From Chthoniobacteraceae bacterium (GTDB taxonomy: Bacteria; Verrucomicrobiota; Verrucomicrobiia; Chthoniobacterales; Chthoniobacteraceae): a stretch of DNA of 64,000 nucleotides. This document shows, piece after piece, positions 1 to 64,000 of the stretch. Under the pieces are notes generated by a model that saw nothing but the letters and a program-made list of their open reading frames with translations, did not search any database and had not been told where the DNA came from. The number at the start of each line of letters is the position of its first letter. Within the stretch, counting starts at the first letter, position 1. A program made the position numbers and the translations under genes. Location of the stretch: positions 17,865-81,864 of the forward strand of contig JBEBGD010000003.1 of NCBI GenBank assembly GCA_040081625.1. The letters are read 5' to 3'.

Positions 1-1
1 C

Positions 2-43
2 GTTAACATCCTCGCGATCATGGTCATCCCGATCTTCTTCTGA
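2..43 (+). CDS. C-terminal end of an upstream CDS cut by the window edge (...VNILAIMVIPIFF*); cannot be identified
   Basis: The frame is open from the window edge to TGA at 41-43, with G/C-rich third positions and a hydrophobic tail. It is absent from the ORF track because it has no start in the window. Confidence 0.25.
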   Translation, partial: VNILAIMVIPIFF

Positions 44-55
44 CGTGACGCGCAG

Positions 56-1288
56 ATGAAGGCGCTCTTCCTAACCAACGAATACCCGCCGACCATCTAC
101 GGCGGCGCCGGAGTCCACGTGGACTACCTCTCGCGCGAACTCGCGAAGCTCATGGAAGTGGAAGTGCGCTGTTATAGCGACGCGATGCGCGAGCAGCGGC
201 TCGACCTTCCCACCCTCAAGGCCGCAGGCTTCGGCATCGACCCCGCCGCGTGGCGCGCACCGAAGCAGCTCACCGGCGTGCTCTCCGCGCTCCAGCGCGG
301 CGTGGACTGGAACGCCGCCGGCATCGACGCGGACCTCGTCCATGTTCACACGTGGTATGCGCACTTCGCCGGCATCGTCGCGAAGCTCTGCTACGGCATC
401 CCGCTCGTGCTCACCACGCACAGCCTCGAGCCGTTGCGCCCGTGGAAGCGCGAGCAACTCGGCGGCGGCTACGACTTCTCCGCGTGGGTCGAGAAGACCG
501 CCATCGAGATGGCCGATGCCGTCATCGCCGTCTCGCGTGAGGCGCGCGACGACATCATGAAATTCTTCCCGGTCGCGCCGGAGAAGGTTCACGTGATCTA
601 CAACGGCATCGACCTCGACGAATACCGCCCGGCGAAGACAAGCGGCGCGCTCGAGAAATACGGCGTCGATCCGCGCGCCCCTTACGTCCTTTTCGTCGGC
701 CGCATCACGCGGCAGAAAGGCATCGTTCACCTCGTGCACGCCATCGAGCACCTTGCGCCCGGCATCCAGGTCGTGCTCTGCGCCGGCGCGCCCGACACGC
801 CGGAGATCGCCGCGGAGATGCAGGCCTCCGTCGCCGCGGCGCAGGCCGCGCACGGGAAGGTCGTGTGGATCGACCAGATGGTCAGCGTGCCCGAGAAGAT
901 CGAACTCTACAGCCACGCCGCCGTCTTCGTCTGCCCGTCGATCTACGAGCCCTTCGGCATCATCAATCTCGAGGCGATGGCGTGTGAAGTGCCGGTCGTC
1001 GCGACCGCGGTCGGCGGGATCAAGGAAGTCGTCGTCCACGGCGAGACCGGATTCCTCGTGCCGCTCGAGCAGATGAGCGAGAGCCCGTTCGAGGCGACCG
1101 ACCCGGCGCAGTTTTCCCGCGACCTCGCCGCGCGGGTCAATGAACTGATGGCCGACGAGCCTTTGCGCCGGCGGATGGGCAAAGCCGCGCGGCTGCGTGC
1201 GGAGGCGATCTTCTCGTGGGGCTCGATCGCCCGGCAAACCCACGACCTTTATCAGCAGCTCGTGGCATCGCGCGCCTCGTTGGGCTAG
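56..1288 (+). CDS. GT4-family glycosyltransferase, glycogen-synthase-like (actinobacterial GlgA/GlgM type)
   Basis: 410-aa ORF. The N-terminus MKALFLTNEYPPTIYGGAGVHV and the C-terminal EPFGIINLEAMACEVPVVATAVGGIKEVV block are typical of retaining GT-B/GT4 glycogen synthases. Confidence 0.8.
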   Translation: MKALFLTNEYPPTIYGGAGVHVDYLSRELAKLMEVEVRCYSDAMREQRLDLPTLKAAGFGIDPAAWRAPKQLTGVLSALQRGVDWNAAGIDADLVHVHTWYAHFAGIVAKLCYGIPLVLTTHSLEPLRPWKREQLGGGYDFSAWVEKTAIEMADAVIAVSREARDDIMKFFPVAPEKVHVIYNGIDLDEYRPAKTSGALEKYGVDPRAPYVLFVGRITRQKGIVHLVHAIEHLAPGIQVVLCAGAPDTPEIAAEMQASVAAAQAAHGKVVWIDQMVSVPEKIELYSHAAVFVCPSIYEPFGIINLEAMACEVPVVATAVGGIKEVVVHGETGFLVPLEQMSESPFEATDPAQFSRDLAARVNELMADEPLRRRMGKAARLRAEAIFSWGSIARQTHDLYQQLVASRASLG

Positions 1289-1296
1289 AGTCGCCC

Positions 1297-2436
1297 ATGT
1301 TCGTCGATCACATTCAGGTTCATGTCCAGGCGGGCAAAGGCGGGCGGGGCTGCGTTTCGTTCCGGCGCGAGAAGTTCATCCCCAAGGGCGGCCCCGACGG
1401 CGGCAATGGCGGCACGGGCGCTTCGGTGATCCTGCGGGTGGATGCGAATGTGGATAACCTCACCGACTTCTATTACTCGCCGAATCTGCGCGGGAAGCAT
1501 GGCGAGCACGGGCTGGGCAAGAATTGCTACGGGCGCGCGGCTGAGGATGCGGTGTTCCATGTGCCTGTGGGCACCATCGTCTGGCGCGTGCCGATCGCCG
1601 CGAGTGGACCGACGGGCGATTCGCCGCGCAGCGACAAAACGTTCGTGGATTTCACGACACTCAGCGACGACGAGGCGGAGGCCTTCGACGGGCCCAAGCG
1701 CAAGCGAGTGGCCTTCGACCCCGCGCAATTTGAGCTGGTCGCGGACCTCACTGCGCCGGGCACCGATTTCGTGCTCTGCGAAGGCGGCAAGGGAGGCCGG
1801 GGCAATACGACTTTCAAGAGTTCGCTCAACCGGGTGCCCATTGAGTTCACCGACGGGGAGGCGGGCGAGGAGGGGACATTTTATTTCGAGCTTCGCAAGA
1901 TCGCCGACGCGGGGCTGGTCGGCTATCCAAACGCGGGCAAGTCCACGCTGCTCACGCGCATCTCAAACGCGCACCCGAAGATCGCGCCTTATCCCTTCAC
2001 CACGCTCACCCCGCACGTCGGCGTCCTCGAGCTGGATGGCTACCGGCGCGTGACGGTGGCGGACATTCCCGGATTGATCGAGGGCGCGCACACCGACGTG
2101 GGCCTGGGGCACGATTTCCTGCGCCACATCGTGCGCTGCAAGCTGCTGGTCTTCGTGCTCGACATGGCCGGCAGCGAGGGGCGCGAGCCGCTGGCGGACC
2201 TGCAATCGCTGCGAAAGGAACTCGACCTTTATGACCCGACGCTGAGCGAGCGGCCGTGGCTGATCGTGGCGAACAAGATGGACCTGCCCGACGCGAAAGC
2301 GCGGCTAAAGACCTTTAGGACGCGGTATCGGAAGATCGAGATCATCCCGATCAGCGCGGAGCAGGGGGAGGGCGTCGAAGTGCTCAAGCGGCGTCTCGGT
2401 GAGATCGTGTGCGAGGGGAAATTCAAGCCGGAGTAG
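1297..2436 (+). CDS. obg: GTPase Obg/CgtA
   Basis: MFVDHIQVHVQAGKGGRGCVSFRREKFIPKGGPDGGNGGTGASV is a Gly-rich Obg fold, followed by the G1 motif GYPNAGKST and the DIPGLIEGA and NKMD motifs. ATG 1297 is chosen over the ORF-track start at 1216 because Obg proteins begin at MF(V/I)D. Confidence 0.95.
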   Translation: MFVDHIQVHVQAGKGGRGCVSFRREKFIPKGGPDGGNGGTGASVILRVDANVDNLTDFYYSPNLRGKHGEHGLGKNCYGRAAEDAVFHVPVGTIVWRVPIAASGPTGDSPRSDKTFVDFTTLSDDEAEAFDGPKRKRVAFDPAQFELVADLTAPGTDFVLCEGGKGGRGNTTFKSSLNRVPIEFTDGEAGEEGTFYFELRKIADAGLVGYPNAGKSTLLTRISNAHPKIAPYPFTTLTPHVGVLELDGYRRVTVADIPGLIEGAHTDVGLGHDFLRHIVRCKLLVFVLDMAGSEGREPLADLQSLRKELDLYDPTLSERPWLIVANKMDLPDAKARLKTFRTRYRKIEIIPISAEQGEGVEVLKRRLGEIVCEGKFKPE

Positions 2437-2457
2437 CCGGCGTCGGCGCCCGTCTGT

Positions 2458-2898
2458 TCAGCGCCCTTCGTCCGCGTCGATGTAATCGAACATCGTCTGG
2501 ATGTCCTCGCGGCATGCGAGCCCGCTCTCGGCCTTGCGCTGGAGCAGGCGATCGCTGGCATCGTCCTTCCAGCCACGCTTGAGCATGAAGTCGGTCCAGA
2601 TTTTCTGCTCGAGCGCGTCGGGACGGCGGCCTTGCTGGAAGGCCCATTCGAGCAGCGCCTCGTCGGAGCCGCCGGACTTCGCGCGCTCGACGAGCGCCGG
2701 GTAGTCGATCCACAAAAAGCGGCAGCAGAATTCATCGAAGCCGCCGCCGAGATTGGAGTGGTATTCGGCGGGAAGCTGGCCTGCGGCGTGGAGTCGGATC
2801 TTGTCGAGCATCCGCGCGAAATAGACGAGGCCGGTGGTTTTGTGGTGAGGACTGCGGAGCGCGGGCACTTGCATGAGGGTGCCGAGATTACGGCGCAT
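2458..2898 (-). CDS. DUF5069-like conserved hypothetical protein
   Basis: 146-aa ORF with good third-position GC. The segment LRSPHHKTTGLVYFARMLDKIR...YHSNLGGGFDEFCCRFL resembles DUF5069 family proteins from memory. An alternative ATG lies at 2874. Confidence 0.6.
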   Translation of the reverse strand: MRRNLGTLMQVPALRSPHHKTTGLVYFARMLDKIRLHAAGQLPAEYHSNLGGGFDEFCCRFLWIDYPALVERAKSGGSDEALLEWAFQQGRRPDALEQKIWTDFMLKRGWKDDASDRLLQRKAESGLACREDIQTMFDYIDADEGR

Positions 2899-2965
2899 CG
2901 GAATTTCCGCGCAAGGCCTGCTTGCGTTTGCTCGGATTCATCCGCACCATCGCCCACTCTTCCCG

Positions 2966-4282
2966 GTGAATACCATTTTGCTAATCGATGATGATGAGGT
3001 GTGCCGCGCGCCCGCTGCCGAACTGCTGCGGCGCGAGCGCTGGAACGTGATCGAGGCGGGCGATGGCGAAGAGGGGATCGAACTCGCGCTTAAGCACCGG
3101 CCCGCGGTGATCCTCTGCGATCTGCTGATGCCGCGCGTCAATGGATACCAGGTCTGCCGCGCCGTCCGCGAACGCATCGAGCTGCGGCACACGAAGATCA
3201 TCGTGGTGACCGGGCGCGACTATTCCTCGGATCGGAAAAGCGCAGAAGAGGCCGGTGCCGACGGCTACCTCGTGAAGCCGCTCGAGATTTCCAAGCTGCT
3301 CGCGGTGCTCGACAAGGTTCTGCCCGGCAGGGCGAATATGGCGCCCACACCGTCGGACGGCGCCGCCTTTGGCGCCGAGGGAGTGGGCACGCGCGTGAAG
3401 TTTTGGGGTGTGCGCGGATCGATCCCCTCGCCTGGGAACGGGACGATCTTCTTTGGCGGCAACACCTCGTGCGTGGAAGTGCGCGTCGGCAGCCAGATCA
3501 TCGTGCTCGACGCCGGTTCGGGCATTCGTCCGCTCGGACTCTCGCTGATCGAGGAGTTCAAGACGCAGCCGATCGACCTCTCGCTGTTGATTACGCACAC
3601 GCATTGGGATCACATTCAGGGGTTCCCATTCTTCCTGCCCGCGTATGATTCGCGGAACCGGATTCAGATTTTTGGCTACGAAGGCGCGCTCTCCGGGCTG
3701 CGCACCGCGCTCTCCGGGCAGATGGAGAGTCCGTATTTCCCCGTCGCGATGGACGAACTGCAGGGCAATCTGCGGATCGACGAACTCCGCGAGATGAATT
3801 TTTCGCTTGGCGCGGTGCGCATCGAGACGTGCTTCACGAATCACCCCGGCGTGTGCGTCGCCTACAAGCTCCAGACACCGGACGGCACGATTGTCTATAT
3901 GCCCGACAACGAGACGCGAAAGGGCAGCGTCAGCGCCGACAACGGCGCGATGATTCCTGATCCATCCGAAGCGGACCTGGCGGAGTTCATTCGCGGCGTG
4001 GACGTGCTGATCATGGACAGCCAATACACGAGCGAAGAATACAAGACTCATGTCGGCTGGGGCCACGGATGCGTCGATGAAGTCGTGCGCCTGGCCATCG
4101 AGAACCGGGTCAAGCGGCTCTTCACCTTTCACCACGATCCGTCACACGACGACCGCTTCATCTCCGCGATGCTCGTGCATGCGCGCCAGCTCGCCGAGGC
4201 CGCGCGCAGCCCGCTATTGGTCGATGCAGCGCGCGAGGGCCTCGAAGTGATGGTGCAGGGAGGCGTCGTCGCCGCCCGCTGA
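2966..4282 (+). CDS. Response-regulator receiver domain fused to an MBL-fold metallo-hydrolase domain
   Basis: Receiver: ILLIDDDEV...AVILCDLLMPRVNG...KIIVVTG...GADGYLVKP. MBL: IVLDAGSG...LLITHTHWDHIQGFPFF...GWGHG...FHHDP. The start is uncertain (GTG 2966, or ATG 2873 which would abut the divergent gene). Confidence 0.8.
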   Translation: MNTILLIDDDEVCRAPAAELLRRERWNVIEAGDGEEGIELALKHRPAVILCDLLMPRVNGYQVCRAVRERIELRHTKIIVVTGRDYSSDRKSAEEAGADGYLVKPLEISKLLAVLDKVLPGRANMAPTPSDGAAFGAEGVGTRVKFWGVRGSIPSPGNGTIFFGGNTSCVEVRVGSQIIVLDAGSGIRPLGLSLIEEFKTQPIDLSLLITHTHWDHIQGFPFFLPAYDSRNRIQIFGYEGALSGLRTALSGQMESPYFPVAMDELQGNLRIDELREMNFSLGAVRIETCFTNHPGVCVAYKLQTPDGTIVYMPDNETRKGSVSADNGAMIPDPSEADLAEFIRGVDVLIMDSQYTSEEYKTHVGWGHGCVDEVVRLAIENRVKRLFTFHHDPSHDDRFISAMLVHARQLAEAARSPLLVDAAREGLEVMVQGGVVAAR

Positions 4283-4295
4283 AGCACTCGCGCCG

Positions 4296-4796
4296 CTACG
4301 GCTCCGCGAACTCGTGCTTGAGCTTTTCCACGAGCGCCTCGAGCTTCGGTCGCCGCAATTCCTCCATCTGCTTGCGGAGGTCTTCCTCGAGGTGCTTTCG
4401 CTCCTCGAAGTAGCGATCGGAAAATTTTTTCTTCTGCTCGTCGGAAAGGCTCAGCCCCGAACGTTTGATCGCTGCTTCCACGTCCTCCCGCATCTTCTTG
4501 CGGAAGAACTCGGCGCGCTGAAAGATCTCCATCTTCCGTTCCGGCGGCAGCTCGGATAGCTGCTTCATCGTCTCCATCCAGCGTTGCCGCTGTTCCGGGC
4601 TCATCTGCTGAAAGCCTTGGCGCGCCTTCTCCGCGTCCGGTCCAGATGGAAATCCGGGGCCGGGCCTGCGCATTCCCGGTGAGCCAGGGGCCTTGGTGGG
4701 CGCCGGGGTGGCCGTCGGATCGACCGGCGGCCTGTCTTGCGCGACCAGAGCGGTCGCGAAGCCGAGGACGACTAGCGCAGCGAGCTGTCGAGCCAT
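4296..4796 (-). CDS. Secreted coiled-coil protein, Spy/CpxP- or DUF3106-like
   Basis: Signal peptide MARQLAALVVLGFATALVAQ, a Pro-rich linker, then a charged helical region with LTxxQ-like motifs (MSPEQRQRW, LSDEQKKKF). Confidence 0.55.
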   Translation of the reverse strand: MARQLAALVVLGFATALVAQDRPPVDPTATPAPTKAPGSPGMRRPGPGFPSGPDAEKARQGFQQMSPEQRQRWMETMKQLSELPPERKMEIFQRAEFFRKKMREDVEAAIKRSGLSLSDEQKKKFSDRYFEERKHLEEDLRKQMEELRRPKLEALVEKLKHEFAEP

Positions 4797-5140
4797 GCGT
4801 TGCTATCGTCGAGCGCGAGGAGCACGTCGAGATTGTTGACGACGGTGAAGTCGCTGTTCGCGAGCGCCGCTTCGATAGCGGCGGCTTCGTGCGCAGCGAG
4901 CGGACGCGGGGTCGGAGCCTGCGGCTGGCCGCTGAGCGCGACGAATAGCACGACGGCCGCCGCACCGGCGAGCGCGAGCCAATTCCATCCGTGCCGGAGC
5001 CACTCGACGAATCCCGCCTCCCGCTCTGGTTGCGCCATTCGCACCGCGCGGAGGACATCCTGCACGAAAGCCGGCCGCGCCTGGGCAGGACGCGCCCGCC
5101 CGAGTAGCTCCCAAAGGTTGTCGTTATCGTCGTGGTTCAT
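4772..5140 (-). CDS. Small single-pass membrane protein, anti-sigma-factor-like
   Basis: 122 aa. The cytoplasmic N-terminus NLWELLGRARPAQARPAFVQDVLRAV is followed by one TM helix (WNWLALAGAAAVVLFVAL) and an acidic C-terminus. It overlaps the next gene by 25 nt and lies directly downstream of rpoD on the same strand. Confidence 0.5.
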   Translation of the reverse strand: MNHDDNDNLWELLGRARPAQARPAFVQDVLRAVRMAQPEREAGFVEWLRHGWNWLALAGAAAVVLFVALSGQPQAPTPRPLAAHEAAAIEAALANSDFTVVNNLDVLLALDDSNAWLDSSLR

Positions 5141-5206
5141 GGCTGGGGGGACTAAACCCGGAACCGCCCGTAAGTTGCAGACAAAATGCGTGCGCGGTGG
5201 CGTCGG

Positions 5207-7333
<2,127 letters not shown>

Positions 7334-7380
7334 ACCCGAGTGGAGTGAGCTCTCGTCCCACCACCGACCTGACCACTGGT

Positions 7381-9243
7381 TCAGAGCGGTGGGGAAAAAA
7401 GCCTGCCAAGGTTTGCGAGGTGACTTTTCAAATCAAGGACTTCTTTCTGTAGTTTTGAGACCTCGTCCGGCTGCAATCCGAGTTGGCGTAACCGCACCTG
7501 ACATGCATCCAGCCGATGCCGGACCCGCTCGCGCGAGATCGCCCGCCAGACATCGTTCGCCGTCAGCATCGGGAACCAAAGTGTCCCGGCGGTTCCGTCG
7601 GGTTTGGCGAAGACCTTGTCATTGCTGCTTGGAGCCGCCGACTGGATCAGTCCGTTCTCGAGCACGTCCACGACGGCGTCCTGCTCCTGGTCGGTCAGGC
7701 TGGTGAGAAAGCTGTTCACCGATACCGGGTTGGTCACCTCCACCTCGGCGAGCAGCACTTTCTCGAGCAGGTCTTCGTTCGGATCGACGCCGGCGATTTC
7801 CTCCCACGCCTGCTCCTGAAGCCACAGGCGCGCGTCCGCATCGCACAGTGCGACGAGGAGCAGATTCGAGATCGCCTTCGAGAACTCGAGCCGCGGCTGC
7901 AATGCCTCGGGAGACGGATCCGGCCTCTCGATCTTCGGCGTCGTGAGCAGGCGCGCGAATTCCTGCGGCGACACCTCCAGCCGCTCCGACGCCCGGTTCG
8001 TGATCGCTGTGCGCAGCATCACGTCGCTCACTTTGCTGATCGCCCCGGCCAGCTTTCGAACCGCGACGACCCGTCCGCGCGTGGTCGCGAATTCCGGCTT
8101 CGCCGTCTCCCGGTCGATCACGAAATCGAAGTAGTCCTTCGCCGCCGCGATCCGCTCGCGGAACGCGTCCGCGCCCTTGCCGCGAATGAGCGAATCGGGA
8201 TCCTCGCCTTCCGGCATCGTCGCCACCCGCACGGCGAGACTCGCCGCGAGCAGCGCGTCGAGCGAACGCTCCGCCGCCTTCTCGCCCGCGAGGTCCGCGT
8301 CGAAGCACAGCACGACTTCCTCGCAGTATTGCTTGAGCTTCCGCGCCTGCCGCTCGGTGAAGGCCGTGCCCTGCGGCGCGACCACGTTCTGCACGCCGGC
8401 CTCGAACGCCGTGATCAGGTCGAGCTGGCCCTCGCACACGATCACCGAGCCGCGATCGATCAGCGCGCGCTTGGATTTGTGCAGCCCGAAGAGCACCGCG
8501 CCCTTTACGAAAAGCATCGTCTCCGGCGAGTTGATGTATTTCGCAGCCTTCGCATCCGGCGCGAGCACGCGGCCGGAGAAGCCGATGACTTCGCCCGTGT
8601 CGTTGCAGATGGGGAACATCACGCGCCCGCGGAAACGATCGTAGAACTCACTTCGCGGACGATCTTCGTCGCGCGTCTTCACCAGCCCGCTCTCGAGCAG
8701 CTCCTCCTCGGAGAATCTTTGCGCGTGCGCCAGCTCGCGCATCGAATCCCACTCGTCCGGCGCGAAGCCGATCTTCCACGACTTCGCGACATCGCTGCCG
8801 ATGCCGCGGCCCTTGAGGTAGTCGCGCGCGACCTGCGCCGACGGCTTTTTCATGAGCTGTTGGTGGAAAAACTCCGCCGCCTCCGCGTGCAGCGCGAGCA
8901 GCCGGCGCCGCATCGAGACCTTCGCCTCGTCCTCCGCCGACATCAGTCCGTCCTCGACCCGGATGCCGCCGCGCTCGGCGAGCTTCCGCGCCGCAGCGTG
9001 GAAATCGAGGTTCTCATATTGCATCACGAACTTGATCGGCCCACCGCCCGCGCCGCAGCCGAAGCACTTATACATCTGCCGCTGCGGATTCACCGTGAAC
9101 GAAGGCGTGTTCTCCTGGTGAAACGGGCAGCGCGCCTTCCACATTGCACCGGCGCGCTTGAGCGGGAAGTAACCCTGCACCAGCTCGACGATGTCGTTCG
9201 CGGCGTTGATTTGGTCGATGAGCTCGTTCGAGAGGCGCGGCAC
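7381..9243 (-). CDS. dnaG: DNA primase DnaG
   Basis: Zinc-ribbon [35 protein letters not shown] region [11 protein letters not shown]...[13 protein letters not shown], and an rpoD gene immediately downstream (classic dnaG-rpoD arrangement). Confidence 0.95.
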
Positions 9244-9288
9244 GCGCGGACTGTCGATGCGCGAACGCGGCGTGTCGAGCGACTGCGC

Positions 9289-10551
9289 TCAGCGACCCGG
9301 TCCGCGCGGTCCGCCGCCGCGACCATCCGTCGGTCCGCCGCGTTGTTGCGGCGGAGTGAAAGGCACGCCATTGGCCTGCGCCCACGTCTGCGCCGCCGCT
9401 CCGTCGCGCTGGCCCCACGAGCGAAGTAGATCGCGCATCGTGTCGTTGCGGCGTTCTTCCTCGGTGATGGATTGCGCCCACGCGATTGCGCCCTCGGGAT
9501 CGTTTCTCACCACGCGCTGCGCGTAGTCCTGCCGCGCGCGATCAAATTCCGCCGATGGCCCGAGTTGCTGGAGATAGCTGCCCGCCGCGACCGGATCTTT
9601 TTGCGCCCACTCACCGATTACCTCAGCCATCGCGCGCTGCCGGGTCTCGCCGGCCGGCAGGCCGTTTGCCCAGCCCGCCGCGTCCTTCGGATCCTTGTCC
9701 ACAAGCCGCTGGGCCAGCTCCCGCGCCATGCCCGCGCGGAACTGCTCGTCGGTCTGGTCAAGCACCGCGCTGCGTGCCGCTTCCAGCCCGCGCTGGCTGA
9801 TGAGTTCGCTGATCAGCGTGTCCGCCATCCGCCCGCGCGCGCGGCTGTAGGGCTGGTTCGCGGCCACGTCGATCGCGCGGTCGAGGCTCGACTTCGCCAG
9901 CGAGTTGACCAGCGTCGCGACCGCCCAGTTGCCATCTTCGCCGCCGGGCCCGATCCCGCGCTGTCCACCGCCTTCGGTCGGCGCGCCATTTTTCTCCGCC
10001 CACGCGATCGCCGCCTCGGGGCTGTCCTTCACCCACGTTTTGAGCACCGCGTTGAGCCCGTTGAACCGCGACCAGTCGCGCAAGCCCGACGCGAAGGTCG
10101 CCGCCTCCGCCGGATCGAGTTTCGTCCACTTCTGAAGCAGCATCGCCTGCTCGGTCATCCGGTAGCGCCCGTTCGGGTCCTTCGCGATGACTTCGAGCAC
10201 CGACTTGATTTCAGCCGGGTCCTTGAGCGCCTCGAGCAGGCGCAGGAAGCCGAGCATGCGCATTGATTCGTCGTCCTGCTTGAGCAGGAACTTCACGTGA
10301 TCCTCGAGCGAACGCCCGCCGATCACTTCCGCGATGCCGGTCGCGCGCGAGCCAAACCAGCCGGCCAGCGAAAACTCCTCGTCGCCGGAACTCTGCGTCG
10401 CGCCAGTCCCGGTCTGTGGCAAGGCGGCCACGGCTCCGGATTGCGTCACCCGCTCGATCACTCGCGTCGCCGAGCCCAGTCGCCCGAGGCTGAATGCGGC
10501 AGTCGCGGAGAGCAGCCAGGCGGCGGCGATGAGAAGGCGGCGTGATTTCAT
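9289..10551 (-). CDS. Secreted alpha-helical repeat protein of unknown function
   Basis: Signal peptide MKSRRLLIAAAWLLSATAAFS and about six degenerate repeats of the form K/R-x-DP-x-x-A-x-x-WA (for example KDSPEAAIAWAEKNG, NDPEGAIAWAQSIT), ending in a Gly/Pro/Arg-rich tail. Confidence 0.6.
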   Translation of the reverse strand: MKSRRLLIAAAWLLSATAAFSLGRLGSATRVIERVTQSGAVAALPQTGTGATQSSGDEEFSLAGWFGSRATGIAEVIGGRSLEDHVKFLLKQDDESMRMLGFLRLLEALKDPAEIKSVLEVIAKDPNGRYRMTEQAMLLQKWTKLDPAEAATFASGLRDWSRFNGLNAVLKTWVKDSPEAAIAWAEKNGAPTEGGGQRGIGPGGEDGNWAVATLVNSLAKSSLDRAIDVAANQPYSRARGRMADTLISELISQRGLEAARSAVLDQTDEQFRAGMARELAQRLVDKDPKDAAGWANGLPAGETRQRAMAEVIGEWAQKDPVAAGSYLQQLGPSAEFDRARQDYAQRVVRNDPEGAIAWAQSITEEERRNDTMRDLLRSWGQRDGAAAQTWAQANGVPFTPPQQRGGPTDGRGGGPRGPGR

Positions 10552-10620
10552 GGGAGTCGGGGCTGAAACACCGGGTCGATCGGAAAGTTAGCCGCGATTC
10601 GTGTCGCGGTGACGCGCACC

Positions 10621-11676
10621 TTACAGCAGCACGTCGATGATCTCCAGTGCGCGGTGATAGACCTTGTGCCGGCTTCCGCCGCCGATCTCCCACAGCAGGA
10701 GACTCGTCGTCTCATTGCTCCCCGCGGGCAGCAGGTGATTATAGATGCTGCCATTTGCGAGCCGCACCTCGACGCGGAAAAACGCGCCCTGCTGATCGCG
10801 ATACACTCGCACGCTGCCGGTCTTCCCACGCAGTTCGCACACGCTGATCGAGCGCCCCGCCTCCGCGGTGAAGGCGATCCGCACGCGCTGGCCTTTCGGG
10901 TGCGTGAACGTGATCTCGTCGCCGTCGCGTTTCGGGTCCGCGAGCCGGAGCTGCGCTGCAAACCAGCTCGTGAGCAGCAGCGCCGTCGAGCGATTCGCCG
11001 GCGCGTGGCTGATGCCGATCGTGTGGAGCCCGTCGAGCACCGCGAGGTTTTCCTCGTGATCGAACATGAGCGCCAGCGCCTGCCGGAGGTGAAGCGAGCG
11101 CGCCCAGTTCAAGTCGCACAATACGAGGCTCGCCTGTGTCCCGTCGAGCGACGCGCGCAACCTGCGGAACTGCTCCTTCGGGTCCGCCCACTTCTGGCTG
11201 TCGAAGATGAGCCGGTCCACGCGCGCCCACAGCGTCCTGTCGATCTGCTCGGGAAACTCGCACTGCCACCAAAGGTAAAGCGGCAGATCGGAGTCGAGAT
11301 TCGCGAAGACCGTGTTCGCGATGCGCCCCGCCGTCTTCCCCTCGAAGAGCAGCGACACCTGCTCGCAGCAGATCTGTTTCGCGCCGGCCCGCGAGAGATG
11401 GCAGTGCGCGTTGATAAAGGCGGAGACTTTGTCCTCCGGCGCATCCGGCTCGTGGCAGATGAGCAGCGCACGGCACGCGTGCTCGCGCGTGAATTCGCTG
11501 ACGAAGGAAGTGTTATCCGCGCTCCCCGCGAGCCCGCGGAAATAGACTGCGAAGTTGATCAGCGACGCGCGTGTCTGCGTGCCGCCGGTGCTTTCCCATA
11601 GTTTCTTTAGCTCCTTGCCGACCGCGCCGACTTCCACCGGCACGCCGAGCGCTGAGGTGTCGAGATTCGCTGGCAT
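10621..11676 (-). CDS. opcA: Glucose-6-phosphate dehydrogenase assembly protein OpcA
   Basis: MPANLDTSALGVPVEVGAVGKELKKLWESTGGTQTRASLINFAVY matches the OpcA N-terminus. ATG 11676 lies 2 nt downstream of the zwf stop (TAA 11681-11679). The ORF-track start at 11823 would overlap zwf. Confidence 0.8.
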   Translation of the reverse strand: MPANLDTSALGVPVEVGAVGKELKKLWESTGGTQTRASLINFAVYFRGLAGSADNTSFVSEFTREHACRALLICHEPDAPEDKVSAFINAHCHLSRAGAKQICCEQVSLLFEGKTAGRIANTVFANLDSDLPLYLWWQCEFPEQIDRTLWARVDRLIFDSQKWADPKEQFRRLRASLDGTQASLVLCDLNWARSLHLRQALALMFDHEENLAVLDGLHTIGISHAPANRSTALLLTSWFAAQLRLADPKRDGDEITFTHPKGQRVRIAFTAEAGRSISVCELRGKTGSVRVYRDQQGAFFRVEVRLANGSIYNHLLPAGSNETTSLLLWEIGGGSRHKVYHRALEIIDVLL

Positions 11677-11678
11677 CG

Positions 11679-13277
11679 TTACATCCTCCGCCACGCGCGC
11701 CCGTCGCGTTCGAGCAGGTCGTCGGATTCCGTCGGGCCCCACGACCCGGCGGGATAAAAGGCAAGCGGCGGCGGCGTGTCGCTGTGGTGCCATGCATTCT
11801 CGATCCGGTCGATGAAAGCCCACGCATTCTCCACCTCGTCGCGCCGCGCAAAGAGCGTCGCATCACCAGCCATCGCATCGAGCAGCAGCCGCTCGTAAGC
11901 CTCCGGCGACGCCTTCCCGAAGCTCGTGCCGTAGGCGAAATCCATCTTCACCGGCTGGATGTCGAGCGCCGTGCCGGGCCGCTTCGCCTGGATGCGCAGC
12001 GAGATGCCCTCGTCCGGCTGGATGCGGATCACGAGCACGTTCGGTCCGATCTCCACGTCGCGGCTGAAAAGAATCGTCGGCACGTTCTTGAACTGAATGG
12101 CGATCTCCGTCGCGCCCTTCGCGAGCCGCTTCCCGAAGCGCACGTAGAACGGCACGCCCGCCCAGCGCCACGTGTCGATGTGGATCTTCAGCGCCGCGTA
12201 AGTCTCCGTCACCGATTGCGGATTCACGCGATCCTCGGCGCGATACGCGATCACATCCTTCCCGCCGATCGCGCCCGCGCTGTATTGCCCGCGCACCACA
12301 TCGCGCGCGACATCCTCCGGCGACATCGGTCGCAGCGACTTGAAGACCTTCACCTTCTCATCGCGGATCGCGTCCGCGCTCAACTCCACCGGCGGCTCCA
12401 TCGCCACGAGCGTGAGCAGTTGCAGCAGGTGATTCTGGATCATGTCGCGCAGCGCGCCGCTCGTCTCGTAGTAAGGCCCGCGCCCCTCGACCCCGAGCGG
12501 CTCCGCGCCGCTGATCTGCACGTGATCGATGTAACGCGAATTCCAAAGCGGCTCGAGGATCGCGTTGGTGAAACGCAGCACCATGATGTTCTGCGCCGTC
12601 TCCTTCCCGAGATAGTGGTCGATGCGATACGTCTCCTTTTCCGAGAAGACATCGTTGACCACCTTGTTGAGCGTCTGCGCGCTCGGCAGATCCTTGCCGA
12701 ACGGCTTCTCCACGATCACCCGCGCCCACGCGCCGTCCTTCGCCTTGTTCAGCCCGACCTCCGCGAGCTTCTGCAAAATCCCGGGGAACTCGCTCGGCGC
12801 GACCGAGAGATAAAACAGCCGATTGCCCTTCGTCCCGCTCGACGCATCGAGCGCGTCGAGTTTCGCCGCGAGCGACTTGTAGCCGTCGAAATTCCCGAAC
12901 TCGCTCGCGTGGTAATAAATCCTGCTCACGAACGAAGCCCACAGCTCGTCATTGACGCCCTGCCGCGAATACTTCCGCGCCTGCTCCTCGAGCTCCTTGC
13001 GGAAGCCCTCGTCCGTCTTCTCCCGCCGCGCGAATCCGATGACATTGAACGCCGTCGGCAGGTCGCCATCCGCGCCGAGATTGTAGAGCGCGGGGATGAG
13101 CTTGCGGAAAGTCAGGTCGCCCGACGCGCCGAAGATGACGACGTTGCAAGGCTGCGGCGTGGGCCGCGCGGAGAGGCCCTCACGCAGCGGGTTTAGGGAT
13201 GGATCGGTCGAGGTCGTTGTGCTCACGGTCCCGCGAGAGTGCGGACGCGCGTGGAGAATTTCAACAACCGTTTCCAA
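11679..13277 (-). CDS. zwf: Glucose-6-phosphate 1-dehydrogenase
   Basis: NADP motif VIFGASGDLTFRKLIPALYNL, the active-site block RIDHYLGKE, and EKPFG. An alternative GTG start at 13226 would remove about 17 N-terminal residues. Confidence 0.95.
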   Translation of the reverse strand: METVVEILHARPHSRGTVSTTTSTDPSLNPLREGLSARPTPQPCNVVIFGASGDLTFRKLIPALYNLGADGDLPTAFNVIGFARREKTDEGFRKELEEQARKYSRQGVNDELWASFVSRIYYHASEFGNFDGYKSLAAKLDALDASSGTKGNRLFYLSVAPSEFPGILQKLAEVGLNKAKDGAWARVIVEKPFGKDLPSAQTLNKVVNDVFSEKETYRIDHYLGKETAQNIMVLRFTNAILEPLWNSRYIDHVQISGAEPLGVEGRGPYYETSGALRDMIQNHLLQLLTLVAMEPPVELSADAIRDEKVKVFKSLRPMSPEDVARDVVRGQYSAGAIGGKDVIAYRAEDRVNPQSVTETYAALKIHIDTWRWAGVPFYVRFGKRLAKGATEIAIQFKNVPTILFSRDVEIGPNVLVIRIQPDEGISLRIQAKRPGTALDIQPVKMDFAYGTSFGKASPEAYERLLLDAMAGDATLFARRDEVENAWAFIDRIENAWHHSDTPPPLAFYPAGSWGPTESDDLLERDGRAWRRM

Positions 13278-13287
13278 CCCGCGGAAT

Positions 13288-15465
13288 CTACCCCGGCAGC
13301 GGATACCGTCGCGTGAGCGCGAGCACTTCCTCGCGGATATTCGTCAGCTCGGCGGGCTGCTCGCGGGCTTCGAGCGCGCGGTGCATCAGGTCGGCGATCT
13401 GGAACATCTCCTCCTCCTTCATCCCGCGCGTGGTCACCGCCGGCGTGCCGACACGGATGCCGCCGCCGAGCGTGATCTTCTCGGTGTCGAAGGGGATGCT
13501 GTTCTTGTTCACCGTGATGCCGGCGTGGTCGAGCACCTCGCACGCGAGCTTGCCGTTCAGCCCGCGCGGGCGCAGGTCGATCATCATGAGGTGATTGTCC
13601 GTCCCGCCGCTCACGAGCCGGTAGCCCTTGTGCGCGAGCGCGCCGGCGAGCGCCTTGGCGTTGCTCACGATCTGCGCGGCGTATTCCTTGAAGCTCGGCT
13701 GCAGCGCCTCGTGGAAGCACACGGCTTTCGCGGCGATCACGTGCTCGAGCGGGCCGCCCTGGATGCCGGGGAAGACCTGCGAGTCGATCGCCTTCGCATA
13801 CTTCTCCTTGCAGATGATGATGCCCGCGCGCGGGCCACGCAGGCTCTTGTGCGTCGTCGTCGTGGTGAAGTCGGCGATCGCGCACGGGTTCGGGTGCTGC
13901 CCGCCCGCGACGAGCCCGGCGATGTGCGCCATGTCCACGAAAAGATACGCGCCCACGCTGTCGGCGATCGCACGCATCCGGTCGAAGTCGATGATCCGCG
14001 GATAGGCGCTCGCGCCGGCGGTGATCATCTTCGGCTTGGTCTCGAGCGCGAGTTTCGCGAGTGCGTCGTAGTCGATCCGCTCGTCGGCCTGACTCACGCC
14101 GTAGTGGACGACTTCGTAGAAACGCCCGCTGAAGTTCGCCTTGTGCCCGTGCGTGAGATGGCCGCCGTGGCTGAGGTCCATCGTGAGGATGCGGTCGCCG
14201 ACTTGCAGCACGGAGAAATAGACGGCGGCATTCGCCTGCGAGCCGGAATGCGGCTGCACGTTTGCGTGTTCGGCGCCGGGGAAGAGCTGCTTCACGCGAT
14301 CGATCGCAAGCTGCTCGACCACGTCCACGTTTTCGCACCCGCCATACCAGCGCCGGCCGGGATAGCCTTCGGCGTATTTGTTCGTGAGGCAGGAGCCCTG
14401 CGCTTCCATCACCGCGCGGCTCACGAAGTTCTCGCTCGCGATCAGCTCGATGTTCTCGAACTGCCGCTTCTTCTCCGCCTCGATCGCCGCAAACACCGCC
14501 GGGTCCGCCTCCGCGAGCGACGCGCGCGGACTCGATCCGCACGTGAGCTTGCCCACGCGCCGCTCGTGCCGTCCGCCTTCAAACTGCGCCGCCACGAACG
14601 CTTCGACCAGCTTCGGCGCGTCGGCCGCGGTCACGTTGCGCGCGCCGAAGCAGAGCACGTTCGAGTTGTTGTGCTGCCGCGTCACGGTCGCGTCGGCGGG
14701 GTTGCTCACCAGCGCCGCGCGGATCTGCGGATGCCGGTTCGCCATGATGCTCATGCCGACTCCGCTCGAGCACATGAGCACGCCGAAGTCCGCGCGCCCC
14801 GCGATCACCTCCTGGCACACGGCCTCCGCGTAATCATTATAGTCCACCGAGTCCTTCGTGTTCGTGCCGAGATCGACGACCACGTCGCCGCGGCCAGTGA
14901 GGAAGGCATTCACCATCGCCTTCAAGTCGAGCGCGGCATGGTCGGCGCCGAGCGCGATGCGCATCGGGCGGGTGGAAGTCGGGGCGGGTGTGTCGGTGGA
15001 TGTGGTCATGGATTGCTGGTCGATGAAGTTGAGAATATTTGGCATCGCCGCGCGCAGCGCGTCGCGGCACTCGATGTAAGCGCCGATGCCCATGCCGATC
15101 GGGTCCGGCACGTCCGGCGAGCCGCCGCGGTCCGGCATGAAATCGCCCATCAGCCACAGCTTGCCTTCCGCCTCGGGGAAAAAGAGCCGGATCGTTTCGT
15201 AGTGCCCGCGCGTCATCGCGAAGATGTGCGTGGCCCACGCGACCGCGTCCTCATCGAGCTGCGCGCTGATGATGTCCGAGATGTCGAAGCCGAGCGCCCT
15301 GCACGCCTCGATGCCCGGCTCGCTCGGCCCCTGGCCTTCTCCCGCGCTCACGCCCGCCGACGCGACCTCGAAGTCCCCGCGCCCCTCCACCAGCTCACGA
15401 AAAAGCCCCTCAGCCATCGGGCTGCGGCAGATGTTTCCAGTGCAGACAAAGAGGACGTGTTTCAA
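13288..15465 (-). CDS. rpiB/glyA: In-frame three-domain fusion: low-molecular-weight phosphotyrosine/arginine phosphatase + ribose-5-phosphate isomerase B + serine hydroxymethyltransferase
   Basis: This is one uninterrupted reading frame. LMW-PTP: [19 protein letters not shown]...DPIG. RpiB: [15 protein letters not shown]...[13 protein letters not shown]...GGRHERRV. GlyA: [21 protein letters not shown]...[11 protein letters not shown]. The proposed TTG start at 15465 sits just before KHVLFVC, and the 90 codons upstream in the ORF track look non-coding. Confidence 0.8.
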
Positions 15466-15595
15466 GGGCGCGGACAGTAGAGCCGGCGACGTGCAAGTCA
15501 ATGTAGCCGCGGAGTTCCGCGACGAGTGGCTACAATTTTCATTTCCCGCCGCGCGAATGCGGCTACACCACTCGTTCCAAATGAACCCACGCACG

Positions 15596-16705
15596 ATGAA
15601 AGGCGTCGGCGTCGTTCCCGGGAAACGGGAACTGCGCATGATCGACCACCCAGAACCCGCGATCACCGCGGCCAACGAGTTGAAGATTCGCACGATCGAG
15701 GTCGGCATCTGCGGCACGGATCGGGAAATCTGCACCTTCGCCTACGGACGTCCGCCGGGGGACAGCGAATATCTTTTGCTCGGCCACGAGTGCCTCGGCG
15801 AAGTCGTCGAGATCGGCGAGGGCGTGACCGGGTTCAAGCCGGGCGATCTCGTGGTGCCGAGCGTGCGCCGGCCTTGCGGCGATCCGGACTGCGCGCCGTG
15901 TCGCGAGGGGCGGCAGGATTTTTGTTTCACGTGGCAGTTCACCGAGCGCGGGATCAATCAGCGCCACGGCTACATGACGGAGGTGTTCGTCGAGGAGGAT
16001 CGGTATCTCACGCCCGTGCCGACTGAACTGCGCGACGTGGCGGTGATGGCCGAGCCGCTGACGATCGCCGAGAAGGGACTCGCGCAAATCTGGCAGGTGC
16101 AGAAGCGGCTGCCGGGTTGGGAAAATGACGGCGGCAAGGGCCGCGGCTTTGGGCGAAACGCCGTGGTGCTCGGCGCGGGGCCGATCGGCCTGCTCGGCGC
16201 GATGAAGCTGCTGATCGAGGGCTTCCGCGTATTCATCTACTCGCGCTCGAAGGCGCCGAATTTCAAGGCGGACATCGCCGCGCAGATCGGCGCGGAATAC
16301 GTCTCGTCGCTGGAAGTGTCCGCCGAAGAACTCGCGAAGAAGGCCGGCAACATCGATCTCGTGTATGAGGCGGTCGGCGAAGGCAACGTCACCTTCGAGG
16401 TCATGCGCGAACTCGGTATCAACGGCGTCTTCATCATGACGGGCATCCCGGCCGAGAAGCCGCAGATCCCGATCTTCGCCGACACGATCATGCGGAACAT
16501 CACGCTCAAGAATCACGCGATCATCGGCACGGTGAACGCGAGCCCGCAGGCGTTTGCCGATGCGATCGAGGATCTCGGCGAGTTCAAGCGGCGCTGGCCG
16601 GCGGCGGTTGCTGCGTTGATCACCGGTCGTTTCGGCATCGACGCGCATCGCGAGCTGTTGATCGGGAAGGCGGCGGGGATCAAGAACGTGATTCAGTTCG
16701 CGTAG
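15596..16705 (+). CDS. Zinc-dependent medium-chain dehydrogenase, glucose-1-dehydrogenase/threonine-dehydrogenase-like
   Basis: [21 protein letters not shown]...[10 protein letters not shown]...[16 protein letters not shown]...[17 protein letters not shown] (structural Zn Cys cluster) and the Rossmann motif [14 protein letters not shown] 15596 is preferred over the 15224 ORF-track start. Confidence 0.85.
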
Positions 16706-16716
16706 GGCATCCTCTC

Positions 16717-16750
16717 CTTCTGCTTCTGCTTCTGCTTCTTCATCTGCTTC
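16717..16750 (+). repeat. Pyrimidine-rich hexanucleotide microsatellite, (CTTCTG)3 plus three degenerate units
   Basis: Read directly: cttctg cttctg cttctg cttctt catctg cttc, immediately after the dehydrogenase stop codon (TAG 16703-16705). Confidence 0.8.
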
Positions 16751-16805
16751 CCTTCGATTCGAGCTACGATAGAAGGAGATGAAGATGAAGAAGCAGACAA
16801 ATACC

Positions 16806-17438
16806 ATGAATCCTTGGATCGACGTCTCAGTCCCCATTCACAGCGGCATGCACCATTGGCCCGGCGATCCGCCGACCTTTGCGACCATGCACGCCGGCAC
16901 CGCCAAGGGTGACGTGTGCAATGTCTCCGCGCTCTACATGAGTTCGCACATGGGCACGCACATGGACGCACCGTTTCACTTTCTCCCCGGCACGAAGACC
17001 ATGGACGACCTGCCGTTCGACGCGGTGATCGGCCCGGCGCGGCTCGTGGAGATCAAGGACAAGACCGCGATCAAGCCGGCGGAACTCAAGAAGCTCAAGC
17101 CGCGCAAAGGCGAGCGGCTGCTTTTCAAGACGCCCAACTCGGCGCGGAGCTGGAAGAAGCCGGAGTTCGACAAGGACTTCGTTTATATCGCGAAGGAGGG
17201 CGCGAAGTATCTCGTCGATTGCGGCGTTCAGACCGTGGGCGTCGATTACCTGAGCGTCGGCGGATTTTACAATGACGGCATCCCGACGCACCACGTCCTG
17301 CTCGGTGCGGAAGTGTGGATCATCGAGGGGCTGAACTTCGCCGGCGTGAAGCCCGGCGACTACGACCTGATCTGCCTGCCGATCAAGTATCGCGGCGGCG
17401 ACGGCGCACCGGCGCGCTGCCTGATCCGGGCGATGTAG
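16806..17438 (+). CDS. Cyclase-family metal-dependent hydrolase (kynurenine/arylformamidase-like)
   Basis: The HxGTHxDAPxH motif (SSHMGTHMDAPFHF) and GVDYLSVG are characteristic of the putative-cyclase family. ATG 16806 (MNPWIDVS) is preferred over the 16779 start. Confidence 0.8.
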   Translation: MNPWIDVSVPIHSGMHHWPGDPPTFATMHAGTAKGDVCNVSALYMSSHMGTHMDAPFHFLPGTKTMDDLPFDAVIGPARLVEIKDKTAIKPAELKKLKPRKGERLLFKTPNSARSWKKPEFDKDFVYIAKEGAKYLVDCGVQTVGVDYLSVGGFYNDGIPTHHVLLGAEVWIIEGLNFAGVKPGDYDLICLPIKYRGGDGAPARCLIRAM

Positions 17439-17440
17439 CC

Positions 17441-17457
17441 GCGTCGCTCTGCGACGC
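17441..17457. terminator. Short GC hairpin between convergent genes (possible bidirectional terminator)
   Basis: gcgtcgc-tct-gcgacgc is a 7-bp perfect stem with a 3-nt loop, lying between the cyclase stop (17438) and the icd stop (17468). There is no U-tract. Confidence 0.3.
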
Positions 17458-17467
17458 GCACTACACG

Positions 17468-19693
<2,226 letters not shown>

Positions 19694-19812
19694 TCAGCGC
19701 CAGCTCACGATGTCGTCCGAGTCCTCTGCGCCGCGGTGCGCAAATGGAGTGTCGGGAGTCTCTGCGCGTGCCTTGCTTTCCGGCGCGTGCTCCCTAGCTT
19801 GCGCGACTTTTC

Positions 19813-21876
19813 ATGTCCCAAGAGCAAGCCATCGACGCCGCGCGCACCCGCATCCAGAGGCTGGTCGAGGAGATCGCGGCGCTTTCCAAGCGCGATCTGC
19901 CGACCGAGCAGTTCCTGCCCGAGTTCATCGCGCGCGTGGTGAAGGCGACCGATGCGCGTGGCGGCGCGGTGTGGCTGGTCGGGCAGCGGGATGCGGAGGG
20001 GCAGGCGGAGTTTCAGCTCGCGGCGCAGATCGAGTTCGAGTCGTGCGGCTTTCAAAGCGACGAGGTGCAGCGTGCGCTGATCCTGCGCGCGCTCGGCGAG
20101 TGCGTGAGCCAGAAAAAGCCCGTGGCCATGCAGCCGGCGCCGCAGCAGTCGGAGGCCGGTTCGCTCGAGGCGCAGCTCGCGCAGCTCCGCGGGGAGGCGC
20201 AGCCGCAGGGGCCGCAGAACAAGACGCCGTTTCCCTTTCTCTACGTGCCGCTGCCGCTCAAGGAGCAGGTGCTCGGCGTCGTGCAGGTGTGGCTCCAGCC
20301 TTACGTCACGGCGGAGAATTACCGCGAGTTCGCGACGTTCCTCGGGCAGCTCGCGGGCTACGTCGAGCAGCACTTCCAGTCGCGCCGGCTCGGCACGCTC
20401 GTGCTCGAGACGCAGCGGCTCCAGCATTTGCTCAAATACACGAGCGATCTCGCCGGCTCGCTCGATCCGACCGAGGTCGCGCGGCTCGCGGCGAATTACG
20501 GGCGCGATCTCATCGGCTGTGAGCGCTGTTCGGTGCTGTGGCTCGATGGGCAGCAGTGGCGCGTGCATTCGATCTCGGGGCAGGAGGTCGTCGAGAAAAA
20601 GAGCACGATGGTGAAGGCGCTCGCGGCGTTCGTCGGCGCGCACGTGAAGCCGGAGGTCGTGACGCTTTCCAAGAAGGAGCTGCTCGCCGCGCACGCGAGC
20701 GACGGTGCCGAGGGCGCGGAGCCGACGCCGTCGCGCAGCGGCACGGATGTGATCGACCTCGCCTACTTCGATGTTTCGCACGTCTCGAGCGCCGCGATCG
20801 CGCCGCTGCTCGATGATGACAAGCAGATCTTCGGCGCGTATTTCGCCGAGAGCACGACGGAGGGATTTTTCGACTCGCCGGAGGGGGCGAAGGAGTTGCC
20901 GCTCGCGCGCCGCGTGACGGACTGGCTGGCGACGCACACCGGCAAGCAGCTCCGCGCGGCGCAGGACTATCACTCGCTGCCGTTTCTCTTTGCGACGAAG
21001 CGGCTGCGCGCGACGCGGCTGGCCTTTGCCGCGAACAAGCGCCGCCGCTCGATGATGCGGCTGGCGATGTGGGGCATCCCGCTGCTGCTCGTGCTCATCT
21101 ATCCGAAGCAGGATGTGGTCGAGGGTAATTGTGTGCTCATGCCCGAGCACCACAATGCGATCGTGACCGAGGTGCCCGGGCGCGTGGACAAGGTGCTCGT
21201 GCAGGAAGGTTCGCAGTTGAAGGCCGGCGATGCGGTCGTCGTGCTCGACACGCGCCGGTTCGAGACGGAGCTCGATGGCGTTCGCAAGGATATCGCGCGG
21301 CTCGAGGCCGAGGCGGAGCGCTACCGCGGCGCGGGCGATGAGGCGGGCGCGCAGGTCGCCAGCTTGCAGGCCGCATCTTCCCGCGAGAATGCGAAGCGTC
21401 TCGAGTCCGACATCGCCGCCGGCACGCTGCGCAGCCCGATCACGGGCGTGATCCTGACCAAGGATATCGAGAAGCGTGCGGGTGAATTCATCCAGATCGG
21501 CACGGTGCTCGCCGAGGTGGCTGCGCTCAATGGGTGGGAGATGAAGATGGACGTGGACCAGCGCAACATCGGCAAGGTCGAGGGGCGGCTTGATCGCGGG
21601 CCGGTGACGATGAGCTACATCCTTTACAGCCAGACGGCGCACACGCTGACCGCGACGCTGAGCAGTTCGCGTCAGATCAGCGCCGCGGCGGAGGCGCGCG
21701 AAGCGGAGCACGTTTTTGTCGTCACGATCGACGACGTGATCATCCCGAAGGAAATCGAAAGCTCGATGCGACCCGGGTTGACCGGCCGGGCGAAGATCGA
21801 CCTCGGCCGCAAGCCGCTCGGCTGGCTGTGGCTGACGCGGATTTGGTCGTGGCTGGAGATGCGGCTGATCGGCTGA
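19813..21876 (+). CDS. GAF-domain-containing membrane-fusion (HlyD-family) protein
   Basis: The N-terminal roughly 400 aa carry two GAF-like segments (ARGGAVWL...PLPLKEQVLGVVQVW and CERCSVLWLD...). One TM helix follows (MMRLAMWGIPLLLVLIY). The periplasmic part is HlyD-like, with a lipoyl/hairpin/barrel layout (VTEVPGRVDKVLVQEGSQLKAGDAVVVLD...LRSPITGVILTKD). Confidence 0.7.
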   Translation: MSQEQAIDAARTRIQRLVEEIAALSKRDLPTEQFLPEFIARVVKATDARGGAVWLVGQRDAEGQAEFQLAAQIEFESCGFQSDEVQRALILRALGECVSQKKPVAMQPAPQQSEAGSLEAQLAQLRGEAQPQGPQNKTPFPFLYVPLPLKEQVLGVVQVWLQPYVTAENYREFATFLGQLAGYVEQHFQSRRLGTLVLETQRLQHLLKYTSDLAGSLDPTEVARLAANYGRDLIGCERCSVLWLDGQQWRVHSISGQEVVEKKSTMVKALAAFVGAHVKPEVVTLSKKELLAAHASDGAEGAEPTPSRSGTDVIDLAYFDVSHVSSAAIAPLLDDDKQIFGAYFAESTTEGFFDSPEGAKELPLARRVTDWLATHTGKQLRAAQDYHSLPFLFATKRLRATRLAFAANKRRRSMMRLAMWGIPLLLVLIYPKQDVVEGNCVLMPEHHNAIVTEVPGRVDKVLVQEGSQLKAGDAVVVLDTRRFETELDGVRKDIARLEAEAERYRGAGDEAGAQVASLQAASSRENAKRLESDIAAGTLRSPITGVILTKDIEKRAGEFIQIGTVLAEVAALNGWEMKMDVDQRNIGKVEGRLDRGPVTMSYILYSQTAHTLTATLSSSRQISAAAEAREAEHVFVVTIDDVIIPKEIESSMRPGLTGRAKIDLGRKPLGWLWLTRIWSWLEMRLIG

Positions 21877-21879
21877 ACG

Positions 21880-23520
21880 TCAGCGGGCGTCGGGCGGGTA
21901 GGGGCGCGGTGCCTTGTCGAGGTCCGGATTGAAAGCCCACGCGCGCCGGGAGGCGAAGTAGGTGGTGACTTTCCGGTTTTCCTCCGGGCCCATGTCGCGC
22001 GCCCAGACGATGTCCCCGGCGTCGATGTCCGCGCCATTATAGACCCATTCGCGGTTGAGGTTGTGCGTGCGTTCGTAGTCCACGAAGACGACGTGCTTGT
22101 TTCCGTCGCTCGCGAGTTGTCCGGCGATCGCGCGGCGGTGGAATCCCCAATGGTCGCCGCGCTGGTTCTTGCTTTGCCTGATGTAGAACCCCGCGAAGGA
22201 CATGAAGAGCAACCAGGAGGCGACGAGCCCCACCGCGCAAGCGCCCGCGGGTCGCTGCCCGATCTGCCAGCGGCTCATGGCCTGCATCGATGCGGCGAGG
22301 AGGACGAAGGAGAGCGGGAGCACTGGCGCGGCGTAGTGCTCGAAGACGTAGGTGGACATCGACATCGCCGCGGCGCAGCCCACGCAGACGAAGATGGCGG
22401 CGCGCATCCACCAATCGCGCAGCAGCAGCGGCAGGGGCAGGAAGAGGAGAAGGACGAGCCAGTTCCAGCTCATGACGCGGAAGCCGGCCAACTTTTGCCA
22501 TGAGATCCGAATGAAGCCCGGCAACGAGCGCTGCCACTCCGCGTATTGGCGCGAGTGCTGGTAGAAGTCGTGCATCTGCCAGTGCCTCACCTCGGGGATG
22601 GGCGGAATTTTTTCCCACAGGAAAAGCGGGGCCGAATCGTAGGCGCGCTCGTAGATCAGGTAGGGGAGCGTCGTGGCGGAGCCGGTGAGGGTGCGATTGT
22701 AGTGGAGCAGGAATGCGCAGCTCAGCGCCAGCACGAGCAGGAGCGGTGGCAGCACGCGGACGAGGCGGTGAAGGCGGCCGGAGCGCAGGAGCTGGACGCC
22801 GAGGATGGACATCACGAGCAGGCACATGACGAAGCCCTCGAAAGGCCGGCTGATGGTCAGCAGGCCCATCCCGAGGCCCATCGCGGCACCGATGGTGCCG
22901 AAATTCCTCGGCGCGCTGTCGTCTGCGGCGACGCGGCGCCAGCCACTGAGCACGAGCGCGCCGGCGCCGAGCGCGATGCTCCCGCCCCAGAACGACCAGT
23001 TCCAGAGCAGCAGCAGCGGGTTGAGCGTGGTGAGGATGGCGGCGACGACCGCCCAGCGCCGTGGCAGCCAGGCGAAGAACATCCACAGGAGCGCCGCGAC
23101 GCTGAGCGCGGTGGAGATCCACACGCCATAGATCGGACTGCCCAGCCACATGCCCGCGGCCAGCACGAGCGCCTGCGCCGGGGGAAATTTCGCCGCGTAG
23201 ATCGGCGAGGAGATGACGTGGAAAGTCTCGAAGTGCTGCCAGAGCGGGTGCGGCTCGTTTTTCAACCGGCCATGAAGAAACGTCTCCGCCTGCATGAGGT
23301 AGGCGAACTCATCGTGAACGCGCGGCGCGGGCGACTCGAGCACCGTGCTCGCCAGCACGCTGATCGCGAACGAGAGCACTGCGAACCCACCGAGGCACGC
23401 CCACGGCCGCTCGCCGAGCCGGTCGAGGATCCTCACGATCCATTCGCCGCGCCGCGCCACGCTGCGGGGCAGGACGAGCCCGACCACGAAGAGCAGGATG
23501 GCAACCGCAGTGAATTTCAT
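21880..23520 (-). CDS. Polytopic membrane protein, GT-C (ArnT/PMT-like) glycosyltransferase fold candidate
   Basis: 546 aa with at least 10 hydrophobic segments, an early-loop DEFAY motif (VHDEFAYLMQAETFLHG) and a soluble C-terminal domain. ATG 23520 (MKFTAVAILLF) is preferred. Confidence 0.55.
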   Translation of the reverse strand: MKFTAVAILLFVVGLVLPRSVARRGEWIVRILDRLGERPWACLGGFAVLSFAISVLASTVLESPAPRVHDEFAYLMQAETFLHGRLKNEPHPLWQHFETFHVISSPIYAAKFPPAQALVLAAGMWLGSPIYGVWISTALSVAALLWMFFAWLPRRWAVVAAILTTLNPLLLLWNWSFWGGSIALGAGALVLSGWRRVAADDSAPRNFGTIGAAMGLGMGLLTISRPFEGFVMCLLVMSILGVQLLRSGRLHRLVRVLPPLLLVLALSCAFLLHYNRTLTGSATTLPYLIYERAYDSAPLFLWEKIPPIPEVRHWQMHDFYQHSRQYAEWQRSLPGFIRISWQKLAGFRVMSWNWLVLLLFLPLPLLLRDWWMRAAIFVCVGCAAAMSMSTYVFEHYAAPVLPLSFVLLAASMQAMSRWQIGQRPAGACAVGLVASWLLFMSFAGFYIRQSKNQRGDHWGFHRRAIAGQLASDGNKHVVFVDYERTHNLNREWVYNGADIDAGDIVWARDMGPEENRKVTTYFASRRAWAFNPDLDKAPRPYPPDAR

Positions 23521-23610
23521 TCGGCGCAGGATGTGTTTCCGGTGCGGGGGTGGCGCAACCAAAATGTGCGAGTGGGCGCCGGAGCGCGGATGCGGTAGTG
23601 AAGGAGGCGC

Positions 23611-24345
23611 ATGACTCCGTTTCAGTTCGCCGCGCTCGTTTTCATCGCCGGATTGCCGGCGCTCGTGTGGTGGTGGGACCGCCACCCGCACCGGCCGGCA
23701 GTCGCGCGCCTCGCCGAGCGCGGGCTCGCGGTCGCGCTATTGCTCGCCTATGCGGGCGATCTCGCGGCGAAGTGGCACGACGGGAAATTCACGCCTGAGT
23801 TCGCGCTGCCGATGCAGCTCTGCGACTGGGCGCTCCTTGCGATCGTGCCGGCGTTGTGGTGGCGGTGGCGGGCTGGTTTCGACGTGGCGTATTTCTGGGG
23901 CCTCGCCGCGACGCTGCAGGCGGTCTTCACGCCGGCCATCGCCGCGGACCTGCACTGGTTGCGGCAGTCCGGCTTTTTCTTCATGCACGCCGGGATCGTC
24001 GCGGGTGTGCTGCACTTGACCGTCACCGCGCGTTTTCGCCCGCGCTGGCCGCGCTCGATCGTGCGCGTGGTGGTCGCGTCGGAGGCGTATCTCGCCTGCG
24101 CGCTCACGGCGAATGCGCTGACCGGCGGGAACTACGGCTTCCTCAGCCACAAGCCCGCGACGCGCTCGATGCTCGACCTCTTCTCCGACACGCCGTGGCT
24201 CTACGTCGTGCAGCTCAACGTCGTCGCGTTCGGCTTTTTCGCCGCGCTCTACGCGCCGTGGTGGATCACGGATGCAGCCGCTGCCACTCGAGCGCGGGCC
24301 GATCGACGCGGAACTGAACGATCCGCTGGTGATCGACCTCGGTGA
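23611..24345 (+). CDS. TIGR02206/YwaF-like integral membrane protein
   Basis: Multi-TM ORF with the PMQLCDW motif typical of this family. The last roughly 26 codons are Arg/Ala-rich and overlap the convergent lactonase gene. Confidence 0.6.
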   Translation: MTPFQFAALVFIAGLPALVWWWDRHPHRPAVARLAERGLAVALLLAYAGDLAAKWHDGKFTPEFALPMQLCDWALLAIVPALWWRWRAGFDVAYFWGLAATLQAVFTPAIAADLHWLRQSGFFFMHAGIVAGVLHLTVTARFRPRWPRSIVRVVVASEAYLACALTANALTGGNYGFLSHKPATRSMLDLFSDTPWLYVVQLNVVAFGFFAALYAPWWITDAAAATRARADRRGTERSAGDRPR

Positions 24346-25159
24346 CGTAGGCCGTGCGCCCGTCCGGGCCGCCGAAGCAGATGTTCGAGGGCTTAAGCCC
24401 GAGCACGTCGATCTCGCGCAGGATGTCGCCGGCAGGTGAGAGCTTCACGACGGTGCCCCTGGAGTGGCGCGTGACGTAAAGATTGCCGTCGATGTCGCAG
24501 CGCATCCCATCGAAGCCGAAGTCGTCGAACTGCTTCACGAGCTTGCGGGGGCCGAGGGTGCGGTCGGGCTGGATCGGGAAGGCCCACACGCCGCGCTGCT
24601 CGCTTTCGTTGACGTAGAGCGTCTTGCCGTCCGGGCTCACGTCGATGCCGTTGGTCGTGCCGAGTCCGCTCGCGAGCAGGTGCGTGGTGCCGTCGCGATC
24701 GATGCGCCAGAGCTGGCCGGTCTTCGCTTTCCAATCCGGATCGCTCGCGTAGAGCGTGCCGTCGGCTGCGATGGCGAGATCGTTTGGCTGACTCATCTTC
24801 GGTTCGTGCGCGAAGACGCTCACGGCTCGTGTCTTCATGTCGATGCGCAGCACGTTGTGGCCGGTGTAGTCGGCGACGAACATCGTGCCGTCGCGCCCGA
24901 AGCGAATGCCGTTGCCCGTGCTGCCCGCGGGAAGCGTCACGAACAGCTCGGCTTTGCCGTCCGGCGTGACTTTCCCGATCGTGTGCTGCTGCGCGAAGTT
25001 GACGGCGTAGATATTTCCCGCCGCGTCGCACGCCGGCCCCTCGATGCCCGGCGTGAAGGCACCCGCTGTGGTGAGCGGCGTCGCGACGAAGAGCTTTTCT
25101 TCGGCGGCACTGGCGATGGAGAGCGCGGCGATCGGGAGGATGAGAAGGTGGAAGTGCAT
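24266..25159 (-). CDS. Secreted SMP-30/gluconolactonase/LRE-family beta-propeller protein
   Basis: Signal peptide MHFHLLILPIAALSIASA, with propeller motifs EGPACDAAGNIYAVN, NGIRFGRDGTMFVAD, PNDLAIAADGTLYASD, TNGIDVSPDGKTLYVNE and SNICFGGPDGRTAYVT. Confidence 0.85.
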   Translation of the reverse strand: MHFHLLILPIAALSIASAAEEKLFVATPLTTAGAFTPGIEGPACDAAGNIYAVNFAQQHTIGKVTPDGKAELFVTLPAGSTGNGIRFGRDGTMFVADYTGHNVLRIDMKTRAVSVFAHEPKMSQPNDLAIAADGTLYASDPDWKAKTGQLWRIDRDGTTHLLASGLGTTNGIDVSPDGKTLYVNESEQRGVWAFPIQPDRTLGPRKLVKQFDDFGFDGMRCDIDGNLYVTRHSRGTVVKLSPAGDILREIDVLGLKPSNICFGGPDGRTAYVTEVDHQRIVQFRVDRPALEWQRLHP

Positions 25160-25419
25160 GGTGGGTGGAAGGCTCTATCCGGCAACGCGCGGAGATGCTG
25201 GTAAATAATCGCCCGGACTGTTGTGAATCGCGCAACTTCTCAGCCCGGATGCGCTCGTGCGCCGGGCCTCGCAAAAAAAGTTTCAGTGGAGATTGAACGG
25301 AAACACAGAGGGCGCAAAAAAAAGCTTCCATCCCGGCAGGCTGGCTGCTAAACGCGCCGATGCCGAATTCCGGCACCAACCAAAGCAGTCCAAAAAACCA
25401 ACCAAAGAAAGAACCACCA

Positions 25420-26337
25420 ATGACCAAGACCAACATTGCCAAGTTCTGCGCGCTGACCGCCGGGATTCTCTCACTTCCCGTCGCCAGCTACGCAGGCAAA
25501 GACATGAAAGCGCCGAAGGAAATCATCGAGAAATGCAAGGAAAGCTGCATCACCGGTGACCTCGGCGTGAACATCGTGAGCCAATACTTCAGCCGCGGCG
25601 TCCTCTACGAGAACCAGGGCTCGATCCTGCAGCCCTACGCGGACCTCTACTTCAAGCTCTACGAGGGCGAAGGCTTCCTGAACAAGGTCAGCCTGAATCT
25701 CGGCTGGTGGAGCAGCTTCCACAGCAATCACGACACCGGCTTCGGCAAGAGCACCGGCACGACCCGCTCGTGGTATGAGACCGACTACACGTTCGGCCTC
25801 ACCTTCACGATGGCGAAGAACTGGAACGTCACTCCGAGCTACATCATTTTCGCCAGCCCGAACGACGCGTTCGCGACGGCCCAGGCGATCAATGTGAAGG
25901 TCGCCTACGACGACACCGATCTGCTCGGCGCCTTTGCGCTGCACCCCTACGTGCAGGCGCTTGCGGAGCTCGAGAACAAGGTCGGCACCGGCCCGGATGA
26001 AGGTTTCTACTTCGAGTTCGGCGTCGCTCCGAGCGTGCCGCTCGGCCCGGTCACGCTGACGTTCCCGCTTACCCTCGGGATCGGCACGAGTGATTTCTAC
26101 GTCAACGAGAAGGGTGGCAACGAGTCCTACGGCTTCTTCTCCGCTGGTGCGATCGCGACCTATCCGCTGGCATTCGTCCCCGAATGCTACGGTTCGTGGT
26201 CCCTCAACGCCGGCTATACGTGGCTCACCCTCGGACAGGGCAGCGACTACATCTACAGCAAGACGCAGGGTGGCACGATTCGCAGCAACAGCGATAACGA
26301 GCACATCTTCCAAGGCGGCATCATCGTCGCGTTCTAA
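25420..26337 (+). CDS. Putative outer-membrane beta-barrel (porin-like) protein
   Basis: Signal peptide (FCALTAGILSLPVASYAG), alternating amphipathic strands rich in Tyr/Gly/Trp, and a C-terminus ...GGIIVAF ending in Phe as in many OMPs. ATG 25420 is preceded by a C/A-rich leader. Confidence 0.6.
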   Translation: MTKTNIAKFCALTAGILSLPVASYAGKDMKAPKEIIEKCKESCITGDLGVNIVSQYFSRGVLYENQGSILQPYADLYFKLYEGEGFLNKVSLNLGWWSSFHSNHDTGFGKSTGTTRSWYETDYTFGLTFTMAKNWNVTPSYIIFASPNDAFATAQAINVKVAYDDTDLLGAFALHPYVQALAELENKVGTGPDEGFYFEFGVAPSVPLGPVTLTFPLTLGIGTSDFYVNEKGGNESYGFFSAGAIATYPLAFVPECYGSWSLNAGYTWLTLGQGSDYIYSKTQGGTIRSNSDNEHIFQGGIIVAF

Positions 26338-26370
26338 GGAACCCCTCGCAGTCTCGTCTGCATCTATCGA

Positions 26371-26407
26371 AAGCGCGGGTCGGTTCGCCGGCCCGCGCTT
26401 TTCGTTT
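26371..26407 (+). terminator. Rho-independent terminator downstream of the porin-like gene
   Basis: aagcgcgggtcgg-ttcg-ccggcccgcgctt forms a 13-bp stem (one G-U pair) with a UUCG tetraloop, followed by ttcgttt. Confidence 0.7.
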
Positions 26408-26492
26408 CCCGGCGTGCGGTCTTCATGCGCGGTCCCGCAGAAAAGCGTTCGCCATTCGCGCCCGCCGCGATAAATCGTCCGCACCATCCAAC

Positions 26493-26681
26493 ATGAAACG
26501 ATTCGTCCTCGCACTGCTCGCAGCGCCCACGCTTCTTCTCGCCCACCCCGGTCACTCGACCTTCGACCCGACGGCAGGACTGCCGCACGCCGGCCACGAG
26601 GCGGAAACCTTCGTCGTCGTGGGGCTGATCGCGACGGGACTGCTGCTCTCGCTGCGCGCGGTCCTCAGGCGCCGGCGCTAG
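26493..26681 (+). CDS. 62-aa His-rich mini-protein with a signal peptide and a C-terminal TM plus Arg cluster
   Basis: MKRFVLALLAAPTLLLA|HPGHSTFDPTAGLPHAGHEAE|TFVVVGLIATGLLLSLRAVL|RRRR. Third-position GC is high. Its 3' end overlaps the convergent arsC by 17 nt. Confidence 0.45.
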   Translation: MKRFVLALLAAPTLLLAHPGHSTFDPTAGLPHAGHEAETFVVVGLIATGLLLSLRAVLRRRR

Positions 26682-27114
26682 TCCTCAGCGCGTCGAGCCG
26701 CCCCGCGGCATAGGCCTCGAACACGCGCCGGATTTCGTCGCGCGTCTTGCGGAAGGCGGCGAGTTGGTGCGCGGTCGATCCTTTCGTGAAGGATGGATCG
26801 TCGAACGGGAAATGGTGGCGGTTCACCTGGCCGGGAAAGATCGGGCAGACCTGGTCGGCGTTGCCGCAAACGGTGATCGCAGTCTCGACCGGCAGGCTCA
26901 TGAATTCGCCGAGGTGCTTGGAGGTGTGCCGGCTGATGTCGATGTCGAGTTCGCGCATGACCTCAATCGCCAGCGGATGCACGTAGCCCGCGGGCTTCGA
27001 GCCGGCGCTGGCGATTCGGAAGTGCGCGCCGAGCAAATCGCGCAGAAAGCCTTCGCCGATATGGCTGCGGCAGGAGTTGCCCGTGCAGAGGATGAGGATG
27101 AGCGGCTTTTCCAT
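26665..27114 (-). CDS. arsC: Arsenate reductase, thioredoxin-coupled LMW-PTP type
   Basis: P-loop LCTGNSCRSHIGEG, plus the downstream Cys pair VCGNADQVCP and FDDP, as in Bacillus/Staphylococcus ArsC. Confidence 0.8.
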   Translation of the reverse strand: MEKPLILILCTGNSCRSHIGEGFLRDLLGAHFRIASAGSKPAGYVHPLAIEVMRELDIDISRHTSKHLGEFMSLPVETAITVCGNADQVCPIFPGQVNRHHFPFDDPSFTKGSTAHQLAAFRKTRDEIRRVFEAYAAGRLDALRTSAGA

Positions 27115-27165
27115 CGTGAGTCGCGCACGTTGTCCACGGTCGCACGCTCCGCAACTGCGATCGTT

Positions 27166-30100
27166 CTATTGGCTCACCTTCGCGCGCATGAACCGCGGTG
27201 TGCCGCCGCTGGCCGGGACCGAGTCGCGCACGCGGAGCGTGGTGGGCGAGTTTTCCTCGATGATGAGGCCGCCGCTGCTCCAACTCGCGGGCGCTGAAAG
27301 ATCGCTCGTCGCCAGCACCTCGTAGGTGATGTCGGTGGCGGCGGGATTCTTCGCGACGGAGAGGCGCAGGAAAATGTCGGGGCCGACGGCGGCAAGGTCG
27401 GTCACGACCGGGTTGGTGTTGGCGCTGCCCGGGTCGGTGCCGAATGCATATTCGGCCAGCGTGCAGAACCCGTCGCCATCGATGTCCGCGAGCGGCCCGG
27501 CGACCGCGGGGTTGTTCGCCTCCGCTCCGAATTGAGCAAAACGCCACGCGTCGATCGGCAGGTCTTGCAGCGTCAGCGCGACGGTCGGCGGCGCGGGAAG
27601 GTGATAGCCCGGATTCGCGGAGAGTGTGACGGAGACTGTCTCATCGCCCTCGGCGATGGTGTCCGCTTGCGGAGTGACGAAGATCTCCGCGGACGATGCA
27701 CCCGCAGGGATGACGAGGGAGCCGGGGAGGGCGACGAAGTCGGCGGAGTTCGCCGTGCCGCTGCTGGTGTAATAGACGGTGAGCGGCCCATCGAGCGCGC
27801 TGTCGCGGGAGACGATGATCTGCCCTGCCTGCACGCCGGCCTCGCTGGCGGGCACGCCTGCGACCGGTGCGAGCGTGGCGAACTGCACCTGAACCTGCAC
27901 CTCGTCGAAGCTGACGACCTCGCCGTCGTCGGCGGTGAGGCGCAGCGTGTAGTCGCCCTCGGCGGGGAAGCTCGCGGTGGTGGCCCGTGCGGCGGGATCC
28001 AGGAACGCGGCCGCCGCGGGGCCGCTGACTTGCGACCACTGCGTGCTGAGTTCGCCAGCGCCCGCATCAAATGCGGTGCCGGCGAGCGCCTTGAACGCCG
28101 CGCCCGGCACGGTCGATGTCGGCGCGGCATCGACGAGCGGCCCGGTGTTCTCCGGCGCACCGGTGACGCGCACGTCGGTGAACAAACCGCGCGCAGGCCG
28201 GGTGGTGTTGCCGCTGGTGACGGCGATGCCGGCGCGCAAAGTCGAGGCGAGCGCAATCGTCTGCGACGTGCCGACCTGCGTCCACGTGACCTTGTCCACT
28301 GAGTGCTCGGCGGTGAAAAGATCTCCGACGCGCCGCACGCGCAGCCAGCGCGGGCCAGGCGGCAGGCTGCTCGACGCCGTCGTCGCCATGCCGCCGACCG
28401 TGGCCCGGTAGATCCACGCGACGCTGCTCGTGGACACAAAAGTGAAAGCGACGAAACGCGAATTCGCGGCGGTGCTTTCGCGCAGCATCACTCCGAGCCG
28501 CGAACTGCCGAACGCACCGTCCACGCCCTCGAATCGCGCCACGATTTCGCCGTCGCCTTCCATCTCCGTGTGGGCGAAGTGGAATGAATCGCTGGTGCTC
28601 GTAATGCTCGAACCGCTGCCCTGGTTTTGCACGAAGCCTTCGCGCACGTCGTCGGCGCCGGTGGCGTTCGTGCCGGTGATGCCGATGTCGCCGCTGGTCC
28701 ACGGACTCGTGCCGGGCGCGACGACGACCGCGACTTCCGCGGAGCCTGATTGCAGCGCCACATCGGTCGCCGTGCATCGCAGCACGTAGCGGCCTCCGGC
28801 GGAAAACTTCGCCGTCGTCCCGGGCGCTCCGTTGTCTCCGAAAGTCGCGACGCCCGGTCCGCTCGCCATCGACCAGACGCTCGTGACCGAGCCCGGCGCG
28901 CCGTCATCGCTGACGAGTGCGTTGAGCATCAGCCCGATGCCCGCGGGCAGTGCGATTTCCGATTTCGCCGGGCTGGCGATGCGCACGGTGGGCGGATGAT
29001 CGGTGCCCGAGTCGAGGATGCTCAGCGCCGCATTCCCGGTGCCGGCGATGGAAAACTTCGTCGAGGGCAGCACGGTGATGATCGCGGTCTCGGTGCCTTC
29101 CACCGCGGCGTCGGTCAGCGGCGTGAGCGTGCGTGTGATCGAGCGCTGGCCGGCGCTGAGCGTCGCGGCGGTCGAGATTGCGTTGAAGTCGGCGCCCGAA
29201 GTCGCGGTTCCTGCGATGGCGAGATTGACCGTGAGCGCTGCGGTGAGCGGGCCGGTGCGCGAGATCGTGACGAATGCCGGCTCGCCGCCTTGCTCGTGAG
29301 CGACGGGATCGGTCGCGGCGATGCTGACGCGCGGTTCATTGTCGCGGATGAAGAGCGTGTGGTAGCTGCCGCTGCTGGTCAGGCCGGCGTTGGAGGCGTA
29401 GGCGATCTTGAGAGTGAGGTGTTCCTCCATTTCGGGCAGCAAGTCGTCCACGACCGTGGTGGAGATGTTCTTCTGCGTCTCGCCAGGCGCGAAGGTGAGC
29501 GTGCCGCCGACGAGGTTCGTATCGACGCCGCTGCCCGTCGCGCTGTTCGTGTCGATGATGTAATCGACGACGACGGGATTGACCGGGTCTGCGGCGGAGA
29601 GGACGACGGGGATCGCGAACGGCGCATCGCCCTCCGTTTTCACCGTGCTCCGCGAGGCGAAGGACGCGGTGCGCGCGAAGCCGGTCGTTTCATTGTCGGT
29701 GACGATCAACGAAGCGCTGCCGCTTTCGATGCTGTAACTGCCGGGCAGGATCGTCACGACGATCGTCTCCGCGCCTTCGGCGAGCGAGTCGTCGATGCCT
29801 GCGAGGTCCACGCTTACGCTTGATGCGAGGTCGGGGATCGTCGCGGTGCCCGGGAGCGCGGTGTAGTCCGCACCGGCGGTGGCTGTGCCGCTCAACTGAT
29901 AGGAAATATTCAGCGCGCCGGCGGTCGTCGCGGAGCCGGTGCTGCCGGTGCGGGATAAGAAAATCTTCGAGGCGCCGCCGTTCTCCGCCATCGTCACCGT
30001 GGTAAAGGAAACGTTGACCGTGTTGGCCTGGTCATCGTCGCGGATGACGAGGGTCGAAGCCGGCTGGAGCACGTCCACCTGGTAGGCTGGGTCTGGCGTG

Positions 30101-33100
30101 AGCGTCAGCGTCACCGTCTCGGCGTCCTCGATCAGCGCGTCGTTGATCGGCACCACCGTGATGGTGGACGAGGTGTTTCTCGCGATGCTGAGCGTGCCGG
30201 TGAGCGTGGCGAAATCGACGCCGGAGGTGGCGGTGCCGCTGATGATGTAGCGCACGATGATGTTGCCCGCGCCCGTGCCGGTGGTGGTGATGCGGAAGGC
30301 GCCGCTGGCGGTCGGTTCGTTGCAGATGCTGTCCGAGACGCCGACCGCGACGACGGTCAGGTCGTTGTCGTTGATGGTGACGGTCGCGAGGTTCGCCGCG
30401 TCGAGAAGCAGGCGCGGATCGTTGCGGAGCTGGAGGATGACCGTCTGCGCGGGTTCGCCGTGCGCGTCGTCCACCGGCACGATGAGGACCGGCGCGCTCG
30501 CCGCGCCGGCGGGGATCGTGATCGTGCCGGGCAGCGGGAGGTAGTCCACGCCGTGCAAGGCGGCGCCGCCGATCGTGTATTCCACGACGAGCGGATTTGT
30601 CGTGTCGCCGGTGCGCGAGATCGAGAAGAGCCCGGTGTCGGCGCCGCCTTCGGTTGCCGTCGCATCCGTGGCTGCGATCGAGACGGTCGGGATGTCGTCG
30701 TCGGCGATTCGGACGATGGCGGAGGAAGGCACGCCGACGCCGTAGAGCGTGCTGGTGCTCACGGTGAGCTGCACGGTCTCCTGGCCTTCGACGAGTGCGT
30801 CGTTCGTGGGATCGATCGTGACGGTGACCGACGCCTCGCCCGCGGGGATCGTCACCGGCGAGGCGATGCTTGCGTAGTCGGTTCCATTCGTCGCCGCGGC
30901 GGTGTTGCTGGTTCCGGCGAGCGCGATGGTGACGTTGAGGGCGCTGTCCACCGGGCCTGTGCGCCGGATTTCAAAGGTGCCCGGATCGCCCGCCTCATCC
31001 GCGTCGCCGTCGAGCGCGACGACCGAGACGCGGCTTGCCGAGCCGTTGGTGCCGGTGTCGTCGATCACCACGTCGGCGCCTGCCTTTCCGGTGATGGTGT
31101 AAGTCGTCCGCGGGATCAGCACCATGCGCAGCACCTCCGGGCCTTCGCGTGTCGTGTCGCTCACGGGAGTAACGGTGATTTCCAGCGTGTCCGAGCCGGC
31201 GGGGATCGTGAACAGTTCGAGCGGCGAGATCGTCGTCGTGTCCGCGGTCGGGCTGAGCGTGTAGTCGCCAGTCGATGCGTCGCCCTGCAGGTCGGTGTAA
31301 ACGACGAGCGCCGCGGTCGTGCTGCCGGTGCGCGTGAGGCGGAAGGTGCCCGGGTTTCCTCCGGTTTCGGCTGCGTCGGCGTCGGTCGCCTCCACCGTCA
31401 CGCGCACCGGCTCGATCGCGGTAAAGTCGCGCCCCGTGGGGCTGGTGCTGCCGGTGACCGCGTAGCTCGCGGGCGTGAACGTGTAGGCGCCGAGCACCGG
31501 CGTGAGCGTGACCGCGCCGGCGGCGAGATTGGTCACGACGTAGTCGCCGTTCGAGTCCGTCCACGCGCCGCGAAAGCTCGTGCCGCTCGATCCGTTCTGG
31601 ATGCGCACCTCGGGCATCGGGTTGCCGATTCCATCGAGCACGCGCCCGCTGGCGGTGAAGGTGGCCGGCGTGCCGACCGTGACGAGCAGCAGCCTGCTCG
31701 TCTCGCCGCCCTTCCGGTCGCTCACGATGCAGCGCACGGCATGGTGGCGCGCGGTGGTGAATTGCTTGCTCGTGTTCGCCGCGTTCGTCCCATACGTCGC
31801 GTCGCCGAAGTCCCAGAAATACGCGAGCGTGTCGCTGTCAGCATCGGTCGCATCGACGGTGAAGCTGACGGTGCCATTGACCGCCGGCGTCGTCGTGTCG
31901 GCCATGAGCGAGTTGATGACGGGCGCGTTGTTGCCGGGAAAATCGCCGGTGTTCACGACCACGTCGATGCTCTCCGGCGTCGTGCCGCCCTTCGCGATGG
32001 GCGTGATGTGAACGCCGCTCTCGCGATCCGAGAAAGTGCGGCCGATGACCACGGGGCCGTCGTTCTTTCCATCGGCGGAGCCGGGCGTCGTGTCGAGGAA
32101 CTGGCCGCCGCGATTGCTGCCCGCCGTGGTTGTGTCGAGATTCTGCCCCCACGCGCTCCAGCCGAGCGCGACGCCGTCTTTGAACCAGCGGTGATCGGCG
32201 TTGTATTTCTGCCGGAACTCGACCCAGTAATCACGATCCGCGTCCTTCGCGATCTTCAGCGCGTAGCGCCGCGCGGGATCGAGCACCGTCTGGTCCATCG
32301 GGAAGATGCGATAGGTGCCGTTGGCGGAGACGGTGGTGACGACTTCGTTCGGGAGCCAGCCGAGCAGGTTTTTGTGGGGCGTCATGAAGTGGCCCTTGTT
32401 GCCGCTTACCGCGCCGCTGCTGCCCATCACGTCGTAGCTGTTGCCGTATTCGCCGTTCGCGCCGCCGCCGATCACGTCCCTGGCCATGCTAGCGTTCCAG
32501 GCAACCCCTGAGGCCTTTCCCGAATCCCACGAGTTGCCATGCCAGACGCCGACGTTGTGGCCGATCTCGTGGGCGAAGACACCGAGGCTCGTGCTCTTGA
32601 GCCACACATTCGATCCGCCCACGCTGCCCAGCCCGCCGAAGCTGCCCGGACCGCCGGTGTAGATGACCGTGTAGTGCGAGAAGTTGTCCGGGTTGTAGCC
32701 CATGCGCCGCGCGGCGTCCTTCGCATCGGTCATGATCGGAGTATTGCTGCCGTTCGCCGTGTAATCCGCGGCATACCACGCCTCCGAGCGCGGCAGGATG
32801 ATGAGCGGCGGCACCGAAGCGAGGTAATAGATCTTCCCGAAACTGATCTCCTGGAAGTAGCTGTTGAGCTGCGAGATCGCAGTCCACGCCGCGGCTTCCG
32901 TCTGCGGCTCCTGCTGGTCGTCGGGAAATGCGAGCCGCATGTAAAGCAGCGTGCGCGGTCCGTTCGCGAAGGAACTTGCCGCCGGCGCCGTGATGCCCGC
33001 CGCTCCGCCCGTGCCGCCTTCGGCCGCGACCATCTCTTCCTCGAAGACGCGGATGTGTCCACCTTCGCACATATAGATCACGCGCTCGCCGACCTGCACG

Positions 33101-33846
33101 ACGTCAGCTTCCGCGCTGACCGGCTCCGCCGGCTCGCTCACCGCCGTCGTCAGCCCGGACACCGGGCACTGCGTCACGCGCTCTGCGTCCGCGGGCGGGA
33201 GCTCGCCCACTTCCAGCACGCGCACCGGGCTCTCCGCGAGCGCCATCACGCGATCGATCGCAACGCCATGCACGGGCACTTGCGAGAGCGAGTTCTGCCC
33301 GGTCCGCCGGCCATAGACAAACGTGCGCCACTCCTCGTCTCCCACTCGCGTGAAGCGCCGCACCACCGGCTCCGCGGGATCGCTGCCGGGCGACACCGCC
33401 TGCACCTCGACATCCGCCGTCGCCTGCACGCGCTTCTCGAGTTGGGCGACGACTTCGGGCGGAAGCTGCCGCCGCACGACCATCGGCACCGCCGTCTCGA
33501 TCGCGCGGCGCGGATCGTCCTGGATGAGTTGCTTGAAAACTGGCCGTCGCGCCTGCGCCTGCCGCACGCCTTCCGCGACCAGCGAGGCTCGCTCAGCGGG
33601 TGCGGCTGCGAGGAAGCGCTGCGTCCACGCGGAGAAGCCGGGCAGAACATCCGCGGTCGGCGCTGGATTCGCGACAACTGCCGATGGAGCACGCGCGATC
33701 ACGCCGGGCCGCGTCTCCGCAGCGGCACTCGCGGCACCTTGCGCAGGCGCCGGTATCTGCGACGCGCGGCGGGCAGTGCGCAGCGCCAGCACGACGCCAG
33801 CGACGAGGGCAACGGAAAGGACGGCGATCAGGATGCGAGAACGCAT
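27166..33846 (-). CDS. Giant (2226 aa) membrane-anchored multidomain protein: metzincin-like protease + PKD + CarboxypepD_reg-like + about 8 Calx-beta + ConA-like lectin module + conserved C-terminal module
   Basis: N-terminal TM anchor MRSRILIAVLSVALVAGVVLAL, the Zn motif HEIGHNVGVWH and a PKD motif FWDFGD. The Calx-beta signature repeats (F.v.RTG......l.V.y...GTAt.G.DY......tIpAG.....v.v.p..D...EG.E.v.l.L). One lectin-like module has W-LRVRR-G...S.D..W. The C-terminus is DIDGDGF..AEYAFGTDPG...RFMRAKVSQ. Confidence 0.9.
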   Translation of the reverse strand: MRSRILIAVLSVALVAGVVLALRTARRASQIPAPAQGAASAAAETRPGVIARAPSAVVANPAPTADVLPGFSAWTQRFLAAAPAERASLVAEGVRQAQARRPVFKQLIQDDPRRAIETAVPMVVRRQLPPEVVAQLEKRVQATADVEVQAVSPGSDPAEPVVRRFTRVGDEEWRTFVYGRRTGQNSLSQVPVHGVAIDRVMALAESPVRVLEVGELPPADAERVTQCPVSGLTTAVSEPAEPVSAEADVVQVGERVIYMCEGGHIRVFEEEMVAAEGGTGGAAGITAPAASSFANGPRTLLYMRLAFPDDQQEPQTEAAAWTAISQLNSYFQEISFGKIYYLASVPPLIILPRSEAWYAADYTANGSNTPIMTDAKDAARRMGYNPDNFSHYTVIYTGGPGSFGGLGSVGGSNVWLKSTSLGVFAHEIGHNVGVWHGNSWDSGKASGVAWNASMARDVIGGGANGEYGNSYDVMGSSGAVSGNKGHFMTPHKNLLGWLPNEVVTTVSANGTYRIFPMDQTVLDPARRYALKIAKDADRDYWVEFRQKYNADHRWFKDGVALGWSAWGQNLDTTTAGSNRGGQFLDTTPGSADGKNDGPVVIGRTFSDRESGVHITPIAKGGTTPESIDVVVNTGDFPGNNAPVINSLMADTTTPAVNGTVSFTVDATDADSDTLAYFWDFGDATYGTNAANTSKQFTTARHHAVRCIVSDRKGGETSRLLLVTVGTPATFTASGRVLDGIGNPMPEVRIQNGSSGTSFRGAWTDSNGDYVVTNLAAGAVTLTPVLGAYTFTPASYAVTGSTSPTGRDFTAIEPVRVTVEATDADAAETGGNPGTFRLTRTGSTTAALVVYTDLQGDASTGDYTLSPTADTTTISPLELFTIPAGSDTLEITVTPVSDTTREGPEVLRMVLIPRTTYTITGKAGADVVIDDTGTNGSASRVSVVALDGDADEAGDPGTFEIRRTGPVDSALNVTIALAGTSNTAAATNGTDYASIASPVTIPAGEASVTVTIDPTNDALVEGQETVQLTVSTSTLYGVGVPSSAIVRIADDDIPTVSIAATDATATEGGADTGLFSISRTGDTTNPLVVEYTIGGAALHGVDYLPLPGTITIPAGAASAPVLIVPVDDAHGEPAQTVILQLRNDPRLLLDAANLATVTINDNDLTVVAVGVSDSICNEPTASGAFRITTTGTGAGNIIVRYIISGTATSGVDFATLTGTLSIARNTSSTITVVPINDALIEDAETVTLTLTPDPAYQVDVLQPASTLVIRDDDQANTVNVSFTTVTMAENGGASKIFLSRTGSTGSATTAGALNISYQLSGTATAGADYTALPGTATIPDLASSVSVDLAGIDDSLAEGAETIVVTILPGSYSIESGSASLIVTDNETTGFARTASFASRSTVKTEGDAPFAIPVVLSAADPVNPVVVDYIIDTNSATGSGVDTNLVGGTLTFAPGETQKNISTTVVDDLLPEMEEHLTLKIAYASNAGLTSSGSYHTLFIRDNEPRVSIAATDPVAHEQGGEPAFVTISRTGPLTAALTVNLAIAGTATSGADFNAISTAATLSAGQRSITRTLTPLTDAAVEGTETAIITVLPSTKFSIAGTGNAALSILDSGTDHPPTVRIASPAKSEIALPAGIGLMLNALVSDDGAPGSVTSVWSMASGPGVATFGDNGAPGTTAKFSAGGRYVLRCTATDVALQSGSAEVAVVVAPGTSPWTSGDIGITGTNATGADDVREGFVQNQGSGSSITSTSDSFHFAHTEMEGDGEIVARFEGVDGAFGSSRLGVMLRESTAANSRFVAFTFVSTSSVAWIYRATVGGMATTASSSLPPGPRWLRVRRVGDLFTAEHSVDKVTWTQVGTSQTIALASTLRAGIAVTSGNTTRPARGLFTDVRVTGAPENTGPLVDAAPTSTVPGAAFKALAGTAFDAGAGELSTQWSQVSGPAAAAFLDPAARATTASFPAEGDYTLRLTADDGEVVSFDEVQVQVQFATLAPVAGVPASEAGVQAGQIIVSRDSALDGPLTVYYTSSGTANSADFVALPGSLVIPAGASSAEIFVTPQADTIAEGDETVSVTLSANPGYHLPAPPTVALTLQDLPIDAWRFAQFGAEANNPAVAGPLADIDGDGFCTLAEYAFGTDPGSANTNPVVTDLAAVGPDIFLRLSVAKNPAATDITYEVLATSDLSAPASWSSGGLIIEENSPTTLRVRDSVPASGGTPRFMRAKVSQ
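32539..32571 (-). other. Metzincin zinc-binding motif HEIGHNVGVWH in giant protein 1
   Basis: Codons read on the minus strand (cacgagatcggccacaacgtcggcgtctggcat). All three His residues, the catalytic Glu and the Gly are present. Confidence 0.85.
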
Positions 33847-33994
33847 GTTCGGGAAGCGGAAGTCAGAAGGGAGAGGGAACCGGAGGTGAAGCCGGCGCTT
33901 CGTCTATAATTGCCATAATTCAACCGACATTCCTTGTTCCGCCCCACGTTGCTCCGGCCCGGAAGTTGACGCTTCGTCCGCCGTTTCGCGATGC

Positions 33995-36900
33995 CTACTG
34001 GCTCACTTTCGCGCGCATGAACCGCGAGCCGCCGCTGCTCATCGGCATCGAGTCGCGCACCCGCAGCAGTGTGCTCGTGTTCTCCTCGATGATGAGTCCG
34101 TCGCTGCTCCAGTTCATCGGAACGGTCATGCCGCTGGTCGCCTCGACTTGAAAAGTCACGCCGCTCGCGTCCGGGTTTTTCGGGATCGCGAGGCGGAGAA
34201 ACTTGTCGGGCCCGATCGTCGCCTCGTCGAGCGTCCACGGCGCGGCATCCATCACGCCTGGAGACAGGCCGACGGCCCACTCGAGGAAATTCGTGAATCC
34301 ATCGTGCTCGGGATCGGCGCCGGGCGCGGCGTTCGGGTCGTTCGGGTCGCCGCCGAAGTTCTGCGCCTGCCACTGCTGGAACGCGCTCTCGTAGTGCGTC
34401 ATGAGCGCATCGCGGAAGGTGACGATGCCCGTATCATCCGCGCGCAGGCGCAGCGTGTAGTCGCCGAACTGCGGGAAGCTCGCGCTCGTGTCCACCGCGC
34501 TCGTGTTGCCGAACATCACGTTGCCGGGTCCGGCCGCCTTGCTCCACGTCGTCGCGAGCGAAGTCGGCGCGGGATTCCCATCGTCGATCACCGTCGCGTC
34601 GAGTGTCGCGTCGCCGACGGTGGTGAAAGGCAGCGCGCTCAGGTCGATGTCCGGCCCGATGTTCAGCGGCTCGATGGTCAGGCGGGTGAAAGTGCAGGTG
34701 TTCAGCGTGCCGGTCGCGCCGCTCGCGTTGTTCACGTAGAAGCCGACCCAGACGGGCGTCGTCATGATGACCGTCTGCGCCTGGCCGATCTGCGTCCACG
34801 CATTCGGGCCGTTCGTCGCGACGTTGTGCGTGGCGCGGTAGCCGGTGATGCTGTTGCCACGGCGCACGATGCGCATCCAGTTGCCAGCCGCGATACCGCT
34901 GGGCACGCCGCCACCGCCGCCGGCGGCGATGCTCGTCCAGTAGTAGCCGCTGTAAGCGCCGGTCGGCATTCGTCCGAGATGGAGCTGCGCGCCGCTCTCG
35001 ATGCTCTCCGCGACGCGGATGCCGCCGCTGCTGCTGCCCGCGCCGGAGCTGTAGGTGTTCAGCCGCGCGGTGAAGACCATGTCGCCGTAATACTGCCAGC
35101 CGTAGAAGTAGCCGGTCGTCGGTCCGGCGAGCGTGTAAGTGGTGCCGTCGAAGCTGCCGCTGCCCGCCAGGTTCGGCGCGGTGCCGCTGTCCTCATTCAC
35201 CAAAGCGGGACCTCCCGGCGCGGGCGTGAGCGTCACGTTGTCGAAGATCGCGGTGGCGCTGCCGGCGGTGCTGTTGTTCGTCGTCGTGAGGCCGTAGTGC
35301 GCGTTCGTGTTGAGCAACGGGATGACGACCGGACTGCCCACCGCAGTCCACGCGCCGGGAGCGCCGCTGACATCCGGCGCGTAGCTGGCGCTGACTTCGT
35401 TCGTGGTCGCGTTGCGCTCGAGCTTGAGCCAGCACGGCAGCGCCGGCGCGGTCGCGCCCACGCTCGTGTCGTTGCCGGAGGTGGCGCGGGTGCGGAACTG
35501 CAAGCCGGTGCCCGGCACGTAGCCGAGCACGGCGCGAGTCGAGCCGCGTGCGAGGGAATCGCGGATCGTCACGCCCGCGAGCGCGGTGGCGACGTTCAAG
35601 CTCGTCAGCCGCGCGACGACGCTGCCATCGCCTGTCGCAGCGCGGACCATGATGTGCGCCTGGTCGGTGCTCGTGGAGGCGTAGCCGGCGCCGGTGCCCG
35701 TGACGCTGAACAGCCCGCCGTATTCGAGCCCCTGCCCGCGGCGCGCGGAAGACGGCCCGAGATCCTGCGTGATCCAGTTCGACGCCACGAGCCCGCTGCC
35801 GGCCACGATGGTGATTTGATCGCTCGCGGTGAACTGCGTGTCGCTCGCGGTGATGCGCAGCACGTAGGTGCCCGGCGCGGAGAAGGTGACGGCGGTCGTC
35901 GCGGCGCTGGGCGATTCGATGCTCGCGGTGCCTGGGCCGCTCACGCAGCTCCAAGTCGTCGTGAGTGGAGCGGGGAAGCCGTCATCGCTCACGCTCGCGC
36001 TGACGATGACGCCATTCGCGGCGGCGATGAGCGGCCCCTGCGTCGTCGGGCTGTTGATGAAGACGGTGGGCGGGTTGTCGTTGTCCGTGATCGCCACGTT
36101 GTCGAACGACTGTGCGCCGATGTCGTAGCTGCCGGTGTTGAGGGAAATCGTCACGTCCTCCGGCCCCTCGGTCGCCGCATCGTCCACGGGTGCGATGTTG
36201 ACGACCTTCGACGACTCGCCCCCGACAAACGCGACCGTTGCCGCCACGTTCGCGTAGTCGGTCGTGTTCGTCGCCGTGCCGGAGATCGTGAGATTAACCG
36301 TCAGCGACCCCGTCGTCGGCGCGGTGCGCGTGACGGTGAACTGCCCGGGATTGCCCGCCGTTTCGGACGCATCGGGATCGTTCGCCACGATCGTGACGGT
36401 GCTGCGGTCGTCATCGGCGATGGTCACGGTCGCGTTCGCTGGCGTGCCGAGCGTGTAGGCAGCGTTGGCGGTGAGGGTCAGGATCACGGTCTCATTCCCT
36501 TCGTTCGTCGCGTCCTGGAGCGGCGTCACCGTCACGGTCGCGTTCGCCTGACCGTCGAGGATGGTGGCGTTGCCAGGCGATGCGATGGCCGTGTAGTCCG
36601 TCCCGCTCGCAGCCGTGCCGCTGCGCGTGAAGTTCACCACGAGATTGCCCGCGAGCGAACCCGCGCGCGTTATCGTGAACGTCCCCGTGTCGCCGCTCTC
36701 CGCCGCGCTCGCGTCGGTCGCGACGATGTTCACGGTCGGGAAGTCGTCGTCGGTGATCGTGATCGTGTGCGCGCTCGCGCTTCCGAGGTTCAAGTTGGCC
36801 GGAGCTTGCAGCGTGACGGTGAAGTTCTCCGCTGATTCGACCGCGGCGTTGTCCGTGATGGGCACGGCGATGATCTTCACGCTCTCGCCCGCCGCGAAGT

Positions 36901-39900
36901 TCAGCGTTCCGGTCGTGGTCGTGTAATCGCCGGGCTGCGTCGCGCTGCCGTCGGCGGTGATGAAATCCACGCTGCACGGCGCGGTGGCCGGCGCGCTCAG
37001 TGCGACCGCGATCTGCACCGTGCCCGCATTTTCCACCACGCTGCTCGCGCCAGTCGCGAAGCCCACGTAGGGCTGCGCGGGCGGGGTGTCGTTGTCGAGG
37101 ATCGTGTAGCCGTGGTAGCTGAACGTGCCGAGTCCCGCGCCGAGGGGATTGATGAGCTGGATCGTGATGAGGTTGTCCGGCTCGTCCATCGTGTCGTTCA
37201 CGACGGTGAACGTGAGGTTCTTCGTCGTCTGGCCCGGGTCGAACGTGAGCACGCCGGGCGGCAGCACGAAATCCACGCCGGAGCCGAAGGCCGTGGTGTT
37301 GCTCTGCAAACGATAGCGCTGCTCCATCGCGCCGCTTTTCACCCACCCCGTGTGAACGCCGCGCGCATAGTGCGTGCGATCGTCGCGCACCATCACGCCC
37401 GCCTGCGCGCCGTTCGCACCGCCGGTGAGCGAGGTCACGCGCGCGATCAGGGTGAAGTCGCCCGTGACCTCCGTGCTGGGAAAATGCGCCTCGTCGCTGC
37501 CGGTGGCGATGCCCGCGCCGCTGCCGGTCACCGTCCACACACCGGCGTTGTGGCTTTCGTCGCCCTGCGCGTTAACAAAGCCGATGGTGCGGCCGCCGAG
37601 CGTGGTCAGCGGGCTCCCGTTGAGCGTCACATTGTCAAAGGTGGCCGTGGCGAGCGCTCCGTCGCTGGCGGCGGAGACCGCGAGGCCGGCGAACACCTTC
37701 GGTGCGAAGGCGATGCCCGGTGCCGTGCCGAAATCCGTCCAGCTCACGCCATCGCGGGAGAAGCTCTGGGTGAAGACACTGCCCGCGCGGACGGTGCGCG
37801 CCCACATCGGCGGCACATGCCCGGTGAAGGCGCTGCTCAGCGTGGCTGTAGCGCCGGCACCGGTGCGGTGGAGCGTGTAGAAGTTTCCAGCGGCGACGCC
37901 GGTGCCCAGTGAGGAGGCGTGAACAGCGTTGCCCGCCGTCGAGGCGCGCAGCATCACTCCCGCGCGTGAACTCGTGGAGCCGCTGTTGCCCACGCTGGTG
38001 ATCCGGGCGGTGACGGTGCAGTTCGCGGAGCCGTTGACCGGAAGATACACGAAGCGGAAATTGTCCGCCGTGCTGTTGGTGAGGCCGTTGCCGGAGTTCG
38101 TGAAAGTGTAAACGCCGGACGAGGACGAACTGCCGCCCGTGACCGTGCCAATACTCGCCGCCACCTCCGCGCCGGTGCTGCCGCCTGAGAGGTTGCTGAC
38201 GCTGAAGTTATCGATGGTGGTCGTGTATTGCGTCGTCGATCCAGGCGCGAAAACGATGCCTGCGAGGTAGCTCGTGTCGCCGAGGCCGGAAACCGCCACC
38301 GCGCTGCCTCGCTCCGTCCAAATCTGCCCGTCGTGCGACTGGAAAAAGGCCACAGTAGTTCCCGTCTTCACGAGCCGGACCCAGTGCGGCACGGCGCTGC
38401 TTGTGTTGGACGCACTCGATCCCGTGCTGAAGGCGCCCGTCTGATATTCCACCGTCACCGGCGACGCCTGCGCGGAGGAGAGCACCACGGGGATGTTCAC
38501 GGTCGTCACGCTCTCGCTGCCGGTGGAGCTGGGTGCCTGGAAGCCGACGGTCGCGGTGACGGTGTCGTTGTCGGTGATATACATCACCGCGCCGACGCCG
38601 CGCGCATAGGCGCCGGGCGCGAAGTCGAACAGGATCGTCTCGGTGCCCTCGAAGGTCGTGTCGTTCGCGACGGTGATGGGCACATCCACGCCCGTCGCGC
38701 CCGCCGGGATCGTGACGCTGGCCGGCGCGGTGTAATCCACGCCGCCGCCCGTCGCGGTGCCGCTGTAGCTGCAATTCACCGTGACCGCCGAGGTCGTGCT
38801 GCCGAGGCGGGAAACGTAAAACTTCACCGGCGTGGTCGTCGCGCCCTCGGTGAAGCTGATCGCGCCGCTGGTGCCGACCTGCGTGTCCACGACGAGCGTG
38901 TTCACGTTGTCATCATCGCGCAGCCAGGCCGTGGCGCTCGTTGTGGGCGCGTAGGTTTGATAATCGACAGTCGGCGAGAGCGTGACGGAGATGGTCTCGA
39001 AATCCTCTGGCTCCGTGTCGTTCACCGGCCAGCAGATCAGATCGAATGTCGGTGCGTTCTGCGGGATCGTCGCGCTGGCAGGCGAGCCGGAAGTGTCCAC
39101 CGACCGTGCCTCGTAAACGCTGCCGCTGTCGCCGCTGACCCACACGTTATCCGCGTTCGCACCGGACACGGCTTGGAAGGACGGGTTGTTTGTCGTCACG
39201 CGGGATGAAGACCATGAGGAGCCGTCCAGCGTGCGCAGCAGCATACCGCTTGATCCGCTGATCCACACGCTGCTGGCATCGCTGCCCCAGATGCCGTTGA
39301 GATCCTGCGTCACGCCGGAGGTCTGCGCCGTCCATGTGGTGCCGTTGCCTTTCAAGATGACGCCGCCGACGCCCACGGCCCACAGATTCGTGGCGGAGCT
39401 GCCCCAGACGCCGCGCAGGTTGCCCGTGGTGCCGGAGGTCTGCGCGGCCCACGCGGTGCCGTTCCATTTCAAAATGGTGCCGGCATCGCCCACGGCCCAC
39501 ACGTTGTTCGCGTCACTCCCCCAGACGGCGTAGAGGTTGGTCGTCGTGCCGGAGGTTTGAGCTGACCAACTTGTGCCATCCGTCGAGCGGCGGATCGTGC
39601 CGGTGTTGCCCACGGTCCACAGGCTCGTCGCACTGCTGCCCCAAATGCCGCGCAGGGTGTTCGTCGTGCCGGAGGTTTGAATCACCCATGCGGAGCCGTC
39701 GCCTTTAACGATGCGCCCGGAGTCACCCACGGCCCACAGGCTCGTGGCGCTGCTGCCCCAGATGCCGCGCAGGTTGTTGGTGGTGCCGGAAGTCTGCGTC
39801 GCCCACGTCGCGCCGTTTCCTTTCAGGATGCGGCCGGCATCGCCCACCGCCCATAGGTTCGTGGCATCGGCGATCCACAGGCCGCGCAAGCTGGTGGTGA

Positions 39901-42900
39901 TGCCGGAGGTCTGCGCGCCCCAGGCCGTGAGTTTGTAGTCTGTGGCCTGATCGGCCGTGCCGCCGACCGACAACTCGATGGGAATCGCCGTGCCGCTCGA
40001 GCCGCCGCGCACGGTGAGACGGAAGTTCGCGCTCGTGCTGCCCTCAACGGCGTTCACGGTGTTCACCACGTCGATGTAAGGCGTGTCGCCGGCGGCGTCG
40101 GTGATGTTCACCGTCGCGCTGTTGCCCGTGCCGAGGATGTAATTGGTCGCGCTCGCGCCGAGCGTGAGCACGCACTGCTCGACGCCCTCGCCCACGCCGT
40201 CGAAACGCGGCACGATCGTGACCGCCGCCGAATCCTGGCCCGCGGGGATCTGGATCAAGCCGGGCATCCACTCGAAGTCCACGCCGTGCAGCGCCATCAC
40301 ACCGCTGGCGTTCGTTCCGGAGAATGCATAGTAGATCGTGAGCGGCTGGCTCGTGTCGCCGGTGCGCGAAACGAGGAACGTCCCCGTGTCGGCGGCGGCG
40401 CCGGGGATGCTCAGGTCCACCTCCGTGGCCGTCGTGTCCGTCGCGGTGACGCTCACCGTTTGCAGATCGTCGTCGTAAATGCTCGCGGTGCCCGTCGTGG
40501 CCAGCGTGTCGATGATGTAAGCCGCGTTCGTGCTGAGCGTGAGGATCGCCGTCTCGATCGATTCGGAGAGCGAGTCATCCAGCGGTGCGACTTCGACCGT
40601 CGCGGAAGCCAAGCCGGACGGGATCGTCACGCTGCCGCTCAGCGCGGTGAAATCGCTCCCGCTCGTCGCCGTGCCGGTCACGGCGTAATTCACCGTCAGC
40701 CCCGCCGCGGTGCTTCCCGTGCGCGAGACCGTGAAGACCGCGGGCGACGCACTGTTTTCCGTCGTCGTGGCCGTCGTTGCGGCGAGGCTCACTTTCGGCA
40801 GCAAGGTGTCGTCGTCCTCGATCACGACCATGGCGCTGGACGCGGAGCCGACGAGGTAGCCGTTGCCCGGCCCGAGTTGCAAAATGACCGTCTCCGGTCC
40901 TTCGCTCGACGCATCGACGACCGGCGTCACGATGATGTCGAGCATGTCGGAGTCCGCCGGGATCGTGAAGGTGCTGAAGCCTTGCGAACCGGTCACATAG
41001 TCCGGCGTGAAGGTGTAGTCGGTCGTCTTCGTCGCGCCGCCGAGAGCGGTGTTCACATTCACGACGAGATCCTGAGAGGTGTCGCCCGTGCGCGTGACTC
41101 GGAACGCGCCCGGCGTGACCGGCGCGAGTTCGTTCGCGCTCGGAGCCGGCGCGGAGATCGTCACCACGCTTTGCGCAGAGGCCTCGAACTCCGCGCCGCT
41201 GAAGCTCGGCCCGACGACGATGCTGTTATTAAACAGCTCGCTGAACGTGTAGCCGTAGAGCAGCGGCGTGAGCGTGTAGGTGTTCGCGCTCAGGTTCGGG
41301 ATCGTGAAGTAGCCATCCGCGTCCGAGATCACGCCGTTCGCGTTGTTCGCGGTGACGACGACATCTTGCAGCCCCTGCCCGAGCAGCGTCACGCGGCCGC
41401 TGATGGTGAAGGTCGCCGCCGAGCCCACGGTGATGAGCTTGTTGCGCGTCACCGTGCCGCCCTTCATGTCGCTGGCCGTGCAGGTGACGATGAACGTGCC
41501 CGCCGCAGTGAACTGCCGCGTGATCACGTTCGAGTTCGGCGACACGATCTGCGTGCCGCCGCCGAAATGCTGCCAGTTGAAAGCCAGCGGATCGCTGTCG
41601 GGATCGTTGGCCGTGGCGGTGAAGGTCACCGTGCCATTCAGCGGGATCACCTCCGCGCTGGCGGCGAGCGACATCGTCGGCGGCTGATTGCCGGGGGAGC
41701 TGCCGAGGTTCACTTGCACGTCGAGATAACGCGGACTGTCACTTGCCGCCACGGCGGTGACGTAGATGCCGCTCTCGGTGTCGCCAAACGTGGCCCCGAG
41801 CGAGATGGGCGCGTCGGTTTTTCCGTAAGGTGAGCCGTTGGTCGTGTCGATGAGCTGGAAATTTCCGCCGCCGCCGCTCGGGAAGCGCCAGCCGAAGACG
41901 AGGCCGTTTTTCGCGAAGGGATTGCTGTCGAAAAGCGATCGCACCATGCCCCAGTAGGTGCGCTGCACGTCCTTCTGGATCGTCAGCGCATAGCGTTTCG
42001 ACGCATCGAGCGAGCCCTGATCAAACGCATGGATGCGGTAGAGCCCGCTCTGAGTCACGGGCTGCAAAAAGGCGCCCGGCAGCCAGCGGATCTGGTTTTT
42101 TCCCTGCGCATTGTAGTGGCCCGGCGGCGTGCCCGCGCCGCCCATCACATCGTAGCTGTCGCCGTATTCGTTGTTCGCGCCGTTGCCGATGCTGCTCGTG
42201 CCTGCGGTGTCCCAGAAATTCGAGTGCCCGAGCCCGAAGCAGTGCCCGATCTCGTGCGCCCACAGGCTCACGCTATCGCTGCGGCACCACACCGTGCTGC
42301 CGCCCGCGAGCCCGCCGTAACTGCCGGGGCCGCCATTGTGCCGCATCACCACGCAGTCGTAGTCGCTGGAGTCGAAGCCGAGCTTCCGTGCTTCGTTCCG
42401 CGCGTCCACATGCGAGATGCTCGTGCCGCCGATGTCGCCGCCATTGCTCGTGTCGCGGTTCACATACCACGCTTCGTTGTGCGGCAGCTTCACCGGCGGT
42501 GTGACGACGCCGACGAGCGACAGCCGGCCATACGAAGCCTTCGCGTAATGATCCGCCACGTCGCGCAGCGTCGTATAGAGCGCCGCCTCGGTGGAAGGGA
42601 TCGCGTTTTGATCCGCGTAGGTCGTCGGGATCACGAGCACTTTCACCTGACCAAGCGCGGGAGTCGGGGTGGACGGCAGGATGCCGGAAAACGCGAACGA
42701 ACCGCCCGTGACGCCTTCGCCGTAGAGGATGGTCTCGTTTTGCATCGCGATGTGCGAGCCGTCGCAGAACGTGATGATCTCCACCGGCGTCTCGACCGCG
42801 GGCAAACTCTCCGGCACCACGCTCGGCACGCTCGCGGGATCGAGCACGATCTTCCCCGACACCGGGCACTCGGACACGACCGGCTTGCCCGGCGGCATGT

Positions 42901-43543
42901 TTTCCCCCGCCTCGAGCCGCCGCGTCGGTTGGTCGCTGACCGCAAATTCCGAGTCCACCGCCACGCCGTTCACAAACGCGCCCGCCGTCCACGTGAGCTT
43001 CTGCTCGCGCTGGCCATACACGTAGGCGCGGTAAGTCCCGCCGCCCTTCAGCTCGACCTCGCGATACGTCGGCACCGGCGGATCACCGGGATTCAGCGGC
43101 ACGCCCTGCATCACACGCAGCGCGCCGATGTCGTTGATGCGCCGTTCGAGCTGCGCGAGCACGATCGGCGGAAGCTCCTGTCGCACGACCATCGGCACCG
43201 CCTGCTCGATCGCCGCGCGCGGGTCGTCCTGGATGAGTTGCTTGAAGACCGGACGCCGCTCGCTCGCGAGCCGCACGCCTTCCGTCACGAGCGCCTGCCG
43301 GTGCTCGCGCGGCGTGGCGAGAAAGCGACCGGTCCAGTCGCTGAAAGCGGGCACCGCTTCGCCGCCCTGCACGACCGGCTGCGCGGCCGGTCGCGCCTTT
43401 GCTACTTCCATCCGCCCGGAGTCCAGCGCGGTGGTCAGGATCGCGGGTGCCTGCGGAGCAACGGCTCGATCTTCCCAAAGCAGAAAAACGACAGCGCCAA
43501 AGACGATGGCAACGAGTGAAGCGAGGAGAAGGCGGTAGCGCAC
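33995..43543 (-). CDS. Giant (3182 aa) paralog of the preceding gene: metzincin-like protease + PKD + CarboxypepD_reg-like + about 9 Calx-beta (two split by insertions) + seven-blade propeller-like repeat + multiple ConA-like lectin modules + conserved C-terminal module
   Basis: TM anchor MRYRLLLASLVAIVFGAVVFLLW. It has the same pre-domain as the paralog (RPVFKQLIQDDPRAAIEQAVPMVVRQELPP), the Zn motif HEIGHCFGLGH, PKD and Calx-beta signatures, and repeats AQTSGTT.NLRGIWGSSAT.LWAVGD.G. Lectin modules carry W.RLVKTG / WLKLERN / WMRIVRRG. The C-terminus ends ...RFMRAKVSQ. Confidence 0.9.
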   Translation of the reverse strand: MRYRLLLASLVAIVFGAVVFLLWEDRAVAPQAPAILTTALDSGRMEVAKARPAAQPVVQGGEAVPAFSDWTGRFLATPREHRQALVTEGVRLASERRPVFKQLIQDDPRAAIEQAVPMVVRQELPPIVLAQLERRINDIGALRVMQGVPLNPGDPPVPTYREVELKGGGTYRAYVYGQREQKLTWTAGAFVNGVAVDSEFAVSDQPTRRLEAGENMPPGKPVVSECPVSGKIVLDPASVPSVVPESLPAVETPVEIITFCDGSHIAMQNETILYGEGVTGGSFAFSGILPSTPTPALGQVKVLVIPTTYADQNAIPSTEAALYTTLRDVADHYAKASYGRLSLVGVVTPPVKLPHNEAWYVNRDTSNGGDIGGTSISHVDARNEARKLGFDSSDYDCVVMRHNGGPGSYGGLAGGSTVWCRSDSVSLWAHEIGHCFGLGHSNFWDTAGTSSIGNGANNEYGDSYDVMGGAGTPPGHYNAQGKNQIRWLPGAFLQPVTQSGLYRIHAFDQGSLDASKRYALTIQKDVQRTYWGMVRSLFDSNPFAKNGLVFGWRFPSGGGGNFQLIDTTNGSPYGKTDAPISLGATFGDTESGIYVTAVAASDSPRYLDVQVNLGSSPGNQPPTMSLAASAEVIPLNGTVTFTATANDPDSDPLAFNWQHFGGGTQIVSPNSNVITRQFTAAGTFIVTCTASDMKGGTVTRNKLITVGSAATFTISGRVTLLGQGLQDVVVTANNANGVISDADGYFTIPNLSANTYTLTPLLYGYTFSELFNNSIVVGPSFSGAEFEASAQSVVTISAPAPSANELAPVTPGAFRVTRTGDTSQDLVVNVNTALGGATKTTDYTFTPDYVTGSQGFSTFTIPADSDMLDIIVTPVVDASSEGPETVILQLGPGNGYLVGSASSAMVVIEDDDTLLPKVSLAATTATTTENSASPAVFTVSRTGSTAAGLTVNYAVTGTATSGSDFTALSGSVTIPSGLASATVEVAPLDDSLSESIETAILTLSTNAAYIIDTLATTGTASIYDDDLQTVSVTATDTTATEVDLSIPGAAADTGTFLVSRTGDTSQPLTIYYAFSGTNASGVMALHGVDFEWMPGLIQIPAGQDSAAVTIVPRFDGVGEGVEQCVLTLGASATNYILGTGNSATVNITDAAGDTPYIDVVNTVNAVEGSTSANFRLTVRGGSSGTAIPIELSVGGTADQATDYKLTAWGAQTSGITTSLRGLWIADATNLWAVGDAGRILKGNGATWATQTSGTTNNLRGIWGSSATSLWAVGDSGRIVKGDGSAWVIQTSGTTNTLRGIWGSSATSLWTVGNTGTIRRSTDGTSWSAQTSGTTTNLYAVWGSDANNVWAVGDAGTILKWNGTAWAAQTSGTTGNLRGVWGSSATNLWAVGVGGVILKGNGTTWTAQTSGVTQDLNGIWGSDASSVWISGSSGMLLRTLDGSSWSSSRVTTNNPSFQAVSGANADNVWVSGDSGSVYEARSVDTSGSPASATIPQNAPTFDLICWPVNDTEPEDFETISVTLSPTVDYQTYAPTTSATAWLRDDDNVNTLVVDTQVGTSGAISFTEGATTTPVKFYVSRLGSTTSAVTVNCSYSGTATGGGVDYTAPASVTIPAGATGVDVPITVANDTTFEGTETILFDFAPGAYARGVGAVMYITDNDTVTATVGFQAPSSTGSESVTTVNIPVVLSSAQASPVTVEYQTGAFSTGSSASNTSSAVPHWVRLVKTGTTVAFFQSHDGQIWTERGSAVAVSGLGDTSYLAGIVFAPGSTTQYTTTIDNFSVSNLSGGSTGAEVAASIGTVTGGSSSSSGVYTFTNSGNGLTNSTADNFRFVYLPVNGSANCTVTARITSVGNSGSTSSRAGVMLRASTAGNAVHASSLGTGVAAGNFYTLHRTGAGATATLSSAFTGHVPPMWARTVRAGSVFTQSFSRDGVSWTDFGTAPGIAFAPKVFAGLAVSAASDGALATATFDNVTLNGSPLTTLGGRTIGFVNAQGDESHNAGVWTVTGSGAGIATGSDEAHFPSTEVTGDFTLIARVTSLTGGANGAQAGVMVRDDRTHYARGVHTGWVKSGAMEQRYRLQSNTTAFGSGVDFVLPPGVLTFDPGQTTKNLTFTVVNDTMDEPDNLITIQLINPLGAGLGTFSYHGYTILDNDTPPAQPYVGFATGASSVVENAGTVQIAVALSAPATAPCSVDFITADGSATQPGDYTTTTGTLNFAAGESVKIIAVPITDNAAVESAENFTVTLQAPANLNLGSASAHTITITDDDFPTVNIVATDASAAESGDTGTFTITRAGSLAGNLVVNFTRSGTAASGTDYTAIASPGNATILDGQANATVTVTPLQDATNEGNETVILTLTANAAYTLGTPANATVTIADDDRSTVTIVANDPDASETAGNPGQFTVTRTAPTTGSLTVNLTISGTATNTTDYANVAATVAFVGGESSKVVNIAPVDDAATEGPEDVTISLNTGSYDIGAQSFDNVAITDNDNPPTVFINSPTTQGPLIAAANGVIVSASVSDDGFPAPLTTTWSCVSGPGTASIESPSAATTAVTFSAPGTYVLRITASDTQFTASDQITIVAGSGLVASNWITQDLGPSSARRGQGLEYGGLFSVTGTGAGYASTSTDQAHIMVRAATGDGSVVARLTSLNVATALAGVTIRDSLARGSTRAVLGYVPGTGLQFRTRATSGNDTSVGATAPALPCWLKLERNATTNEVSASYAPDVSGAPGAWTAVGSPVVIPLLNTNAHYGLTTTNNSTAGSATAIFDNVTLTPAPGGPALVNEDSGTAPNLAGSGSFDGTTYTLAGPTTGYFYGWQYYGDMVFTARLNTYSSGAGSSSGGIRVAESIESGAQLHLGRMPTGAYSGYYWTSIAAGGGGGVPSGIAAGNWMRIVRRGNSITGYRATHNVATNGPNAWTQIGQAQTVIMTTPVWVGFYVNNASGATGTLNTCTFTRLTIEPLNIGPDIDLSALPFTTVGDATLDATVIDDGNPAPTSLATTWSKAAGPGNVMFGNTSAVDTSASFPQFGDYTLRLRADDTGIVTFRDALMTHYESAFQQWQAQNFGGDPNDPNAAPGADPEHDGFTNFLEWAVGLSPGVMDAAPWTLDEATIGPDKFLRLAIPKNPDASGVTFQVEATSGMTVPMNWSSDGLIIEENTSTLLRVRDSMPMSSGGSRFMRAKVSQ
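39100..39925 (-). repeat. Coding tandem repeat, about 123-bp period x 7 (propeller-like blades) inside giant gene 2
   Basis: There are seven roughly 41-aa units with consensus (A/T)QTSGTT.NLRG(I/V)WGSSA(T)(S/N)LWAVGD.G.I.K..G..W. Recurrent DNA strings such as gcccacggcccaca and ctgccccagatgccgcgcag are visible in 39.1-39.9 kb. Confidence 0.85.
42224..42256 (-). other. Metzincin zinc-binding motif HEIGHCFGLGH in giant protein 2
   Basis: Read on the minus strand (gcgcacgagatcgggcactgcttcgggctcgggcac). It lies at the same relative position (aa about 430) as in the paralog (aa about 426). Confidence 0.85.
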
Positions 43544-43696
43544 GGTTGGGAGGAGGCGGGAGGCGTAAGTATTTCGGCGACAAGCCGGTTTAACGCAACT
43601 CGCATCCGGCGTTTCAACTTACGGCCTGCGCCGCGCGCCTACCGCTTTGGCGAGTGGACGTTTCCGACGCTTTCCGCTGCCTTTCCCGCCCCTGCC

Positions 43697-45085
43697 ATGC
43701 ACCGCTTCCTCATCCTCATCCTCCTCGTCCTCATCACGCCTGTGCGCGCGGCGGACAAGCCAAACGTCCTCTTCATCGCCATCGACGACCTGAACCACTG
43801 GGTCGGCCATCTCGGGCGCAACAAGCAGACCAAGACCCCAAACATCGACCGCCTCGCAAAGGCCGGCGTCACCTTCACCCGCGCCTACTGCACCGCGCCC
43901 GCGTGCAACCCCTCGCGGGCCTCGCTCATGAGCGGCATGCGCCCGAACACCACCGGCTGCTACCTCAACTCGCAGCCGTGGGGTCCCGCCATCAGCGGCG
44001 ATAAGCTGCTCAACACGCACTTCGCCGGCGCCGGCTACCGCGTCTATGGCGCGGGAAAAATCTACCATAGCTCCGAGCACGGCGGCACCTGGACCGACTA
44101 CGCCGGAGGAAAAGGCGGCACGCCAAAGCGCCACCCCTCCGCGAAGGACGACGGCATCGGCGGCATCGCCTTCAGCCCGCTCGATGGCACCGACGAGGAG
44201 ATGCCCGACTTCCGCACCGTCAGCTACTGCATCGAGAAGCTGAACGAGAAGAGCGACAAACCGTTCTTCATCGCGTGCGGGCTCGTGAAGCCGCACATGC
44301 CTTTCAGCGTGCCGAAGAAGTGGTTCGACATGTTCCCGCTCGACTCGATCGAGCTGCCGCCGCATCGCGAGGACGACCTCAAGGACGTGCCACCCGCGGG
44401 TGTGAAGATGGCTGGCGGCGATCATGCGAAGATCGTCGCTTCGGGCCGCTGGAAGGAAGCCGTGCAGGCTTACCTCGCGACGATCGCCTTCTGCGATTCG
44501 CAAGTCGGCCGCATGGTCGACGCGCTGGAAAAATCGCCCGCGCGCGACAACACCATCGTCGTCCTCTGGACCGACCACGGCTGGAGCCTCGGTGAAAAAT
44601 CGCACTGGCGGAAATTCGCGCTGTGGGAGGAGCCGACGCGCACCGCGTTCGTGTGGAAGGCGCCGGGTGTCACACCCGCGGGCGGCGTGTGCGACCGCAC
44701 GGTCGATTACGCGAACGTCTATCCCACGCTCTGCGCGCTCACCGGCCTGCCGAAGCCCGCGCATCTCGACGGCTTCGACATGACGCCGCTGCTCAAGGAT
44801 CCGAAAGCCAAGTGGGACCACCCCGCGCTCACGACGCACGGGCGCAAGAACCACACCGTCCGCACCGAAGGCTGGCGCTACATCCGCTACGCCGACGGCA
44901 GCGAGGAACTCTACGACGAAGCCGCCGACCCGCTCGAATACACCAACCTCGCCGGCTTCACCGAGCACGCCGCCCGCAAGGCCGAACTCGCGAAGCTCCT
45001 GCCAAAGACCGACGCGCCCGACCTGCCCGGCGGCGGCAAAGGCGAAGGCGAAGGCAAGGCGAAGAAAAAGAAGAAGGCCGAGTAA
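43697..45085 (+). CDS. Secreted sulfatase (iduronate-2-sulfatase-like, formylglycine type)
   Basis: Signal peptide MHRFLILILLVLITPVRA, KPNVLFIAIDDL, and the FGly motif CNPSRASLMSG. The C-terminus has a poly-Lys tail (GKAKKKKKAE). Confidence 0.9.
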   Translation: MHRFLILILLVLITPVRAADKPNVLFIAIDDLNHWVGHLGRNKQTKTPNIDRLAKAGVTFTRAYCTAPACNPSRASLMSGMRPNTTGCYLNSQPWGPAISGDKLLNTHFAGAGYRVYGAGKIYHSSEHGGTWTDYAGGKGGTPKRHPSAKDDGIGGIAFSPLDGTDEEMPDFRTVSYCIEKLNEKSDKPFFIACGLVKPHMPFSVPKKWFDMFPLDSIELPPHREDDLKDVPPAGVKMAGGDHAKIVASGRWKEAVQAYLATIAFCDSQVGRMVDALEKSPARDNTIVVLWTDHGWSLGEKSHWRKFALWEEPTRTAFVWKAPGVTPAGGVCDRTVDYANVYPTLCALTGLPKPAHLDGFDMTPLLKDPKAKWDHPALTTHGRKNHTVRTEGWRYIRYADGSEELYDEAADPLEYTNLAGFTEHAARKAELAKLLPKTDAPDLPGGGKGEGEGKAKKKKKAE

Positions 45086-45097
45086 CCTGCTCGCGAA

Positions 45098-46543
45098 GTG
45101 ATCCGACTCGCATTCTTCCTCGCGCTCGCGCTTTCCCTCCGCGCCGCGGAGAAGCCGAACATCGTCCTCATCTTTTGCGACGACCTCGGCTACGCGGACG
45201 TCGCGTGCTTCGGCGCAAAGACCATCCGCACGCCGCACATCGACCGCCTTGCGAAGGAAGGCACGCGCTTCACGAGCTTCCTCGTAGCGCAGGCTGTCTG
45301 CACCGCGTCGCGCGCGGCTCTGATGACCGGCAGCTACGCGAACCGCGTCGGCCTCGCCGGTGCGCTCAATCACACCAGCAAGACCGGCATCAATCCCGAC
45401 GAGACGCTCCTGCCCGAGCTGTGCAAGGCGCAGGGCTACGCGACCGGGATGTTTGGCAAGTGGCACCTCGGCGATCAGCCGCCCTTTCTACCGACGCGCA
45501 ACGGCTTCGACGAGTGGCTCGGCATTCCCTACTCGAACGACAACGGCCCGCTGCATCCCGTCATCCGCGACATCCCATCGCTCCCGCTCTACGACGGCGA
45601 GAAGATCGTCGAGCGCGACCCGGATCAGGCGCACTTCACGCGCCGCCTCACCGAGCGCTCGGTCGCGTTCATCGAGAAAAATCGCGAGCGCCCGTTCTTC
45701 CTCTACGTCCCGCACATCATGCCGCACGTGCCGATCTTCGCGTCGGAGAAGTTTCGCGGGAAGTCAAAGCACGGCCTCTACGCGGATGTCGTCGAGGAAC
45801 TCGACCGGTCCGTCGGCGAGATCGCCGCCGCCATCGACCGCGCCGGCTTGCGCGAGAAGACGCTCATCCTTTTCACCAGCGACAACGGCCCCTTCCTTTC
45901 CTACGGCGAGCACGCCGGCGCCGCGCTCCCGTTCCGCGAGGGAAAGCTCACGACGTTCGAGGGCGGCGTGCGCGTCCCCTTCATCGCGCGCTGGCCGGGC
46001 CGCGTGCCCGCCGGGCGCACGAGCGACGAATTGCTCGCGAGCATCGACCTCCTGCCGACCTTTGCCCGGCTCATCGGCGCGCCGCTTCCGGCGACGAAGA
46101 TGGACGGCATGGACGCATGGACGCTCATCTCCGGCGACACCGCGAAATCCCCGCGCGACACCTTCCTCTACTACTCCGGCGACGAACTCCAGGCCGTGCG
46201 CCGCGGCAAATGGAAGCTGCACTTCCCGCACGACTACCTCACCACCGCCGCCGAGCCGGGCCGCGGCGGCAAGCCCTCGAACTGGGCCAACATGAAGCCC
46301 AAGAGCATCACCGAATCCGGCATCCGCGGCATCGCCAGCCGGCACGGCTACCGCGTCGAGCGGATCGAGAAGTCGCTCTTCGAACTCACCGCCGACCCCG
46401 GCGAGACAAAGAACGTCGCCGCCGAACACCCCGACATCGTCGCCGAACTCGAAGCCCTCGCCGAATCCGCCCGGGCCGACCTCGGCGACGCGCTCACGCA
46501 ACGCACCGGCGCCAATCTTCGCCTCGTCGGCAGAGTTCCATGA
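45098..46543 (+). CDS. Secreted sulfatase (arylsulfatase A-like, formylglycine type)
   Basis: Signal peptide MIRLAFFLALALSLRA, KPNIVLIFCDDLGYADV, the FGly motif CTASRAALMTG, and GKWHLG. Confidence 0.9.
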   Translation: MIRLAFFLALALSLRAAEKPNIVLIFCDDLGYADVACFGAKTIRTPHIDRLAKEGTRFTSFLVAQAVCTASRAALMTGSYANRVGLAGALNHTSKTGINPDETLLPELCKAQGYATGMFGKWHLGDQPPFLPTRNGFDEWLGIPYSNDNGPLHPVIRDIPSLPLYDGEKIVERDPDQAHFTRRLTERSVAFIEKNRERPFFLYVPHIMPHVPIFASEKFRGKSKHGLYADVVEELDRSVGEIAAAIDRAGLREKTLILFTSDNGPFLSYGEHAGAALPFREGKLTTFEGGVRVPFIARWPGRVPAGRTSDELLASIDLLPTFARLIGAPLPATKMDGMDAWTLISGDTAKSPRDTFLYYSGDELQAVRRGKWKLHFPHDYLTTAAEPGRGGKPSNWANMKPKSITESGIRGIASRHGYRVERIEKSLFELTADPGETKNVAAEHPDIVAELEALAESARADLGDALTQRTGANLRLVGRVP

Positions 46544-46881
46544 AAAGCATCCTCGCCATCGCCGCGCACGCGGCGGCGAAACCGAACATCCTCTGCCTCG
46601 TCGCCGAGGACATGAGCGCATCGCCCGGCTGCTACGGGGTGCAGGAAGTCAGCACGCCGAATCTCGACCGGTTCGCGACAGAAGCCTTCGTGCCGACGGC
46701 GGAAGATCTGATCGTGCAAAAGCTCCGATGGGCGCGGGACAAGGACATCGCCGACATTCGCGACATGCTCGGCGTGCAAGGCGACGCGCTCGACTTCGCC
46801 TACGTCGAGCGATGGTGCCGCACGCATGGGACGCTGGTGCGGTTTGAGGAAATCCGGCGCTCGATCCCGGCGGACCTTTGA
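46540..46881 (+). pseudogene. Chimeric remnant: N-terminal about 48 aa of a third sulfatase fused to the C-terminal fragment of an unrelated protein
   Basis: The ATG overlaps the previous stop (ATGA). MKSILAIAAHAAAKPNILCLVAEDMSASPGCYG..STPNLDRFATEA is sulfatase-like but stops before the FGly motif. It then switches to FVPTAEDLIVQKLRWARDKDIADIRDMLGVQGDALDFAYVERWC, which has no sulfatase similarity. Confidence 0.6.
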
Positions 46882-46890
46882 GCAGCGGGG

Positions 46891-48123
46891 TTACTGCACG
46901 GCGAGTGCGCCTTCGAGCTGCGCGAGCGCGGCGGCGAGCGTTGCCTCGTCGCGCGCGTGGATGCGCAGGAGCGGCTCGCCTGACTTCACGGCGTCGCCGA
47001 TTTTACGGATCGCGCTGAAGCCGACCGCGTAGTCCACGGCGTCGCTCGCCTTCGCGCGGCCTGCGCCGAGCAGCACGCCCGCGCGACCGATCGCGCCGGC
47101 GTCAAGTTTCGTGATCTTCCCGGCGTGCGGGGCAGGAACGTCGCGGATGATCGGAGCGGGATGCACCTCGGCGATGCGTTCGAGCTTCGTCGTATCGCCG
47201 TCCTGGGTCTCGACCATCGCGACGAACTTCCGCCACGCAGTGCCGTCTTCAAGCCAGCGGGTGAGCGTGGCGCGCGGGGAGTTGGCGACGCGCTCGGCGA
47301 GATCGAGCGTGAGCGCGATGAGATCGGCGGGGCCGCGGCCTTGCAGCGTGTCCACGCTCTCCGCGACTTCGAGCGCGTTGCCCACGGTGCGGCCGAGCGG
47401 TTCGTCCATCGGCGTGAGGATGTGCGAAGTCTGGACGCCCATCTCGTTTCCCACGGCGGTGAGCGCGGCGGCGAGCGCCTCGGCGTCGGCGCGCGTTTGC
47501 ATGAACGCGCCGCTACCGAACTTCACGTCGAGCACGAGCCGATCGAGCGTCTCCGCGAGCTTTTTGCTCATGATGCTCGCGACGATGAGCGGGATGCTCG
47601 GGACCGTCGCGGTCACGTCGCGCAGGGCGTAGAGCTTTTTGTCGGCGGGGCAGAGATCGGCGGTCTGGCCGATCATCACGACGCCGAGCTTCGCGAGTTG
47701 CGCGGCGGATTCGGCTTCGCTCAAGCCGACGCGAAAGCCGGGGATGCTCTCGAGCTTGTCGAGCGTGCCGCCGGTGATGCCAAGGCCGCGGCCGGAGATC
47801 ATCGGCACCCACAGACCGTCGCACGCGAGCAGCGGCGCGAGGATGAGCGAGACTTTGTCGCCGATGCCGCCGGTGCTGTGTTTATCGACCTTCGGCGGCG
47901 AGCCGGGCGGATGCGCGAGCACGCGACCGCTGTGCATCATCGCGCGGGTGAGCGCGCTGGTTTCCGCCGGGTCCATGCCGCGGAAGAAGACAGCCATCGC
48001 CCACGCGGCGGCCTGATAGTCGGGGATCTCGCCGCTCGCGTAGCCGCGGATGAACTCCGCGATTTCCTCCGCGGTCAGCGCGTGGCCGTCACGCTTCCGC
48101 TCGATGAAAGTAGGAACGTGCAT
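46891..48123 (-). CDS. deoA: Thymidine / pyrimidine-nucleoside phosphorylase
   Basis: MHVPTFIERKRDGHALTAEEI...DKHSTGGIGDKVSLILAPLLA...SGRGLGITGGTLDKLESIPG. Confidence 0.9.
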   Translation of the reverse strand: MHVPTFIERKRDGHALTAEEIAEFIRGYASGEIPDYQAAAWAMAVFFRGMDPAETSALTRAMMHSGRVLAHPPGSPPKVDKHSTGGIGDKVSLILAPLLACDGLWVPMISGRGLGITGGTLDKLESIPGFRVGLSEAESAAQLAKLGVVMIGQTADLCPADKKLYALRDVTATVPSIPLIVASIMSKKLAETLDRLVLDVKFGSGAFMQTRADAEALAAALTAVGNEMGVQTSHILTPMDEPLGRTVGNALEVAESVDTLQGRGPADLIALTLDLAERVANSPRATLTRWLEDGTAWRKFVAMVETQDGDTTKLERIAEVHPAPIIRDVPAPHAGKITKLDAGAIGRAGVLLGAGRAKASDAVDYAVGFSAIRKIGDAVKSGEPLLRIHARDEATLAAALAQLEGALAVQ

Positions 48124-49279
48124 GGCGGTTCAGTTCGGGGAGGAAGGACGTGCCGGTGGGCCGGCCATCGCGGAGCTGGAAGGCGTCGGCGAGCGACGCG
48201 GCGACATCGGCGAAGGTGCGGCGCGTGCCGAGCGGGACGTGAAAGCCTCGATGCACGACGAGCAGCGGCACTTCCTCGCGCGTGTGATCGGTGCCGCGCC
48301 ACGTCGGGTCGTTGCCGTGGTCGGCGGTGAGGATGACGAGGTCGTCTTCGTCGAGTTGCGGGAGGAAGGTGCCGAGCCACGCGTCGAACTCCGCGAGCGC
48401 CTGCGCGTAGCCGGCGACATCGCGACGGTGGCCGAAGAGCATGTCGAAATCGACAAGGTTCGCGAAGACGAGGCCTTCGTCGAACTCCGACCAGATCTCC
48501 TCGATCGCGCGCATGCCCTCGGCGTTGCTCGCGGTCGGGGTTGATGCGGTGATGCCGCTGCCGGCGAAGATGTCGCTGATCTTCCCGACGCCATGCACCG
48601 GCAGGCCGGTGTCGCTGATCGCATTCAGGATCGTCGGCGGTGGGACCATCGAGAAGTCGTGCCGCCCGCTCGTGCGCTGCCACGCGCCGGGTTCGCCGAT
48701 GAAGGGACGCGCGATGACGCGGCCGATGCGATGCGGGTCGCAGTGCCGGCGCGCGATGCGGCAGATTTCGTAGAGCCGCTTGGGCGCGATCACGCTCTCG
48801 TGCGCCGCGATTTGCAGGACGGAGTCGGCGGAAGTGTAGAGGATCGGCTTCTTGGTGCGGACGTGTTCGGCGCCGAGTTCGTCGAGGATCGTCGTGCCGC
48901 TCTGCGCGTAGTTGCCGATGAACTCGACGCCCGCCTCGCCCTCGATCGCGCGCACGAGTTCGTCGGGAAACTTCGTGAACGTGCCGAACGGCTGGTCGAG
49001 CAGCGCGCCGGCGAGTTCCCAGTGGCCGCTGGTCGTGTCCTTGCCGGCGGAGCGCTCGCGCATCCGGCCCCACGATGCGCGCGTGCCTTGCGAGCGCGGG
49101 TCGAAGACATCGCCGGTGATCGCCTTCCACAAGCCGAGCGAGAAAAGGTGCGGCAGCGCCAGGTCCGGCTGCGCTGCGAAGATGTGCCCGAGCGTGTCGG
49201 CGCCGTCGTCGCCGTAAGTGGCGGCGTCCGGCGCGTGGCCGCAGCCGACGCTGTCGAGGACGATGAGAAGTGCGCGCAT
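48089..49279 (-). CDS. deoB: Phosphopentomutase
   Basis: MRALLIVLDSVGCGHAPDAATYGDDGADTLGHI and ...LTADHGNDPT. The 3' end overlaps deoA by 35 nt. Confidence 0.9.
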   Translation of the reverse strand: MRALLIVLDSVGCGHAPDAATYGDDGADTLGHIFAAQPDLALPHLFSLGLWKAITGDVFDPRSQGTRASWGRMRERSAGKDTTSGHWELAGALLDQPFGTFTKFPDELVRAIEGEAGVEFIGNYAQSGTTILDELGAEHVRTKKPILYTSADSVLQIAAHESVIAPKRLYEICRIARRHCDPHRIGRVIARPFIGEPGAWQRTSGRHDFSMVPPPTILNAISDTGLPVHGVGKISDIFAGSGITASTPTASNAEGMRAIEEIWSEFDEGLVFANLVDFDMLFGHRRDVAGYAQALAEFDAWLGTFLPQLDEDDLVILTADHGNDPTWRGTDHTREEVPLLVVHRGFHVPLGTRRTFADVAASLADAFQLRDGRPTGTSFLPELNRHARSYFHRAEA

Positions 49280-49291
49280 CGTCCCGAGCTA

Positions 49292-50656
49292 CTACTTCGA
49301 CTGGGTGCGCGCGAGCAGTTCGTGGACTTTGCCAGCGATGCGTTCCTCGACGCTCGCGGTCCACGGGCCGGGGAGATTGCCGTAGCGATTGGCGTCGCCG
49401 GCTTCGTAGCCGCCTTCCTTCAGCACGCGGAGGCTGGGGATGTAGGCCATCACGTCATTGCTGTAACCCGCGACCCACACGTGCTGCCCGGCGAGTTCAC
49501 GTTTGAAGCGCAGCGAGTAATCGACCACCACTTCGCCGCCGAGCGCGATGAGCGTGAGCTTGCCGCCGAAGCGGACGACCTGCACCGGATACGCGTAGTG
49601 CGTGGGCAGCGCCTCGCCGGCATCGAGCCGTGTGAGCATCCGCTGCGCGTGCGAGGCGAAGTATTTGTCCGGGCCCTTGAGTCGCGACTCGAACTCCACG
49701 CGCGTCGGCACGGCGAAGTCGAGCTGCACGTCTTCCATCGCTGCGTCGAGCCGCGCGGGAAGCTGCACGGCGGGCGCTTCGAGCGCTGCTCGCACCGCCG
49801 TGGCGAGCGAGCGCCCGTGGATCTGCGCAAGCGGGAGATGACGACGCGGGTAGGGATTCTGGTCGCCACCGCAACCGGCCACGAAGAGCGCCGTGGCGCC
49901 GGGATGGTCCGCCTGGAAATATTCCTGCGCGTAGCCCGGGTAGTCGCCGCACCATTCGTTGAATCCCATCGTGGTGCTGTGGCAGGCATAGCCGAAGACC
50001 GCGGCGCGCAGCTTCGCATCCGCGCCAAACACCGCGAGCACGGGCACATCATGATCGACCGGCCCCTCGGAATACGGCGCATTCTTGTAGCCGCCCTCGA
50101 CGGGCAGGCGCCGGTTCATCGCGAAACCGCAGCGCGCGTGGTGATACTCGAGCCGCGCCGGGGCGAGCTGCGCGAAGGCATCCGCGGCGAGCGCGACGAG
50201 CTTCTCCTCGAGGAAAACGCCGTAAGCTTCCGCCTGCTCCTTTTGCGTGACATCCGCGAGGTGCGAGGCCTTCTGCGCCACGCGAAACTCAGGCCCGCAG
50301 TGCGTGTGCGAGGCATTGATAAGCAGCCCTTCGCGCGGCAGCCCGTGTTTCGCACCGAGGCGCTTCTCGAGATTGTCGCGCAACGTGCGCGGCACGCCGA
50401 TGAGGTCGAGCGTGACGAGCAACTGCTTCTTCCCGTCCGCGTCCTGGAGCACCAGCGCCTTCGCGAAAAGATCCTGCGTCCTGGCCACGGCGGGCGTGGT
50501 CCGCCCGGCGTAGCCAGCCATCCAGATGAACTCGGTGGGCGTGATCACGGTGCTCGCGACGCCGGCTTTCCAGTCGAGCGGCGCGTCGGCGGCGCGGGCG
50601 ACGGATGCAATCACGACGAGGGCGACGGCGATGGCGAATCGGGTAGGGGAGAACAT
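49292..50656 (-). CDS. Secreted neutral/alkaline ceramidase-like hydrolase (N-terminal domain family)
   Basis: Signal peptide, then AGVASTVITPTEFIWMAGYAGR...LVTLDLIGV...LINASHTHCGPEF, resembling the neutral ceramidase N-terminal domain. Confidence 0.65.
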   Translation of the reverse strand: MFSPTRFAIAVALVVIASVARAADAPLDWKAGVASTVITPTEFIWMAGYAGRTTPAVARTQDLFAKALVLQDADGKKQLLVTLDLIGVPRTLRDNLEKRLGAKHGLPREGLLINASHTHCGPEFRVAQKASHLADVTQKEQAEAYGVFLEEKLVALAADAFAQLAPARLEYHHARCGFAMNRRLPVEGGYKNAPYSEGPVDHDVPVLAVFGADAKLRAAVFGYACHSTTMGFNEWCGDYPGYAQEYFQADHPGATALFVAGCGGDQNPYPRRHLPLAQIHGRSLATAVRAALEAPAVQLPARLDAAMEDVQLDFAVPTRVEFESRLKGPDKYFASHAQRMLTRLDAGEALPTHYAYPVQVVRFGGKLTLIALGGEVVVDYSLRFKRELAGQHVWVAGYSNDVMAYIPSLRVLKEGGYEAGDANRYGNLPGPWTASVEERIAGKVHELLARTQSK

Positions 50657-50703
50657 CGGCTTCGTTTGCCAGCGACTGCGGACGCGGACAAGTGCGCTTC
50701 CGC

Positions 50704-50997
50704 TCAGTCCTCGCGCGCGAAAATCCCGAGCTGGGTTGCGATGACTGCGCGTGAATCCGCGTCGCTGAGGTAGCCGAGCAAACGCAGAACACGCCGGTGA
50801 ATGGGCCGGACCAGGTCGCAGCCGACGACGAATCGTCGATCGGCGAACGTGACGTGCGGTCGCAGCGAGGTCTTGTGCAGGTCGCGGCGCATCGGGCAGA
50901 CGAGAACGGTTGGCGGGGATTCGATTCCTTCGTCCTGAACGCCGACGAGGTTCGGCTCCTGCCCGGAAGTCTTCGAGCTGAAAACCGGAAGGTTCAC
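50704..50997 (-). CDS. ccdB: CcdB-like type II toxin
   Basis: 97 aa from a GTG overlapping the upstream stop (GTGA). The pattern NLVGVQDEGIESPPTVLVCPM...LRPHVTFADRRFVVGCDLVRPIHRRVL..LGYLSDADSRAVIATQLGIF parallels the CcdB blocks (vDvQsd..., v.PL, l.P.v, la.v, i..Ai). Confidence 0.6.
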   Translation of the reverse strand: MNLPVFSSKTSGQEPNLVGVQDEGIESPPTVLVCPMRRDLHKTSLRPHVTFADRRFVVGCDLVRPIHRRVLRLLGYLSDADSRAVIATQLGIFARED

Positions 50998-51254
50998 GCG
51001 TCGCCGTGAATGGGATACTGCGCGTTCACCCGAAGCGTCTCGGCGCAAACCTCCGGGGTGTATTCGGCGTTCACGCGTTCGAGGAACTCCGCACGATCGC
51101 GGCGGCGCTGCTCGCGCTCGATCAGCGACTGGATGTAGGAACTGCGGGGCAGTTCGCCGCGCAGCTCGTCGATCGCCCGGTAAGTGTCCGCCGGAAGCGT
51201 CAGCGTGTTCCGACCCGGCAGGCGACTCCGGGGCGATTTCTTGGCGACTTTCAT
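50994..51254 (-). CDS. ccdA: Antitoxin (RHH/CcdA-like) paired with the CcdB-like toxin
   Basis: 86 aa. TLTLPADTYRAIDELRGELPRSSYIQSLIERE is an RHH-like strand-helix-helix. The gene lies immediately upstream of the toxin and is translationally coupled to it. Confidence 0.55.
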   Translation of the reverse strand: MKVAKKSPRSRLPGRNTLTLPADTYRAIDELRGELPRSSYIQSLIEREQRRRDRAEFLERVNAEYTPEVCAETLRVNAQYPIHGDA

Positions 51255-51291
51255 GCGCGCAGAATCGTCGCCTCGTCGCCTTTCCGCAACG

Positions 51292-52308
51292 TCAAAACAC
51301 CCGCGGCTCGCCTTCGCCGATGATGGCGACGCGTTCCTCGATGCCGTGCTTTCGCGCGCAGGCGCGGAGACGATCGACGGGTTCGTGCAGCGGCTCGTAG
51401 CTCAGGCGAAACGAACCGTAGTGCATCGGCACCATCCACTGCGCGCCGAGATCGTGAAAGGCCTGCACGGCTTCCTCGGGATTCATGTGGACTTCGCGCC
51501 CGCTCGGCGGGTCGTAGGCGCCGATGGGCAGCAGCGCGACGTCGATCTTGTGGCGCTGGCCGATCTCGCGGAAGCCGTCGAAATACGCCGTGTCGCCGCA
51601 GTGGAAGATGGTGCGTCCGGCGACTTCGATGATGAATCCGCCGAAGCCGCGATGCGAATCGTGCAACATGCGCGCGCCCCAATGATGGCAGGGCGTGAGC
51701 GTGATGCGCAGCGGGCCATGCTCGTAGCGCTCCCAGTAGTGCAGCTCGTGAACGCTGTGAAAGCCGAGGTCATGCACGAGATTGCCGACCTCGAAGGGCA
51801 CGACGATGGGCTGCTCGGAGGCGACCTTGCGCAGCGTCTTGCGGTCGAGGTGATCGAAGTGCGCATGGGTGACGAGCACGAGGTCGATCGCTGGCAGGTC
51901 GTTAAGTTTCAGCCCCGGATGCCGCACGCGCTTGATGACCTTCAGCCACTTCGCCCAGTTCGGATCGATGAGCAGATTGAGCCCGGCGAGCTGGAGCAGG
52001 AAGGACGCGTGGCCGATCCACGTCACGCCGACGTCGCTGTCCTTGAGCTTGGGAAATTTCGGCGCGTTGTGGTTGCCGGCGCGCTTGGTGAAGAGCGACG
52101 GGATGAGCACTTCGGTCAGGAAGTTGCGCTTGTGCCAGCCATTCGCGGGCTTGAGCCCGACCTTCTTCGCGCCCGCGGCTTTCGCGCGCGCGCGAGTGGC
52201 GGGCTTCGGTGCATGCGCGGATTTTCGGATCTCCGCCTTCGCTTTCCCGAGTCGTTCAAATGGGTTGAGCACAGCGGAGGAGTGTAGGTTCGCGCGGTTC
52301 GGAGGCAA
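51292..52308 (-). CDS. MBL-fold metallo-hydrolase (NAPE-PLD/UlaG-like)
   Basis: [24 protein letters not shown]...[14 protein letters not shown]...HCGDTAYF...MVPMHYGSF, preceded by a basic N-terminal leader of about 60 aa. Confidence 0.8.
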
Positions 52309-52399
52309 AACTTTCGTCAGGGAATATCAGCTCTCCGCGCGCCTTGACTTCGGGAGGGCAGCCCCACACGCTCGGCACCCATTTCAACCGACACAACCT

Positions 52400-54388
52400 A
52401 TGACCCTCGATACCACCGCACTCTCCCGCGCCGCCAATGAATCCCGCGGCCTCGCCATGGACGCCGTCCACACCTGCTCGTCCGGACACCTCGGCCTGCC
52501 GCTCGGCTGCGCGGAAGTCGGCGCGGTGCTCTTCGGCCACGCGCTGCGCTACAACCCGCAGGATCCCGGGTGGATCAACCGCGACCGCTTCGTGCTCAGC
52601 GCCGGGCACGGCTCGATGTTTCTTTATAGCTGGCTGCATCTCGCCGGTTACGCGCTCGTCACGCTCGACGAGGTGAAGAAGTTCCGCGCGCTCGGTTCGC
52701 ACACGCCGGGGCATCCGGAGCAGTTTGAAACCGAGGGCGTCGAGGCGACGACCGGGCCGCTCGGGCAGGGCGTGAGCAACGCGGTCGGCCTGGCCGTTTC
52801 GCAGAAGATGGCCGCGGCGCGATTCAACACCGAATACTACAAGATCCTCGACAACCACGTCGTCTGCCTCGCGGGCGACGGCTGTCTGCAGGAAGGCGTC
52901 GCGATGGAGGCGGTGAGTTTTGCCGCGCATTACCAGCTCGATAACCTCATCCTTTTTTACGATTCGAACGACGTGACGCTCGACGCGATGGCGGACAAGT
53001 CGCAGAGCGAGGATGCCGCGGCGAAGTTCACGGCGATCGGGTGGGAAGTTCAGACCGTCGATGGGCACGACCTCGTCGCGCTCCTCGAGGCTTACGAGAA
53101 GGCGAAGGCGAACATCGGCAAGCCGCAGTTCATCATCGCGCGCACGCTCATCGGCAAAGGCATCCCCGAGGTCGCCGGCACGAGCAAGGCGCACGGCGAA
53201 GGCGGCGCGAAGTTTGTCGATGCCGCGCGCAAGGCGCTCGGGCTGCCCGCGGAGCATTTCCACGTTTCGCCGGAGACGCGCGCCTACTTCGAGTCGCACC
53301 GGCAGAAGCTCGTCGATAGCTACGAGGAATGGCAGGACCTTTTCCACGTCTGGCAGGCGGCCCATCCGAAGCGCGACAAGGAGCTGACCGACGCGCTCGA
53401 GAACAATCTGCCCGCCGATCTTTCCAGCCTCATCCCCGCCTTCCCCACCGACGCGAAGCTCGCGACGCGCAAGGCCGGCAGCGACGTGCTCCAGCCGCTC
53501 GCGCAGGCCATCCCGAGCCTCATCGGCGGCAGCGCGGACCTCTACGGCTCGACGCTCAATTACATCAACTGCGACAAGGATTTTAACCCGGAGAATCGCG
53601 GCGGTCGCAACATCCGCTTCGGTATCCGCGAGCACGCGATGGCCGGCATCGCAAACGGGCTCGCCTACGACGGCATCTTCCGCCCGAGCGTCGCGACCTT
53701 CCTCGTGTTCGCCGATTACTCGCGCCCGTCGATGCGCCTCGCCGCGCTCTCGCGGCTGCCGGTGATTTATATCTACACGCACGACTCGGTCGGCGTCGGT
53801 GAAGACGGCCCGACGCATCAGCCGGTCGAGACGGTCGCCGGGCTGCGCGTCATCCCGAACTTCGACGTGATCCGTCCCGCCGATCCTGAGGAAACCGCGG
53901 GCGCCTTCATCGCCGCGCTGCAAAAGCTCACGGGCCCGACGCTCCTCGCGCTCACGCGCCAGGCCGTGCCGATGCTCAACGACATCCCCGTGAAGACGCG
54001 CCGCGAAGGCGTGATCAAGGGCGGCTACATCGCCATCAAGGAAACCGGCCCGCTCAAGATGATCCTCATGGGTTGCGGCAGCGAGCTTCAACACGCCGTC
54101 GCCGCCGCGAAGACGCTCGGCGAAGGCGTCCGCGTCGTCAGCCTGCCGTGCATGGAGCGCTTCGACGCGCAGCCGCAAGCTTACCGCGACGAAGTGCTTC
54201 CGCCGTCGTGCCGCAAGCGCGTCGCGATCGAGGCGGGCGTCAGTTCGCCGTGGCACAAATACACCGGCCTCGACGGCAAGATCGTCGCCATCGATCGCTT
54301 CGGCATCAGCGCGCCCGGCGGCACCGTCATGGAGAAGCTCGGCATCACCGCGAAGGCGGTCGTCGATGCCGCGAACTCGCTCGGCTGA
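52400..54388 (+). CDS. tkt: Transketolase
   Basis: [18 protein letters not shown]..., the ThDP motif [30 protein letters not shown], and a length of 662 aa. ATG 52400 is preferred over the 51869 ORF-track start. Confidence 0.95.
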
Positions 54389-54433
54389 ACCGGACGATTT
54401 GTCAGCGCCTCAATTTCGGCTTAGCTGCGTGCG

Positions 54434-55189
54434 ATGAGAACGATCGCCCTGCTCCTCGCCTGCTCGCTCGCCGCGTTCGCGGAAGAGGAAAACCTGATCA
54501 AGAACGCGAGTTTTGAGGAGCCGGCCGTGCAGGCGCGCACCGTCGAGCGCGATGGCGGCAATCCTGCGCGCGTCGCCGATGGCGCGACCTCGTGGACGCA
54601 GTTTCAGTCCTTCGTGCGCCCGCAGGACAAACCCGGTGGCGAGCTCGTCGTCGGGATGACCAATCAGTTCGCGCGCACCGGCAAGCAGTCGATCTTCGTC
54701 GATTTTCAAAACCTCGGCGCGCAACGCCGCTCATTCCTGATCACCGACCTGCTGCCGGTGAAAGCCGGTCACCGCTATTTCATCGCGCTCTGGGGTCGCA
54801 CCGATTCGAAGCGCCCGCTCACGCTCGACCAGCGCCGGCCGCTGCTGAAAATCGATGTCGAATACTTCATGAGCGACCCGGAAGAGCAGTGCGAGCAGAC
54901 CGACCATCGCAACGAGCGAATCCCCGGCAGCCTCGATCGCCTGCTTTTTGTCTCCACGAAATGGACGGAGTATTTCACTTCTGTGCGTCCGCCGCAGGAC
55001 GCGGCGTTCATGAAGGTCACGTTTCGATGGGAGACGGACCGGGAGGCCGGCACGACCGACGGAGCGATATACTTCGACGACGCGTCGATCACCGCGGTGC
55101 CCGGTGGCGGGAGTCTCGCGCCGCTCGATCCCGTGCCGGCCAATCCGCCGGCGCCCGGCGAGGCCGCGCCGCCGAAGGAAAACCGCTAG
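54434..55189 (+). CDS. Secreted protein with a CBM4/9-like (galactose-binding-like) domain
   Basis: Signal peptide MRTIALLLACSLAAFA, then the NLIKNASFEEP...W start typical of CBM_4_9 modules and a Pro-rich C-terminal tail. Confidence 0.5.
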   Translation: MRTIALLLACSLAAFAEEENLIKNASFEEPAVQARTVERDGGNPARVADGATSWTQFQSFVRPQDKPGGELVVGMTNQFARTGKQSIFVDFQNLGAQRRSFLITDLLPVKAGHRYFIALWGRTDSKRPLTLDQRRPLLKIDVEYFMSDPEEQCEQTDHRNERIPGSLDRLLFVSTKWTEYFTSVRPPQDAAFMKVTFRWETDREAGTTDGAIYFDDASITAVPGGGSLAPLDPVPANPPAPGEAAPPKENR

Positions 55190-55210
55190 GGGTTCCCCTC
55201 GGAACAAAAC

Positions 55211-55287
55211 TGGTCGGGCCGGCGAGATTCGAACTCGCGACCTCTTGAACCCCATTCAAGCGTTCTACCAAGCTGAACTACGGCCCG
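55211..55287 (-). tRNA. tRNA-Pro (anticodon GGG), CCA encoded
   Basis: Manual cloverleaf on the minus strand: CGGGCCG TA GTTC AGCTTGGTA GAAC G CTTGA ATGGGGT TCAAG AGGTC GCGAG TTCGAAT CTCGC CGGCCCG A CCA. All four stems pair perfectly and the anticodon loop is A-T-GGG-G-T. Confidence 0.9.
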
Positions 55288-55388
55288 ACGTAAGAGGGCG
55301 CGGAACCTAGCCGGGTCGGGCGGAGGGCAAAGCAGAATTTTCCGAGGATTTGATTTTCACTCGGCGGCGCGCTTCGCATCATCGCGGG

Positions 55389-56426
55389 ATGAACATCGAA
55401 AAAGTCGCCGTCATCGGCGCCAGCGGTTACTCGGGGGAGGAACTCGTGCGGCTGCTCACGCGGCACCCGCAGGTCGAACTCGTCGCGCTCACCTCGCGGC
55501 AGGTCGCCGGGCAGCCGCTCGCGAAGGTGTATCCGCGCTTCGCCGGGACGCGTTACGCGGCGCTGAAGTTCGTGGAATCGACGGTCGATGCGATCCAGGC
55601 GAGCGGCGCGCGTTTCGTCTTCCTCGCGCTGCCGCACGGCGTGGCGACGGAGTATGCGAAGCCGCTCGTGGCGGCGGGGTTGCGCGTGCTCGACTTGAGC
55701 GCGGACTTCCGCATCAAGGACGCGGAGATCTACGAGGAGTTCTACGGCGAGAAGCAGCACGCGCCGGAGCTGGCGGCGATGAGCGTGTATGGGCTGCCGG
55801 AGATTTATCGCGCGAAGATTCGCGACGCGCAGCTCGTCGCGTGTCCGGGCTGCTACCCGACAAGCGTGCTCATCCCGCTTGTGCCGCTGCTTCAGCGCGG
55901 GCTGGTGAAGCCGCACACGATCGTGGTGAACAGCCTCAGCGGCGTGAGCGGCGCGGGGCGCAATGCGAAGACCGATTATCTTTTTGTCGAGTGCAACGAG
56001 AGCGTGCGTGCCTACGGCGTGCCGAAACACCGGCACCTCGCGGAGATCGAGCAGGAGCTTTCGCTCGCGGTGAAGGAGAAGGTGACGATCAGCTTCACGC
56101 CGCATCTCATCCCTGTGAACCGCGGCATTCACACGACGATCCATTGCGCGCCGGGCGAGGGGATCGACGCAGGGCATATCGCGAACGCCTACCGCGAGAC
56201 TTATGGAGCGGAGCCATTCGTGCGGTTGATCGAGGGCGACGCGCTGCCGGACACGAAGAATGTGGTGTTCACCAATTTCGTCGATGTCGCGTGGCGGCAC
56301 GATCCGCGCACGGGGCGGCTCGTGCTGCTGAGCGCGGAGGACAATCTCGTGAAGGGCGCCGCGGGGCAGGCCGTGCAATGCCTCAACGCGATGGGCGGAT
56401 GGCCGGAGACGACGGGACTTTTATAG
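55389..56426 (+). CDS. argC: N-acetyl-gamma-glutamyl-phosphate reductase
   Basis: MNIEKVAVIGASGYSGEEL... and active-site PGCYPTS. Confidence 0.9.
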   Translation: MNIEKVAVIGASGYSGEELVRLLTRHPQVELVALTSRQVAGQPLAKVYPRFAGTRYAALKFVESTVDAIQASGARFVFLALPHGVATEYAKPLVAAGLRVLDLSADFRIKDAEIYEEFYGEKQHAPELAAMSVYGLPEIYRAKIRDAQLVACPGCYPTSVLIPLVPLLQRGLVKPHTIVVNSLSGVSGAGRNAKTDYLFVECNESVRAYGVPKHRHLAEIEQELSLAVKEKVTISFTPHLIPVNRGIHTTIHCAPGEGIDAGHIANAYRETYGAEPFVRLIEGDALPDTKNVVFTNFVDVAWRHDPRTGRLVLLSAEDNLVKGAAGQAVQCLNAMGGWPETTGLL

Positions 56427-56504
56427 GCGCGAACTTTTCCGCGAAAGACGCTCGTCGCCGGGCACGGAACGCGTTCAGATTTCGCCCCCAATTTTGCACC
56501 AACC

Positions 56505-57713
56505 ATGTCCTACACCGAAATTCCTGGCGGCGTGACCGCCGCGCGCGGCTTCCTCGCCGGCAGCGTCTATTGTGGCATCAAGGCCAGCAACGCTGACCGC
56601 CCCGACATCGCGCTCATCCATTGCACCGAGCCGTGCGCCGCGGCGGGGACGTTCACGACCAATCGCGTGAAGGCCGCGCCGGTGCGCGTCTCGATGATGC
56701 ATGTGCGCTCGCCCGACGTGCGCGCGATCGTCGCCAACGCGGGCAATGCGAACGCTTGCACCGGGATCAAGGGGATCGAGAGCGCCAGAAAAATGGCGGC
56801 TGCGACCGCGGATGCGCTCGGGCTCAAGGAGCGGCAGGTGCTCGTGTGCTCGACGGGGCGCATCGGCGTGCAGATGCCGATCGACAAGATCAAGCCGGCG
56901 ATCGCCGCGCTGCCGGCGGCTTGCTCGGAAACGGGCAGCCATGCCGCGGCGTGCGCGATCATGACGAGCGACACGCACCCGAAGGAAATGGCGGTCGAGG
57001 TGGAACTCGACGGCACGACGGCGCGCATCGGCGGGATCGCGAAAGGCGCGGGGATGATCGATCCGAACATGGCGACGATGCTCTGCTTCATCACGACCGA
57101 TGCGGCGATCGACAAGAAGCTGCTTCAGCGCGCGCTGAGTGTGTCGGTCGAGCAGAGCTTCAACCGCATCACCATCGATGGCGACATGAGCACGAATGAC
57201 ACTGTGTTGATGCTCGCCAACGGCGCCGCGGGCAACAAACCGCTGCGCTACGGCACGCCGGCGTTCAAGATTTTCCAGCGCGGCCTCGATCACATCACCA
57301 AGCACCTCGCGCGGATGATCGTCGAGGACGGCGAGGGGGTAACGCGGTTCGTGGAGGTCCACGTGCGTGGTGGTGCAACTTACAGCGACGCGCGGCGCGC
57401 GGCGGAGGCGGTGGCGAACTCGAACCTCGTGAAGTGCGCGTGGTTCGGCGGCGACCCGAACTGGGGCCGCATCATGGACGCCGTCGGCTACAGCGGGGCG
57501 AAGATGCGGGAGGAACTCGTGGACATTTACTATGACGGCGTGATCGGCGTGAAAGGCGGGCTCGCGAGCAAGACGCCTTTTGCGAAGCTCCAGGAGATCG
57601 TCAGCGAGCGTCGCTTTTCGATCTCGATCGACCTGCACATGGGTTCCGCAGATTACAGCGTGTTCACGACGGACCTGAGCGTCGATTACGTAAAGCTGAA
57701 CATGGGGGAGTAG
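56505..57713 (+). CDS. argJ: Bifunctional glutamate N-acetyltransferase / amino-acid acetyltransferase
   Basis: GVTAARGFLAGSVYCGIK..., the autoprocessing site ATMLCFITTDA, and a length of 402 aa. Confidence 0.9.
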   Translation: MSYTEIPGGVTAARGFLAGSVYCGIKASNADRPDIALIHCTEPCAAAGTFTTNRVKAAPVRVSMMHVRSPDVRAIVANAGNANACTGIKGIESARKMAAATADALGLKERQVLVCSTGRIGVQMPIDKIKPAIAALPAACSETGSHAAACAIMTSDTHPKEMAVEVELDGTTARIGGIAKGAGMIDPNMATMLCFITTDAAIDKKLLQRALSVSVEQSFNRITIDGDMSTNDTVLMLANGAAGNKPLRYGTPAFKIFQRGLDHITKHLARMIVEDGEGVTRFVEVHVRGGATYSDARRAAEAVANSNLVKCAWFGGDPNWGRIMDAVGYSGAKMREELVDIYYDGVIGVKGGLASKTPFAKLQEIVSERRFSISIDLHMGSADYSVFTTDLSVDYVKLNMGE

Positions 57714-57738
57714 CCTGCCTGGCTCAGCCGTCTTTCAA

Positions 57739-58611
57739 ATGCCCCGCACACCCATCGATCGCGCCGAAGTCCTCATCGAGGCGCTCCCGTTCATCCAGAA
57801 ATTCCGAGGCCATCTTTTCGTCATCAAATACGGCGGGGCGGCGATGGAGGACGAGGGGATCGTCGAGCGGTTTTTGCGCGATGTCGTCTTCCTCGAGGCA
57901 GTCGGGATCAATCCCGTGCTCATCCACGGCGGCGGCAAGGCGATCACGGCGCGGATGCGCGAGGCGGGGCTCAAGGCGCGCTTCGTCAATGGACTGCGCG
58001 TGACCGATGAGCAGTCGATCCGCATCGTCGAGGAGGTGCTCGACGGCGCGATCAACCCCGGGATCGCGCGCAGCATCAACGAGTTTGGCGGGCGCGCGGT
58101 GGGCATCCACGGCAAGACGGTGCTCGTCGGCCGGAAGTTGCCGCTGCAGGCCGAGGGAGGCGAGTCGGTCGATCTCGGCTTCGTTGGCGAAGTCATCGAC
58201 GTGGATCTCGCGCCGATCCGCGACGCGGTTGCAAAGGAGACGGTGCCGGTGATCTCGCCGCTCGCGCGCGATGCCGAGGGGCGCGTGTTGAACATCAACG
58301 CCGACGTGGCCGCGGGCACGCTCGCGGGGCGGTTGCAGGCGGAGAAGTTCATCTACCTCTCCGACGTGCCCGGCATCATGCGCGACCCGGCGCATCGCGA
58401 TTCGCTGATCCCGACGGTGAGCCGGGCCGAGGTTGGGCACTTGCGCGCGGAGGGCATCATCACCGGCGGCATGATCCCGAAAGTGGAGAGCGCGGTGCAG
58501 GCGCTGGCGGCTGGAGTGAAGAAAGTTCACTTCATCGATGGGCGCACTCCGCACGCGCTGTTGCTGGAGATTTTCACGAACGCGGGGATCGGCACGGAGA
58601 TCGTGCCGTGA
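57739..58611 (+). CDS. argB: Acetylglutamate kinase
   Basis: FVIKYGGAAM...VLIHGGGKAI...NINADVAAG... Confidence 0.9.
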   Translation: MPRTPIDRAEVLIEALPFIQKFRGHLFVIKYGGAAMEDEGIVERFLRDVVFLEAVGINPVLIHGGGKAITARMREAGLKARFVNGLRVTDEQSIRIVEEVLDGAINPGIARSINEFGGRAVGIHGKTVLVGRKLPLQAEGGESVDLGFVGEVIDVDLAPIRDAVAKETVPVISPLARDAEGRVLNINADVAAGTLAGRLQAEKFIYLSDVPGIMRDPAHRDSLIPTVSRAEVGHLRAEGIITGGMIPKVESAVQALAAGVKKVHFIDGRTPHALLLEIFTNAGIGTEIVP

Positions 58612-58668
58612 TTTGACTTTGCGTGCGCGGGGCTCGTGCGCTTTTCTGGCCGCCCTTCGTCTTCCGAA

Positions 58669-59973
58669 ATGAAAGTCGCTGATCTGCGCGGGATTTTACA
58701 ATACGTGCCCCGGTTCCGGGACCGCATCTTCGTGGTCGCGGTGGACGGCGAGATCGCCGCGTCGCCGAACTTCGCGAACATCCTGCTCGATCTCGCGGTG
58801 CTGCGTTCGCTGAACATCAAGGTCGTGCTGATCCACGGCGCGGGCCACCAGATCGAGCAACTCGCGGCGGAGCGCGGGGCGGCGATCACCAGCGCGGACG
58901 GCACCGGCATCATCGACGACGCGACGCTCAAGCTCAGCCTCGAGGCGGCGACCAATGTGATGAACGAGATCATGCAGGGGCTCACCTCGGTGGACCTGCG
59001 CGCGGCTTACGCGAACGTGATCATCTCGCACCCGGCGGGCATTCTCGGCGGCGTGGATTTCCAGCATCTCGGCCGGGTCGAGCGCATCGACACGCAGGCG
59101 CTCGAGCTTTTTCTCAACCAGGGGATCATCCCGCTCATCCCTCCGATCGGCTTCGACGGGGAGGGCCGCACCTTTCGCGTGAACAGCGACGCGGTGGCCG
59201 TCGAGGTGGCCGAGGCGCTGCGCGCGATGAAGGTCATTTTCCTCACCGGCGGCGACGGGCTCGTCGTGGGCGGCGAGATCGTGCGGCAGCTTTCGATGGC
59301 TGAGGCCGAGGACTTCGCGAAAAAGAAGCGCGCCCTGGTTGCGCCGAGATTGCTCTCGAAGCTCGAACACGCCGCGCGCGCATGCCGGCAGGGGATTCCG
59401 CGCGTGCATCTGCTCAATGGCAACGTCAACGAGGCGCTGCTGGCCGAGGTGTTCAGCCCGGACGGCATCGGCACGATGATTTACTCGAACGAGTATCAGC
59501 AGATCCGGCGCATGTTTAAAAAGGATGTGCGCGCGGTGATGACGCTGATCCGCGAGAGCATCGCGAATGAAGAACTCGCGAGCCGCACGCGCACGGACAT
59601 CCTCGCGCAGCTCGAGGATTACTGGGTGCTCGAGATCGATCGAAACATCGTCGCGTGCGCAGCGATCCACCTTTATCCCGCGCAGAAAAAAGCCGAGCTC
59701 GCGTGCCTTTACGTCGCCAAGGCGGCGGAGGGGCAGGGCTATGGGCGCAAGCTGATGGCCTTCACCGAGCAGCTCGCGGCGGAGAAGGGGATGCGGCACA
59801 TCTTCGCGCTGAGCACGCAGGCGTTTAATTACTTCCAGCAAAAGGGCGGCTACGCGGAGGTCACGCCCGAAGAGCTGCCGCCCGAGCGGCGCAAGAAATA
59901 CGACGCGAGCGGCCGCAACTCGAAGGTGCTGCAAAAGGCGACCGTGCTGGCGGTGAGCGCGCCGGGAACGTAG
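58669..59973 (+). CDS. argA: N-acetylglutamate synthase-like protein (amino-acid-kinase domain + GNAT domain)
   Basis: AAK-like FVVAVDGEI...VVLIHGAGHQI...NSDAVAVEVA, followed by GNAT LYVAKAAEGQGYGRKLM. ATG 58669 is preferred. Confidence 0.75.
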   Translation: MKVADLRGILQYVPRFRDRIFVVAVDGEIAASPNFANILLDLAVLRSLNIKVVLIHGAGHQIEQLAAERGAAITSADGTGIIDDATLKLSLEAATNVMNEIMQGLTSVDLRAAYANVIISHPAGILGGVDFQHLGRVERIDTQALELFLNQGIIPLIPPIGFDGEGRTFRVNSDAVAVEVAEALRAMKVIFLTGGDGLVVGGEIVRQLSMAEAEDFAKKKRALVAPRLLSKLEHAARACRQGIPRVHLLNGNVNEALLAEVFSPDGIGTMIYSNEYQQIRRMFKKDVRAVMTLIRESIANEELASRTRTDILAQLEDYWVLEIDRNIVACAAIHLYPAQKKAELACLYVAKAAEGQGYGRKLMAFTEQLAAEKGMRHIFALSTQAFNYFQQKGGYAEVTPEELPPERRKKYDASGRNSKVLQKATVLAVSAPGT

Positions 59974-60094
59974 GTCCGGCGATCGGGAAAGGTGCCGGGA
60001 GTGTATGGGTGGAAGTTCCCTTGCGCATTGGCGCGGCACTCGCTGAATGACGACGCGACGATGGAGGATTTGTCTCCGTCGCCCCTCCCAAGTC

Positions 60095-60418
60095 ATGCCC
60101 GAACTTCTATCCTCCAGCTCCGAAATCGACGAAGCGTGCCCCGAGCTCGCCGAGTGGATGCGCGCGACCCTTGGCGTCGCGGGTTCGACGGGCGGCGAGA
60201 TTGCCGCGGAGTTTTGCAAGTGGGCTCGCGAACGATTTGCGCTCGACCTGCGCACGAATTGGAACCCGAGCGCCTGCGCGTTCGATGCGCGCTGGCAGGA
60301 CGGTGGACGCACCGCCGAGGGGATCGAGCGTCCGTTTTCCGCCGAGACCGACGAGGAAGCGCGCCTGCGGGCGTGCGAGGGCCTGCTGCGGCTGATCAAA
60401 GCGCTGGCCGGGCCGTAG
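60095..60418 (+). CDS. Hypothetical protein (107 aa)
   Basis: ORF with G/C-rich third positions. I recognise no family motif. Confidence 0.4.
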   Translation: MPELLSSSSEIDEACPELAEWMRATLGVAGSTGGEIAAEFCKWARERFALDLRTNWNPSACAFDARWQDGGRTAEGIERPFSAETDEEARLRACEGLLRLIKALAGP

Positions 60419-60427
60419 CCGCGAGCG

Positions 60428-61663
60428 TTACCGGAGCATGATCGTCGCGAGGCCGAGGAAGGTGCCCATGCTCGCGACGTCGGTCGCAGTCGTCACGAAA
60501 ATGCCCGACGCGGTGGCGGGATCGGCGCCGAGGCGCTTCATGGCGAGCGGGACGAGCGCGCCGGCCACGCCGCTGATGACGCAGCTTCCCATCATGGCCA
60601 CGAGCGTGATCGCGCCGAGCATCCACGGGCTCGCATCGCCGCTGGGCTTCCACATCGTGTAGCCGACCATGCCGAGGCCCGAGGTAAGGCCCACGAGCGT
60701 GCCATTGCACAGGCCCAGCCATGCTTCCTTGAGCACGAGCGGCGTCACAGATCCGCGCAGTTCGCCGAGAGTGATGCCGCGCAGCATCACGGCGAGCGCC
60801 TGGCAGCCGGTGTTGCCGCTCTGGCCGGCGAGCACGGGCTGAAAGACGGCGAGCGCGACGAACCGCGCGACCGTGTCCTCGAAGTATCCTACCACGGCGG
60901 CCGCGCAGAACGCGGTGATGAGATTGAGCTGCAACCACGGATGGCGGAACCGCAGGCTGCGCGACCAGTGTGTGTAGAGCCGCTCCTCTTTCTCGACACC
61001 GACCATCGAGCCCGCTTGCGAACTCAACTCGAACGCCTGCGCCTCGAAGAGCATCTGCCCGCGCACCACACCGATGAGGCGGTGCTCGGCATCGACGACG
61101 GGATAGACCGGGAAATGGCGCATGAGCGTGGCCTTCATCGCCTCGACGAGATCCTGCTCGGCCCGCAGCACGAAGGGCTCGCGGATCATGATCTCGCTCA
61201 GCGGTTGGTCCGGCCGGCCGAGCAGCATCTCGCGCATCGCGACGACGCCGCAAAGCCTCTCGGATTCTTCGGCGACAAAGACGTAGGTGATGAATGCGCG
61301 TGCTGTCAGCAGGTGCAGGCGCTGGACGGCTTGCGCGATGGTCGTCTGAGGCTCGAAGACCGCCAGAGCCGGTTCCATCAGCCGCCCGACGGTGTGATCG
61401 GCGAAGGTCTCGTTGTGCGTCCACTGGCGGCGATCCTCGGTCGAGGCCGTGGCGAGGAGCAATTCGCGGCGCTCGCGGGGCAGCGCGGCCAGCAGGTCCT
61501 GCCGCAAGGCGGGATTGAGCAGTGCGACGACTTCCTCGACGGATTGAATCGGAATGTCCGCGAGCAACGCCGCTGCTTCGGGCGCACTGCGAGTCATGAC
61601 CTCGCCAAACAACTTGTGGACCTGCTCATCGCGCGATGGATCGCGTGTGGGATCGGAATTCAT
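60428..61663 (-). CDS. mgtE: Magnesium transporter MgtE
   Basis: N-domain, tandem CBS segments (CGVVAMREMLL..., LIGVVRGQMLFE) and a TM domain with PVLAGQSGNTGCQA and GADPATASGIFVTTATDV. Confidence 0.9.
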   Translation of the reverse strand: MNSDPTRDPSRDEQVHKLFGEVMTRSAPEAAALLADIPIQSVEEVVALLNPALRQDLLAALPRERRELLLATASTEDRRQWTHNETFADHTVGRLMEPALAVFEPQTTIAQAVQRLHLLTARAFITYVFVAEESERLCGVVAMREMLLGRPDQPLSEIMIREPFVLRAEQDLVEAMKATLMRHFPVYPVVDAEHRLIGVVRGQMLFEAQAFELSSQAGSMVGVEKEERLYTHWSRSLRFRHPWLQLNLITAFCAAAVVGYFEDTVARFVALAVFQPVLAGQSGNTGCQALAVMLRGITLGELRGSVTPLVLKEAWLGLCNGTLVGLTSGLGMVGYTMWKPSGDASPWMLGAITLVAMMGSCVISGVAGALVPLAMKRLGADPATASGIFVTTATDVASMGTFLGLATIMLR

Positions 61664-61723
61664 GCCGTTGCTTCTATCCCTGGCAGCGCCGCCGCCAAGC
61701 TCGGAAGACGTGTCCCCGCCGCT

Positions 61724-61945
61724 TTATGGCGCGGTCTGCTCGATCTCGATCAAGTCCGCGATGCGCAGCGTCTCACCGCGCGCGGCGGGATGGGGCAGGT
61801 CCGGACCTGCGACGAACCGGCAGATGCGGCGAAGGTTTTCGCGCGACTCACCGGAGCGCAGCGCGATCGTGACGCGGGATCCGCAGCCAGGAAGTTCGGC
61901 AACGATTTCCACGTCGGCGAGGGCCGTGACTCTAAACCGTTGCAT
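61724..61945 (-). CDS. Hypothetical small protein (73 aa)
   Basis: MQRFRVTALADVEIVAELPGCGSRVTIALRSGE... Third-position GC is high. The ATG lies inside the stop region of the upstream small ORF (atgcaacggtttag). No family is recognised. Confidence 0.35.
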   Translation of the reverse strand: MQRFRVTALADVEIVAELPGCGSRVTIALRSGESRENLRRICRFVAGPDLPHPAARGETLRIADLIEIEQTAP

Positions 61946-62135
61946 CGTGTGAGGTGGTTTCGCTGGCGCGTGTTTCCAGCGGGTGATCCGCCCCGAGCTC
62001 ATCGCCGCACGGGCTGGCGGAGCGCTGTCGGGTGTCGCCGCCGACGAGCGAATCGCCGGCTTCCTTTAGCGCGGCGAGGCTCTCGCGCAGACTTTCGATG
62101 TCTGCGAGGAGCGATGTGCGGTTGTATGGATTCAT
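61932..62135 (-). CDS. Hypothetical small protein (67 aa)
   Basis: MNPYNRTSLLADIESLRESLAALKEAGDSLVGG... has a helical N-terminal half and a low-complexity C-terminal half. It overlaps the next small ORF by 14 nt. Confidence 0.3.
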   Translation of the reverse strand: MNPYNRTSLLADIESLRESLAALKEAGDSLVGGDTRQRSASPCGDELGADHPLETRASETTSHDATV

Positions 62136-62277
62136 GCGGTCGTAATCCAGCAGTGGCCGCGCCTGTGGTCGTCAGGTTGTTCCGGCATTCGAGCGGTGGC
62201 GACTACTGAGAACCGGGCGCGATCCGTCCCGCGGTGCGCGCCGGTGGCATCGCTCTGCAATGCTGTGGCAGGGCCGA

Positions 62278-62934
62278 TCAGGCGGTGACGAAGTTGTTGC
62301 GGATCGCATACCGCACGAGCGCGGCGAAGCTCTCCAGCCGGAGCTTCTTCATGATGGATGCGCGATGGGTCTCCGCGGTCTTGACGCTTACGCCGAGGAT
62401 GTCCGCGACTGCCTTGTTGCTCTTCCCCTCGGCGAGCAATTGCACGATCTCGCGTTCGCGAGGCGTGAGCCGGACGGCTTGCGTGTCGGTTGAGACGTTT
62501 TTCTCACCGTGGAGAAATTTTGCGAAAAGCACCTCGCCCACTTCACTCGTGAAGTAGGGCTTGTGCGCGGCCAGCGAGTGCAGCGCCGCCTCGATGTTCT
62601 CCTTGCTCTCGGTCTTCATGAGGAAACTGCGCGCGCCAGCCTCGAACATCTGGTGGATCAGCGCTTCCTCGGCGAAGCCGGTGAAGACGAGCACCTCGGT
62701 CTCGGGTGCCATCTTCTTGATCATGTGCGTGGCTTCGAGGCCGTTGAGTTCGGGCATCATCATGTCCATCACGACGATGGACGGGCGCAGTCGCCCGGCC
62801 ATCTCGACGGCTTCGCGTCCTGTGCTGGCTTCGCCGCAGATTTCCCAGCCTTCCATGGCTTCGACCACGCTGCGGAGGCCGCGGCGGGTCATTTGAAAAT
62901 CGTCTGCGAGTAATACGGTAGTTGGTGTGGTCAT
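62278..62934 (-). CDS. NarL/FixJ-family (LuxR-type HTH) response regulator
   Basis: Receiver VLLADDFQMTRRGL...IVVMDMMMPELNG...VLVFTG and HTH LTPREREIVQLLAEGKSNKAVADILGVSVKTAETHRASIMKKL. No histidine kinase gene is adjacent in the window. Confidence 0.9.
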   Translation of the reverse strand: MTTPTTVLLADDFQMTRRGLRSVVEAMEGWEICGEASTGREAVEMAGRLRPSIVVMDMMMPELNGLEATHMIKKMAPETEVLVFTGFAEEALIHQMFEAGARSFLMKTESKENIEAALHSLAAHKPYFTSEVGEVLFAKFLHGEKNVSTDTQAVRLTPREREIVQLLAEGKSNKAVADILGVSVKTAETHRASIMKKLRLESFAALVRYAIRNNFVTA

Positions 62935-63257
62935 GTTCGGTTGTTGGGTTGTTCCGTTCCTCTGGGATGGGCCTTCGTGAGCTTTTTAGCACCTCACGTG
63001 CCTTATAGTGGCTAGAAGCCCATCGCTTTGGGTGAGCGGGCGCATTGCGCGGCGATTCCCTCCCCGGTCACCGCACTTTCCCTGAGCGCATCTGCGGAGT
63101 CTTCCCCGACCGATTCTTCGGAGTCCCGGAGGGCCAAGTTACGGGGTCGCGCGGTGGCACGGGGGCTCAGGGGTGGCTCTACGACGGGCATCGCAATTCC
63201 GCCGGTGCCCATGGTCGGCGGAGAGCATCAAACCAACACCAACAACAACACACGACA

Positions 63258-64000
63258 ATGAAACTGATCCACCACATCACCCGCAAAAACAATCGCCCCG
63301 GCTCGCTCCTGCGCTCCGGCAAATCAACCTCCAACTTCTCCTCGCGTCTCGCCCGCATCATCGCCGGCGTCGCGCTCGGGCTCGCCTGGCCGACCTCAAA
63401 CGTCTTCGCCGACCAGCCCTTCAGCCAGGACTTCCCGTCCGCGCTGAGCTTCACCGACTGCTACATGGAAAAGGTGCAGACCATCGTCTCGGGCGACTCG
63501 ATCTACCACGAAGTCGCGCCCGACGCGAAGCACTGCAAGCTGCGCATCTCCGCGAAGCTCTCGACGGCAGGCATGAATCTCGCCGCCCTCGATGAAAGCA
63601 CCCCGATCGAAGTGAGCGTCGGCAACTTCTCTTACTCCGGCGTCCTCGGCGACGATCCGAACTACGCGCCCGGCGCGACCAGCATCCGCATCCCCTTGAT
63701 GAGCTTCGATGACGAAGGCAACGAAATCGAGAGCGGCTGCGTCGAGGCCAAGTGGGTCAAAGGCGCGCTGACGGTGGTCGCCACCGGCATGCTCTCCGCC
63801 GGCTACTCCATCGATGCGACGAACTTCGCCGGCAGCGAGTGGACCATCGACGATCCGACCCGCGTCGCAGGCCGCGTGAAATTCGCGGACCGCGTGCTCG
63901 AGGACCGCACCATCTACGCCAAAGGCGAAGCTGAGGTCATCACCCGCACGCTGGTTGAAGGCGACGACACGGTCACCTTGAACCTCTCCCAAGTCGAAAT
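63258..64000 (+). CDS. Secreted hypothetical protein, 3'-truncated by the window edge
   Basis: ATG 63258. MKLIHHITRKNNRPGSLLRSGKSTSNFSSRLARIIAGVALGLAWPTSNVFA is a long n-region signal peptide. The frame stays open to the window end with strongly G/C-biased third positions. It is absent from the ORF track because no stop lies in the window. Confidence 0.6.
   Translation, partial: MKLIHHITRKNNRPGSLLRSGKSTSNFSSRLARIIAGVALGLAWPTSNVFADQPFSQDFPSALSFTDCYMEKVQTIVSGDSIYHEVAPDAKHCKLRISAKLSTAGMNLAALDESTPIEVSVGNFSYSGVLGDDPNYAPGATSIRIPLMSFDDEGNEIESGCVEAKWVKGALTVVATGMLSAGYSIDATNFAGSEWTIDDPTRVAGRVKFADRVLEDRTIYAKGEAEVITRTLVEGDDTVTLNLSQVE

What the first reader, a model, noticed from the sequence alone, without database searches (positions are those of the whole stretch)
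13288..15465. Single reading frame fusing LMW phosphatase, RpiB and serine hydroxymethyltransferase
No stop codon separates three normally independent enzymes. They are an LMW-PTP (CTGNICRS P-loop, DPIG), RpiB (from MRIALGADH at 14964 to GGRHERRV) and GlyA (from about 14530). The RpiB-GlyA junction is tight ([37 protein letters not shown]) and offers no ATG for GlyA, only a GTG at the V of RRVGKL. From memory, the Bacillus subtilis genes ywlE (LMW arginine phosphatase), ywlF (rpiB) and glyA are neighbours, so this fusion would be a Rosetta-stone-type link for a conserved but unexplained association. A trifunctional 725-aa protein coupling pentose-phosphate and one-carbon metabolism with a phosphatase is unusual.
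Basis: partly seen in the sequence, partly recalled or inferred. Interest (0 to 1): 0.6.

Follow-up and report, generated by a model that had tools for sequence, protein, structure and literature searches.

The report
Known phosphatase–RpiB–SHMT fusion gene
One real gene joins a small protein phosphatase, ribose-5-phosphate isomerase B and serine hydroxymethyltransferase into a single 78-kDa protein, but this fusion is standard across Verrucomicrobiota and was noted in print in 2008, so it is genuine, biochemically untested and not new.

Summary
Window 13288-15465 (minus strand) is one stop-free 725-codon gene (TTG start, TAG stop, 78 kDa). It encodes three complete domains: LMW phosphatase, RpiB and SHMT, each with its catalytic residues. 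It is not a sequencing artefact. The same single frame occurs in 87 of 108 related species-level genome loci examined, from 91% down to about 57% identity, in Chthoniobacterales, Pedosphaerales/Limisphaerales, Verrucomicrobiales and probably Methylacidiphilum.

The architecture is already published (Minf_1669, Hou et al. 2008; Limisphaera, 2026), and this scan has met it before on other genomes.

- The genome has only this one SHMT and no RpiA.
- The phosphatase domain is closest to YwlE-type arginine phosphatases, and it is the only non-ArsC LMW phosphatase in a genome that carries mcsA-mcsB. Its P-loop, however, has Ile where YwlE has the pArg-determining Thr.
- Relatives show sibling architectures (RpiB-SHMT, phosphatase-SHMT, a decayed RpiB remnant, and in-frame stop-separated forms). 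These point to repeated fusion, fission and domain loss from a ywlE-rpiB-glyA-like gene order.
- AlphaFold gives three folded domains on two flexible linkers.

Function of the linkage is untested. Interest is low to moderate.

The parts
13288..15465 (-). Whole fusion gene: 725 codons plus TAG stop (13288-13290), TTG start at 15465-15463; 78.06 kDa, pI 5.8
   Evidence: The same start position (GTG/TTG) is seen in orthologues. The database gene call is 725 aa (P0002).
15013..15465 (-). LMW phosphatase domain (aa 1-151): P-loop C8-T-G-N-I-C-R14-S, general-acid D121-P122 (DPIG); YwlE-like
   Evidence: Pfam PF01451 6.8e-26. Best solved relatives are YwlE arginine phosphatases: 4pic 4.8e-22, 1zgg/4kk3 7e-17. 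AF2 pLDDT is about 90 or more. D121 and P122 are invariant in 85 homologues. The P-loop is present in-frame in 97 loci.
14965..15012 (-). Linker 1 (aa 152-167, [16 protein letters not shown]): Ser/Thr/Pro-rich, variable in sequence
   Evidence: Alignment. AF2 pLDDT is below 50 for residues 152-164.
14548..14964 (-). RpiB domain (aa 168-306): D175-H176, catalytic C232 (MCSSGVG), H265-N266, R299-H300..R303 (GGRHERR)
   Evidence: Pfam PF02502 1.6e-48, profile positions 1-138 of 138. TIGR01120 rpiB equivalog scores 153 bits against a cut-off of 138.65. The listed residues are invariant in 85 homologues. AF2 pLDDT is about 85-96.
14518..14547 (-). Linker 2 (aa 307-316, [10 protein letters not shown]): short, variable, no ATG
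   Evidence: AF2 pLDDT is below 50 for residues 307-313.
13291..14517 (-). Serine hydroxymethyltransferase domain (aa 317-725): PLP-lysine K540 in [12 protein letters not shown]; the only SHMT in the assembly
   Evidence: Pfam PF00464 1.2e-163, profile positions 1-398 of 399. NF000586 scores 621.9 bits against a cut-off of 335. K540 and flanking residues are invariant. PF00464 has a single match in the whole assembly.
11679..13277 (-). Context: zwf (glucose-6-phosphate dehydrogenase). Its open frame begins 10 nt after the fusion's stop, so it is probably co-transcribed.
   Evidence: PF02781 2.4e-127 and PF00479 8.1e-61; spacing. The adjacency is not general: it is seen in 18 of 71 related loci.
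10621..11823 (-). Context: opcA-like G6PD assembly protein, next gene in the same direction
   Evidence: PF10128 1.2e-18 and PF20171 6.8e-11.

Best explanation
This is a genuine, anciently fused gene. It is an orthologue of Methylacidiphilum infernorum Minf_1669 and is translated from a TTG start into one 725-residue, 78-kDa polypeptide. The polypeptide carries three independently folded, catalytically competent enzymes joined by two short flexible linkers.

The three enzymes are:
1. A YwlE-like low-molecular-weight phosphatase.
2. A Cys-type ribose-5-phosphate isomerase B.
3. The cell's only serine hydroxymethyltransferase.

The fusion most likely arose by loss of the stop codons in a ywlE-rpiB-glyA-type gene string. 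It has since been modified in relatives by RpiB loss, re-splitting, or absence of the phosphatase.

Its likely effect is obligatory 1:1:1 co-production, and probably co-assembly through the RpiB and SHMT dimer interfaces, of two enzymes that supply nucleotide synthesis: ribose-5-P for PRPP, and glycine plus methylene-THF. This is not substrate channelling, because the reactions share no intermediate.

The phosphatase domain is most likely the counter-enzyme of the genome's McsA/McsB protein-arginine kinase. That step is inferred, at roughly even odds.

Shown: the frame, the domains, the catalytic residues, the conservation, the uniqueness of SHMT, the presence of McsA/McsB, and flexible linkers in a model.

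Inferred: translation as a single polypeptide, activity of each domain, oligomeric state, the phosphatase's substrate, and the selective benefit.
For: - Frame and domains: one stop-free frame holds three full-length domain matches, and GC3 is 0.90.
- Conservation in close relatives: the frame is uninterrupted at 65-92% identity in 16 genomes, 14 from the same family and two from two further families of the order.
- Conservation more widely: 71 of 80 named species genomes keep it, from Chthoniobacteraceae to Pedosphaera and Limisphaerales. At least 24 further genomes of a 301-genome phylum sample also keep it.
- Database depth: 1971 database proteins of fusion length match the N-terminal two domains.
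- Catalytic residues: D121/P122, D175/H176, C232, H265/N266, R299/H300/R303 and K540 are invariant in 85 homologues. The CxGNxCRS P-loop is present in 97 loci.
- Structure model: AF2 gives high confidence for the phosphatase and RpiB domains and pLDDT below 50 only at 152-164 and 307-313 between domains; pTM is 0.48.
- No conserved in-frame start at the RpiB-SHMT junction.
- Gene content: there is one SHMT in the assembly and no RpiA.
- Phosphatase assignment: nearest solved structures are YwlE arginine phosphatases. McsB scores over its equivalog cut-off (415.6 against 385) and sits next to an McsA-like gene. Only two LMWPc genes exist, and the other is ArsC. McsB is present in 283 of 301 genomes of the phylum.
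- Prior descriptions.
Against: - No protein-level data exist for any member. A single polypeptide, its activity and its oligomeric state are all inferred.
- The P-loop has Ile at position 5, where YwlE and DARP have the Thr that confers phosphoarginine preference; the Thr-to-Ile mutation shifts DARP towards phosphotyrosine. Across 97 loci this position is I 57, V 21, T 12, S 7.
- A second, Glu-type RpiB exists in the genome, so the fused RpiB need not be the main isomerase.
- Relatives that dropped RpiB or the phosphatase from the fusion show that no particular pairing is indispensable.
- AF2 predicts no defined inter-domain packing (pTM 0.48).
Confidence: 0.8

Rival explanations
1. Assembly or sequencing artefact. 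In this reading, three separate genes (phosphatase, rpiB, glyA) appear fused because stop codons or frameshifts were miscalled in this metagenome-style assembly.
For: The genome is a 213-contig draft, and reads could not be examined. One related MAG (L044) does carry an in-frame stop in the RpiB-SHMT linker.
Against: The same uninterrupted frame occurs in 87 independent assemblies, including complete chromosomes and cultured strains (Chthoniobacter flavus protein P0046, 732 aa). Linker lengths are conserved while their sequences vary. There is no start codon or ribosome-binding signal for a separate glyA.
Confidence: 0.01
2. One gene but several proteins. The long ORF would mainly yield separate enzymes, either through internal translation initiation near the junctions or through proteolytic cleavage of the exposed linkers. 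The fusion would then be only a compact operon.
For: The linkers are predicted to be disordered and exposed. In-frame GTG/TTG/ATG codons occur somewhere near the RpiB-SHMT junction in 70 of 87 loci, and an ATG in 35. Sister lineages function with the phosphatase as a separate gene (Haloferula).
Against: Positions of these candidate starts are scattered and not conserved, and only 12 of 87 have any Shine-Dalgarno-like motif. In this gene the only candidates are a GTG inside the conserved RpiB RRV motif and one that would delete about 15 N-terminal SHMT residues. Frame preservation over a whole phylum would not be needed if separate products were the aim.
Confidence: 0.1
3. The phosphatase domain is not an arginine phosphatase. 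It could be a conventional phosphotyrosine phosphatase. Alternatively it could act on a small phosphate ester tied to its partners' chemistry, for example a sugar phosphate, phosphoserine or pyridoxal phosphate. In that case the fusion would reflect a metabolic rather than a proteostasis link.
For: Ile sits at P-loop position 5, the residue typical of pTyr-specific LMW-PTPs, and 78 of 97 loci have I or V there. No canonical SerB scored over its cut-off in this genome. The phosphatase stays fused directly to SHMT in lineages that lost RpiB. From memory, PLP binds LMW-PTP active sites tightly (Zhou and Van Etten 1999); this was not checked here.
Against: Overall sequence is much closer to YwlE-type enzymes than to Wzb, YfkJ or mammalian pTyr phosphatases. 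McsA/McsB are present and no other candidate arginine phosphatase was found. LMW-PTPs are reported not to act on pSer/pThr. SerB absence is weak evidence, because 6 of 14 control genomes also lack a match over the cut-off.
Confidence: 0.35

Closest known systems
Minf_1669 of Methylacidiphilum infernorum V4 (Hou et al. 2008, Biol Direct 3:26; PMC2474590)
   Same: It has the same three domains in one protein: LMW phosphatase, RpiB and SHMT. It belongs to the same phylum. In the phylum sample, 2.2-2.5 Mb genomes of family f21 (genus g50 at 2.2-2.4 Mb, probably Methylacidiphilum) carry the full-length single frame at 54-56% identity.
   Different: It was only mentioned as 'unusual' in a genome paper, with no experiment. 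There it was read as a serine-pathway/pentose-phosphate link for methylotrophy. The present organism is a Chthoniobacteraceae heterotroph-type genome, so that reading cannot be general.
RpiB-SHMT two-domain proteins of Limisphaera and other Verrucomicrobiota (Life 2026;16:1543; PMC13608581)
   Same: They share the RpiB-to-SHMT junction and the same order of domains. This is the most widespread form among the 150 best rows listed for the phylum sample, in frames of about 560-630 aa.
   Different: They lack the fused phosphatase. In Haloferula and others the phosphatase is a separate gene just upstream, in the same frame, ended by a stop and followed by a spacer of roughly 25-45 codons.
Phosphatase-SHMT two-domain proteins of other Chthoniobacterales families
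   Same: They have the same YwlE-like domain and the same SHMT in one frame, in 9 genomes.
   Different: The RpiB module is missing. One genome (G020/L024) keeps a decayed RpiB-like remnant without the catalytic Cys or the RQHNN motif. On the SHMT tree these sit among three-domain forms, which suggests RpiB loss, although tree support is weak.
YwlE/PtpB protein arginine phosphatases with the ywlE-rpiB-glyA gene neighbourhood of Firmicutes
   Same: They give the best structural-database matches to the N-terminal domain. S. aureus ptpB neighbours glyA, and rpiB sits directly upstream of glyA in a mycoplasma-derived minimal genome. McsB is present as the partner kinase.
   Different: The genes are separate there. 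YwlE has Thr at P-loop position 5, whereas this protein has Ile. The B. subtilis gene order is from memory only.

Membership tests
Low-molecular-weight phosphatase (Pfam LMWPc, PF01451) | Profile match over the gathering score across the whole domain | tested here: met
   91.6 bits against a cut-off of 23.2, profile positions 1-142 of 144.
Low-molecular-weight phosphatase (Pfam LMWPc, PF01451) | C-X5-R-S P-loop near the N-terminus and a DP general-acid loop | tested here: met
   C8-TGNIC-R14-S15 and D121-P122. D121 and P122 are invariant in homologues. The P-loop is present in 97 loci.
YwlE-type protein arginine phosphatase | Closest sequence relatives are characterised arginine phosphatases | tested here: met
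   4pic 'Arginine phosphatase YwlE' scores 4.8e-22 and B. subtilis YwlE 7e-17. Wzb, YfkJ and human LMW-PTP score 1e-8 to 1e-11.
YwlE-type protein arginine phosphatase | Thr at P-loop position 5 (the pArg specificity determinant) | tested here: not met
   This protein has Ile (CTGNICRS). Across orthologues the position is I 57, V 21, T 12, S 7. The determinant is described in PMC7772506.
YwlE-type protein arginine phosphatase | Cognate kinase McsB (with McsA) in the same genome | tested here: met
   McsB NF002194 scores 415.6 bits against a cut-off of 385. An adjacent McsA-like gene scores 1.6e-42, below the Bacillus-model cut-off.
YwlE-type protein arginine phosphatase | Hydrolysis of phosphoarginine in preference to pTyr | not testable with these tools
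   This needs enzyme assays.
Ribose-5-phosphate isomerase B (TIGR01120 / PF02502) | Equivalog profile over its cut-off, full length | tested here: met
   TIGR01120 scores 153 bits against 138.65. PF02502 covers profile positions 1-138 of 138.
Ribose-5-phosphate isomerase B (TIGR01120 / PF02502) | Catalytic Cys (E. coli Cys66 type), the Asp-His pair, the His-Asn motif and the phosphate-binding Arg residues | tested here: met
   C232, D175/H176, H265/N266 and R299/R303 are all invariant in 85 homologues. The correspondence to E. coli numbering is from memory.
Serine hydroxymethyltransferase (PF00464 / NF000586) | Full-length profile match over the cut-off | tested here: met
   NF000586 scores 621.9 bits against 335, profile positions 1-403 of 404. 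PF00464 scores 544.8 bits.
Serine hydroxymethyltransferase (PF00464 / NF000586) | PLP-binding lysine in the T-T-H-K-[ST]-L-R-G-P-R motif | tested here: met
   K540 in [12 protein letters not shown], invariant.
Verrucomicrobial phosphatase-RpiB-SHMT fusion (Minf_1669 type) | All three domains in this order in one uninterrupted frame, with orthologues sharing it | tested here: met
   literature.
Verrucomicrobial phosphatase-RpiB-SHMT fusion (Minf_1669 type) | Produced as a single polypeptide | not testable with these tools
   No proteomic data are held.

The most novel reading that the evidence does not exclude
The YwlE-like domain may be the phylum's only phosphoarginine phosphatase, and its permanent tethering to the cell's only SHMT (with or without RpiB) may be functional rather than incidental. 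One possibility is that it keeps its essential partner free of McsB degradation tags. Another is that it ties removal of arginine-phosphate marks to the abundance of the nucleotide-precursor enzymes. Alternatively, the domain works on a small phosphate ester used by its partners. That would also reinterpret the long-unexplained ywlE-rpiB-glyA neighbourhood of Firmicutes.
Probability: 0.12. Interest if true: 0.6.

Novelty: already known. Interest (0 to 1): 0.22.

Why it matters
The association of a YwlE-type phosphatase with rpiB and glyA is conserved from Firmicutes to Verrucomicrobiota and has no accepted explanation. The fusion proves that the three products tolerate being one molecule, and perhaps benefit from it. 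It also offers a ready-made construct for testing whether the phosphatase acts on, or with, its partners.

For annotation, the gene should be named as a trifunctional or multidomain protein, not 'ribose 5-phosphate isomerase B' or 'glyA' alone.

About half of the database entries start at an internal ATG that cuts off the catalytic P-loop. This would make the phosphatase look dead in comparative work.

None of this changes the fact that the architecture itself is known.

Tried and rejected
Cross-genome conservation was used instead.
- Artefact hypothesis: rejected on conservation.
- Conserved internal start for SHMT: looked for in 87 loci and not found.
- Phosphoserine-phosphatase idea for the N-terminal domain: no canonical SerB over its cut-off. 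The control shows that 6 of 14 model genomes also lack one, and LMW-PTPs are reported inactive on pSer. It is kept only as a minor rival.
- Idea that zwf adjacency explains the fusion: G6PD lies downstream in only 18 of 71 related loci, so this is local context and not part of the system.
- Idea that the fused RpiB is the sole R5P isomerase: RpiA is indeed absent, but a second Glu-type RpiB exists.
- Co-occurrence of McsB with the fusion type: uninformative, because McsB is nearly universal in the phylum (283 of 301).
- SHMT-domain tree to order the architectures: informative only as a trend, since just 7 of 43 inner branches are well supported.
- AF2 was run to look for a defined inter-domain arrangement; none was predicted (pTM 0.48).
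- Literature search for any biochemical study of the fusion, or for arginine-phosphorylated SHMT: nothing found in the held library.
- The B. subtilis ywlE-ywlF-glyA order could not be verified with the tools and remains from memory.
Full report
**Observation**

On the minus strand of the window, the ORF listing shows a stop-free frame at 13288..15735. The sequence read-out and translation show that the frame contains, in order:
- an LMW-phosphatase P-loop (CTGNICRS) and DPIG loop;
- an RpiB module (MRIALGADH ... GGRHERRV);
- a complete SHMT (ELIASENF ... [12 protein letters not shown]).

Pfam places three full-length domains in this one frame: LMWPc 6.8e-26, LacAB_rpiB 1.6e-48 (profile 1-138 of 138) and SHMT 1.2e-163 (1-398 of 399). 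NCBIfam agrees: the rpiB equivalog scores 153 bits against a cut-off of 138.65, and SHMT scores 621.9 against 335.

The most likely start is the TTG at 15465. It gives [15 protein letters not shown], 725 aa and 78.06 kDa, ending at the TAG at 13288-13290, and GC3 is 0.90. Orthologues have GTG or TTG at the same position, and the database gene call for this very sequence is also 725 aa (P0002). Near the RpiB-SHMT junction the only in-frame start-type codons are the GTG of RRV and a GTG in PAVFA.

**Is it an artefact?**

Comparative evidence settles the question.
- Among 30 relatives, a full-length match (query 1-725) with no stop was found at 65-92% identity in 14 genomes of the same family and in two further families of the order. 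I confirmed the single frame by extracting the ORFs.
- A scan of species-representative genomes returned 80 loci. In 71 of them one stop-to-stop frame spans all three domains.
- Named carriers place the window in Verrucomicrobiota, family Chthoniobacteraceae. The nearest is 'Verrucomicrobia bacterium Bin_38_5' at 91%.
- The fusion also occurs in Pedosphaera, Limisphaerales and Verrucomicrobiales MAGs.
- A protein search restricted to the first 330 residues, but to proteins of fusion length, found 1971 hits. The best 120 all carry PF01451 + PF02502 + PF00464, including 'ribose 5-phosphate isomerase B [Chthoniobacter flavus]', 732 aa.
- Linkers keep their length but not their sequence.

A miscalled stop is excluded.

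**Anatomy**

The domain borders in protein and window coordinates are:

| Part | Residues | Window coordinates |
|---|---|---|
| Phosphatase | 1-151 | 15013-15465 |
| Linker [16 protein letters not shown] | 152-167 | 14965-15012 |
| RpiB | 168-306 | 14548-14964 |
| Linker [10 protein letters not shown] | 307-316 | 14518-14547 |
| SHMT | 317-725 | 13291-14517 |

In an alignment of 85 homologues the following residues are invariant:
- the general-acid D121-P122;
- RpiB residues D175/H176, C232, H265/N266 and R299/H300/R303;
- the SHMT PLP-lysine K540.

The P-loop is missing from the 'invariant' list only because 56 of 114 database entries were called from the internal ATG of P-MAEG, which cuts it off. 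At the DNA level CxGNxCRS lies in frame in 97 loci.

AlphaFold2 with this alignment gives mean pLDDT 78.6. The phosphatase and RpiB domains score about 85-96. Confidence drops below 50 at exactly 152-164 and 307-313. pTM is 0.48, meaning three folded beads on two flexible linkers with no predicted fixed packing.

**Genome context**

- The assembly is 96% complete. It has one SHMT match only, this gene, so the fusion must be functional.
- It has no RpiA.
- It does have a second, Glu-type RpiB: a 271-aa protein with an extra C-terminal domain on another contig. TIGR02133 scores 165.7 against a cut-off of 168.2, and the RpiB subfamily model scores 179.6 against 135.
- Only two LMWPc-family genes exist: this domain and an ArsC-type arsenate reductase at window 26665..27114.
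- The genome encodes McsB, with the protein arginine kinase equivalog at 415.6 bits against a cut-off of 385. An McsA-like activator lies immediately upstream. Clp_N-bearing unfoldases are also present.
- McsB is found in 283 of 301 sampled genomes of the phylum. In Methylacidiphilum it is stress-induced next to a clp unfoldase gene.
- Downstream of the fusion lie zwf (its frame opens 10 nt after the stop), then opcA, an unassigned ORF, dnaG and rpoD. A G6PD gene follows the fusion in only 18 of 71 related loci.

**The phosphatase domain**

Its best solved relatives are arginine phosphatases:
- Geobacillus YwlE 4pic, 4.8e-22;
- a Thermoanaerobacter homologue, 4egs, 8e-20;
- B. subtilis YwlE 1zgg/4kk3, 7e-17.

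These score far ahead of Wzb, YfkJ or mammalian LMW-PTP. With McsA/McsB present and no other candidate, the simplest reading is that this domain is the McsB counter-phosphatase.

Against this, the P-loop position 5 is Ile. In YwlE and Drosophila DARP a Thr at this position confers phosphoarginine preference, and T11I shifts DARP towards phosphotyrosine (PMC7772506). Across 97 loci the position is I 57, V 21, T 12, S 7. I therefore hold the pArg assignment at about even odds and keep a pTyr or small-ester substrate as a live rival.

**Sibling architectures and history**

The phylum sample and the extracted loci show five states:
- phosphatase-RpiB-SHMT in one frame;
- phosphatase, then a stop, then RpiB-SHMT;
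- RpiB-SHMT alone;
- phosphatase-SHMT without RpiB, in nine Chthoniobacterales genomes;
- unfused glyA in two Chthoniobacterales genomes (G019, G030), each with the phosphatase as a separate gene just upstream; the weaker best scores of some other families in the phylum sample (about 1e-160) may also reflect an SHMT-only match, but those rows were not listed.

For the stop-separated form, all five loci I inspected keep the phosphatase in the same frame, with a spacer of roughly 25-45 codons before a new ATG. About 29 of the rows listed show the whole match crossed by one to three in-frame stops; I did not locate those stops.

One genome (G020/L024) has a decayed RpiB-like middle module lacking the catalytic Cys and the RQHNN motif.

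On an SHMT-domain tree, the phosphatase-SHMT forms and the decayed form sit inside a Chthoniobacterales clade otherwise made of three-domain forms, while three-domain forms also occur in the other orders. This fits loss of RpiB from a three-domain ancestor. However, only 7 of 43 inner branches are well supported, so it is a trend and not a result.

The in-frame stop-separated forms fit fusion and fission by single point changes in a collinear ywlE-rpiB-glyA string. That gene order is supported here only indirectly: S. aureus ptpB lies next to glyA, and rpiB lies upstream of glyA in the JCVI minimal genome. The B. subtilis order is from my memory.

**How it most likely works**

- Shown: one gene, three intact catalytic modules, flexible linkers in the model, the sole SHMT, phylum-wide purifying conservation, and the partner kinase in the genome.
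- Inferred: one 78-kDa chain, which probably dimerises through SHMT and RpiB. Both are homo-oligomers in characterised bacteria; this is established knowledge and was not tested here.
- The gain is probably fixed co-expression and co-localisation of two suppliers of nucleotide synthesis: ribose-5-P, and glycine plus one-carbon units.
- It is not channelling, because the reactions share no intermediate.
- The phosphatase rides along as the arginine-phosphatase of the McsB system, or, less likely, acts on a different substrate.

**Comparison with what is known**

The architecture is in print. Hou et al. 2008 describe Minf_1669 of Methylacidiphilum infernorum as 'an unusual protein' with an SHMT domain plus LMW-phosphatase and RpiB domains. 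No other paper in the library cites that locus tag. A 2026 Limisphaera paper notes RpiB with an added SHMT domain 'in different verrucomicrobia'. I found no biochemical study.

This scan's earlier notes report the same fusion on other genomes with the same verdict. I had reached the 2008 paper independently, and I followed the Limisphaera lead from one of those notes.

**Verdict**

- the McsA/McsB link together with the Ile-for-Thr discrepancy;
- the uniqueness of SHMT in this genome;
- the family of derived architectures, including a decaying RpiB module;
- the systematic start-codon miscalls in databases.

Interest is 0.22.

Noticed in passing
Database proteins P0003-P0121, compared with loci L031-L110: 56 of 114 full-length database entries of this fusion begin at MAEGLF, an internal ATG. 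This cuts off the catalytic CxGNxCRS P-loop, although the P-loop lies in frame upstream in the DNA, where the true starts are GTG or TTG. These entries make the phosphatase domain look inactive.
   Followed up: partly
L085, L109, L073, L089, L079 (Haloferula and other Verrucomicrobiales): The phosphatase gene ends in a stop. It is followed by a spacer of roughly 25-45 codons and a new ATG for RpiB-SHMT, and all five loci keep the same reading frame. About 29 rows listed for the phylum sample also show the whole match crossed by one to three in-frame stops. This looks like fission or fusion by point mutation; stop read-through was not examined.
   Followed up: partly
L024 (G020:C199), middle of the 745-aa frame: An RpiB-like middle module has lost the catalytic Cys motif and the RQHNN motif and carries a low-complexity HSTQ repeat. 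It looks like a decaying domain inside an otherwise intact phosphatase-SHMT protein.
   Followed up: partly
L044 (CBINJX010000058.1): One related MAG has a single in-frame stop inside the RpiB-SHMT linker (…GGRHGRRVEKL*KLGRGISNHSLAECDPEI…), with no obvious start for the SHMT part. This could be an assembly error, a pseudogene or read-through.
   Followed up: no
L013 1528..2343 (+) = own genome contig C187: A second RpiB of the Glu-type (GGSGNGEQ, actinobacterial-like; TIGR02133 165.7 bits against a cut-off of 168.2) is fused to an extra C-terminal domain of about 125 aa. I guessed from the sequence that this domain is hotdog/thioesterase-like; it was not tested.
   Followed up: partly
window 26665..27114 (-): A thioredoxin-type arsenate reductase (ArsC pI258 family, 3e-35) is the only other LMWPc-fold gene in the assembly.
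   Followed up: yes
window 27166..33846 (-): A 2226-aa ORF has a signal-like N-terminus, a zinc-metalloprotease-like HEIGHNVGVWH motif and many tandem repeat modules of about 100 aa. It is probably a giant secreted or surface protein.
   Followed up: no
window 9289..10551 (-): A 420-aa ORF between opcA and dnaG has no Pfam or NCBIfam match at 1e-5. It may not be a real gene in this GC-rich sequence.
   Followed up: no
PDB entry 4egs: The chain is deposited under the name 'Ribose 5-phosphate isomerase RpiB', but it aligns over its whole length with the LMW-phosphatase (YwlE-like) domain and not with RpiB. The name seems to be carried over from the neighbouring or fused gene.
   Followed up: no
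L113 (own genome contig C104) 1150..2741 (-): An mcsA-mcsB pair (protein arginine kinase and activator) occurs in a Verrucomicrobium, and McsB is found in 283 of 301 sampled genomes of the phylum. The pArg system is usually discussed as a Gram-positive feature.
   Followed up: partly

Follow-up and report, generated by a model that had tools for sequence, protein, structure and literature searches.

Two adjacent genes of a Chthoniobacteraceae bacterium each encode a giant protein headed by an active-looking metzincin that, judged from sequence comparison, is homologous to Peptidase_M11 (gametolysin), and the architecture in which this head follows a conserved pre-domain defines a large, widespread, and uncharacterised family. 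We propose that each gene specifies a Sec-exported giant extracellular zinc endopeptidase, and consider a working model of its latency, docking, and activation to be on balance probable.

Two colinear genes and their shared architecture

ORF calls in the window, i.e., the whole 64,000-nucleotide stretch analyzed, reproduced exactly the coordinates and lengths that an earlier note on this DNA had given for two intact same-strand genes, here A and B (Table 1). The genes are separated by 148 nt, and their GC3 of 0.86–0.88 is that of neighbouring genes. By BLASTP they are colinear paralogs with 31% identity over ~2,200 aa, and their domains follow the common order that had been described. Identity rises to 41% in the heads and 50% in the C-terminal (CT) tails while the central arrays differ, which bears out both the shared C-terminal module and the pattern of conserved termini with diversified centers. 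Heads this divergent make A and B ancient paralogs, whose targets probably differ as far as sequence can tell. The emphasis on a tandem pair did not hold, however, as the closest orthologous loci do not keep the pairing. A is 100% identical to a public entry, MEQ1858582.1 ([quoted passage not shown]), and its closest species-representative ortholog (L036) shares 76% identity in the head. Orthologs of B with the same architecture and 3189–3221 aa were found at loci L002–L005, L012, and L025; these come from independent genomes and each display 11 Calx-HMM matches and a CT module.

Table 1 Features of genes A and B and of the divergent neighbors, in window coordinates.
Feature	Residues (aa)	Coordinates	Strand	Basis
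Gene A	2226 in total	27166..33846	(-)	ATG start; ORF list and translation
A basic n-region and 18-residue hydrophobic segment	1-23	33778..33846	(-)	Direct reading
A pre-domain	67-290	32977..33648	(-)	Alignments A1, A2
A M11-like metzincin domain and beta domain	291-640	31927..32976	(-)	Alignment with B; NCBIfam M6 sub-threshold
A zinc motif HEIGHNVGVWH	426-436	32539-32571	(-)	Motif reading
A PKD domain, then CarboxypepD_reg-like region	639-810	31417..31932	(-)	PKD_4 41.8 bits; second domain by colinearity with B alone
A seven tandem Calx-beta	814-1614	29005..31407	(-)	88-124 bits each
A K319L-like PKD, one ConA-like module (1721-1900), K319L-like PKD	1625-1987	27886..28974	(-)	Pfam; module HMM 258 bits
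A eighth Calx-beta	1987-2096	27559..27888	(-)	97.9 bits
A CT module: loop DIDGDGFCTLAE, ending RFMRAKVSQ	2095-2226	27169..27564	(-)	50% identity to CT of B
Gene B	3182 in total	33995..43543	(-)	GTG start; ORF list and translation
B basic n-region (MRYR) and 19-residue uncharged hydrophobic segment; export signal or signal-anchor	1-24	43472..43543	(-)	Direct reading
B pre-domain: helical bundle and beta part, then disordered linker	62-285	42689..43360	(-)	Alignments A1, A2; AF2
B M11-like metzincin domain and beta-rich domain	286-622	41678..42688	(-)	hhalign, Foldseek; Pfam sub-threshold
B zinc-binding motif HEIGHCFGLGH	430-440	42224..42256	(-)	Met-turn Met467 downstream
B PKD domain, then CarboxypepD_reg-like	623-790	41174..41677	(-)	CarbopepD_reg_2 at aa 714-766 sub-threshold; PKD by colinearity
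B Calx-beta 1-3	792-1151	40091..41170	(-)	Repeat HMM 100-106 bits each; Pfam Calx-beta
B Calx-beta 4, split by insert	1155-1546	38906..40081	(-)	Excising aa 1206-1486 gives full-length Calx-beta, 107.6 bits
B seven ~39-aa repeats (propeller-like) inside Calx-beta 4	1206-1486	39086..39928	(-)	Repeat register; TRF
B Calx-beta 5	1553-1660	38564..38887	(-)	89.4 bits
B Calx-beta 6, split by insert	1664-2153	37085..38554	(-)	Excising aa 1703-2079 gives full-length Calx-beta, 105.3 bits
B inserted cassette inside Calx-beta 6	1703-2079	37307..38437	(-)	Module HMM; DUF1349
B Calx-beta 7-9	2158-2489	36077..37072	(-)	91-115 bits each
B K319L-like PKD, two ConA-like modules (2596-2777, 2785-2960), K319L-like PKD	2500-3045	34409..36046	(-)	PF22352; module HMM
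B CT module: EF-hand-type loop DPEHDGFTNFLE, Ig-like sandwich, ending RFMRAKVSQ	3048-3182	33998..34402	(-)	Alignments A3, A4; AF2
Two divergent sulfatase genes		43697..46543	(+)	Pfam Sulfatase 133.5 and 194.6 bits

The metzincin head and its family

Both proteins carry the HExxHxxGxxH motif and the GGPGS(F/Y)GGL block, as previously read. Across 74 family members HExxHxxGxxH is invariant (H430, E431, H434, and H440 in B numbering), as is EYG..D.MG (n=74), and the putative Met-turn Met (M467), located 27 residues past the third His within the invariant D.MG, is found in 73. Profile–profile comparison with hhalign aligned 280 columns of profile A2 (positions 232–551) with the M11 protein P0024 at a probability of 98.5% (E = 3.9e-15), P0024 being a bona fide M11 member with 74 bits on PF05548, for which the Pfam gathering cutoff is 21 bits. 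Among 37 head relatives, Pfam matches were to M66 (18/37), Reprolysin_5 (14/37), and M11 (12/37), with P0177 (29.1 bits) and P0181 (35.7 bits) passing PF05548. A and B themselves gave no PF05548 match at E ≤ 0.01 and stay below every curated peptidase-family cutoff of Pfam and NCBIfam: Peptidase_M66 reached 16.6–18.5 of the required 20.6 bits over ~40 residues around the zinc motif, and the NCBIfam M6 domain (TIGR03296) reached 29.3 and 32.9 of 110.8 bits, with both ends of the catalytic region matched.

Structural comparison pointed the same way. Foldseek placed the AF2 model of the B head with ADAMTS4/5, ADAM33, and the adamalysins of snake venom at a probability of 1.00 (E = 4e-4 to 1e-3). 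TM-scores were low, which reflects the several domains and the moderate quality of the model (mean pLDDT 66.5 for the catalytic part, <50 around the putative Met-turn). The InhA2 zymogen was also matched, over 359 columns. Among PDB sequences, the head profile came closest to AMUC_1438 (E = 0.013, ~40 residues, 39 positions); AMUC_1438/OgpA enzymes were not among the top 50 Foldseek matches. Taken together, this indicates that the earlier gametolysin/reprolysin-like assignment was right, even though the curated cutoffs are missed.

The pre-domain, which had been put at roughly 200 aa, is present in both proteins and conserved as a segment of ~225 aa that always lies directly N-terminal of the catalytic domain. 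It is without a Pfam or NCBIfam match, and its AF2 model for B is mostly of high confidence (pLDDT 90–95 for model residues 1–80 and 64–94 for 81–210). Within it, C226, C260, and H264 co-occur in 53 of 74 members and are lost together in 12, and thus are not an obligatory switch. A basic and hydrophobic N-terminal stretch of 17 aa in the median, which a charged residue directly follows, precedes the pre-domain in 73/75 family members, and a clear lipobox takes its place in four from Myxococcales (L055, L056, L064, and L071). In L076, a lipobox was seen by eye.

A census of a species-representative genome collection identified at least 205 loci with the pre-domain and head at the N-terminus, i.e., at residues ~60–690 of proteins of 1,000–4,855 aa, and 1,521 clusters at 50% identity match at E ≤ 1e-30. 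The family occurs in Verrucomicrobiota as well as Myxococcales, Acidobacteriota, and one gammaproteobacterium. Calx-beta count is zero in Myxococcales, Opitutae-type, and Acidobacteriota members, all of which keep the head, and this fits a family defined by its enzyme. Literature searches found no characterised protein with this architecture, in agreement with the claim that no characterised family has it; the architecture itself is, however, far from rare.

Stalk modules, inserts, and the C-terminal domain

An HMM built from the repeats themselves returned the same Calx-beta counts as before, eight units in A and nine in B, and Pfam Calx-beta (PF03160) scored 169.5 and 235.8 bits, respectively, against a cutoff of 27. 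PKD-type families (PF18911, PF00801, PF22352) and DUF1349 also passed their Pfam cutoffs: A reached 41.8 bits for PKD_4, 31.9 for PKD, and 46.6 for K319L, while for B the K319L family PF22352 scored 48.9 bits over the whole protein, with its best stretch at aa 2510–2579 and a second, sub-threshold match of 19.6 bits near aa 2979–3038. The PKD plus carboxypeptidase-regulatory-like pair behind the head could be retained in part, its PKD domain passing Pfam in A. Residues 623–710 of B gave no Pfam PKD match of their own and were assigned through PKD_4 of A (aa 639–717) and PKD/CarboxypepD_reg orthologs such as P0001 and P0005. CarbopepD_reg_2 remained sub-threshold in B (21.9 vs 32.2 bits) and without a Pfam match in A; in relatives, the corresponding stretch attains E = 8.9e-9 for the CarboxypepD_reg-like families (PF13715/PF13620).

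Two of the Calx-beta domains of B appear to be interrupted by other modules, which are new findings. The propeller-like repeats (TRF period 117 nt, 5.2 copies, 70% matches), which match no Pfam family and occur in B but not A, as had been noted, lie within Calx-beta 4. Within Calx-beta 6, a cassette is ordered as the C-half of a ConA-like module X, a complete module Y, and the N-half of module X. With the N-half of X joined to its C-half, the module HMM gave a single match over its full length (91 bits, positions 6–172 of 179), and the cassette thus reads as a circularly permuted ConA-like unit inserted within a Calx-beta domain. The two ConA-like modules nearer the C-terminus of B score 225 (2596–2777) and 203 bits (2785–2960) with the module HMM, and the single module of A is clearly homologous to them (258 bits). 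B therefore contains four module-equivalents, one of them split into halves; the previous tally of one against at least five stands for A but had counted the split halves of B separately. DUF1349 (PF07081), a family of the ConA-like clan, scored 38.9 bits for whole B against a cutoff of 32.4 and 17.9 bits for the A module, and no PDB sequence relative of these modules was found at E ≤ 1. The lectin label thus holds as a fold-family assignment, and sugar binding is putative.

The CT module, which matched no Pfam family at E ≤ 1, no relevant NCBIfam family, and no Por_Secre_tail, is predicted by AF2 (pLDDT 95.3) to be a confidently folding ~130-aa Ig-like domain with an EF-hand loop, a new finding; no PDB fold match was better than E = 0.014. 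It ends ≤8 residues from the C-terminus in 53/59 database matches and 54/61 CT-bearing giant relatives, and also occurs on ORFs without a detected protease head and on fragments whose upstream Pfam domains vary. MYXO-CTERM (TIGR03901/TIGR03382) occupies the CT position in Myxococcales members of the head family, above cutoff in 4/5. We rejected the CT module as a MYXO-CTERM itself, since direct reading of A and B found no Cys motif, transmembrane helix, or Arg-rich tail. MYXO-CTERM has been experimentally shown to be a cell-surface anchoring tag, with a type II secretion route predicted (PMC11980579). Given its terminal position and this analogy, we favour a role of CT in C-terminal surface docking of A and B, which would leave the protease distal.

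The sulfatase operon placed divergently next door does exist as two genes, which are syntenic in L025 and in L008 directly precede the head gene on its upstream side, but a sulfatase occurs within 10 kb in 7 of 80 loci, so that its link to A and B is weak. No secretion-system genes adjoin A or B. An HlyD-type membrane-fusion gene fused to GAF domains (19813–21876) lies ~5 kb from A, with four unrelated genes between and no ABC or TolC partner in its vicinity.

Working model, alternatives, and known systems

In the working model, the N-terminal basic and hydrophobic segment would drive export and, together with the pre-domain, keep the still latent zymogen at the inner membrane; Ca2+ would meanwhile stiffen the Calx-beta rod. 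Passage across the outer membrane would probably follow a type II-like route, after which the CT module would keep the protein on the cell. Loss of the N-terminal segment and pre-domain would activate the protease, by then at the far end of a stalk that, reckoned roughly from its count of beta-sandwich modules, would measure tens of nanometres, and the ConA-like and propeller modules would hold glycan-rich targets. The substrates are likely to be matrices of glycoprotein (cell walls of algae or microbes, sheaths) or mucin-like polymers, because the characterised proteins that come nearest by three weak measures (M11 gametolysin, M66 StcE, and AMUC_1438) are all glycoprotein-specific. AMUC_1438 is a Tn-antigen-dependent O-glycopeptidase (PMC9513282). 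The sulfatases that adjoin the genes here and in L008 and L025 would also fit glycoprotein targets. This explanation departs from the earlier note in that it has no permanent N-terminal anchor, the N-terminal part serving instead for export and as a latency tether. A broader and tentative possibility, by analogy, is that CT (ending ...RF[MFV]R[LV][KR]V..) may be a Verrucomicrobiota-wide sorting or surface-docking domain of an undescribed pathway, like the T9SS CTD or MYXO-CTERM. Its largest cargo would then be the giant M11-like proteins, which would become “proteases on a stalk”, fixed to the cell by the tail with the active head tens of nanometres off, once a single cut has removed the N-terminal tether and pre-domain.

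The opposite orientation would make the N-terminal helix a permanent type II anchor, with the protease next to the cytoplasmic membrane and the stalk pointing outward, its ConA-like and CT modules at the free distal end; this seems unlikely to us. The segment claimed as a membrane anchor is present in both proteins, with a hydrophobic run of 18–19 residues, charged residues directly after it, and no clean AxA site (in B, Pro comes directly after AVA), and the lipobox of Myxococcales members indicates a conserved attachment of the N-terminus to the membrane in one form or another. A permanent tether is nonetheless doubtful: these bacteria are diderm, and an inner-membrane helix cannot accompany a ~3,000-aa protein of usually extracellular domain types across the outer membrane, while the C-terminal slot holds dedicated, strictly terminal, lineage-specific sorting modules, including MYXO-CTERM in relatives. 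That the proteins are primarily adhesins or matrix components, with a rod for Ca2+-dependent attachment or aggregation and a metzincin used only for self-processing or release, is quite improbable. Non-catalytic modules do make up >80% of each protein, as in giant Ca2+-dependent adhesins, and central arrays vary among paralogs and orthologs while termini are conserved, but the head, with its beta-domain and substrate-side motifs, is the most conserved part across phyla and persists without Calx-beta.

Very little speaks for a type I-secreted RTX-style giant adhesin (LapA, SiiE, or MpIBP-like) that carries a protease domain by chance. Giant size, Ca2+-binding repeats, an acidic Ca2+-binding loop near the C-terminus, and the HlyD-type gene near A would fit such a protein. 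Against it stand the lack of RTX nonapeptide repeats and of any HemolysinCabind match, the conserved Sec-type N-terminus, the lipobox and MYXO-CTERM signals of relatives, which denote a Sec/type II route, and the HlyD-like gene itself, a GAF fusion four unrelated genes away and without ABC or TolC partner. Hardly credible at all is an assembly artefact or decaying pseudogenes, i.e., long repeat-rich ORFs made or fused by mis-assembly of a metagenome bin. The source is a metagenome-assembled genome and numerous database relatives are fragmentary or frameshifted; yet both ORFs are unbroken with coding-type GC3, the catalytic residues are all intact, and length and domain order recur in the B orthologs of 3189–3221 aa from independent genomes. 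Internal repeats are just ~70% identical at the DNA level, and no near-identical DNA repeats pointing to assembly collapse were found.

Several known systems come close to A and B. With gametolysin, a small algal cell-wall lysin, and M11 more generally, A and B share HExxHxxGxxH and homology through the Met-turn region (EYGD..D.M..G...H[YF]NA..K.Q..W[LM]P) and the next beta-domain, but they lack a PF05548 match and add the ~225-aa pre-domain, absent from P0024, and 1,600–2,500 further residues of stalk. StcE/TagA (M66), AMUC_1438, and OgpA are likewise bacterial metzincins, joined to glycan-recognising modules where A and B have putative ones, M66 being the most frequent family among head relatives (18/37). 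StcE/AMUC_1438-type enzymes, however, are secreted proteins of 600–900 aa without Calx-beta stalk, pre-domain, or CT, and the scores of A and B against them are below threshold. AMUC_1438 comes from the same phylum (PMC9513282), and it shares with the head profile a G.G.N..YGD stretch past the third His.

The M6 thuringilysins (InhA2, PrtV) offer a similar succession of propeptide, catalytic domain, and beta-domains, the InhA2 zymogen accounting for the 359 Foldseek columns. Their third zinc ligand is Asp, whereas that of A and B is His; PrtV carries PKD domains, but size and stalk are not comparable, and M6 scores reach 29–33 of 110.8 bits. A broader analogy may be drawn with the eukaryotic modular metzincins ADAMTS, PAPP-A, and MMP-23, the group that tops the Foldseek list; in these, a pro-domain and metzincin are followed by a long series of C-terminal binding modules, which determine substrate targeting. 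There is no sequence-level membership, and their TSR, CUB, and LNR modules contrast with the Calx-beta, PKD, and ConA-like modules here. MMP-23 is held in the membrane by its N-terminus as a zymogen of type II topology, and a single cut activates it and sets it free, the step that we infer for A and B.

Giant adhesins (LapA, SiiE, MpIBP, and other Calx-beta/VCBS proteins) share thousands of residues of Ca2+-rigidified beta-sandwich repeats and ligand-binding modules reaching outward. LapA, SiiE, and MpIBP leave the cell through a T1SS, carry RTX repeats between a retention module at the N-terminus and a secretion signal at the C-terminus, and have no protease, whereas A and B have a Sec-type N-terminus, no RTX repeats, and an enzyme as their conserved core. 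Finally, CT recalls MYXO-CTERM and the T9SS CTD in being strictly C-terminal on varied cargo and in replacing MYXO-CTERM positionally within one family. The T9SS CTD is an Ig-like sandwich of ~100 aa, as is that of CT in its AF2 model; CT differs from MYXO-CTERM in lacking the Cys motif, transmembrane helix, and Arg tail, gives no Por_Secre_tail match, and has an extra helical part bearing the EF-hand loop, and its own role in sorting is putative.

Two giant paralogous genes and their setting

Genes A and B are two unbroken minus-strand ORFs with a gap of 148 nt between them, and their boundaries match exactly those proposed in an earlier note made from the sequence alone. Their GC3 (0.86–0.88) is the same as that of the surrounding housekeeping genes, and the G+C content of the whole window is ~66%. 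The two proteins are colinear across ~2,200 residues at 31% identity (BLASTP), with 41% between the heads and 50% between the tails, while their internal repeats reach at most ~70% identity at the DNA level. As judged from sequence, A and B are old paralogs and not products of a recent duplication. Protein A is identical to MEQ1858582.1, a [quoted passage not shown] from a 123-kb metagenome-assembled genome (MAG) contig.

The remainder of the window is ordinary chromosome, including rpoD, dnaG, zwf, monomeric IDH, transketolase, and arginine biosynthesis genes, and promoter and terminator scans yielded no more than in shuffled controls. The divergent sulfatase genes previously noticed next to the pair are present upstream of B; the same adjacency was seen again at two relatives' loci (L025 and L008), but at only 7/80 loci overall, i.e., the general association with the family is weak. 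On the other side, a low-molecular-weight (LMW) phosphotyrosine-phosphatase/arsenate-reductase-type gene lies on the strand of A, starts 51 nt past its stop, and may share its transcript, with no evident functional link. Several further genes are unusual in their own right. An 815-aa ORF combining an LMW phosphotyrosine phosphatase, RpiB/LacAB, and a full serine hydroxymethyltransferase would be an unusual triple fusion if its start codon is right. In a 687-aa protein, two GAF domains are joined to an HlyD-type membrane-fusion (barrel-sandwich) region, with no ABC transporter or TolC gene among the scanned neighbors, and the transketolase carries ~185 residues ahead of Transketolase_N that could reflect either a wrongly called start or an extra domain. 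Finally, five sizeable ORFs with coding-type GC3 matched no Pfam family at E ≤ 1e-4.

Coordinates of genes, domains, and related ORFs (nucleotides within the window, unless a relative's locus is named)
Feature	Position	Strand	Residues	Remarks
Gene A	27166–33846	−	2226 aa	ATG start, uninterrupted
Gene B	33995–43543	−	3182 aa	GTG start, uninterrupted
CT (tail) of A	27169–27564		A aa 2095–2226
CT (tail) of B	33998–34402		B aa 3048–3182
Pre-domain			B aa 62–285
C226/C260/H264 region	42752–42868		B aa 226–264
Interrupted Calx-beta domains	37085–40081		B aa 1155–1546, 1664–2153
Two sulfatase genes	43697–46543			divergent from B
Phosphatase/reductase-type gene	26665–27114	−
Triple-fusion ORF	13288–15735	−	815 aa
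GAF/HlyD-type protein	19813–21876	+	687 aa
Transketolase	51869–54388	+
ORF without Pfam family	9289–10551	−
ORF without Pfam family	21880–23691	−
ORF without Pfam family	25360–26337	+		first-position GC unusually low, 0.50
ORF without Pfam family	54434–55189	+
ORF without Pfam family	63036–63998	+
CT ORFs without detected head	L012:2–4888; L049:1938–4964; L052:2004–5030; L069:5573–8635; L079:3530–9028; L040:3–1655

Protease head, pre-domain, and stalk

No curated model captures the head clade: A and B fall below the curated cutoff of every peptidase model in Pfam and NCBIfam, matches to Reprolysin_4/5, M66, M10, M57, and NCBIfam M6 were limited to the zinc motif or far sub-threshold, and a PDB sequence search with the head returned only sub-threshold matches near the zinc motif. 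Assignment of the head to a family rested on transitive and profile–profile evidence. Two database relatives that align across the whole head, P0177 (37% identity) and P0181 (33%), pass the Peptidase_M11 cutoff of 21 with 29.1 and 35.7 bits, respectively. Using hhalign, a profile of 13 heads aligned to the bona fide M11 protein P0024 with a probability of 98.5% (E = 3.9e-15) over 280 columns, from the first beta-strand through the zinc helix and Met-turn region to the beta-domain that follows. Among 37 diverse heads, family matches were to M66 (18), Reprolysin_5 (14), M11 (12, best E = 6e-9), and M6 (1). The AlphaFold2 (AF2) model of the whole head was only moderate (mean pLDDT 66.5); with it, Foldseek retrieved ADAMTS4/5, adamalysins, PAPP-A, and, with 359 columns aligned, the InhA2 zymogen. 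Residues H430, E431, H434, and H440 are invariant among 74 family members, as is an EYG...D.MG block, and M467 is found in 73. Taken together, the M11-passing relatives, profile alignment, family matches, structural neighbors, and invariant residues identify the head as an active-looking metzincin of a divergent clade related to gametolysin, and bear out the gametolysin/reprolysin-like call of the earlier note.

The pre-domain directly before the head had no match in Pfam or NCBIfam. AF2 modeled most of it with confidence, giving a helical bundle and a beta part (block pLDDT 90–95 for model residues 1–80 and 64–94 for model residues 81–210), connected to the catalytic domain by a ~22-residue disordered linker. 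Three residues, C226 (within CPVSG), C260, and H264, occur all together in 53/74 members and are all missing in 12/74. We reasoned that this joint loss points to a structural site and argues against Cys226 acting as a cysteine switch, so that a structural disulfide or metal site would fit the pattern better than a single-cysteine switch. The region equivalent to B aa 226–264 also occurs in A.

For the stalk, Pfam detected Calx-beta at 169.5 bits in A and 235.8 bits in B (cutoff 27), and confirmed PKD_4, PKD, and K319L-like PKD, as well as, for B, DUF1349, which we take to belong to the ConA-like clan; a CarbopepD_reg_2 match was sub-threshold. Counts of repeated modules had been proposed before, and most of them stood. 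An HMM made from the Calx-beta repeats themselves returned the expected totals, 8 units for A and 9 for B, with intact units scoring 88–124 bits, and propeller-type repeats were indeed restricted to B, where seven ~39-aa repeats are compatible with a seven-bladed propeller. With an HMM built from four clean ConA-like modules, the single module of A was recovered, whereas B was found to hold three ordinary modules and one split in halves; the "at least 5" reported earlier had counted each half by itself.

Two Calx-beta domains of B are interrupted by inserts placed in or just past the "GTA..G.DY" loop region. In-silico removal of aa 1206–1486, i.e., the propeller-like repeats, produced a full-length Calx-beta domain of 107.6 bits, and removal of aa 1703–2079 another of 105.3 bits. 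Within the latter insert, the order is a ConA-like C-half, a complete ConA-like module, and a ConA-like N-half, and joining the N-half to the C-half gave one full-length match of 91 bits. Such an order implies circular permutation or three-level nesting: either the cassette is a circular permutant that encloses another module, or it consists of two modules that are both permuted. The N-half with the Calx C-half that follows it was also found in a database relative (P0025, 58% identical). PDB sequence searches gave no match for the ConA-like profile and, for the propeller repeats, a single weak match to an unrelated repeat protein (E = 4e-4). These nested domains are clean natural cases of insertion and circular permutation, of use to work on protein architecture.

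Terminal modules and attachment to the cell

At their C-terminus, A and B share the CT module, which includes a 12-residue loop matching the EF-hand pattern DxDxDGxxNxxE, with D34 and E41 invariant and D30, G35, and N38 conserved in at least 90% of sequences. Its AF2 model (pLDDT 95.3) places two helices on an Ig-like sandwich of six strands, for which Foldseek returned only generic Ig-like sandwiches (best PDB match E = 0.014), and CT belongs to no curated family in Pfam or NCBIfam. The module lies ≤8 residues from the C-terminus in 53/59 database matches and in 54/61 CT-bearing giant relatives, with an ending of the form ...RF[MFV]R[LV][KR]V... In related genomes, it also terminates ORFs without a detected protease head, several of which extend past the contig end; it likewise ends fragments bearing domains such as BACON, He_PIG, and Laminin_G_3. 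A strictly C-terminal CT could indicate an undescribed surface-sorting route in Verrucomicrobiota.

Other lineages carry different modules at this position. All five Myxococcales members end in GGCGC, a hydrophobic helix, and an Arg tail, and 4/5 of these endings score above the curated MYXO-CTERM cutoffs. For MYXO-CTERM, myxosortase cleavage and cell-surface anchoring were shown by experiment, while export through the type II system is a prediction (PMC11980579). The same proteins have an N-terminal lipobox, clear in L055, L056, L064, and L071 (LVGC, LASC, AVGC), where it takes the place of the hydrophobic segment, and recognized by eye in L076 (VLGC), so that both ends are predicted to be lipid-linked prior to processing. 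Members of the Opitutae type (L058, L066, L074, L080) have yet another conserved module, ending ...GTTGVALVE[VI]YEVP, with a sub-threshold match to the NCBIfam "DVUA0089 family" (23.5 vs 29 bits). Since these two modules and CT share one position in one family, the C-terminal position of the head family is one of lineage-specific terminal modules, including one proven surface anchor.

These endings bear on which end holds the cell. The earlier note had proposed a permanent N-terminal membrane anchor, with the protease next to the membrane. At the N-terminus, 73/75 members have a basic start and an uncharged hydrophobic run of 12–23 residues (median 17), with a charged residue directly after, a pattern that seems closer to a signal-anchor than to a classical, cleaved signal peptide. 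However, in a diderm cell, an inner-membrane helix cannot stay attached to a protein that exits the periplasm, and it is the opposite end that carries lineage-specific modules such as the MYXO-CTERM anchor; we thus consider a permanent anchor with a membrane-proximal head unlikely, and favor C-terminal docking with the head distal. Specifically, the N-terminal segment and pre-domain would serve as an export and latency tether, CT would dock the giant protein on the cell surface, and N-terminal processing would leave the protease at the distal tip. A precedent for such an anchored zymogen step is MMP-23, a metzincin zymogen with a type II anchor, which one cleavage both activates and releases.

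Family breadth, possible substrates, and relation to known proteases

The head family was strongly under-reported by word-indexed homolog searches (24 and 49 matches, all of ~1,000 aa or less), while an exhaustive profile search identified 9,226 cluster representatives at E ≤ 1e-3, of which 1,521 remain at E ≤ 1e-30, with clusters counted at 50% identity. The best 150 matches are 314–4,855 aa long (median ~1,740), and for most of these the match begins in the first 120 residues. In species-representative genomes, at least 205 loci hold head relatives, mostly in Verrucomicrobiota (Prosthecobacter, Luteolibacter, Chthoniobacteraceae, Opitutaceae, Akkermansiaceae, and Pedosphaera), and elsewhere in Archangium and other Myxococcales, one Pyrinomonadaceae genome, and one Cocleimonas genome. 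Full-length orthologs of B (3189–3221 aa) that match it in modules and tail were found at six loci (L002–L005, L012, and L025), and the nearest A ortholog, 76% identical, in a Luteolibacter MAG. In some genera, such as Prosthecobacter and Luteolibacter, all orthologs detected came from MAGs. Conservation of the tandem pairing was considered and rejected: the closest loci lack a second head downstream of B orthologs or upstream of A-type orthologs, and at L012 alone does another giant paralog lie nearby, 4.8 kb upstream. In several MAGs, two or more paralogs are spread over separate contigs.

As to substrates, the closest families with characterized members, those of M11 gametolysin and M66 StcE, cleave heavily O-glycosylated proteins. 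The best PDB sequence match of the head, at only E = 0.013, is AMUC_1438, a Tn-antigen-dependent O-glycopeptidase of Akkermansia (PMC9513282), whose host belongs to the same phylum as that of A and B. Given such indirect leads (this match, the relatedness to M11 and M66, the ConA-like modules in the stalk, and the adjacent sulfatases), our best but tentative guess is that A and B may act on glycoprotein matrices. Abundant in lakes, soils, and guts, Verrucomicrobiota degrade complex glycans there, but to our knowledge hardly any work has been done on their extracellular proteases. Should the head be an active protease directed at glycoproteins and displayed on a Ca2+-stiffened stalk, these proteins would be a main tool for remote attack on the cell walls and sheaths of algae or microbes.

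Another giant multidomain surface protein in Verrucomicrobiota would be no shock to a specialist. What makes this one worth pursuing is the size of an unstudied family, which consistently spends 2,000–4,800 residues on one protein under no public name other than "Calx-beta domain-containing protein", and the possible sorting role of CT. Literature searches for this architecture found no description of any family member. Features that appear undescribed so far are the head clade with its obligatory pre-domain, the fusion of this head to Calx-beta rods thousands of residues long, the nested and permuted inserts, and the strictly terminal CT. The underlying principle, in which a metzincin is preceded by a pro-domain and followed by a train of targeting modules, is well known from ADAMTS, PAPP-A, tolloids, PrtV, and StcE.
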